Source: Pirellula staleyi DSM 6068
GTDB taxonomy: Bacteria > Planctomycetota > Planctomycetia > Pirellulales > Pirellulaceae
Length of the DNA stretch: 32,000 nucleotides
Direction: 5' to 3'
Assembly (NCBI GenBank): GCA_000025185.1
Contig: CP001848.1
Span: forward strand, 4,140,001 to 4,172,000
How positions within the stretch are numbered: position 1 is the stretch's first letter; the number at the start of each line of letters is the position of its first letter. The notes under the pieces are model-generated. The model was given only the letters and a program-made list of their open reading frames with translations. It was not told the origin of the DNA and did not search any database. The position numbers and the translations under genes are program-made. This document shows, in pieces, positions 1 through 32,000 of this stretch.

Positions 1-1101
1 GCACTCTACCGAGGACAATGCAACTGTCCTTACTGGCACGGCGCGTTTGGTGGCATCTATCTGCCGCACTTACGCAACGCCATTTTTAATCAGCTGATCG
101 CCTGCGATAACCTGCTCGATCAAGCGATGGGCAAGACCGGCGCATGGGTCGAAGCCACGGTCGACGACTACAACTTCGATGCCCGCCAAGAGGTGCGACT
201 GGCCAGCGACAAGCTGATCTGTTTGCTTGCTCCAGCATCAGGCGGACAGATGTACGAACTCGATGTGCGCACGATTTGCCACAACTTGCTCGCTACGCTC
301 ACGCGACGTCCTGAAGCGTATCACCGCAAGGTGCTGGCTGGACAAAACAAAACGATCGCGCCGGAAGATAGTGTGACCGAACATCACACCACAAAGTCGG
401 CCGGACTCGCCGAAAAATTGCAGTACGACCAGTGGCAGCGCAAGAGCCTGCTCGATCACTTCTTCGATCTTGGCGCAACGCGCGAAGCTGCAGCGCGTGG
501 TGAAGCAGCTGAACTCGGGGACTTCATCAGCGGCGCTTACGAAACCAAGATCCGCCGCGCGAGCGACAAGATCCAAGTGCAGCTGACCCGCTCTGGCAAT
601 GCGTGTGGCCACGAAATCAAAATCACCAAAGCGGTGACAATGGCCGCTGGCAGCAGTTCGCTAGAAGTCGTGTATCTGCTCGAGAATCTGCCACCAGAGA
701 AGGTTTTGCACTTCGGTGTGGAACTCAATTTCGCGGGTCTGCCGAGTGGTGCCGACGATCGCTATTTCCACAATCTCTCGGGACAAAAGCTCGGCCAATT
801 GGGAACCCATCTCGATCTGCACGAAGCGGTTTCGCTCGGACTGGTCGATGAGTGGCTCGGGATCGATGTGCAAATTCAATCGAGCCGACCCACCAGCTTC
901 TGGACCTTCCCGATCGAAACGGTGAGCCAGTCGGAAGGTGGTTACGAGTCGGTCCATCAGTCCGTTTGCGTCGTTCCTCACTGGATGGTGAAGGCCGATT
1001 CGGCGGGACGCTGGACCGCGACCTTCCACATCAACGCCAGCACGAAATTGGCCGAATCCCGCATGGCCAGCAGCAACGGCCACGTGGCAGCCCACGTTTA
1101 A
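1..1101 (+). CDS. Glycoside hydrolase family 57-type alpha-glucan enzyme (amylase / 4-alpha-glucanotransferase-like), C-terminal DUF1926-like part. The 5' end lies outside the window.
   Basis: Frame 1 is open from nt 1 and continuous with ORF 127..1101. The visible N-terminal peptide ALYRGQCNCPYWHGAFGGIYLPHLRNAIFNQL matches the (Y)WHG.FGG(I/L)YLPHLR motif I associate with GH57 enzymes. Stop TAA at 1099-1101. Codon third-position GC bias is typical of the other genes here. Confidence 0.7.
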   Translation, partial: ALYRGQCNCPYWHGAFGGIYLPHLRNAIFNQLIACDNLLDQAMGKTGAWVEATVDDYNFDARQEVRLASDKLICLLAPASGGQMYELDVRTICHNLLATLTRRPEAYHRKVLAGQNKTIAPEDSVTEHHTTKSAGLAEKLQYDQWQRKSLLDHFFDLGATREAAARGEAAELGDFISGAYETKIRRASDKIQVQLTRSGNACGHEIKITKAVTMAAGSSSLEVVYLLENLPPEKVLHFGVELNFAGLPSGADDRYFHNLSGQKLGQLGTHLDLHEAVSLGLVDEWLGIDVQIQSSRPTSFWTFPIETVSQSEGGYESVHQSVCVVPHWMVKADSAGRWTATFHINASTKLAESRMASSNGHVAAHV

Positions 1102-1132
1102 GAGGCCGCTGCAAGCGCGGTGCGGTAAAGTT

Positions 1133-1768
1133 CTAGCTCAGCCGAGCGCCCCAGCGTGTGGCGATATCGGCGAGCTGGTGCCGCGCAGCTTCGAGGCCAG
1201 CGATCTTGGCTTCAGGACCAGCGAACTGCATCGGCTGAGCGCTGACGAACGTCATCTCCGATGCTCCCAGGAAGCAGAAAAGCTGCTGGAGCCAAGGGAC
1301 GAGCAGATCTTGCCCCGCCATGCTTCCGCCCTGAGCGTAATCGCCACCCCGCGACGTGATGAACAGCAGCGGGCGATCGGCGAGCAGTCCACGAATGCCA
1401 CCCGGCGACGATTCAAACGTTCGTCCACTCCGCACCACGTTATCGATGTAGGCCTTGAAGGTCGACGGCGCGGCGTAGTTGTACATCGGCATCGCAAACA
1501 CGCAGGCATGCGAAGCGAGGAGCTGATCGACCAGAAGATCCGAACGGCGAATCGATTCACGCATCTCGCGCGTGTGATCTTGCGGGGCTGTGTAGTGAGC
1601 CGCAGTTTGAATCGCCGAGACATGCGGCGGTGGATCTTGGGCAAGATCTAAATAGTCGACATCAAAGGTGGCAAGTCGCAAGCGGAGTTGGGCTACAAAA
1701 AATGCCGACAGTTCGCGCGACGTCGATCCTTCGTAACGCGCACTCGCGTCGACATGCAGTAGTCTCAT
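1133..1768 (-). CDS. azoR: FMN-dependent NADH-azoreductase / NAD(P)H quinone oxidoreductase (flavodoxin-like fold)
   Basis: Internal ATG (cat at 1766-1768) of ORF 1133..1981. The product starts MRLLHVDASARYEGSTSRELS and contains FAMPMYNYAAPSTFKAYIDNVVRSGRTF. Both match the AzoR N-terminus (MK.LhIdsSpR...S.sr.L) and the PMYNF.iPs.LKAwiD.v.raG.TF motif. The upstream 71 codons of the ORF overlap the Rrf2 gene and are not needed. Confidence 0.85.
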   Translation of the reverse strand: MRLLHVDASARYEGSTSRELSAFFVAQLRLRLATFDVDYLDLAQDPPPHVSAIQTAAHYTAPQDHTREMRESIRRSDLLVDQLLASHACVFAMPMYNYAAPSTFKAYIDNVVRSGRTFESSPGGIRGLLADRPLLFITSRGGDYAQGGSMAGQDLLVPWLQQLFCFLGASEMTFVSAQPMQFAGPEAKIAGLEAARHQLADIATRWGARLS

Positions 1769-1773
1769 AAATC

Positions 1774-2301
1774 TCAAGGTTCCGATGGTCGTCCTGAACT
1801 CACGCGTTGCTCTCGATGCTCGACAAACCAGCCAGAAGCACGCTGCAAAAACTCGGGGGGAGCTTTGCGAACGAACTCCTCTCCGAGCTGCCGCAGCGTA
1901 GTCTTTGCCAGTACATCCCGCATCGCACTCTCGGCACGTTTCATTGCGGAATTCACAGCGCACATGCTGCACGTAGCCCACTCGGGTGGATCACCGGCCA
2001 GCAGTTCGCAGCGAAAACGGATATCGCGACAGGCAAACAGGGGCTTAGGGCCCTCAATGGCGTCGACAACATCGGTCAGACTGATCTCAGCAGCCGAACG
2101 TGCCAGCAGATAGCCGCCCGTTTTACCGGGGGATGATGCCACGACTCCTGCTTGCTGTAATCGGCCCAGTACCTTTGCAACATGGGTGGGGGAAAGCCCC
2201 TGGTAAGTTGCCAGCTCATGACTACTCACCGGCTGTGTGGTTCGGAGTAGACACAAGAGGGTATGAATCCCGATCTCAACATCCGCACCGTAAAGTGCCA
2301 T
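1774..2301 (-). CDS. Rrf2-family (winged-helix) transcriptional regulator with a 4-Cys cluster
   Basis: Internal ATG (cat at 2299-2301) of ORF 1774..2499. The product is MALYGADVEIGIHTLLCLL...SSHELATYQGLSPTHVAKVLGRLQQAGVVASSPGKTGGYLLAR, a typical Rrf2 wHTH. It is followed by C-x6-C-x12-C-x2-C (FACRDIRFRC...ATCSMC). The stop lies 5 nt upstream of the azoR start, so this is a bicistron. Confidence 0.85.
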   Translation of the reverse strand: MALYGADVEIGIHTLLCLLRTTQPVSSHELATYQGLSPTHVAKVLGRLQQAGVVASSPGKTGGYLLARSAAEISLTDVVDAIEGPKPLFACRDIRFRCELLAGDPPEWATCSMCAVNSAMKRAESAMRDVLAKTTLRQLGEEFVRKAPPEFLQRASGWFVEHREQRVSSGRPSEP

Positions 2302-2310
2302 ATTAAGGAC

Positions 2311-2339
2311 AATATTTGTAGGAGTTAGAAGATAGTCAA
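2311..2339 (-). promoter_or_regulatory. Candidate sigma70-type promoter of the Rrf2-azoR unit: TTGACT-N17-AATATT, ending 9 nt before the ATG
   Basis: The minus strand reads ATTGACTATCTTCTAACTCCTACAAATATTGTCCTTAAT-ATG. The -35 is plus-strand agtcaa at 2334-2339 and the -10 is aatatt at 2311-2316, with exactly 17 nt between them. This is the only strongly AT-rich patch in the area. No Shine-Dalgarno fits between the -10 and the ATG, which suggests a leaderless or near-leaderless mRNA. Confidence 0.35.
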
Positions 2340-2564
2340 TGGAGTGCAGCAATCGTCGCTCAAAAATGCTCCAGATTGCTGCTGAAGCAATCAGTGATGC
2401 TGGATGCAATTGCCTTCTTATCGTAGATATTCGTCGAGTGCGCAGCACCAATGATCTGTGTCTAGCACGATTTTGAGCGTAGGGGGAGCTTTCGCTCACC
2501 CCGATTGTGCCACTCGACGTAAGTGTCTACCGAGAGAGGACGACGAGCCCACAGTGTAGCCCAT

Positions 2565-3377
2565 TTAGTGCGTGGGCGCTGCACCGTGGATCGAGCGTGC
2601 GGCGAAGTTGCTCCAGCGCAGATCGCGGGCAAATCGCTTGGCCCCATGTTCGACGTGCGCAAGCACGGGGGGGACGCAGCGGAGTTCGAGCTCGGCGCGA
2701 TTTCCCGGCATGCTTGGATCGAAATGCTCGGGTGGGAAGACGTCGGTCAGCACAACTCCCGCGATCGGGATCTTGTCGCACAAACTCGAAGCAGCGAGGA
2801 GAGTTTGCAGCGTTTGATTGATCACACCAACCCGGTTCGGGGCGACCACCACGATCGGAAAGCCAAACTCGCGCACGAGATCGGCAACATACTGCGTGGG
2901 TCCCATCGGCGAGAGTAGCCCGCCTGCTCCTTCGACCACGACAAACTCGCTGCGGCGAGTCCAGTACGTGAGTCCGGTGCGGAGTTTCTTTTGGTCGAGC
3001 TCTTTGTGCTCTTCGAGGGCTGCGAGGTGGGGCGACAGCGGTGCCGCAAAACGCTGCGGACAAACAGCGCTCAGCGAACCTGGTTTTCCAGCGGCGTTCC
3101 AGAGTCGCTGAGCATCTTCGCTGACGAGTGTTCGGCCACTTTTGTTACAACCGCTCGCCGCCGGTTTGTAGACGCCGACTCGATACCCTTCGGCCCGAAT
3201 CGATGCCGCAATGAGCGCTGCGACATAGGTCTTGCCCGCTCCTGTGTCGGTTCCGATCACAAAGAGCCCACGGCAATCTTCGGGGGATTGCTGCAGTGCT
3301 GCTGGGGCCTCGGCAGGGGCGTTTTTGCGAGGGTCGGGACGTTTCGAAGTAGCTGAGAGTCGCATGCCGTGAACCAT
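2565..3377 (-). CDS. bioD: ATP-dependent dethiobiotin synthetase
   Basis: LFVIGTDTGAGKTYVAALIA is the BioD P-loop (GTdT.vGKT). VYKPAASGC matches the KP.asG motif, and GAGGLLSP and the overall length fit. There is an N-terminal extension of about 35 aa. An alternative ATG at 3365 is possible. Confidence 0.85.
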   Translation of the reverse strand: MVHGMRLSATSKRPDPRKNAPAEAPAALQQSPEDCRGLFVIGTDTGAGKTYVAALIAASIRAEGYRVGVYKPAASGCNKSGRTLVSEDAQRLWNAAGKPGSLSAVCPQRFAAPLSPHLAALEEHKELDQKKLRTGLTYWTRRSEFVVVEGAGGLLSPMGPTQYVADLVREFGFPIVVVAPNRVGVINQTLQTLLAASSLCDKIPIAGVVLTDVFPPEHFDPSMPGNRAELELRCVPPVLAHVEHGAKRFARDLRWSNFAARSIHGAAPTH

Positions 3378-3600
3378 ACCGAGGGCAACCTTGGCTCACA
3401 ACGGGGCAGGGGGACAAGCTGCTGCCAGCTCGGGCAAGTTGCGTGCAGAAACAGTAACTCTTAGGCGGCTTTCCTGGCAGGAAGTTGAGCGGCGACTCGC
3501 AATTTTGCTTGAAGTGGCTCCCAGGGGGAATTAGCGTGGAAAGGAGTAGCGGTTTTGTGGGTTATCCGGCCGCAGAATCAGCACACACGTTCGTGGAGAG

Positions 3601-4122
3601 ATGGTCATGTCGACTGGTTGCCAAAAGTTGTTCTCGAAGTGCTCGAAATGGGTGATCGCCGCCGCGCTTGTCGCAGTGCTGATGGCCAGCAGTGCAGCGA
3701 CCGCTTCAGCCGCTTGGGGGGACTGCTATTTGCCGTACGGGAATCCTTACGGCTATGGCTACGGATACGGCTATCAGTATGGCGTCGGACCGAGCTATGT
3801 CCCAACGCCACCTTACTTTGCGATTCATCCACCGGTGTACTACAGCCACGTGATCAACCGTCGCTCGTATGGCAGCAGCCCGTTTGCTTATCCCGGGACG
3901 TACTCCGAGTCGGCTCCTGCAGTAGCAGCGGCTGTCGCCCCACCAGCCGAACCACTTTGGATCACCAACCCCTACTTCAAGGGCAAAACCGAAGCTGCGG
4001 TGGAGGCACCTGCCGCCGAAGCTCCTGCCGCAGAGCCAGCAGCGGCTGATCCAGCAGCGGAGACTTCGGGCATCATCCGCAACATGCCTGTTGCTGCAAT
4101 TCGCAACCCGTTTGTTCGCTAG
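3601..4122 (+). CDS. Small exported protein of unknown function: Gly/Tyr repeat, Ala/Pro/Glu-rich tail, two NP(Y/F)(F/V) motifs
   Basis: ATG is preceded by GGAGAG (3594-3599). The signal peptide is KWVIAAALVAVLMASSAATASA/AWG. It contains NPYGYGYGYGYQYG, then APAAEAPAAEPAAADPAAE. Coding-like third-position bias favours this frame over the overlapping ORF 3555..4049. Confidence 0.6.
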   Translation: MVMSTGCQKLFSKCSKWVIAAALVAVLMASSAATASAAWGDCYLPYGNPYGYGYGYGYQYGVGPSYVPTPPYFAIHPPVYYSHVINRRSYGSSPFAYPGTYSESAPAVAAAVAPPAEPLWITNPYFKGKTEAAVEAPAAEAPAAEPAAADPAAETSGIIRNMPVAAIRNPFVR

Positions 4123-4257
4123 TAGCTGCTAGCAACAAGCTCTGACCTTGCCAGTCCTTTCGGGGCTCTGTACGATCCCGCCGCGCGCGAAATTTGTCAG
4201 CCAGCACACGCTGCTGGTGCGCCGCTGTCGACCGATACGACCCGAAGGAATCTGGCC

Positions 4258-5271
4258 ATGCGATCAATCGACTCACGCTTGCCAAGGTTTGGCATGATGG
4301 TGATCGCTGCGCTGGTGCTTGTCGGCTGCCAAGGGAAAAACGTCGTCGAGCCCCCTGGAACACTGCAGCCCCCCTCGGTGCAAATGCCGGGAGATCAGTC
4401 GTACTATCCTGGTGCACCAGCGAGCCGCTCTTCCCCCACGGGAAGCGATTCGCGATGGGCCGCGGCTCCTCCTGGTCCGCTATCGATTTCAAGTTCCGCC
4501 TCGACATCTGCCGCCTTAGCGCGAGCTCGCACGTCGGTCGATCTTTCACCAGCGGGGAGTTTGTCCAGCAGTACATCCACCAGCACGACGCCAGGAACTA
4601 CCACGCCTGCAGGGATGGGTGTGGGGCCACTTGATCCAGGGACGAAAGCGCCGGTGATTCCTTTTACAACCTCGGGCGAAAGTCCGATTCGGATTGTCGA
4701 AGGACCCGCGAGCTCGACACGATTTTCGCAGACGCAGTCGCGTGGCATGCCAGCCAACGTAGCGACCAGCGCGCCACGAACCGCGCCAGTTGTGGCGAAT
4801 CCAAGTGGCACCAATTCGAGCACGACAGTGGCTTCGCTTCCTGGTCCCACTGCGCGACCTTCGTCGAACATTCCGTTCACCCCTTCGCCCGTTGCTGGTG
4901 AGCCGGGGATGGTCGAGATCTCGCAGCTTCCGCAAGCGACCACGCAGCCTCGCGTGGCACCGGCGACCATTCGCACACGAGGGATGCTCGCTCCGCCGAA
5001 CAGCACACCCGGACCTGCGGTGCCTAGTGCCCCAGCGTCTGGAACGACAGCGCCGGGTGTTCCTGGGGCACCACCTGCAGCAGCGCCAACTGGCGCACCG
5101 CCTGCTAGTAACGCGCCCGCTGTGCCGCGTTATTCAGACACGGGCGACTCCAGCAGCAGCGCGGCACTGGCGACCTATGAAGAGACGCAGCCCGCTGAAA
5201 AGCCAATTACGATTCCCGTCGCCCCCGCGACCTACGTCACACCGAGCGACGGAACCTGGGAGCGACGCTAG
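4258..5271 (+). CDS. Lipoprotein of unknown function, Pro/Ser/Thr/Ala-rich low complexity
   Basis: The N-terminus MRSIDSRLPRFGMMVIAALVLVGC/QG has a basic n-region, a hydrophobic core and an L-V-G-C lipobox. The rest is P/S/T/A-rich with no recognisable domain. The antisense ORFs (4404..5006, 4546..4935) lack any signal. Confidence 0.6.
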   Translation: MRSIDSRLPRFGMMVIAALVLVGCQGKNVVEPPGTLQPPSVQMPGDQSYYPGAPASRSSPTGSDSRWAAAPPGPLSISSSASTSAALARARTSVDLSPAGSLSSSTSTSTTPGTTTPAGMGVGPLDPGTKAPVIPFTTSGESPIRIVEGPASSTRFSQTQSRGMPANVATSAPRTAPVVANPSGTNSSTTVASLPGPTARPSSNIPFTPSPVAGEPGMVEISQLPQATTQPRVAPATIRTRGMLAPPNSTPGPAVPSAPASGTTAPGVPGAPPAAAPTGAPPASNAPAVPRYSDTGDSSSSAALATYEETQPAEKPITIPVAPATYVTPSDGTWERR

Positions 5272-5346
5272 AGACCCCAACTGGGCCAAGCGACGCCCAA
5301 CGCCGCCACGCTTTAATTCCCTGACACGGATCGATCGAAAAGCAAA

Positions 5347-8300
5347 CTACTTCTTTTCTGCGGGTTCGTCGGGATTGCCGAGATTGATGGCCGGGGGTTC
5401 GCCCAGTTCATCTTTGGAGGCTGGAACTTGAGGCCGTCCCGCTGCTGGAGCGGCTTCGGTGGCACCTTCTGAAGTGACGAGCAACGTGACCTCGCCATCT
5501 TCGGTTTTGTAGAAGACTCGGAACTCGAGGAATCCGCCGTTTTGCAGGTCTTCATAGACCTTCTTCAGCTGGGCAAACTGTGAGTTCGCTTTCTCGCTCG
5601 CTTCGATGAACTGCGTTACGCGCGCTTGCTGAATTTCCTTTTGTTCTTTGCTGAGGTCCTTGTTCTGGTTGATCAGCATTTGCTGCTGATTCCCCTGCAT
5701 TCGCATGCCGCTGATCGTCTGCTCGAGCTTCGCCATCGTCGGCTTAGCGATCCGTTCAGGCTTCGGCATCCCCTCGAGTTTGTACTGCGGCAGGGCCATC
5801 ACCGAGAGCTTCGAGCCGACCATCGAGGTGTCGATCTTGAGCCCCAGTGGCATCGAATCGTCGGAGATTCCGAGCCAGAGAGTGTCGGAGTCCTTCAGCC
5901 CTTCGAGCGCTGGTTTTTCCATCCGGTGCTTCACCCCACCAGCAGAAACTTTGGAGACGGAAACCATCACCTTTTTCGGATCGGGCGGATTGGGGATGAG
6001 CCACTTTGTGGTGGCACTTGCTTTCTCGAAGTTGGCTACGAGATTGGGTCCGCTGAGTGGTTCGCGAAGTGCGAGAACATGCGTATCGGGACCAGCGGCG
6101 AACTTGAGCGAGCAGTTGCAAAGGTTGGCCGCCATGTCGTTGCTTTTCGCCGCTTCGGCCCACTGAAACTGGAACTGCGACTGCTTCACCGAGAGGGTGG
6201 CAACCAAGGTTTTGGGACCTTCCCCTTCGATCGGAATGATGCTGATTTCCCAGTCGCGCTCGGCAGTGCCGCCATTGGCATTTTGCATGTCGAATTTCAG
6301 TTTCCCCTTCATCGCACCTTCGCCGCCTGAAAGCGACGCGAGCACCAGCGCGCTATCAGCAACGCGGCAAGGCCCCAGGTTGAGCGGAGCAGCAGCGGCG
6401 TCGGTCGGAAGCGGGGGAAGTGTGACGGAGGCTGCGAAACCTTGAAACGGTTTTTCTTTCGGTGGCTCTGGCTTAGGTGGTGGAGCAGGGGCCGGCGCGG
6501 GGGCCGGAGCTGCTTCGGGAGCGGGTGCTGGGGCTTCAGGCGCGGGGGATGGTTCGGCTGGCGTTTCAGCTGCCGGAGTTTCCGGCGTTCCTGAAGTGGT
6601 GGCTGAACCAGGGTCGGTCGCTGGCGCTGCAGGTGCTGCTTCTGCTGCAGGGGCAGCAGCAGCGGTCATCTCGGGCTCACCGCCGTCCACACTCTTGGCA
6701 GTGTCGACTGCAGCAGCCGACTCCGCTTCGGCCGGTTCCCCTTCGTCGCCACTGGTATCGCCGCTCGTGTCGCCGGTCACTCCTTCATCCGACGAAGTGT
6801 CGGTTTCTTCCCCGGCAACTTCCTGCGCGCCAGCACCTTTGGCATCGGCCACCTTCTCGGACTCATCGCTGGTCAGGAAGAGCATGACAACCAAGGCCAC
6901 GATGCCACCGAGCACCAAAACGCCGCCACCAATCGAAGCTCCCAGAATGAGTGGCAGGTTCGACTTGGCGCCCTTGGATTTGCCGGCTGGCTCGGCTGCG
7001 ACCGCCATCTGAGCACCACTATCGGCCATCACATTGCCAGCCACCGCATTGCGGCGAGCAGGTGGTTTGCGCACTGCTGGTGCTGCGGCTGCGCTCTTCA
7101 CCTCGGGAGCATTGGATTTAGCATCCGATTTAACGGGAGCGGCGCTCGCCACGGAACCAAAGCTGAATGCGGCGGAGTCGGTGGCTTCGCTGGCGGAATC
7201 GGCAGCCGCACCGAACGACAGATTCTCCCAGCCGCCACTGCTCGACGAAGCCTCGGCAGCGGGCTCGCTGTCGGTCTCTTCCATTTTGAAGGTCTGCCGG
7301 GCACTGCCGCTCTTGATAGCTGGCTTCGCGGGCGGCTTCTCTGCGGGCACTTTTTCAGCTGCTTTAGCAGCAGGCTGGGCAGCAGTTTGGGTCAATGGGC
7401 GAGCAACGGGGGGCCGACGTGGCGGTGGCGCTTTCGGTTCGGCTGGCGAAGTGCTAGCGCTGCTCACCACGGGCATGGCACCCGAGCCTGTGGCTTTGAC
7501 CGGCGGTTTGGCAGCTCCGGTTTTCACGGGGGGCTTGGCTGCAGGTGGCTTCGGGGCAGGCAGGGTGGCCTTCACCGTTTCGAGCAGCTGTTTGGCCTCG
7601 GCGAGCGACTGTGGACGCTTGTCGGCGCTCGGAGCCAGTAGCGCAACGATCGCATTTTTTAGTTCTTCCGGCAGACCTGCTTTGGCAGTGTCGATCTCGC
7701 TGCTACTCGTCAATTCCAGCGGCGGCGTTTGACCGGTTACGAGGAAATAGAGCGAACAGCCGAGGGCGTAGAGATCGCTCCGGGTATCGATATTTCCCCG
7801 CTGCTCGCGCTGCTCGGGAGCGTGGAAACTCGACGCTCGTAGCGAAGCCATTTCCGATGATTCATCGACACCGCCAGCTGCGGGGGCCGAGGTCAGCTGC
7901 GACAAACCGAGATCAAGCACGCGGAGCGTTCCCTTGGCGTCGACCAGCAAGTTCGAGGGCTTCAGATCGCCATGCACGAGGCCGTTTTTGCCAGCCGCCG
8001 CCAATCCTTCAACCACTTGCAGCGCCAAATCGACCGCCGCTGCAGGAGCAATCGGGCCGGTGGCTGTCACGCGCTTCTCGAGATCTTCGCCCTCGACATA
8101 TTCCATCACCATGTAGAACTGATCACCTTCGTGATTCACGTCGTACACGTGCGTTAAATTCCCATGCTCCACCGCTGCTAGCTTTGTGGCGTCTTGCAAA
8201 AAGCGGCTCAGCACGGCGGGCTGCGAAGTCAAACGCTTGGCAATTACCTTCAAAGCGACGCGGCGGGCCAAGGTTTCGTGTTCGGCCAGATAGGCCTTCC

Positions 8301-8553
8301 CCATCTCGCCACTTCCCAGCTGCTCGAGCAAGCGATATTTGCCCAAGGTCAGCTGAGTCACCCCTCGCAGCAGCTGATTGGCTTGCCACTTGGTCAATTT
8401 GCCATCGCGCAGTAGCGCACGGGCCAAGTCGCGCGGATCGGTAGCGTCGGTCACCTGGCCACGCATGGCAGTCAGATGGTCGGCCGGAACCAAACCCGAT
8501 TTTTGAACGGCATCGAGAAAGCCACTTGCGACAGGCACCTGAGCGGACGCCAT
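5347..8553 (-). CDS. Membrane Ser/Thr protein kinase (Hanks-type): N-terminal helical pre-domain, kinase domain, long Ala/Pro/Lys linker, one TM helix, acidic/Pro-rich linker, and a roughly 370-aa unknown C-terminal extracytoplasmic domain
   Basis: Kinase motifs present: LGSGEMGKAY (Gly loop), VALKVI (Lys), HGDLKPSNLLVD (catalytic loop), DLGLS (DFG variant), HAPEQ (APE). The TM helix is LPLILGASIGGGVLVLGGIVALVVMLFL. The ORF track starts at a TTG (8622). I prefer the first ATG at 8553 (MASAQVPVASGFLDAVQKSGLV). Confidence 0.9.
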   Translation of the reverse strand: MASAQVPVASGFLDAVQKSGLVPADHLTAMRGQVTDATDPRDLARALLRDGKLTKWQANQLLRGVTQLTLGKYRLLEQLGSGEMGKAYLAEHETLARRVALKVIAKRLTSQPAVLSRFLQDATKLAAVEHGNLTHVYDVNHEGDQFYMVMEYVEGEDLEKRVTATGPIAPAAAVDLALQVVEGLAAAGKNGLVHGDLKPSNLLVDAKGTLRVLDLGLSQLTSAPAAGGVDESSEMASLRASSFHAPEQREQRGNIDTRSDLYALGCSLYFLVTGQTPPLELTSSSEIDTAKAGLPEELKNAIVALLAPSADKRPQSLAEAKQLLETVKATLPAPKPPAAKPPVKTGAAKPPVKATGSGAMPVVSSASTSPAEPKAPPPRRPPVARPLTQTAAQPAAKAAEKVPAEKPPAKPAIKSGSARQTFKMEETDSEPAAEASSSSGGWENLSFGAAADSASEATDSAAFSFGSVASAAPVKSDAKSNAPEVKSAAAAPAVRKPPARRNAVAGNVMADSGAQMAVAAEPAGKSKGAKSNLPLILGASIGGGVLVLGGIVALVVMLFLTSDESEKVADAKGAGAQEVAGEETDTSSDEGVTGDTSGDTSGDEGEPAEAESAAAVDTAKSVDGGEPEMTAAAAPAAEAAPAAPATDPGSATTSGTPETPAAETPAEPSPAPEAPAPAPEAAPAPAPAPAPPPKPEPPKEKPFQGFAASVTLPPLPTDAAAAPLNLGPCRVADSALVLASLSGGEGAMKGKLKFDMQNANGGTAERDWEISIIPIEGEGPKTLVATLSVKQSQFQFQWAEAAKSNDMAANLCNCSLKFAAGPDTHVLALREPLSGPNLVANFEKASATTKWLIPNPPDPKKVMVSVSKVSAGGVKHRMEKPALEGLKDSDTLWLGISDDSMPLGLKIDTSMVGSKLSVMALPQYKLEGMPKPERIAKPTMAKLEQTISGMRMQGNQQQMLINQNKDLSKEQKEIQQARVTQFIEASEKANSQFAQLKKVYEDLQNGGFLEFRVFYKTEDGEVTLLVTSEGATEAAPAAGRPQVPASKDELGEPPAINLGNPDEPAEKK

Positions 8554-9130
8554 ACAGAATCTCAGCGACAAAGATTGTGCAAACGAGAAGAGGTGGTGCA
8601 ATTGTGGCAAGTGGAACTTCAAATCGCAACCATTTTTTGAACTATCGGACGGTATAGCAACAAGTTGCGTCGCACCGGCGAGCTTCCCACCCAGCGTGCT
8701 CGGCCCATCACGAGGGGAAAAATCGAGCTCTCAGCCCCGCTTCCAAGGAGCCGCCGAGCTGTTTCGCCTTCGGCTGCTATCTGGGGTGTTTGCGCGGTCT
8801 GGTTAGAGGCAGTTTGCGGAGGCCTGCGGGTCTGTGTTTGCTGTGGGTAGATAGGCAAGACAGCCCGACCTTGCCTTACAAAAAAAATCTGCCGGATATG
8901 CCGGAAGTATTGATTCTGAGGGTAATTCCGGGCCGATAGGTTCTGTCGAGCGAAATCATTTTCGCAGTGGCATTTGCTAATCCCGAGCAGCAGCTGGCAA
9001 CAGCTCGCTCGCGATCGACCAGACAGCAACCCTCTGCGACCGTTTTGATTAGCTACGAACAAACTCACATGCTTCTCTGGATGTGGCCAGAAGATGCATG
9101 AGAAACCTTTGGAGCCGCGGAGACTCTCCG

Positions 9131-10495
9131 ATGAAGATGCGTTGGGCTTGGCTGCTGCCCGTGCTGGCTGTGACTGCTTGGGGAGCACATGTAAATGTCG
9201 CTCGCGCCCAGGGCTATGCTGGCGGCGGTGCAGGTGCGCCCGCTGGATACTTTGATCCGCAAGCGGGACAATATTCCGTGATGCAGCCTCCGGGAATGAT
9301 GCCAGGACCAACTCCTGCCATGGGCGGGCCTGGTATGGCTGGTCCAGGCGGCGGTCCTGGTGGTCCTCCAGGTGGCTATATCGCCCCTGAACCCCCCACC
9401 GGCTACATGAGTGGCTTCGAAGGTGGCGGTGCCTGCGAAGCGTGCGGCGGCATGGGCTGCGAGCATTGCGGCGGCGGATTGCACAATGGATTGCTCGGTG
9501 ATGTCCTCGGACTCATCGGTCCCTATCCCGATGGCGGCTGTGCCGCTGTTCGATGGTTCGACATCAACGTCGACTTCATGTTCCTCAAGCGAGACGACAC
9601 CGGTCGCCGCGTCGACTTCACCTCGGCTGGCATCGCCGGCCCGGTGGTCCTCAGCACCGACAACCTCGACTTCGATGGCGAGCCAAGCTTCCGTCTGAAC
9701 GCCGCGCTCCAAGCCGGACCAGGCAGCAGCTGGGAATTCACCTACTACGGTCTGTTCCAGTACAACTCGATCGCTTCGGTCGCCGATGCTGGCAACGATC
9801 TCTATTCGGTTCTCAGCGACTTTGGTCAGTTGCCCTTCAACGGCTACGATCAAACCGACGAATCGAATTTCCAGCGGATTAACTATGCCTCGAACTTCGA
9901 CAACTTCGAAGTGAACTTCCGCCAGCGATGGATGGCCCCCACGGCCCGCTATCAAGGCTCGTGGCTCGTCGGTGTCCGTTATTTCAAGCTCGAAGAAGGC
10001 TTTGGCTACCACACCGAATCGGTGGAAACCAACGGTGTGCCTGCTCCGCTCGAAGTCATGGACTACAACGTCGAAACCCACAACAGCCTCACCGGTGCTC
10101 AAATCGGTGGCGACATGTGGATTTGCTTGATCCCTGGCTTGCGACTCGGTGGTGAAGTGAAGGCTGGTGTGTACGGGAATCACTCGAACGTGAACACCCG
10201 CATCACCGCCACGAACTTCGGCCAAACGTTCCTAGAAGAACAAGAGGCCGACGATGTGGCTTTCGTGGGTAACCTCGATACCTACCTGACCTACCGCATC
10301 AACTATCAGTGGACCGCCAAGTTCGGCTATCAGTTCATGTATGTCGACGGCGTCTCGCTGGCGAGCGAAAACTTCAACAGCACTCCGCCCGACATCTTCA
10401 TCCCACCTCCCGGTGTGAATCGCACCCCGACGGTGAACGACAACGGCTCGCTGTTCTATCACGGTTTCTCGGTCGGTATGGAATTCATGTGGTAG
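9131..10495 (+). CDS. BBP7-type outer-membrane beta-barrel protein
   Basis: The start MKMRWAWLLPVLAVTAWGAHVNVARAQG (signal peptide) is preceded by GGAG at 9118-9121. The N-terminal part is Gly/Pro-rich with a Cys motif (GGGACEACGGMGCEHCGGG). An alternating beta-strand pattern follows, and the C-terminus ends in an aromatic residue (...HGFSVGMEFMW). This fits planctomycetal BBP7 porin-like proteins as I remember them. Confidence 0.7.
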   Translation: MKMRWAWLLPVLAVTAWGAHVNVARAQGYAGGGAGAPAGYFDPQAGQYSVMQPPGMMPGPTPAMGGPGMAGPGGGPGGPPGGYIAPEPPTGYMSGFEGGGACEACGGMGCEHCGGGLHNGLLGDVLGLIGPYPDGGCAAVRWFDINVDFMFLKRDDTGRRVDFTSAGIAGPVVLSTDNLDFDGEPSFRLNAALQAGPGSSWEFTYYGLFQYNSIASVADAGNDLYSVLSDFGQLPFNGYDQTDESNFQRINYASNFDNFEVNFRQRWMAPTARYQGSWLVGVRYFKLEEGFGYHTESVETNGVPAPLEVMDYNVETHNSLTGAQIGGDMWICLIPGLRLGGEVKAGVYGNHSNVNTRITATNFGQTFLEEQEADDVAFVGNLDTYLTYRINYQWTAKFGYQFMYVDGVSLASENFNSTPPDIFIPPPGVNRTPTVNDNGSLFYHGFSVGMEFMW

Positions 10496-10568
10496 TCGCG
10501 TCAGCCATCGCAGGTCTCGCCGCATCATCGGCGGGGCCTGAACGACTCTAAGCATCGCTTGGAAAGAA

Positions 10569-10602
10569 CCCCGGTCGCCACATTCGACCGGGGTTTTTTG
10601 TT
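10569..10602 (+). terminator. Rho-independent terminator of the BBP7 gene
   Basis: Stem ccccggtcg / loop ccacatt / stem cgaccgggg (9-bp perfect stem), followed by TTTTTTGTT. It lies 74 nt after the stop codon. Confidence 0.75.
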
Positions 10603-10674
10603 GCGCTGGGCAAAATGGCACATCGCAACTGTGGTTTTCAGGGCTGCTCGAAGTAAATTCAGCCTTGGGCGCTC

Positions 10675-10727
10675 TTTCGGACCGAAAAAGCGGTCACCCG
10701 CACCCACTTAGGTAGGGGGTGCGGGTG
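10675..10727. other. Orphan structured element: 13-nt palindrome TTTCGGACCGAAA (10675-10687) plus an 11-bp perfect GC-rich hairpin (10695-10705 / 10717-10727)
   Basis: cacccgcaccc pairs perfectly with gggtgcgggtg across an 11-nt loop. It sits between the OMP terminator and the subtilase start. On the minus strand it would be followed by ACCGCTTTTTCGG, but no minus-strand gene ends here. Confidence 0.3.
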
Positions 10728-10858
10728 CACTAATCGGCGAAGTCCGAACAAAGTCGCGCAAAAATGTAGCGTATTCGGAAACCTGCAATTAGACTCGACG
10801 GCTGGTACCGGTTCTCGGTGGCTTCGATCTCATCGCCCGACCCTTGAGGGGCTTTGTT

Positions 10859-13800
10859 GTGAAATTCTCTGATCACTCTTCGCTCGGCCCAAAACAAGCT
10901 CGTCCTAATCGCCATAAGGCGAAGGCACGCCAGCGTTTTCGTAGCGCCATGCTCGAAACTCTGGAAGATCGTCGGATGCTGGCCCTGACGCCTGCTCCGA
11001 TCGATAAATGGATCGGAGAAGAAGTCTCTTACGACAAAATCTTGGTCCGGTTCCAGCAGGGCACCACCAAACAGCAGGCCACACAAATTGCCGCTACCCA
11101 AGGGGATGGGGCTCAGATCCTGAAGTTCTGGGACAACCTGAACATGGCGATCGTCGAAATGCCCGACGATTCCAACCGTTTCAGTACGCCGATTCAGCTC
11201 GCCGCACATTTCCATCAGCTCAGTTCGGTTCTCTACGCCGAGCCCGATTTTGTTTACAGCTATCAGGCAGTTCCGAACGACCCGACCTATCCAGCAATGG
11301 ATGGTCTCGACAACACGGGACAAAATGGCGGCACACCCGACGCCGATATCGACGCTCCCGAAGCGTGGGATCTCACGACCGGCAGCACCGAAGTTGTGAT
11401 CGCGATTATCGACTCGGGTCTCGACACTGCGCATCCCGATATCGCTGCGAACGTCTGGGTGAACCCTGGTGAAATCGCTGGCGATGGTATCGACAACGAC
11501 GGCAACGGCTACATCGACGACGTCAGCGGGTGGGACTTCGCCAACAACGACAATGTTCCGAACGATGTCGTGGGACACGGAACGCACGTTGCTGGTACGG
11601 TGGCTGCTGTCGGTAACAACGGCGTCGGCGTGACCGGTGTTTCGTGGAACTCGAAGCTGCTCCCTCTCAAAATTGGTGAAGCAACTCTCACCACGGCCGC
11701 CATTGTCGAAGCGATTCAATACGCCACGATGATGCGCTCGACCTACGGCATCAACATTCCCGTTTCGAACAACAGCTATGGTGGCTACGGCTACAGCCAA
11801 GCGACATTCGATGCAGTTGCTGCCCACACCGGTGCTGGCATTCTGTTCGTGGCCGCGGCTGGCAACGACACCAACGACAACGATGCCATTCCTTCCTATC
11901 CCGCAGGCTATGATCTGCCCGGCATCGTTGCGGTAGCTGCCTCCGACAACGACGATCAGCTGGCTGGATTCTCGAACTACGGGACTACTTCGGTCGACAT
12001 CGCTGGTCCCGGCGTGAATGTCACCAGCACTTGGCCTACAGCGCTGATTGCTGCAGGTTATAACACGATCGATGGCACGAGCATGGCATCGCCCCACGTG
12101 GCTGGTGTGGTGGCTCTGATGAACTCGCTCGTTCCCGGGCTCTCGATTGATGTCATCAAAGCCGCTTTGCTCGCTGGCGCGGATGTGATTCCTGCGTTCG
12201 GTGGCGACATCGCTGGCAATCGTCGCTTGAACGCACTGGGCGCTCTCAACGCTTTGCCACGCAACGAAGTGAATGGCCGGGTCTTCAACGATCTCGATAA
12301 AGATGGTGTCTTCGACAGTTTTGAGGCGGGTGTCGCCGGGTTTGTTGTTTATGCCGACATGAACAACAACGCGATCCGCGAAGCGACCGAACCATTTGCC
12401 ACCACAGCCGCCGACGGCACCTATCAAATCAAGGGACTTCTGGCGACCGGCGTTCGGACCATTCGGGTCCAGATTCCAGGCGACTATCTCAACACCGTGC
12501 CGACCAACGGCTCGCGACTGGCCAGTTTCCCGACCAACACCTCGGTTGCTAACAGTGTGAACTTTGGCGTCCGTGAAAAGCCGGGCGAAATTCACGGTCG
12601 CAAGTGGCTCGACATGGCCAGTGATCTGACCGCGATTCCTCCTGTGATCCGCACCGATGGGGTACAAGATCCTGGCGAGCCAGGCTTGCAGGATATTGTG
12701 ATCTATGTCGACTACGATCTCGACGGCAAGATCGATATCGGTGAACCAGGAGCGGTGACCGACGCCAACGGCAACTACACGATCAAGAACGTCACCCCTG
12801 GCACCTACACCGTACGCGAAGTGAATCAGCCGGGCTACGTGCAAACGTTCCCCGATCCGCTCGGTCTCACCGCTGGTGCCCACACTGGCGTGGTGGTGAC
12901 CCGTGGACAGATCACTTACCTGGTCGACTTCGGCAACATGGCTGCCTTCGATCACGGCGATGCTCCAGCTCCCTATCCAACCACAGGAACCGACGCCGCC
13001 TACCATGCCATCCTGACAGGCTTTGGCCTGGGTGCTGCGACCGATGGCGAATCGACGGGCCTGCCCAATTCCAATGCCACTGGCGACGACCTGTCGGGGA
13101 GCGACGACGAAGATGGTTTGAACCTCAGCAGCGTCAGCTTTATCCCTGGCGGCAACGCCGTGGTGCCAGTGACGACCCGTGTGGGGACTTACAGCAATGG
13201 CTACCTGCAGGTTTGGATCGACTTCAATCGCGACGGCGACTGGGACGACACCGGCGAACATGTGGTGAGCGATCTTCGCTTGGGAACGGCCACCACCAAC
13301 GTTCCGATTCCAATTCCATTGACCGCCGATCTAGGCTCGACCTTCATGCGGGTCCGCTTCGGCTACGACCGAGGGGTCGATGCTCTGCCAACCGGCTATT
13401 CCAACGCTGGTGAAGTCGAAGATTATCAGATCAGCATCTTGGGGAACTTCCCGGTCGGTAATGACGACAGCTACTCGGTGAAGCTCAACCGGCAAGACTT
13501 CCCCATGCCCGTGCTGGCTAACGACAACGGCACGCTCAATGGGCCTGCTCAAATCGTGGTCAGCGATTTCCCTAAGTCGACGTTTGCTGGCGGATTTGTC
13601 ACTTACGATGCCATCAACAATCGGCTGCTCTACGATGCACCAGCCACATCGACTCTGACTGGCGATTTCTTCACCTACCGCGTGACCGATGGTGTCAACA
13701 CCACCTCGGATATCACTGTCTCGGTGACCTTCATCGCGGCTGATCCGATTGCCGTCGATAACACCTACCAGTTCAACACGACGACCGCTGTTACCAATCG

Positions 13801-15328
13801 CACGCTCGCTGTCACCGACAACGACGTGATCGACCGCAATTTGCCCTTCCGCATCTTGGCCGGTTCGCTCACTTCAATTCCGGGGGCTGCTGGTTCGGTC
13901 GCGATCGCCGCGAACGGACGCGATGTCATTTACAGCCAGGCTGCCAACTACCAAGGAGCCTTCCAGTTCCAGTACACGGTGACTGACGACGATCCACTCA
14001 CGGCCAACAGCACGGCCCGTGTGACGATCCAAGTGACGCCTAATCCCGATGATGGCGCCAACACCCAGCAGGGTGCCATTCGCCTGGAAATCCTCGATGG
14101 AAACGGCAATCCGATTCCACTCGGCGGCATGCTGCAAGTTGGCGATACGTTCATCCTGCGGGCCTACACCCGCGACTTGCGTGGTCAGTACACCAATCCC
14201 GTTGTGTACACCGATCGTGGTGTCGATGCGGCCTACTTCGATATTCTCTTCAGCGATCCAACACTCGCCTCCCCGAACGCTCCTCAAGTGGGGAACGAAG
14301 CGGGCGAGTCGGTTGGATTCGATCTCCGACTGCTGCCACTCGCAGCGCCGAACTATCCCGGCTATGTGACTGGTCAGTACATCGCCAACACCGGTGTGTT
14401 TAACGAAGTCGGTGCCTTCCGAGGGGACGAAGATAACCCACAGCAGAACCAAACCGGTCTGGGTACCGGCGATCAGCTGCTGTTTGATATCTACATGACA
14501 GCCGAGAACGTCGGTCTGCTGCAATTCATTGCCGACCCTGCCGATCTTCCCGCGTCGCAAGTGCTGCTGTTCAACAACCCCGCCGAGCCGGGCAACCCAC
14601 AATCGGTCGACCCGTCGATCGTGCTCAACGATCTGCAGGTCTTGCTGGTCTCGTCCAACGCCGTGCAGATCATTGCCGATAGCGAAGGAGAGTTCACCAA
14701 CCTCTACAACGCCCTCGACGTCAACTCCGACGGCAGCATCACTCCGTTCGACGCGCTGCTGGTCATCAACGACCTGAACGCTTCGGAAACTGGTTTCCGC
14801 GAAGTTTCACAAACCACGTTTGCTCTGCAAGGTGGAATGCCGCCAGAATACTACCTCGATGTGAACGCCGACAGCCGCATCACTCCGTTCGACGCGCTGC
14901 TGGTCATTAACCGCCTGAATCAGATGTCGCTTGCCTCCGGCGGATCCCAAGCGGGTGGCGAAGGGGAACCTGCTCCTGTCATGGAACTGGCCGAAGGGGA
15001 ACCTGATGCCGCGCCGATGAGCTTCTCCTCGATCTCCGATACTGCAGCGGTGGTCTACAGCCCAGCCGCTGTCGACGCTCCTCCGGCCACGCTGTCGCTT
15101 ACCGGTTTGACCACCGCGAGTTCGTCCTCCAGCTCGACAACCTCTTCGAGCGACGAAGAGCTGGTGCTCGACATCGCGGCACCTCAGACCTTAAGCCCCG
15201 AGATTGCTGACCTCTTCACTGGCTTTTCGCCAGTCCTTAGCTTCGGCTCGACCGAGGAAGAGGGGGAAGTGAGCGAAGAAGCAATCGACTCGCTTTTGGC
15301 TGACTGGGATGGGAGCGAGCTGAAGTAG
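10859..15328 (+). CDS. Giant secreted subtilisin-like serine protease (S8) with SdrD-B/Cna-B-like repeats, a GEVED-type motif, Ig/cadherin-like repeats and a C-terminal dockerin-type repeat pair
   Basis: Catalytic triad contexts: AIIDSGLDTAHPDI (Asp), GHGTHVAGTVAAVG (His), DGTSMASPHVAGVVAL (Ser). NGRVFNDLDKDGVFD and GRKWLDMASD... resemble SdrD-B-like modules. GEVEDYQISI is present. Two DVN.D..ITPFDALLVIN.LN dockerin/EF-hand-like segments follow. The N-terminus is basic, then MLETLEDRRMLA. The start is ambiguous: GTG 10859 (GAGGGG 7 nt upstream) is preferred, with TTG 10844 and ATG 10949 as alternatives. Confidence 0.9.
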   Translation: MKFSDHSSLGPKQARPNRHKAKARQRFRSAMLETLEDRRMLALTPAPIDKWIGEEVSYDKILVRFQQGTTKQQATQIAATQGDGAQILKFWDNLNMAIVEMPDDSNRFSTPIQLAAHFHQLSSVLYAEPDFVYSYQAVPNDPTYPAMDGLDNTGQNGGTPDADIDAPEAWDLTTGSTEVVIAIIDSGLDTAHPDIAANVWVNPGEIAGDGIDNDGNGYIDDVSGWDFANNDNVPNDVVGHGTHVAGTVAAVGNNGVGVTGVSWNSKLLPLKIGEATLTTAAIVEAIQYATMMRSTYGINIPVSNNSYGGYGYSQATFDAVAAHTGAGILFVAAAGNDTNDNDAIPSYPAGYDLPGIVAVAASDNDDQLAGFSNYGTTSVDIAGPGVNVTSTWPTALIAAGYNTIDGTSMASPHVAGVVALMNSLVPGLSIDVIKAALLAGADVIPAFGGDIAGNRRLNALGALNALPRNEVNGRVFNDLDKDGVFDSFEAGVAGFVVYADMNNNAIREATEPFATTAADGTYQIKGLLATGVRTIRVQIPGDYLNTVPTNGSRLASFPTNTSVANSVNFGVREKPGEIHGRKWLDMASDLTAIPPVIRTDGVQDPGEPGLQDIVIYVDYDLDGKIDIGEPGAVTDANGNYTIKNVTPGTYTVREVNQPGYVQTFPDPLGLTAGAHTGVVVTRGQITYLVDFGNMAAFDHGDAPAPYPTTGTDAAYHAILTGFGLGAATDGESTGLPNSNATGDDLSGSDDEDGLNLSSVSFIPGGNAVVPVTTRVGTYSNGYLQVWIDFNRDGDWDDTGEHVVSDLRLGTATTNVPIPIPLTADLGSTFMRVRFGYDRGVDALPTGYSNAGEVEDYQISILGNFPVGNDDSYSVKLNRQDFPMPVLANDNGTLNGPAQIVVSDFPKSTFAGGFVTYDAINNRLLYDAPATSTLTGDFFTYRVTDGVNTTSDITVSVTFIAADPIAVDNTYQFNTTTAVTNRTLAVTDNDVIDRNLPFRILAGSLTSIPGAAGSVAIAANGRDVIYSQAANYQGAFQFQYTVTDDDPLTANSTARVTIQVTPNPDDGANTQQGAIRLEILDGNGNPIPLGGMLQVGDTFILRAYTRDLRGQYTNPVVYTDRGVDAAYFDILFSDPTLASPNAPQVGNEAGESVGFDLRLLPLAAPNYPGYVTGQYIANTGVFNEVGAFRGDEDNPQQNQTGLGTGDQLLFDIYMTAENVGLLQFIADPADLPASQVLLFNNPAEPGNPQSVDPSIVLNDLQVLLVSSNAVQIIADSEGEFTNLYNALDVNSDGSITPFDALLVINDLNASETGFREVSQTTFALQGGMPPEYYLDVNADSRITPFDALLVINRLNQMSLASGGSQAGGEGEPAPVMELAEGEPDAAPMSFSSISDTAAVVYSPAAVDAPPATLSLTGLTTASSSSSSTTSSSDEELVLDIAAPQTLSPEIADLFTGFSPVLSFGSTEEEGEVSEEAIDSLLADWDGSELK
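14717..14920 (+). repeat. Duplicated dockerin-type calcium-binding segment inside the protease gene (two copies, 141 nt apart)
   Basis: DVNSDGSITPFDALLVINDLN (14717-14779) and DVNADSRITPFDALLVINRLN (14858-14920). The 30-nt core catcactccgttcgacgcgctgctggtcat is identical at 14737-14766 and 14878-14907. Confidence 0.7.
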
Positions 15329-15393
15329 TGGCACTGAAGTAGTGTCAAACGCGCGACGCTGATCGTGCGGCTATAACCACTGAAGATCAACCT

Positions 15394-15432
15394 GGGGCAG
15401 GGGGAGTCAAATCCTCGCTGCCCCTTTTTTTT
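15394..15432 (+). terminator. Rho-independent terminator of the protease gene
   Basis: ggggcag ... ctgcccc stem (15394-15400 / 15418-15424) followed by an 8-T run (15425-15432), 66 nt after the stop. It separates the protease from the moxR cluster. Confidence 0.7.
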
Positions 15433-15931
15433 GCACTCGTCGGTCGTAAATGGCAGCTGATGAGTGCCTGTTTACCCCTACGGATCGACCGGTGGCAGCA
15501 GGTTCGCATAAAGCTTGGCCTGCTGGTAGCAATAAGCTGTTGCCCCTACTACCATTAGAATCAGCAAACTCAGCTGCCAATTGACAGCTTGGGGATGCGG
15601 TTCGCGGTGACGGAGTGGCCGATAGCCGGAAGCTAGCGCACACTTGCGGTCGCGCGAGGCCGAGCCAAGGGGCAGTCGTCCAGCAGGGGGATAGCATTTG
15701 CTGCGAAGATTCGGTGAACCATCGACCATCGGTGGTGCACTAAAACTCGCCGCAAATTGCCACCACCAGCTGCTGGAGCGAGCCATTGTCGCGGCACGAC
15801 TCCTGTTCCTGCGAGTTTCCCATCGCTGATGCACTTCTCTTCCAGTGCATGGGCGAAAACTCAAGCGATCCCCTTCCGATTTGCTGTTTGCCTCACTGAT
15901 TTCCCGCCCCGTCCCTCGAAAGGCGATCTCG

Positions 15932-17008
15932 ATGGCCGACACCGGCTCGAACGAAGCTCTTACCGCGCAGGTCATTGCCGATTCCTCGGCGGTTCGCAAA
16001 CTGAGCGAAGCACGCGAACGCATTGTGGGTCAGCTGTCGCAAGTGATCGTCGGGCAAACCGGCGTCATCGAAGAGCTGCTGATCTCGCTCTTCGCCCGCA
16101 GTCACTGCTTGCTCGAAGGTGTGCCGGGGCTCGCCAAGACGCTCCTCATCAGCACCCTCGCTAAATCGCTGAACCTTTCGTTCAGCCGCATCCAGTTCAC
16201 CCCCGACTTGATGCCCGCCGACATCACCGGCACCGAAATCATCGAAGAGAACCGGTCGACCGGAGCTCGCGAACGACGCTTCCTCGAAGGTCCCCTCTTT
16301 TCCAACATGGTGCTCGCGGACGAAATCAACCGCACACCACCCAAAACACAAGCTGCGCTGCTGGAAGCTATGCAGGAACGGCAAGTGACGGTCGGCCGCG
16401 TGCGGCATGCTCTCTCCGATCCGTTTTTTGTGCTCGCCACGCAAAACCCGATCGAGCAGGAAGGTACTTATCCCCTTCCTGAGGCGCAGCAAGATCGCTT
16501 CATGTTCAAGGTGTTTGTGAACTACCCGAGCTTCCTCGAAGAGTTCGAGGTCGCGCGGCGCACCACCACCACGCAAAGCGAATCGATCAAGCCGGTGCTC
16601 AGCGCTGCGGAAATCGTCGAGCTCCAGCAGATTGTGCGAACGGTGATTGCCAGCGACCATGTGGTGCGCTATGCCTTGTCGCTGGTCCGTCAAACGCGCG
16701 TTGGTTCTCCCGGCATTCCCGACTTCGTCAACGACATGGTCGGCTGGGGCGCTGGTCCTCGCGCGGTGCAGTTCCTCATCCTGGGTGGCAAGGCCCGCGC
16801 TCTGCTCTATGGTCGCACGCAAGTCTCGACAGACGATATCCAGGCGCTGGCCAAACCGGTGCTACGCCACCGCATCGTGGTGAACTTCGCCGCGCAAAGC
16901 GATGGCATGACGAGCGACAAGATCATCGAAAAACTGATTGCCTGCACCCCGACCCGAGAGGATGAGCTCACCAGCGATGCCCGATTCAAAACGATTTTTG
17001 CATCCTGA
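15932..17008 (+). CDS. moxR: MoxR-family AAA+ ATPase
   Basis: [42 protein letters not shown] is the Walker A GxPGx[18 protein letters not shown] is present. [27 protein letters not shown] covers Walker B and sensor. [12 protein letters not shown] is present. The ATG at 15932 (MADTGSNE) gives 358 aa, the usual MoxR size. The ORF-track start at 15845 adds 29 atypical residues. Confidence 0.92.
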
Positions 17009-17879
17009 GGCGATCAAGCGGATCGCCAGGCTCGAAATTCGCGCTCGGCACGTCGTCGAAGGGTTCCTCGCGGGGATGCACCGCAGCCCTTACTTCGGTC
17101 AGTCGGTCGAATTTCTGCAGCACCGGGAATATGTGATCGGCGACGATCTTCGTCACGTCGACTGGAAAGTCTGGGCGCGGCAAGATCGTCTCTACATCAA
17201 ACAGTTCGAAGAGGAAACCAATCTTCGCTGCCATCTGCTCGTGGATATGTCGACGAGCATGATGTACGGCAATGGCCATCTCAATAAGTTCGACTACGCC
17301 GCGACCCTCGCCAGCAGTCTCGCGTGGCTGATTCTCAAGCAGCAAGATGCCGTCGGCTGCACGACGTTCGACGACCGGGTTCGCAGCGTCGTTCCTTGCC
17401 GCACGAAAAGCAATCATATTCTGTCGATCGTCGAGTCGCTGAATCTCGTCAAGCCGAGTGACAAGACCGACATGTTTGCGGTCCTCCGCGCGATGGCCGA
17501 AACAGCGCCGCGGCGTGGTGTGGTGGTGATCTGCAGCGATCTCTTGGCCGATCGCCCCGGGCTCTTCAAAGGACTGAGGCTTCTCCGTCAGCGCGGGCAC
17601 GAAGTGCTGGTATTCCACATCCTCGATAACGACGAACTGGAATTCCCATTCTCGGGACCCACCCGTTTTGAAGGACTCGAGTCCGACGATTTTCTCAACT
17701 GCAATCCCCGCGCACTTCGCGAAGGCTACCTCGCTGCCATGCAGGCTTTCCTCGACGAAGTCCGCCGCGAATGTGCCCGCGCGAGTGTCGATTACGCCTT
17801 GGTAAAAACGGGCGATCCACTCGATGCAGCCCTCGCCACGTTCCTCAGTAAACGACTCGCCGTGATGAACCGCTACTAG
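16977..17879 (+). CDS. DUF58 protein (VWA-like, MoxR partner)
   Basis: [62 protein letters not shown] is the canonical DUF58 core. A MIDAS-like [10 protein letters not shown] motif is present. The ATG at 16977 overlaps the moxR 3' end by 32 nt. Confidence 0.9.
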
Positions 17880-17972
17880 TTTTTTACTCTCGACTCAATT
17901 AGCCGCCGACGACCTTTCGACTGACACCTTACACCTTCGACTTTCACCCTTCGAACAAGCTCGCTTTTTGCC

Positions 17973-20297
17973 ATGCAATTTGTTCACCAGGCACTCACGT
18001 GGGGTTTTCTGCTGGCACTTGTGCCACTGCTGATTCACCTCATCAACATGATGCGACATCGTCGCGTCAAATGGGCTGCCATGGAGTTTCTGCTCGCGGG
18101 CTATAAGAAGCATCGCAAGTGGGTCTGGCTCAAACAGCTGTTGCTACTGTTGTCGCGCATGGCAGCGGTGGCGCTGCTGGTGGCGATGCTCGCGCAACTA
18201 AAAACGCAAGATCAGTGGCTGCAACTGTTCGGCGGCCAGGTGACCCACCACTATGTGCTGGTCGACGACAGCTACTCGATGGAAGACCGCGTCGCGGGAG
18301 CCTCGGCGCTCGATGCTGCCAAGAGTGTGCTGCGATCGATCGTCGAAGAAGCTCAGCAGCAAGATACGGCCCAGCGTCTGACGGTGATTCGCTACTCGCA
18401 AGCACGCGATTTTTCGAGCGCTGCCAAGGCGACCTCTTCTCCCGCGATCGATTTCAATGCCGAAACGATCAATAGCGATTTTGCGGTGACACTCGAGAAA
18501 CAATCGCGGACCATCGAACCGACGCAGCTGTCGCTCTCGCCGCTGGGGGCGATTGCGATGGTCAAACAACTCGTCACGAGCAGCCGCGACGAAAATGCCC
18601 TCATCTATTTGCTCTCCGATTTCCGCGAACGGGACTGGAAATCGCCAGCCGATGTTCGGGCCGCGCTCGAGGGGCTCAAGTCGAGTCGCACCGAGTTGCA
18701 TCTGGTGAACTGTGCTCGCGAAAGTCAGCCAAATCTCGGCATCGTGGCCATCCAGCCGGCCGATGAGACGCGCGCCGCGGGTGTGCCGCTGTTTGTTTAC
18801 GTCCGCGTGAAAAACTTCGGCACCACCGCTGTTTCGAAAGTGCAGCTGAAGATCGAATCGACCTTCTACGCTGCAGCCGATGTCGCGACGACACCTCCCG
18901 AGCAGCTCACCGGCCAGGTCGATGAACTCGCCACGCTGCTGCTTGAAAAGATCGAGCCGGGCGAAACGATCTCGCGGCGCGTGCAGGTCTATTTTCCACA
19001 GCCGGGCAAGCATGTCGTTTCGGCCACGCTCCCTGAAGATCCAGTCGCTTCGGACAACAAACATTTTTCGGTGATCGACTTCCCCGATGGGGAGCGTGTG
19101 TTGGTGGTCGACGGCCACGAAGAGGCCGAGAATGCCTACTACTTAGAGGCGGCGTTTCGTCCTCTCGAGAAGTCGAACACCGGTGTCCGACCCGAAGTGA
19201 AGCCAGCTGCATTTCTGCGCGATGCCAAGGCCGAAACGCTGGCCCCTTACTCGGCGATCTATCTGCTCGATGTCGATCGGCTCGACAATTCCGCTGTCGA
19301 GTTGCTCGAGACGTATGTTCGGACCGGAGGAGGGCTCGCGATTTTTGCGGGACCCAAGAACAACGTCGATTTCTACTCGCGTACGCTCTATCGCGATGGG
19401 ACCGGATTGCTGCCAGCACCACTAGGACTCGAGCAGCAGCTCGCGCCAGCCATCGATAGCGCGACACCCGATATCGAACTCACGCGACATCCGATCTTCA
19501 GTTTCTTTGTCGAAGAGACTAACCCGCTGATTCGCGGCGTGCGCATCGATCAGTATCGAGCCGTGCAAAAAGGGTTTGCTCCAACCGCCGAAAACCCGGT
19601 CGAGATCATTGCCAAACTTCGCAATGGAAGTCCGCTGGTGCTCGAGAAAAAAGTGGGGGAAGGCACTGTCATTCAGGTCATGACCACGCTCAACCCCGAG
19701 TGGAACGACTGGGCCAAAAATCCGAGCTTCGTCGTCGTGATGCTGAAACTGCAGTCGTACCTCGCCGCCCCCGCGCGGCTCGATGATCCGCGGCTCGTCG
19801 GCAGCCCACTACGCCTGGCGCTCGATGCCAATGCCTATCGCTCCGACGTCACTTTCGTGATCCCCGGCAAAACGGCGACCGGTCGCTCGCGAATTGATTT
19901 ACAACTCGAAGCCGACGAGAAAACTCCGGCCATCGCGACCGCTGCGATTGGTTTGCCCGGAACCGCGGTCAGCGGCGTTCGCCAAACCGATCGCGCGGGG
20001 ATCTACGAAGCTTTGCCTGTCACGACCAAGGGGGAAATCGACCTTCGGCGCTACAGCGTGAATGTCGATCCGCTGGAAGGAGACCTGGCGACGACACCGC
20101 CTGAAGACCTCGTCGAGCGACTCGATGGCATTGCGTTTAACTACCATTTGGCCGATCAGTATCAGCAGCAGTCGCTTGGCGAACCGGGCTACAACTGGAG
20201 CATGCTGCTCCTGGGGCTCTTGGTCCTGCTGCTGCTGGCGGAACAGTTCCTGGCCTACTCGGCGAGCTATCATCCGATTCTCGGAGGTGCTCGCTAA
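17973..20297 (+). CDS. BatA-N (aerotolerance regulator N-terminal, double-TM) / VWA / beta-sandwich / GATase1-like membrane protein with a C-terminal TM anchor
   Basis: The N-terminus FVHQALTWGFLLALVPLLIHLINMMRHRRVKWAAMEFL is BatA_N-type. A second TM helix follows, then HHYVLVDDSYSM (MIDAS DxSxS). A CARDB-like segment is present (FVYVRVKNFGTTAVSKVQL...PGKHVVSATL). A GATase1-like segment follows (RVLVVDGHEE...YSAIYLLDVDRL...YVRTGGGLAIFAGP). The C-terminal TM helix is WSMLLLGLLVLLLLAEQFLAY. Confidence 0.85.
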   Translation: MQFVHQALTWGFLLALVPLLIHLINMMRHRRVKWAAMEFLLAGYKKHRKWVWLKQLLLLLSRMAAVALLVAMLAQLKTQDQWLQLFGGQVTHHYVLVDDSYSMEDRVAGASALDAAKSVLRSIVEEAQQQDTAQRLTVIRYSQARDFSSAAKATSSPAIDFNAETINSDFAVTLEKQSRTIEPTQLSLSPLGAIAMVKQLVTSSRDENALIYLLSDFRERDWKSPADVRAALEGLKSSRTELHLVNCARESQPNLGIVAIQPADETRAAGVPLFVYVRVKNFGTTAVSKVQLKIESTFYAAADVATTPPEQLTGQVDELATLLLEKIEPGETISRRVQVYFPQPGKHVVSATLPEDPVASDNKHFSVIDFPDGERVLVVDGHEEAENAYYLEAAFRPLEKSNTGVRPEVKPAAFLRDAKAETLAPYSAIYLLDVDRLDNSAVELLETYVRTGGGLAIFAGPKNNVDFYSRTLYRDGTGLLPAPLGLEQQLAPAIDSATPDIELTRHPIFSFFVEETNPLIRGVRIDQYRAVQKGFAPTAENPVEIIAKLRNGSPLVLEKKVGEGTVIQVMTTLNPEWNDWAKNPSFVVVMLKLQSYLAAPARLDDPRLVGSPLRLALDANAYRSDVTFVIPGKTATGRSRIDLQLEADEKTPAIATAAIGLPGTAVSGVRQTDRAGIYEALPVTTKGEIDLRRYSVNVDPLEGDLATTPPEDLVERLDGIAFNYHLADQYQQQSLGEPGYNWSMLLLGLLVLLLLAEQFLAYSASYHPILGGAR

Positions 20298-23053
20298 TGA
20301 ACAGCTCCGCACCAATTACATCGCTACTACTGGCCGCCGATGATTCGGCCCGCGTCTTCTACCAACTCGGCCGCTTGCAATCGCTCACCGAATGGTGGCA
20401 CTGGCTGCTGCTGGTGGCGGTCGTCCTGATGGTCACCACCTATGTCTCGTGGATGTATCGCCGCGATGGTGTCGAATTGCCGCGCGCCATGTCGCTGCTG
20501 CTGTTGCTTCTGCGCGTCTCGGCGCTCGCCGGGGTGCTGTTTTTCTTTTTGCAGCTCGAGAAACGGACCGAACGCAAACTCGTTAAACCATCGCGCGCGA
20601 TGGTGATGGTCGATACCAGTCAATCGATGGGACTGCGCGATGCGTTGCCGGGGAGCACAGCCGGCCCGAGTCGCAGCGAAATCGTGGCGGAAGAGCTCAA
20701 AAGTGGCGGGCTCGTCGAGCAGCTGCGCGAGAAGCATGAAGTGACCGTTCTGCGTTTCGACGATGCCGAAATGCCGGTCGAAATCACGACTTTCCCTCGT
20801 AAACCAACCCCTGAAGAAACAGCCGCCTCTGCGATTGAACTTTCGGCCGAAGATCGGCTCGCCGCTGCTCGGCAACTCGCGCTGGTGGCTGCGGTGCTGC
20901 TCGGTATCGCGGCGATTCTCGCGCTAGTGGCCTGGTTTGGCAAACTGCCGGTCGCTGCGGGGGAAACTTCCTCGTGGGCCGCGCTCGTGGCGGGTGTGCT
21001 CCTCATCACCGGCCTCGTGGTTCTAGCGACTGCCAATCTGCGGAGCGAAGGGGTCGGGCCGCTCGCGATCCTCGGTCTTGCGCCCCCCGCTTCGAGCGCC
21101 GACGATGCCCCAACCGAAAGCGACGAGAAACCAGCCGAAGCGGTCATCGATTGGCAGGAAGCTGTCGCTCCTCGTGGTGGCGAAACGCGTATCGGCGACA
21201 ACTTGCAAGCGATCATCGATCGCGAACGGGGTGGCTCTCTCGCCGGCGTCGTGCTGGTGACCGATGGTGGCCAAAACGCCGGGCAAGATGTCGCCTCGGC
21301 ACTCGTTTCCGCACAAGACGCTCTGCTCCCGGTGATCACCATCGGCATGGGCTCCGATAAGCGTTCGATGAACCTTCGCGTGGTCGATCTCGAAGCTCCC
21401 GAGCGCGTCTATCCCGGCGATAAATTCACCCTCACTGGCTATGTGCAGGCAATCAACTACGCCAAGACCAGCGTGACGGTCGAACTCGTTTCGGTCCCCG
21501 ATGGTGGCACAACCGAGACCCGCGAAGACGAACGTGTGATCGACGTCGGCAGCCGGGGCGAGGTGATTCCGGTGGCGTTTGAACTAACTCCCGAAGAGCA
21601 AGGAATTCGCGAGTATAAGCTCCGCATCAAGCCGGTGGCTGGCGAGGTTGAAGCTCGCGACAACGAGAAAACCGCGAAGGTCGAAATCATCGATCGCAAA
21701 ACGAAAGTTCTGCTGGTCGCCGGTGGTCCGACGCGCGAGTTCATCTTCCTGCGAAACCAACTTTTCCGCGACCGCGAAACCACCGTCGATGTGCTGCTGC
21801 AAAGTGCCCGCCCTGGACTTTCGCAAGACGCTAACGAGATCCTTGAAAAGTTTCCGACGACCGAAGAAGAGCTGTTTGCTTACGATTCGATCGTTGCTTT
21901 TGATGCCGACTGGGATGAACTCGAGGAAGATCAGGTCCGCTTGCTCGAGCGCTGGGTCGCCGAAAAAGCAGGGGGGCTGATCGTTGTCGCCGGACCGGTC
22001 TTCACTCCGCAGTGGAGCAGTCGCCGACGCGGCGATATAAAAATCGACACCATCAAGTCGCTCTACCCGGTCGCCTTCTTCTACCAAGGTTCGGCAACCC
22101 TCAGTCTCGGCCGCTTTGGTAGCGAAGAAGCGTGGCCTCTCACCTTCACTCGCGACGGCGAAGAAGCTGAGTTCTTATGGCTCGGAGAGAACTCGAACAT
22201 CTCCGCCTGGAACGAATTCGAAGGGGTTTACGGCTACTATGCAGTGAAAGATCCCAAACCAGGAGCGCGAGTCTTCGCACGTTTTTCCGATCCCGAAACG
22301 GCGATCGACGGCGAGTTGCCGATCTACATGGCGGGGCATTTCTACGGCAGTGGTCGTGTCTTCTACATGGCCAGCGGCGAAATGTGGCGCGTGCGTGCGG
22401 TCGACGATGTCTACTTCGAACAGTTCTATACCAAACTGATCCGCTGGGCCTCGGCTGGCCGACTTTTGCGGAACTCGAGCCGGGGTGTGCTGCTGGTCGA
22501 CAAAGACCGCTGCGTACTTGGGGAAGACATCATCGTTCGCGCGATTTTGCAAGACGCGCAGTTTCAGCCTCTCGTCCAGGCGAAGGTCGATGCCGTCCTC
22601 GTCTCCCCGAGTGGTGCCCGAACAGTGCTGCCGCTCAATCAAGTGAAAGATGCCGCCCGCGAAGGGATGTACAGCGAACAATTCACGGCGGAAGAAGAGG
22701 GAGACTATCGCGTCGAACTTCAAAATCCGTCGGCTGGAGATGAACTGCTGGTGCAAGAGGTGCGGGTTCGTATTCCGGCTCTCGAAACCGAACAGCCGCA
22801 GCGTAACGACGCGCTTCTGAAGGAAATTGCTGACAAAACGGGTGGCCAGTATTTCATTGGGTTGGAATCGGCGGTGGGTGTCGACGACGCGACCGGCGTC
22901 CACGCTCTACTCCGCCCGCAAGACCAAGTGACGGTTCTTCCTGGCACACCCGATCGTCAGTTCGATCGTCAGTTGATGACCTGGCTCCTCACGTTCATTG
23001 CCACCGTTTTGAGTCTCGAGTGGCTGATCCGCCGCTTGAGTCGGCTGGCCTAA
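20297..23053 (+). CDS. Multi-TM VWA / GATase1-like membrane protein, similar in architecture to the upstream gene
   Basis: The ATG overlaps the previous stop (TAATG). There are two N-terminal TM helices, then AMVMVDTSQSMG (MIDAS). GGETRIGDNL and GVVLVTDGGQNAG are the later VWA motifs. KVLLVAGGPTREFIFLRN...YDSIVAFDADWDEL...WVAEKAGGLIVVAGP is GATase1-like. The C-terminal TM helix is LMTWLLTFIATVLSLEWLI. Confidence 0.8.
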   Translation: MNSSAPITSLLLAADDSARVFYQLGRLQSLTEWWHWLLLVAVVLMVTTYVSWMYRRDGVELPRAMSLLLLLLRVSALAGVLFFFLQLEKRTERKLVKPSRAMVMVDTSQSMGLRDALPGSTAGPSRSEIVAEELKSGGLVEQLREKHEVTVLRFDDAEMPVEITTFPRKPTPEETAASAIELSAEDRLAAARQLALVAAVLLGIAAILALVAWFGKLPVAAGETSSWAALVAGVLLITGLVVLATANLRSEGVGPLAILGLAPPASSADDAPTESDEKPAEAVIDWQEAVAPRGGETRIGDNLQAIIDRERGGSLAGVVLVTDGGQNAGQDVASALVSAQDALLPVITIGMGSDKRSMNLRVVDLEAPERVYPGDKFTLTGYVQAINYAKTSVTVELVSVPDGGTTETREDERVIDVGSRGEVIPVAFELTPEEQGIREYKLRIKPVAGEVEARDNEKTAKVEIIDRKTKVLLVAGGPTREFIFLRNQLFRDRETTVDVLLQSARPGLSQDANEILEKFPTTEEELFAYDSIVAFDADWDELEEDQVRLLERWVAEKAGGLIVVAGPVFTPQWSSRRRGDIKIDTIKSLYPVAFFYQGSATLSLGRFGSEEAWPLTFTRDGEEAEFLWLGENSNISAWNEFEGVYGYYAVKDPKPGARVFARFSDPETAIDGELPIYMAGHFYGSGRVFYMASGEMWRVRAVDDVYFEQFYTKLIRWASAGRLLRNSSRGVLLVDKDRCVLGEDIIVRAILQDAQFQPLVQAKVDAVLVSPSGARTVLPLNQVKDAAREGMYSEQFTAEEEGDYRVELQNPSAGDELLVQEVRVRIPALETEQPQRNDALLKEIADKTGGQYFIGLESAVGVDDATGVHALLRPQDQVTVLPGTPDRQFDRQLMTWLLTFIATVLSLEWLIRRLSRLA

Positions 23054-23249
23054 AAGTCCGTTTGATAGCATCCAGGTGGCGGCGGCAACGCCTTCACCGA
23101 AAAAATGTAGCTGGCCGAGGCGAATCTCGGCAAAACCGACAGCGGCTGGCGAAGTTGAGTTAGACGCGCAACTGTACACTCCGATAGAATAAGGAATCGC
23201 ACCTCCGCGGTTTGCCTCTCCCAGGTCCCACGGCGAGCGACGAATTGGT

Positions 23250-25679
23250 ATGGCCACCACTGCCAACCCCATCTCGGATAACACCAACCCAACGAGCGAC
23301 ACTCGTCTGGGACAGTTCCGCCCTCTGCTTGCAAGCTTGCGTTGGCGGATTCGCCTCTATATTTGGCTCGAAGGGCTCGCTCTGGCGGCGATTTGGCTCG
23401 GTGTCACCTTCTGGCTTGCACTGGCGGCCGACTATTTGCCGGTGATCGCTGGCGCCTCGGAAATGCCACTGGCCGCGCGTGCTATTGTCGCCGCTGTCGT
23501 GGCTGCGGTCACACTCTATATCCTGTGGTACTACATCGCCCGCCGCGCCTTTGTTCCGCTGCGCGACGAAAGCATGGCGATTCTGCTCGAGCGGCAATAT
23601 GCCGGTTTTCAGGACGCCCTGGTCACCTCGGTGGAACTCGCCGGCAAGCAAGGTGGTCCCCAAGCAGGCAAAGATATTCCGCCGGCTGAAATGGTCGAGC
23701 GAACCGTCAAACAGGCCGCCGCCAGTGTCGGCGAAGTCCGTCTGGCGAAGGTTTTTAACCTCACGCCGCTGCTTCTCAAGTTGCTGCTCGGCACCCTGGC
23801 GATCGGCTCGATTGGTTTGCTCGGCATCATCAGCCGACCGACCCTCGCCACCGCCGCCGATCGTTTGATCCTGCTCGGCAGCACCGACTGGCCCCGCAGC
23901 GCGATCCTCGAAATCGTCGGGGTGGAACTCGAACGCAAAGCCGAGCCGGGACAGCCGCCGCTCCGGCCCATTCTGCTGCCGTTTGAAAATGGGATTGTGA
24001 AAGTGGCCCGAGGGAGCAGCGTGAGCTTAAAGGTTCGCGCGCTACAAACACCGGCTGCCAAGATCGTTCCTGCCAGTTGCACCGTCTATTACCAAAGCGT
24101 AACGACGGGCCAGGCTCGAGGCGAACGAGGCAACGTGGTGATGAGCAATTTTCGCGACACCGACGATCATCGTAACTTCTGGTTCGATGGCAAGCCGTTC
24201 CGCAGCGTCCTTTCGACGATTGTGTTTGACGTAGTGGGCTACGATGCGCGGCTGCGCGATCTGCGGCTCGAAGTGGTCGATAGTCCGGCCGTGATCGAAA
24301 CCACGCTCGACCTCACTTATCCCCCCTATCTTGTCGACGAAGCGACCTCGAACTTTTTGCCCACCAAGGGGAAAGCCTATCTCCCCTCCGGCACTTTTGT
24401 TCCAGCAGGTACCGAAGTGACGCTGCAAATGCGGAGTTCGAAAAACCTCCGCGAAGCGACAATCACACGAAGCGATACCGGCGAGCGAACCGTGATCGAC
24501 ATGACCAAGCAAAAGAGCCGCGAACGTTTTTCGTTCCAGGTTCCAGCGCTTCGTGAAAGCGTTTCGCTCGACGTGCTGCTGATCGACGAAGACAACGTTC
24601 CCTCCGACAAACCGTATCGCGTTTTCCTCACGGCGATTGAAGATCAAGCACCTGTCGTCGATGTGCGGCTGAAGGGGATCGGCACCAGCGTGACCCCCGA
24701 TGTTCGGATTCCGATGCAAGGCAAAGTGACCGACGACTATGCCATCGAGCGGGCCTGGATCGTTGCGCAAGTGAACGACAGTGGCGATCCGCAGCAGATC
24801 CCCGCGATACTAGCTACCGGCGGCGCGCTCGATGTGGCGACCGATTTCCGCGAGCAGCGGACTGCCAAAACGCCGCTCGAGATCAAACCGGGTGACAAGT
24901 TGTTCCTCGCCGTGGAAGCGGTCGACCGTTTTAATCTGAGCGATGCGCCGCACACCGGTTCGGGCGATCGCTGGGAACTCGAAGTCGTTACCCCCGACCA
25001 ATTGCTCGCCTCGCTCGAAGTTCGCGAACTCGGAATGCGTCGTCGACTCGAGCAGATTCTCGACGAAATGATGCAGCTGCGTGATTCGCTCCTGCGAGTG
25101 AAATCGAGCCTCGCCCCCTCTTCGTCGGTGGGCAATTTGGAAGAACTCCGAAGTGACGACGATCCTGAGGCCAAGCCCCTCACCGCTGCCGAAATTGCTC
25201 GGCGTCAGGCCGAGGTTCGATTGCTCCGCGTGCAACGAGCGCTACAGCAGTCGCAAAAGTCGGTGCAAGAGGTGCAGGGTGTTGCTGCCGGTTTCCTCGA
25301 TATTCGCGAGGAACTCATCAACAACCGGGTCGACACCGAAGATCGCAAAAATCGTCTCAAAGACTTAATCGCCGATCCGCTGAACAAGTGTGCCGAGGTG
25401 ATGTTCCCCGAGCTTGATCGCCGGATCATCCTGCTCGAAGAGAAATTGCGTGACACTGCGCAGCCAGCGGGAGATGATGTTCCTGGGGCTACCGATACGG
25501 CCATCGACCAGTCGTCGGCCACCATTGCCGAGCTCGAAGCGGTGCTCGAAAAGATGCTCGATCTCGAAACGTATAACGAACTGCTCGATATTGTTCGCTC
25601 GCTGATCAAAGATCAAGAAGAGCTGAGTGAGAAGACCAAGCAAGAGCGTAAGCGTCAGGCTCTCGAGGATTTGAAGTAA
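23250..25679 (+). CDS. Large membrane protein of unknown function: 3 TM helices, beta-rich middle, about 230-aa C-terminal coiled coil. Possibly DUF4175-like.
   Basis: TM helices: LYIWLEGLALAAIWLGVTFWLALAA, AARAIVAAVVAAVTLYILWYYI, LLLKLLLGTLAIGSIGLLGII. Two similar modules begin VVDSPAVIETTLDL and IEDQAPVVDVRLKG. The C-terminal part is heptad-like and charged (LEQILDEMMQLRDSLLRV...KDQEELSEKTKQERKRQALEDLK). The codon bias looks like coding sequence. No enzymatic motif was seen. Confidence 0.7.
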   Translation: MATTANPISDNTNPTSDTRLGQFRPLLASLRWRIRLYIWLEGLALAAIWLGVTFWLALAADYLPVIAGASEMPLAARAIVAAVVAAVTLYILWYYIARRAFVPLRDESMAILLERQYAGFQDALVTSVELAGKQGGPQAGKDIPPAEMVERTVKQAAASVGEVRLAKVFNLTPLLLKLLLGTLAIGSIGLLGIISRPTLATAADRLILLGSTDWPRSAILEIVGVELERKAEPGQPPLRPILLPFENGIVKVARGSSVSLKVRALQTPAAKIVPASCTVYYQSVTTGQARGERGNVVMSNFRDTDDHRNFWFDGKPFRSVLSTIVFDVVGYDARLRDLRLEVVDSPAVIETTLDLTYPPYLVDEATSNFLPTKGKAYLPSGTFVPAGTEVTLQMRSSKNLREATITRSDTGERTVIDMTKQKSRERFSFQVPALRESVSLDVLLIDEDNVPSDKPYRVFLTAIEDQAPVVDVRLKGIGTSVTPDVRIPMQGKVTDDYAIERAWIVAQVNDSGDPQQIPAILATGGALDVATDFREQRTAKTPLEIKPGDKLFLAVEAVDRFNLSDAPHTGSGDRWELEVVTPDQLLASLEVRELGMRRRLEQILDEMMQLRDSLLRVKSSLAPSSSVGNLEELRSDDDPEAKPLTAAEIARRQAEVRLLRVQRALQQSQKSVQEVQGVAAGFLDIREELINNRVDTEDRKNRLKDLIADPLNKCAEVMFPELDRRIILLEEKLRDTAQPAGDDVPGATDTAIDQSSATIAELEAVLEKMLDLETYNELLDIVRSLIKDQEELSEKTKQERKRQALEDLK

Positions 25680-25713
25680 CACACGCCCTGTGCGTGGAAA
25701 GGATTAGTTACTG

Positions 25714-27735
25714 ATGACCCATTCCCTATGGCTGAAAATTCGTCGAGCAACCTCGCTGGCTCTCGCGCTACTGATCACCTTCACCTCGAGTGGACTTCCC
25801 CTCCGTTTGCTCGTCGCGCAAGAGCCTGCGCAGCCCGAAGCTGCCAAGGAAGAAGCTGCCGCTGAGTCGACCGAGTCGAGCGTTTCTGCCTCCGACGAAC
25901 TGGCTCTCTCGCAAGGTCAGCTCGCCGATAAGTACACGCGACTCGAAGAGCTGCTGTTCAAGATGGCGTCGCTCGAAGCGGCCACCAATCCGCGCCGTGC
26001 CGCGCTGCTGACTCGCGCCGTCGAGCAATCGAAAGAGCGGCTCACCAAGACCCAGCTTGAAACGATCGCGAAACTTCTGTCGCAAAAACAGCTGAAGCGT
26101 GCTGTTGATGGTCAGGTCGCTGCCTCGACCGATCTCAAAGCGCTCCTCGAGCTCCTGCTGAGCGAAGATCGCTCCGACCGTTTGAAGAGCGAACAAGCGC
26201 GCATCAAGGAATACATCAAAGAGGTCGAGCGTCTCCTTCGTCTGCAAAAATCGTTGCAAGGACAAACTGAAGGGGGAGCGACTCCCGATCGACTCGCCAA
26301 AGAGCAGGGTGAAGTTGCCGAGCGGACCGGTGACCTCGCTCAAAAAATCAAAGAGACCGAAGAAGGGGCCTCTCCCTCGGAAGAAAAACCGGGCGATGAA
26401 CAACCTGGCGAATCAAAGCCCGGTGAAGAGAAACCTGGCGAAGCAAAACCGGGCGAGCCGATGCCAGGTGAACAGAAGCCGGGCGAAGGGAAGCCGATGA
26501 GTGGCGAACCGATGGAAGGGAAACCTTCGGAAGGGAAGCCCTCGGAAGGCAAACCGAGCGAAGGCAAGCCAATGGAAGGGAAGCCGGGCGAAGAAAAGCC
26601 GAAAGAACCGATGCCTGGAGAGCCCAAGCCCGGTGAAGAAAAACCTAGTGAAGAAAAACCTAGTGAAGAAAAGCCTGGAGAAGAGAAGCCGGGCGAGCAA
26701 AAGCCGATGGAAAGCAAGCCCATGGAGGGTGAGTCCTCTGAAGGCAAACCGATGAGTGGCGAGCCGATGGAAGGGAAACCCTCCGAGGGCAAACCATCCG
26801 AGGGCAAGTCCTCCGAAGGCAAGCCGAGCGAAGGGAAACCATCCGAAGGGCAGCCATCGGAAGGGAAACCGCAAGAGAGTCAGCCCCAAGAGCAGCAGCC
26901 CGAGAATCCGGCGCGCAAGAGCCTTGAAGAAGCTCAGAAGCGGATGCAAGAAGCGCAGAAGCGACTCGAAGAAGCCAAGCGTAACGAGTCGGTTGACGAG
27001 CAGCGGAAGGCCAAAGAAGAACTCGAGAAAGCGAAGGCGCAGCTCGAGGAGATTTTGCGTCAGCTGCGCGAAGAAGAAATCAAACGGACCCTCGCGGCTT
27101 TGGAAGCACGCTTTCGCAAGATGCTCGAAATGCAGCTGGTGGTTTACGAATCGACACGACGCCTCGATCAACTTCCCGCCGACAGCCGCGGCGAAGCTTT
27201 TATTGTGCAGTGTGGCAAGCTCGCGTTCGACGAACGCAAAATTGCTCTCGAAGCGCAAAAGGCCTTGGCAATCCTGGAGGAAGAGGGATCGTCGGTAGCG
27301 TTTCCCGCTTCGGTGGAGCAGATGCGCGAGGATATGGATCAGGTCGGAAATCGACTGGCCGAAACGCGCGTCGACGACATCACGGTGGGAATTGAAGAAG
27401 ACATTATCTCCGCGCTGGAAGAAATGATCGAAGCCTTGCAGAAGGCTCAAAAAGATCAGGAAGAGCAAGAACAACAACAGCAGCAGCAACAACAGCAGGG
27501 TGAGCCCGAAGATCAGCCTCTGGTCGATAAAATCGCCGAGCTGAAGATGATCAAGGCGCTGCAAGAGCGTGTGAACAAGCGGACTAATCGCTATGCCCGT
27601 TTGCTCGAAGACGAAGAGGATGTGGTGGGTCAGGCTGAGTCAGCCGATCTGGTCGACGCGCTGCGTCAATTGAGCGAGCGACAGCAAGAGATTTTCCGCA
27701 TCACCCGCGATATTGTGCTCGGAAAAAATAAATAA
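25714..27735 (+). CDS. Secreted coiled-coil protein with a 35-unit pentapeptide (E-x-K-P-x) repeat and a 9-Gln tract; unknown function
   Basis: GGAAAGGA lies upstream of the ATG. The signal/anchor is LALALLITFTSSGLPLRLLVAQE. Charged heptad-rich segments flank the repeat (aa 223-399). QQQQQQQQQ is at 27482-27508. Confidence 0.75.
   Translation: MTHSLWLKIRRATSLALALLITFTSSGLPLRLLVAQEPAQPEAAKEEAAAESTESSVSASDELALSQGQLADKYTRLEELLFKMASLEAATNPRRAALLTRAVEQSKERLTKTQLETIAKLLSQKQLKRAVDGQVAASTDLKALLELLLSEDRSDRLKSEQARIKEYIKEVERLLRLQKSLQGQTEGGATPDRLAKEQGEVAERTGDLAQKIKETEEGASPSEEKPGDEQPGESKPGEEKPGEAKPGEPMPGEQKPGEGKPMSGEPMEGKPSEGKPSEGKPSEGKPMEGKPGEEKPKEPMPGEPKPGEEKPSEEKPSEEKPGEEKPGEQKPMESKPMEGESSEGKPMSGEPMEGKPSEGKPSEGKSSEGKPSEGKPSEGQPSEGKPQESQPQEQQPENPARKSLEEAQKRMQEAQKRLEEAKRNESVDEQRKAKEELEKAKAQLEEILRQLREEEIKRTLAALEARFRKMLEMQLVVYESTRRLDQLPADSRGEAFIVQCGKLAFDERKIALEAQKALAILEEEGSSVAFPASVEQMREDMDQVGNRLAETRVDDITVGIEEDIISALEEMIEALQKAQKDQEEQEQQQQQQQQQGEPEDQPLVDKIAELKMIKALQERVNKRTNRYARLLEDEEDVVGQAESADLVDALRQLSERQQEIFRITRDIVLGKNK
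26380..26910 (+). repeat. In-frame 15-nt tandem repeat array (35 consecutive pentapeptides, e.g. EGKPS / EEKPG / EGKPM) with a 255-nt higher-order duplication
   Basis: By hand parsing, Pro is at unit position 4 in 33 of 35 units and Glu at position 1 in 32 of 35, with no phase break. Units 8-13 (EGKPM SGEPM EGKPS EGKPS EGKPS EGKPM) recur as units 25-30, 17 units later, with many synonymous nucleotide differences. Confidence 0.9.
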
Positions 27736-27809
27736 GTCGGACCGGTCGAAGTCGGTGGGTGTGTCGCTGACATACCCTGGAAGTTGTCCGTGGGTAGGGA
27801 GTATCCGCC

Positions 27810-28871
27810 ATGAAACGATGGAACACCGAACGAAGATTTCTGCCGTGGCTCGCTGCCGCAGCGCTGTTGCTGGTACCAGCCTCGCACGGCATCGCTGCCG
27901 ACGAACTGGCCCGCGCAGCTTCGTGGCAGCAGACTTCGCCCGTCGAAGCGCGCGAGGTACTCACGCAGCTGCTCGCGGAAATCAAAGCCGACGAACTGAC
28001 GCTCGCCAAGGTCGACGCGCTGTGGCCTGCCGAGGGAAATCCTCCAGCCGGTCTGCAAACGCTCGATCTGTTTTGCGCGGCACTGGCCGCGATCGATCCT
28101 GAAGTTCAGCCGATACTCGATCTGGTGAGCGAGCCTCGGGCAACGTTCCAGATTCCGAAGTTCGAAATTCTGGCCGATGAATCGCGCCCTTTGGCGATGC
28201 GCAGCAATCTTCGCCTGCTTGTTGGGCGCTGGCTCGCGCAGCAAGGGCTCGTCGATGAAGCGAAAGAAATGCTCGCCAGTATCGATGTGAAAGAAGTGGT
28301 CGACCCGACCTCGCTCCTCTTCTTTCGCGCGGTAGCTCACCACCGTCTGCTCGAAAAAGATCCTTGCCTCGCCGATGTCGCCAAGCTCCTCGAAAACGAA
28401 GCGTTGCTCCCCCGTCGTTATGTGCAGCTCGCCAAGTTGATGCAGGCCGATCTCGCTCCGCTGAAGCCTGATTCGCTCGACGAAGTTGCGCGGCTGATGG
28501 ACGATGTGCGTCGCCGTCTCGACCTTGGTCGGGCCGGGAAACGTGTGCGCGACGAAGAAGAGGAAGTAGTGAAAAAACTCGAGAAAATGATCGAAGAACT
28601 CGAGAAACAGCAGCAGCAACAACAGCAGCAAGCCTCGAGCGGCGGCAGCAATCCGTCGCCATCTTCCCCCATGCAAGATAGTCAGGCGGCTCAGCTGAAA
28701 GGTCCCGGCGAAGTCGATCCCAAAGAGGTTGGCAAGCGCGATGGTTGGGGCAATCTGCCACCGAAGGATCGTCAGGAAGTGCTGCAGCAGATCGGTCGTG
28801 AGCTTCCCGCCCACTTCCGTGAAACCATCGAAGAGTATTTCAAGCGACTCGCCCAGGATGGAGTGAAATAG
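27810..28871 (+). CDS. Secreted helical protein with an 8-Gln tract; unknown function
   Basis: The signal peptide is RRFLPWLAAAALLLVPASHGIAADE. The body is helical and Leu-rich. KKLEKMIEELEKQQQQQQQQ is present (poly-Q at 28608-28631). The conserved-looking C-terminus is NLPPKDRQEVLQQIGRELPAHFRETIEEYFKRLAQDG. GGGAG lies upstream of the ATG. Confidence 0.75.
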   Translation: MKRWNTERRFLPWLAAAALLLVPASHGIAADELARAASWQQTSPVEAREVLTQLLAEIKADELTLAKVDALWPAEGNPPAGLQTLDLFCAALAAIDPEVQPILDLVSEPRATFQIPKFEILADESRPLAMRSNLRLLVGRWLAQQGLVDEAKEMLASIDVKEVVDPTSLLFFRAVAHHRLLEKDPCLADVAKLLENEALLPRRYVQLAKLMQADLAPLKPDSLDEVARLMDDVRRRLDLGRAGKRVRDEEEEVVKKLEKMIEELEKQQQQQQQQASSGGSNPSPSSPMQDSQAAQLKGPGEVDPKEVGKRDGWGNLPPKDRQEVLQQIGRELPAHFRETIEEYFKRLAQDGVK

Positions 28872-28877
28872 ACGACG

Positions 28878-30143
28878 ATGGTTGGTTCCTTTGCGAGTTC
28901 GATACGTCTCACCAGTTTCCTGCTGGCAGTTTTGGGCGCACTAAGCGCTAGCTCGAGTCTAGCGTTAGCCGAGGGCCTCAAGGTGGTGCTGCGCCGCGCG
29001 AGTGGCGATGTCGAGACCGCGCAGCTGAGCGCTCTCGATAGCGAAAAAGTGGAAGCCACCATCGCGGGAAAACTAACGACCATTCCGATTGCCGATCTGC
29101 TCGCCGTCGAACTCTCGGGGGCTCGCATTGCGGTCGCGCCGCAGGCCTGGCTCGAACTGCTCGATGGCTCCACGCTGCTCGCCACCGACTTCACCACCAC
29201 CTCGGGGACTGCTCAGTTCAAACTGCTGAGTGGTCAAGAGTATTCGATCCCCACACGCTCGCTCCGAGCGGTTCGCTTTCGTCCGGGAACGGAAGCGACG
29301 AACAAAGCCTGGGCCGATATCGTCGGAGGTGATTTGACCGGCGATCTGCTGGTGATTCGCAAAACGGCGGAAGCCTCGGAAGATGCGCCGGCTGAAGGGG
29401 GTATTGTGCTCGATCAACTCGACGGCGCGATTCTAGGAGTCGCTGCCACCACAGTGAAATTCGACTTCGATGGTGACAAGATCGATGTGAAGCGCGAGAA
29501 GCTCGAAGGGATTGCCTTCTATCAGCCTGTCGCACGCAATCTCACCCGTCCGCTCTGCCAGTTGCTCGACCGGGGTGGTGGTCGCTGGATGGTGAAGTCG
29601 ATGAAACTCGAAGGGGAAAATCTCGCGGTTGAAACGCCGGTCGGTGCGCGGATCAATCTGCCGCTGGCCGATCTGGCGACGATCGACCTGGCCGCTGGCA
29701 ACCTCCTCTTCCTCACCGATCTGGAGCCGGAAAAGCGCGACGCTCTGTTCGGGCTTCAGCCTGCGGGGATGACCGCCACCTTTGCTCAGCTGTATCAAAA
29801 TCGGGCGAGCGATACTCCCTTCAAACTTGATGGGAGCACGCATGCCCGCGCCCTTGCGCTGCATGGCAAATCGACCCTCACTTATCGCCTCCCCGAAGGA
29901 TTCAAGAGCTTGCGAGCGGTGGTTGGAATCGACGACGCCGTGCAAGCCAGTTCGCGCGTGCAGCTGACGATCGTGGTCGACAATCGCGAACTCTTTAAAG
30001 GTGAATTTGACAACGATCATCGAGGGCCTGTGAACCTGGATCTCGATGTGACCGGTGCGCGTCGATTGGTGATTCTGCTCGAGCCGCTGGGGCCCGACTT
30101 GCGAGCGCAGTTGCTCCTCTGTCAGCCCCGCTTATCCCGCTAA
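28878..30143 (+). CDS. Secreted protein: four beta-rich internal repeats plus a C-terminal NPCBM-like (carbohydrate-binding-module-like) domain
   Basis: The start lies 6 nt after the previous stop. The signal peptide is LTSFLLAVLGALSASSSLALA/EG. The C-terminus FKLDGSTHARALALHGKSTLTYRLPEGFKSLRAVVGIDDAV...VQLTIVVDNRELFKGEF...PVNLDLDVTGARRLVILLEP follows the NPCBM pattern (l.l.G..y.kGlG.Ha.s...y.l...y..f.a.vGvDD...v.F.V..D......p..l.vdv.ga..L.L.v). Confidence 0.7.
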   Translation: MVGSFASSIRLTSFLLAVLGALSASSSLALAEGLKVVLRRASGDVETAQLSALDSEKVEATIAGKLTTIPIADLLAVELSGARIAVAPQAWLELLDGSTLLATDFTTTSGTAQFKLLSGQEYSIPTRSLRAVRFRPGTEATNKAWADIVGGDLTGDLLVIRKTAEASEDAPAEGGIVLDQLDGAILGVAATTVKFDFDGDKIDVKREKLEGIAFYQPVARNLTRPLCQLLDRGGGRWMVKSMKLEGENLAVETPVGARINLPLADLATIDLAAGNLLFLTDLEPEKRDALFGLQPAGMTATFAQLYQNRASDTPFKLDGSTHARALALHGKSTLTYRLPEGFKSLRAVVGIDDAVQASSRVQLTIVVDNRELFKGEFDNDHRGPVNLDLDVTGARRLVILLEPLGPDLRAQLLLCQPRLSR

Positions 30144-30191
30144 AACCGACCGCCACGCCCGTCGACCCGATGAGGCCAGAAGGCAAGCACG

Positions 30192-32000
30192 ATGAAGATG
30201 ATTTTTTCCACCGCGAAACAGCTGATCGCCGCACTCTTCGTCGCGCTTTTGCAACTGAGTGACGCCGCGATCGCGCTGGCGCAAGAGGCGACGGAAGATA
30301 CTGTCGCCAAATCGGCCACGCTGGTTCCCGCTGCTGTTCTTGAAGCGGAGAACAAACGGATCTTGGCGATCGAGCGTGGTGTCCGCTCGACGATCTCGGT
30401 CTTCTCCGCCGATGGCAATGGTGGTGGCTCGGGGGTGATGGTTTCGGCCGATGGCTATGCCCTCACCAACTTCCACGTGGTGCAGCCTTGCGGCAACTTT
30501 ATGAAATGCAGCTTGCCCGACGGCAATCTCTACGATGCCGTGGTGGTGGGGATCGATCCGACTGGCGATGTGGCGCTCATCAAGCTGCTGGGACGCGATG
30601 ACTTCCCACCCGCCACGCTGGCCGATAGCGACAAAGTCCGCGCCGGTGATTGGTGCTTTGCGGTGGGCAATCCATTCCTGCTGGCGACCGATTTTCAGCC
30701 GACCGTGTCGTATGGCATCGTGTCGGGAGTGCATCGCTATCAATACCCGGCCGGCACTTTGCTCGAATACGCCGACTGCATTCAAACCGATGCCGCGATC
30801 AATCCGGGTAACTCCGGAGGGCCTTTGTTTAATAGCAGCGGCGAACTGATTGGTGTGAATGGACGTGGCTCGTTCGAAAAACGGGGCCGGGTGAATGTCG
30901 GGGTGGGCTATGCCATCTCGATCAACCAGATCAAGCATTTCATGGGCTGTTTGCGAAGCGGACGGATCGTCGACCACGCGACAGCGGGCTTCAGTGTTGC
31001 CACCGCTGCTGAAGGGGGCGTGCTCGTTTCGAACATCCTCGAATCGAGCGATGCCTATAAGCGGGGCCTCCGCTACGACGACGAAATCATCGCCTTCGGC
31101 GGCCGCTCGGTGAATTCGGCCAACGCTTTCAAAAACATCCTCGGGATCTTTCCTAAAGGGTGGAAGGTTCCGCTCACCTATCGCAACGAGGCAGGCACCC
31201 ACGACATCGTGGTGCGACTCACCGGCGTGCATGGGGAAGAAGAACTGATCGGACTCGTGCAAAAGCAGGTCGAGGCAGAAGGCCCCAAGCCCATGCCCCG
31301 CCCGATGCCTATGCCCATGCCCGGTGAAGAAAAGCCAGGCGCAGAGAAACCGGAAGAGAAAAAAGCAGCGCCAGCCCCTGCCACCAAACCGGGCGTGCCT
31401 CCGGTGAGCGACGAGCTGAAAAAATGGTTCGTCGGTCGACTCGGCTATGCCAACTATCACTTCAATAAGCTCGAGCTCGATCGCGTTTGGTCGTCGGCCA
31501 CCCAAGACTGCAATCTTGCCGAGGCAACAGGCACCTGGAAGATCGCCGGGACGATCGAAGGCAAAGGTGATTTTCTTTGCGAGCTCTCGAGTACCAAGGC
31601 TTCGATGACCCTAGCCGGGACCACAATTGAGCTTGATCTCGCGAAAGATCTCGACGAGCAAAAAGGTCCAGTAGGGACCGGCGGCTTACTAGTCTCGCTC
31701 TATTTGTGGCGGATGATGCTGGTCGAAGGTCCGGCCAAGTATGGCGAGGTCAGTTACTACGGAACGGCTCCCGATCCTGGTTTTCTCGCGGAAAATGCCG
31801 TGATGTACGATGTATTGTCGGCTGTTCGCAATGTGGTGGAATCGCAACTGCAGTTTTCGCCGAGCGATGGCCGTTTGGCGATTGTCGAATCGCTGGTCGA
31901 CCCCGATGCCGATCCTTGTCGCCTCGTGATGAGCGACTACAAAGCGGCCGGGCCGATGCAGCTTCCCCATCGTTTGTCGATCTCGACCGGCGGTGTGCTG
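30192..32000 (+). CDS. Secreted HtrA/DegP-type (S1C) serine protease with one PDZ-like domain, a Pro/Met/Lys/Glu linker and a long unknown C-terminal extension. The 3' end lies outside the window.
   Basis: This gene is not in the supplied ORF track because it has no stop in the window. I translated frame 3 by hand: 603 codons are open from ATG 30192 to nt 32000. The signal peptide is MKMIFSTAKQLIAALFVALLQLSDAAIALA/QE. Triad contexts: ALTNFHVV (His), GDVALIKL (Asp), NPGNSGGPLFN (Ser). The PDZ-like segment is GVLVSNILESSDAYKRGLRYDDEIIAFGG. The 457-aa antisense ORF 30132..31505 is therefore spurious. Confidence 0.85.
   Translation, partial: MKMIFSTAKQLIAALFVALLQLSDAAIALAQEATEDTVAKSATLVPAAVLEAENKRILAIERGVRSTISVFSADGNGGGSGVMVSADGYALTNFHVVQPCGNFMKCSLPDGNLYDAVVVGIDPTGDVALIKLLGRDDFPPATLADSDKVRAGDWCFAVGNPFLLATDFQPTVSYGIVSGVHRYQYPAGTLLEYADCIQTDAAINPGNSGGPLFNSSGELIGVNGRGSFEKRGRVNVGVGYAISINQIKHFMGCLRSGRIVDHATAGFSVATAAEGGVLVSNILESSDAYKRGLRYDDEIIAFGGRSVNSANAFKNILGIFPKGWKVPLTYRNEAGTHDIVVRLTGVHGEEELIGLVQKQVEAEGPKPMPRPMPMPMPGEEKPGAEKPEEKKAAPAPATKPGVPPVSDELKKWFVGRLGYANYHFNKLELDRVWSSATQDCNLAEATGTWKIAGTIEGKGDFLCELSSTKASMTLAGTTIELDLAKDLDEQKGPVGTGGLLVSLYLWRMMLVEGPAKYGEVSYYGTAPDPGFLAENAVMYDVLSAVRNVVESQLQFSPSDGRLAIVESLVDPDADPCRLVMSDYKAAGPMQLPHRLSISTGGVL

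Follow-up and report, generated by a model that had tools for sequence, protein, structure and literature searches.

In the Bat operon, the genes are arranged in the order moxR-DUF58-batA-batB-batC-batD-batE, with spirochaete homologues in Borrelia (bb0170–bb0176). Besides its MoxR, the RL3499–RL3502 operon of Rhizobium leguminosarum codes for a DUF58 protein and for two large membrane proteins, and in magnetotactic bacteria MamO is a degenerate HtrA paralogue paired with the active MamE protease. RL3499, a MoxR of the MRP subfamily, has been reported as important for cell morphology and the integrity of the membrane (PMC3893208), and NorQ/NorD illustrates the working principle of MoxR/VWA pairs (PMC9976466).

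We analyzed a 32,000-nucleotide stretch of the Pirellula staleyi DSM 6068 genome (CP001848.1, positions 4,140,001 to 4,172,000; the window). Nine genes from position 15932 onward are the first of eleven in a cluster that is vertically inherited, strictly conserved among Pirellulales planctomycetes, and made up of two modules; we propose that it is an envelope system.

Layout of the locus

All nine co-directional reading frames of the initial annotation were recovered on the + strand, and its junctions (−32, 93, −1, 196, 34, 74, 6, and 48 nt) were identical to the recomputed values. The extent of the array was corrected from nine genes to 11, as the window cuts it short: two further HtrA-like genes follow beyond the window in a 98.8%-identical sister strain and in Anatilimnocola aggregata. 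The features are listed in Table 1.

Table 1. Features of the cluster in the window.
Feature	Position (nt)	Strand	Evidence
Intrinsic terminator ending the preceding S8 subtilase gene; 5' limit of the cluster	15394..15432	+	Sequence and fold
MoxR AAA+ ATPase, 358 aa, MRP-type	15932..17008	+	AAA_3 1.2e-62, AAA_lid_2 1e-16
DUF58 protein, 300 aa, predicted cytoplasmic VWA-like adaptor	16977..17879	+	DUF58 2.9e-52, VWA_2 1e-9
774-aa BatA-like membrane protein	17973..20297	+	BatA 2e-10, TIGR02226 1e-12, VWA sub-threshold
918-aa paralogue of the 774-aa protein	20297..23053	+	hhalign, TM conservation, MIDAS residues
196-nt gap at the boundary of MoxR core and distal block; possible internal promoter	23054..23249	.	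Promoter-like site
809-aa anchor protein of the distal block	23250..25679	+	AF2 model
673-aa exported helical protein with acidic spacer	25714..27735	+	Repeats, composition
353-aa exported TPR-like protein with Q-rich linker	27810..28871	+	AF2 model and Foldseek
421-aa exported protein with C-terminal NPCBM/NEW2 lectin-like domain	28878..30143	+	NPCBM 4e-16
HtrA-like serine protease, 616 aa in full	30192..>32000	+	Trypsin_2 5e-34, degP_htrA_DO 2.7e-64

The terminator that had been placed ahead of the cluster is real, with a GC-rich stem (GGGGCAGGGGGAG...CCTCGCTGCCCC) followed by T8, both read directly; the 71-nt stretch containing it (15380–15450) folds at −25.5 kcal/mol. The gene upstream of the cluster is a different one in Anatilimnocola. 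A consensus scan returned 24 terminator-like sites, where shuffled sequence would give 20.9; none fell in the intergenic gaps of the array, and all seven + strand sites were intracoding, which bears out for the gaps the claim that the array has no internal terminator.

The proposed order of localization also held: the first two proteins have no hydrophobic segment, the next three have TM-like segments, and the N-termini of the last four resemble signal peptides. Comparison of the nine genes with the 98.8%-identical strain yielded 146 synonymous and 26 non-synonymous codon changes, and the genes are thus under purifying selection.

Profile searches against Pfam and NCBIfam upheld the MoxR, DUF58, BatA_N, NPCBM, and trypsin assignments. 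Matches were also obtained for VWA in the 774- and 918-aa proteins and for PDZ in the protease, but they scored under the Pfam gathering thresholds, and the DUF4175 domain suggested for the 809-aa protein was undetectable in its family. Among the distal proteins, nothing except the NPCBM and trypsin domains exceeded the Pfam/NCBIfam thresholds, and no HMM search placed the distal genes in a characterized, unrelated pathway.

MoxR core

The assignment of the first four genes to a Bat-like core was confirmed: they encode MoxR, DUF58, and two paralogous VWA membrane proteins, the first of which has a BatA_N domain. The Walker A (16118–16141) and Walker B (DE, 16319–16324) residues of MoxR are 96–100% conserved in its orthologues, and its nearest solved structure is 2R44 (1.5e-76). 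The moxR/DUF58 overlap of 32 nt keeps its length in the 48 loci compared (interquartile range −32 to −32), and neither product contains a hydrophobic or TM segment or an export signal. The three DxSxS motifs reported previously are present and 91–98% conserved across 52–60 orthologues. In DUF58, the motif (DMSTS, 17244–17258; D90/S92/S94 98% conserved) is accompanied by conserved T164 and D188, from which a complete MIDAS site is predicted.

The 774-aa protein consists of a BatA_N double-TM domain, a VWA domain (DDSYS at 18264–18278; DxSxS conserved in 91%), Ig-like and ThuA/GATase1-like regions, and a C-terminal TM segment. The 918-aa protein aligned to the 774-aa family by hhalign with a probability of 95.7% (E 1e-8, 400 columns). 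In the 918-aa protein, which has five TM helices, a conserved TM hairpin splits the VWA domain into two fragments (residues 102–191 and 283–372), and Ig-like and ThuA-like regions follow; its MIDAS residues (DTSQS at 20612–20626, T297, and D323) are conserved. The 774-, 918-, and 809-aa proteins have three, five, and three TM-like segments, respectively, at positions conserved in orthologues (53–58 of 58 for the 918-aa protein).

Loop charge distributions in these membrane proteins were read straight from the sequences. As the TM1–TM2 loop of the 774-aa protein is strongly basic, its large domain is probably periplasmic, in parallel with the BatA-like BB0173, whose VWA domain was located in the periplasm by experiment (PMC5700661). 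The VWA, Ig, and GATase1-like domains of both paralogues most likely face the periplasm. A basic cluster after TM2 makes the topology of the 918-aa protein ambiguous, which counts against the reading that we prefer below.

Distal block

The initial labels for the distal proteins (coiled-coil/spacer, lectin-like, and HtrA) were broadly right. For the 809-aa protein, the AF2 model (pLDDT 85) contains three TM helices, approximately four Ig-like domains, and a helical bundle at the C-terminus. Foldseek retrieved generic Ig/FN3/MG arrays only, and Pfam/NCBIfam gave no match in any of 41 diverse members of this family, which comprises 2494 clusters at 50% identity. The protein is probably oriented N-in, so that a conserved loop of ~75 aa, containing an invariant E114, would be cytoplasmic.

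The 673-aa protein has a central acidic low-complexity spacer (residues 210–379, nt 26341–26850) with 15-nt tandem repeats and a composition of E43/P33/G29/K28 among 170 residues; this spacer is disordered. Its orthologues retain the charged low-complexity center while the composition drifts, and a 60-nt in-frame indel separates the gene between strains. Residues 531–602 are homologous to residues 220–284 of the 353-aa protein, in which a C-terminal two-helix motif (WGNLPPK..R..EEYF.RLA) is almost invariant. The 353-aa model (pLDDT 75) retrieved TPR proteins as all of its top Foldseek matches (best E 0.04), which tentatively suggests a TPR fold; a distant orthologue matches TPR_6 at 6e-5, and 37 of 38 family members match the C-terminus of DUF4088 sub-threshold. 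In the 421-aa protein, the NPCBM/NEW2 domain occupies nt 29799–30086, and we read the N-terminal ~300 residues, which fall in no assigned family, as probably beta-rich, with about four similar segments of ~70 residues. A search for sequence relatives of this protein in the PDB found none, and its gene is the least conserved in the cluster (25–42% identity among orthologues).

The last ~14 codons of the protease gene lie outside the window, and its full length was taken from locus L001. The H95, D126, and S208 codons (30474–30476, 30567–30569, and 30813–30815) encode a catalytic triad found in 45–47 of 47 orthologues, and the trypsin domain is followed by a weak PDZ domain and an uncharacterized C-terminal domain. 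The whole triad is absent from the two paralogues past the window, one of which is fused to an inactive alpha/beta-hydrolase-like domain. All three bear signal peptides. Judged from these residues, only the first is catalytically competent, and the other two are conserved pseudoproteases.

Conservation and the module boundary

Of the 42 Pirellulales loci with enough downstream flank, 40 contained the full set of six genes that follow the 809-aa gene. The MoxR core was directly upstream of the distal block in 38 of the 49 loci with enough upstream flank, so the distal genes are syntenic with moxR/DUF58, one of the points on which the initial annotation had staked its grouping. Gene order was retained down to 22–30% identity of the anchor protein, estimated intergenic gaps across the array were small or negative, and divergence was correlated across all genes (rho 0.43–0.95). 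In 10 of the 49 loci, the distal block lacked the core directly upstream and stood beside unrelated genes (for example, an amidohydrolase, Ser/Thr kinase, methyltransferase, or His-biosynthesis gene). Because the block stands alone where the core is absent, we distinguish two modules; the view of the distal set as an extension of a Bat-like core agrees with the synteny, but as a separable module and not as an obligatory extension.

The detached loci count against obligatory coupling and favor the main alternative, namely two unrelated neighboring operons, a four-gene Bat/RL3499-type MoxR operon and a seven-gene periplasmic scaffold/protease operon, adjacent by shared Pirellulales ancestry but not acting together. 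A promoter-like site (23161–23190) in the 196-nt gap, exactly at the module boundary, also speaks for separate operons, and Bat clusters elsewhere have internal promoters (PMC3557215). The gap has zero differences from the sister strain and no unusual RNA fold (z = −0.02). However, the same order and orientation persist in the 38 loci over 34–58% identity of the anchor protein, and the adjacency recurs in loci L077 and L078, distant relatives reached with a query 32% identical to the window protein; adjacency this persistent is unusual for unrelated operons. The core/distal gap elsewhere is often 8–70 nt (median ~70 nt; 8–67 nt in L077, L078, and L003), and the conserved loop of the 809-aa protein, if cytoplasmic, would require a cytoplasmic partner. 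We therefore regard two independent operons as rather unlikely, albeit the most credible of the alternatives.

Proposed function

The reading that we prefer, with a probability of roughly 45%, is that MoxR and DUF58 drive a VWA platform in the inner membrane, which is coupled to a scaffold and HtrA complex in the periplasm and serves envelope maintenance. The analysis shows the gene content, the conservation of motifs, the synteny, the purifying selection, and the predicted folds, whereas the topology, every physical contact, and the function of the cluster are inferred. Its precedents are RL3499, the periplasmic VWA domain of BB0173, and NorQ/NorD. Module 1 would be a MoxR-Proper/Bat-type core, with cytoplasmic MoxR and DUF58 and two paralogous polytopic inner-membrane proteins, and module 2 would be the periplasmic block of the 809-aa anchor, the 673-, 353-, and 421-aa proteins, and the three HtrA-like proteins. 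By analogy with other MoxR/VWA pairs, the DUF58 MIDAS would bind an acidic residue that a membrane partner exposes on a cytoplasmic segment; candidates for this segment are, in the 774-aa protein, the basic BatA_N loop region and, in the 809-aa protein, the E114 loop. MoxR may spend ATP on remodeling or assembling the DUF58-bound partner, and it is only in this sense that we infer the MoxR-matured assembly suggested initially. The remodeling would set the state of the periplasmic scaffold, which would position an HtrA heteromer of one active and two inactive subunits for envelope-protein processing or quality control, and the predicted output is envelope maintenance. Against this reading, MoxR is cytoplasmic and the protease periplasmic, such that coupling must run through short loops, which is without precedent; furthermore, Bat deletion in Leptospira produced no phenotype (PMC3557215), and the TPR assignment of the 353-aa protein is tentative.

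A surface or periplasmic apparatus for glycan binding, adhesion, or nutrient capture, merely assembled by the MoxR core, would account for the NPCBM domain (4e-16), the Ig/FN3-like array resembling adhesin and receptor ectodomains, and the variable length of the disordered spacer. We consider it improbable, as outer-membrane components, secretion systems, and glycoside hydrolases are absent from the cluster, all proteins carry Sec-type signals or inner-membrane anchors only, and the NPCBM protein is its least conserved member.

The co-occurrence of MoxR, VWA, and peptidase in one conserved cluster might instead reflect ATP-dependent degradation, in which the VWA proteins would recruit substrates for unfolding by MoxR and cleavage by the HtrA-like peptidase, as hypothesized for MoxR-vWA-transglutaminase-like peptidase operons (PMC3495828). 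This is quite improbable: MoxR and DUF58 lack export signals while the HtrA-like proteins have signal peptides, which separates unfoldase and peptidase into different compartments, only one of the three peptidases is catalytically competent, and seven further proteins are left unexplained.

The MoxR-vWA conflict (defense) system with a trypsin-fold effector that the initial annotation offered as an alternative has in its favor a secondary bpMoxR match (5e-11) and the trypsin-like peptidases known in ternary conflict systems (PMC7159879), but it is highly improbable, since bpMoxR is far outscored by AAA_3, Pfam scans found no VMAP or iSTAND family, PADLOC yielded just a generic trypsin-fold match for the protease, the flanking genes are ordinary, the architecture is fixed across the whole order, and the correlated divergence of all genes indicates vertical descent, whereas such systems are defined by a third VMAP/iSTAND component, high architectural variability, and effector displacement (PMC7159879).

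Comparison with known systems

Like the Bat operon, the cluster starts with MoxR (AAA_3), DUF58, a BatA_N double-TM VWA protein, and another membrane protein with a VWA domain, envelope proteins of the beta-rich and TPR types come after the core, and the molecular function is unknown for both (Bat: PMC5700661, PMC3557215). It differs in that Pfam/NCBIfam profile searches found no sequence match to BatD, BatC, or BatE. Its VWA proteins have two to three times the length of those in Bat and carry Ig-like and GATase1-like domains plus a TM helix at the C-terminus; in one of them, a TM hairpin interrupts the VWA domain. Nothing in Bat corresponds to the acidic spacer protein, the NPCBM protein, or the three HtrA-like proteins. 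RL3499–RL3502, compared by description, shares the MRP-type MoxR but has four genes only and lacks the distal block.

NorQ/NorD, CbbQ/CbbO, and RavA/ViaA likewise combine a MoxR-class AAA+ ATPase with a VWA/MIDAS partner engaging a target complex (PMC9976466, PMC3893208), and are the mechanistic template for the proposed mechanism. They belong to other MoxR subfamilies and have soluble partners, with cNOR, Rubisco, and Nuo/fumarate reductase as clients, whereas the client of the cluster is presumably a membrane protein.

The ternary VMAP/iSTAND systems share MoxR, vWA, and at times trypsin-like peptidases (PMC7159879), but the cluster has no VMAP/iSTAND component or variable effectors and is fixed and vertically inherited. 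As with MamE/MamO, HtrA-family paralogues, one competent and the rest not, occur in one cluster. The similarity of the protease to the MamE and MamO models (1e-35 and 6e-17) is far below the model cut-offs, generic to HtrA, and no sign of orthology; there is no magnetosome context, and the cluster has two pseudoproteases, one with the hydrolase-like fusion. The known part of the locus is the MoxR/VWA Bat-like core, familiar but poorly understood, and adjoining it in Pirellulales is a seven-gene, predicted periplasmic block.

Extent and gene order of the cluster

Open reading frame calling bore out the nine plus-strand genes filling the cluster span, and recomputation of their junctions gave the values read originally (-32, 93, -1, 196, 34, 74, 6, and 48 nt). 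The terminator before the cluster was of the textbook intrinsic type, with a GC-rich stem followed by T8. The consensus scan of 15000-32000 returned 24 terminator-like sites against 20.9 expected from shuffles; every plus-strand site lay within a coding region and none in a gap. No RNA family was matched in the window by the Rfam search. The array size of nine had to be corrected, as two more Trypsin_2/PDZ genes follow the window end, giving eleven co-directional genes in contig DLHC01000012.1 (GCA_002483025.1) and in the complete Anatilimnocola aggregata ETAA8 genome. Protease 1, which is cut by the window end, has 602-616 aa in these two genomes. Because the flanking genes are unlike between them, the comparison also sets the boundaries of the cluster. 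An intrinsic terminator 3' of the eleventh gene was not found in the sister-strain locus (L001).

The genes around the cluster and the positions of all features are listed in the table. The subtilase gene was missing from the corresponding position in Anatilimnocola. Upstream of moxR, a subset of the loci (L014, L019, L023, L024, L034, L040, L043, L054, L059, and others) partly shared a promoter-like block, CTAGGCAA / CTGGAAC followed after approximately 17 nt by TATnnTTA, and the k-mer GCACTAA occurred in 10 of 44 regions upstream of moxR, with a copy in the window.

Positions of the features in the window and of the related loci
Feature	Position	Strand	Remark
Alpha-amylase/4-alpha-glucanotransferase C-terminal domain protein	127-1101
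Flavodoxin-like protein and Rrf2 regulator	1133-2499	-
AAA_26 dethiobiotin-synthase-like gene	2565-3377	-
Ser/Thr kinase	5347-8622	-	1091 aa
BBP7 beta-barrel porin-like protein	9083-10495
Secreted subtilase (Peptidase_S8)	10844-15328		1494 aa; directly upstream of the cluster; SdrD_B, GEVED, Big_9, and dockerin domains
Intrinsic terminator	15394-15432
GCACTAA copy	near 15737-15743
Cluster within the window	15932-32000	+	nine genes
moxR/DUF58 overlap	16977-17008	+	32 nt
First longer gap	17880-17972
VWA domain of the 918-aa protein	20612-21412	+	residues 106-372
Second longer gap	23054-23249		196 nt, between modules
Sigma-70-like site	23161-23190		inside the second longer gap
AT-skew spike	26001-27000		0.48
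K-P-x-E-x repeat of the 673-aa protein	26341-26850	+	15-nt tandem units
Shared helical segment, 673-aa protein	27304-27519	+
Shared helical segment, 353-aa protein	28467-28661	+
Proteases 2 and 3 (340 and 652 aa), sister strain	L001:18792-21830		beyond the window end
Proteases 2 and 3 (340 and 652 aa), A. aggregata	L003:18619-21634		beyond the window end
Rearranged core in one Ca. Anammoximicrobium MAG	L029:6-2401

Conservation and modularity

The genome scan seeded with the 809-aa protein retrieved 73 loci, reaching Pirellulales-type records only and including Anatilimnocola, Blastopirellula marina DSM 3645, and Ca. Anammoximicrobium. In tblastn searches, the six genes after the 809-aa gene were all present and in order in 40 of the 42 loci with at least 9.8 kb downstream, and the two exceptions lacked only the last gene. 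Synteny of the distal genes with moxR and DUF58, on which the initial annotation made its reading depend, was recovered in relatives: the four core genes (moxR, DUF58, and the genes of the 774- and 918-aa proteins) stood directly upstream of the seven-gene distal block in 38 of the 49 loci with at least 8.5 kb upstream. One further locus lacked only moxR, at the locus edge, and in the remaining ten the distal block adjoined unrelated genes. Thus, core and distal block represent two modules that are usually fused yet separable. In one Ca. Anammoximicrobium MAG (L029), the 918-aa and 809-aa genes were kept, but a histidine kinase and CRISPR-associated genes (Cas_APE2256 and Csm6 HEPN) stood upstream in place of the first three core genes.

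Four distant relatives (22-30% identical to a query that is itself 32% identical to the window 809-aa protein) had the same gene order as far as their contigs extend. Estimated intergenic gaps across the array were small or negative in the surveyed loci. Translational coupling of moxR and DUF58 is suggested by their overlap, whose length was the same across 48 loci (interquartile range -32 to -32). Divergence from the window was correlated across all eleven genes (rho 0.43-0.95), as expected under vertical co-inheritance.

The sister strain (Pirellulaceae MAG GCA_002483025.1, contig DLHC01000012.1) was 98.8% identical to the window at the DNA level, and the changed codons in the nine genes were synonymous in 146 cases and non-synonymous in 26, an excess indicating that all nine genes are real and under purifying selection. 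The two longer gaps were 100% identical between the strains, with approximately 1% differences, mostly synonymous, in the flanking genes. The gap between the modules contained a sigma-70-like site, and no unusual RNA fold was found in it; the identity of the gaps may point to regulatory sequence under constraint or, where the modules meet, to an internal promoter. The 196-nt gap with its promoter-like site and the ten detached loci would also fit two unrelated operons that only lie next to each other, a reading which, set beside the core adjacency at 38 loci, we consider unlikely while giving it appreciable weight.

Core proteins

MoxR was identified by AAA_3 (1.2e-62, 210 bits against a cut-off of 27) and AAA_lid_2 (1e-16) in Pfam; its Walker motifs, GVPGLAKT and LADE, were 96-100% conserved among orthologues, and its best PDB relative was 2R44 (1.5e-76). 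With AAA_3, an AAA lid, and intact Walker A and B, it has the domain composition of MoxR Proper (MRP), and its neighbourhood, in which DUF58 overlapping moxR by 32 nt is followed by BatA_N/VWA proteins, is MRP-type as judged by gene order. The DUF58 protein (PF01882, 177 bits against a cut-off of 23.4, 3e-52) had a conserved DxSxS motif, T164, and D188.

The ordered localisation described previously was reproduced. The hydropathy scan found no hydrophobic segment in MoxR and DUF58, consistent with their lack of an export signal, and detected three, five, and three TM segments in the 774-, 918-, and 809-aa proteins, at positions conserved in 52-73 orthologues; signal-peptide-like starts were present in the last four window proteins. 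The three DxSxS motifs (DUF58, 774-aa, and 918-aa proteins) were likewise present and 91-98% conserved, and the downstream Thr and Asp that complete the MIDAS metal site of VWA domains were also kept in DUF58 and the 918-aa protein. The proposed domain matches were recovered for AAA_3, DUF58, BatA_N, NPCBM, and Trypsin_2, while VWA (774- and 918-aa proteins) and PDZ (protease) fell below the Pfam thresholds.

The 774-aa protein matched BatA (41.4 bits against a cut-off of 25.9, 2e-10) and TIGR02226 (48 against 23, 1e-12), and thus has the N-terminal double-TM aerotolerance-regulator domain followed by VWA that characterizes BatA; its VWA matches were sub-threshold (16-18 bits), with DxSxS conserved. 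In the 918-aa protein, a candidate for the second TM VWA protein of Bat (BatB), VWA fragments scored 20 bits, also below threshold, with complete MIDAS residues; a BatA_N match was not found, and the architecture was very different. The two proteins are paralogous by hhalign (95.7%, E 1e-8 across 400 columns), each composed of TM helices, VWA, Ig-like regions, a ThuA/GATase1-like region, and a final TM helix. The VWA domain of the 918-aa protein was interrupted by a conserved two-helix TM hairpin (residues 194-246), which DxSxS precedes and the MIDAS Thr and Asp follow; this split is unusual and leaves the topology ambiguous. The PDB sequence search gave no match for the DUF58, 918-aa, and 421-aa proteins.

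Distal block

At 50% identity, the 809-aa family comprised 2,494 clusters when the E-value limit was 1e-3 and 677 when it was 1e-30, and none of 41 diverse members had a Pfam or NCBIfam match. DUF4175, suggested in the initial annotation, was not upheld for the 809-aa protein, as PF13779/TIGR02302 were unmatched in it and 40 diverse relatives (Pfam and NCBIfam, E ≤ 1); in the 353-aa family, a single member out of 38 matched DUF4175 (5.5e-4), possibly via low-complexity sequence. The AF2 model of the 809-aa protein (pLDDT 85) contained three TM helices with an intervening helical segment, approximately four Ig-like sandwiches, and a long C-terminal helical bundle, and its Foldseek matches were generic Ig/FN3/MG arrays only. 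By the positive-inside rule, the N-terminus and loop 98-170 are predicted to be cytoplasmic. Within this loop, A110, E114, L124, and T126 were invariant even in the most diverse alignment.

The 673-aa protein was helical with an acidic low-complexity centre of 150-220 residues, built in the window from a five-residue K-P-x-E-x repeat, which accounts for the AT-skew spike. Among orthologues, this spacer varies in composition but remains charged and roughly constant in length; between near-identical strains, an in-frame 60-nt indel in the repeat made a difference of 20 residues. The 353-aa protein was modelled as all-alpha (AF2, pLDDT 75), with top fold matches that were all TPR and weak (best Foldseek E 0.04), and a distant orthologue matched a TPR model directly (6e-5). 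Its almost invariant C-terminal motif alone matched DUF4088 (PF13317) at 16.3 bits against a cut-off of 23.8; 37 of 38 relatives matched this end at E < 0.01, below threshold (best 2.4e-5), and the relative P0397 has a precomputed PF13317 assignment. Its PDB sequence search gave only matches with E ≥ 0.07. The 673- and 353-aa proteins share a homologous helical segment of approximately 65 residues ending in poly-Q, which was found by profile-profile comparison (hhalign 94.7%, E 6e-8) and not detected by BLASTP between the two proteins.

The 421-aa protein, the least conserved member of the cluster (25-42% identity), had an NPCBM/NEW2 domain, a putative carbohydrate-binding module, at its C-terminus (residues 308-403, 59.7 bits against a cut-off of 23.9, 4e-16). 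This domain would fit a glycan-binding or adhesion apparatus, a role for the whole cluster that we regard as distinctly improbable.

HtrA-like proteins

Protease 1 matched Trypsin_2 (5e-34) and, over the protease and PDZ region, TIGR02037 (degP_htrA_DO, 2.7e-64, below the equivalog cut-off). With a trypsin fold, a His-Asp-Ser triad kept in 45-47 of 47 orthologues, and a weak PDZ (21.7 bits against a cut-off of 23.2), it is of the HtrA/DegP type. The catalytic triad was wholly missing from proteases 2 and 3 in all or nearly all of 42-45 orthologues, its positions being occupied by S/E/(A,P,T,G) in protease 2 and by N/M/Y in protease 3. Both retained the protease fold and PDZ domains, and protease 3 had two PDZ domains and an extra alpha/beta-hydrolase-like domain whose nucleophile was lost in most orthologues. 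Protease 1 is the only one of the three with the triad; on these residues, proteases 2 and 3 are predicted to be conserved pseudoproteases. Against a MoxR-vWA-peptidase degradation machine stands the placement of unfoldase and peptidase in mismatched compartments, and we regard this reading as distinctly improbable.

Proposed function

MoxR ATPases and their VWA/MIDAS partners jointly serve dedicated target complexes (PMC3893208, PMC9976466). RL3499, an MRP-type MoxR, has an important role in membrane integrity and cell morphology (PMC3893208), and in a BatA-like protein the VWA domain lies in the periplasm (PMC5700661). Our tentative main reading, to which we assign a probability of approximately 0.45, is that MoxR/DUF58-driven membrane proteins and a periplasmic scaffold hold an HtrA complex for envelope protein processing or quality control. 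In the cytoplasm, MoxR and DUF58 would act on short stretches of the membrane proteins that reach into this compartment; candidates are the basic loop of BatA_N and, in the 809-aa protein, the conserved loop. The scaffold would be built from the periplasmic VWA and Ig domains of these membrane proteins and from the helical, acidic, TPR-like, and NPCBM proteins, and would position one active and two inactive HtrA subunits.

A bolder version, which we consider a long shot, is that the cluster encodes a trans-membrane control device: MoxR/DUF58 would hydrolyse ATP in the cytoplasm, and the effect would be relayed to the ATP-free periplasm to gate a dedicated heteromeric HtrA machine. The signal would pass via cytoplasmic loops of the BatA-like proteins and the 809-aa anchor to this machine, whose subunits (one active, two pseudoproteases) would sit on the Ig/TPR/acidic-spacer scaffold. 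If true, the widespread MoxR-DUF58-BatA class would gain its first defined client and output.

Few bacterial gene clusters that still lack a molecular function are as widespread as MoxR-DUF58-BatA operons. The core and its class are already familiar and functionally unsolved; the gain here is incremental, and an extended Bat-like operon would be no great surprise to a specialist. New are a lineage-wide, previously undescribed seven-gene periplasmic block, at least three sizeable protein families that no Pfam or NCBIfam model covers, and two conserved pseudoproteases; no earlier account of the planctomycete cluster turned up in the literature searches. As the Pirellulales core nearly always precedes the same seven exported or anchored proteins, with exactly one HtrA protease predicted to be active, the set provides a concrete list of candidate clients or partners and testable contacts, such as that between the DUF58 MIDAS site and the invariant acidic E114 in the predicted cytoplasmic loop of the 809-aa protein. 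The cluster is a robust and useful entry point to MoxR/Bat function, and its presence in the cultured strains Anatilimnocola aggregata ETAA8 and Blastopirellula marina DSM 3645 makes experiments feasible.

Comparison with known systems

MoxR-vWA ternary conflict systems have a third VMAP or iSTAND component, variable effectors, and architectural variability (PMC7159879). The alternative reading of the initial annotation as such a conflict or defence system is highly improbable, given no VMAP/iSTAND family in the Pfam scans, a fixed eleven-gene architecture, vertical descent, and a PADLOC result that was negative apart from a generic trypsin match.

The pairing of an active with a degenerate HtrA protein in MamE/MamO resembles that in this cluster; the model scores of protease 1 are generic.

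The closest comparison is the Bat operon. The core has an MRP-type MoxR operon and a BatA-type protein, whereas BatC (TPR), BatD, and BatE (TPR and SH3) have no sequence counterparts, only analogous TPR-like and beta-rich proteins; none of the distal proteins in the window matched the BatD, TPR, or SH3 families, with the search extended to E ≤ 10 for four of these proteins. The core is therefore Bat-like, although the cluster as a whole is not a Bat operon.
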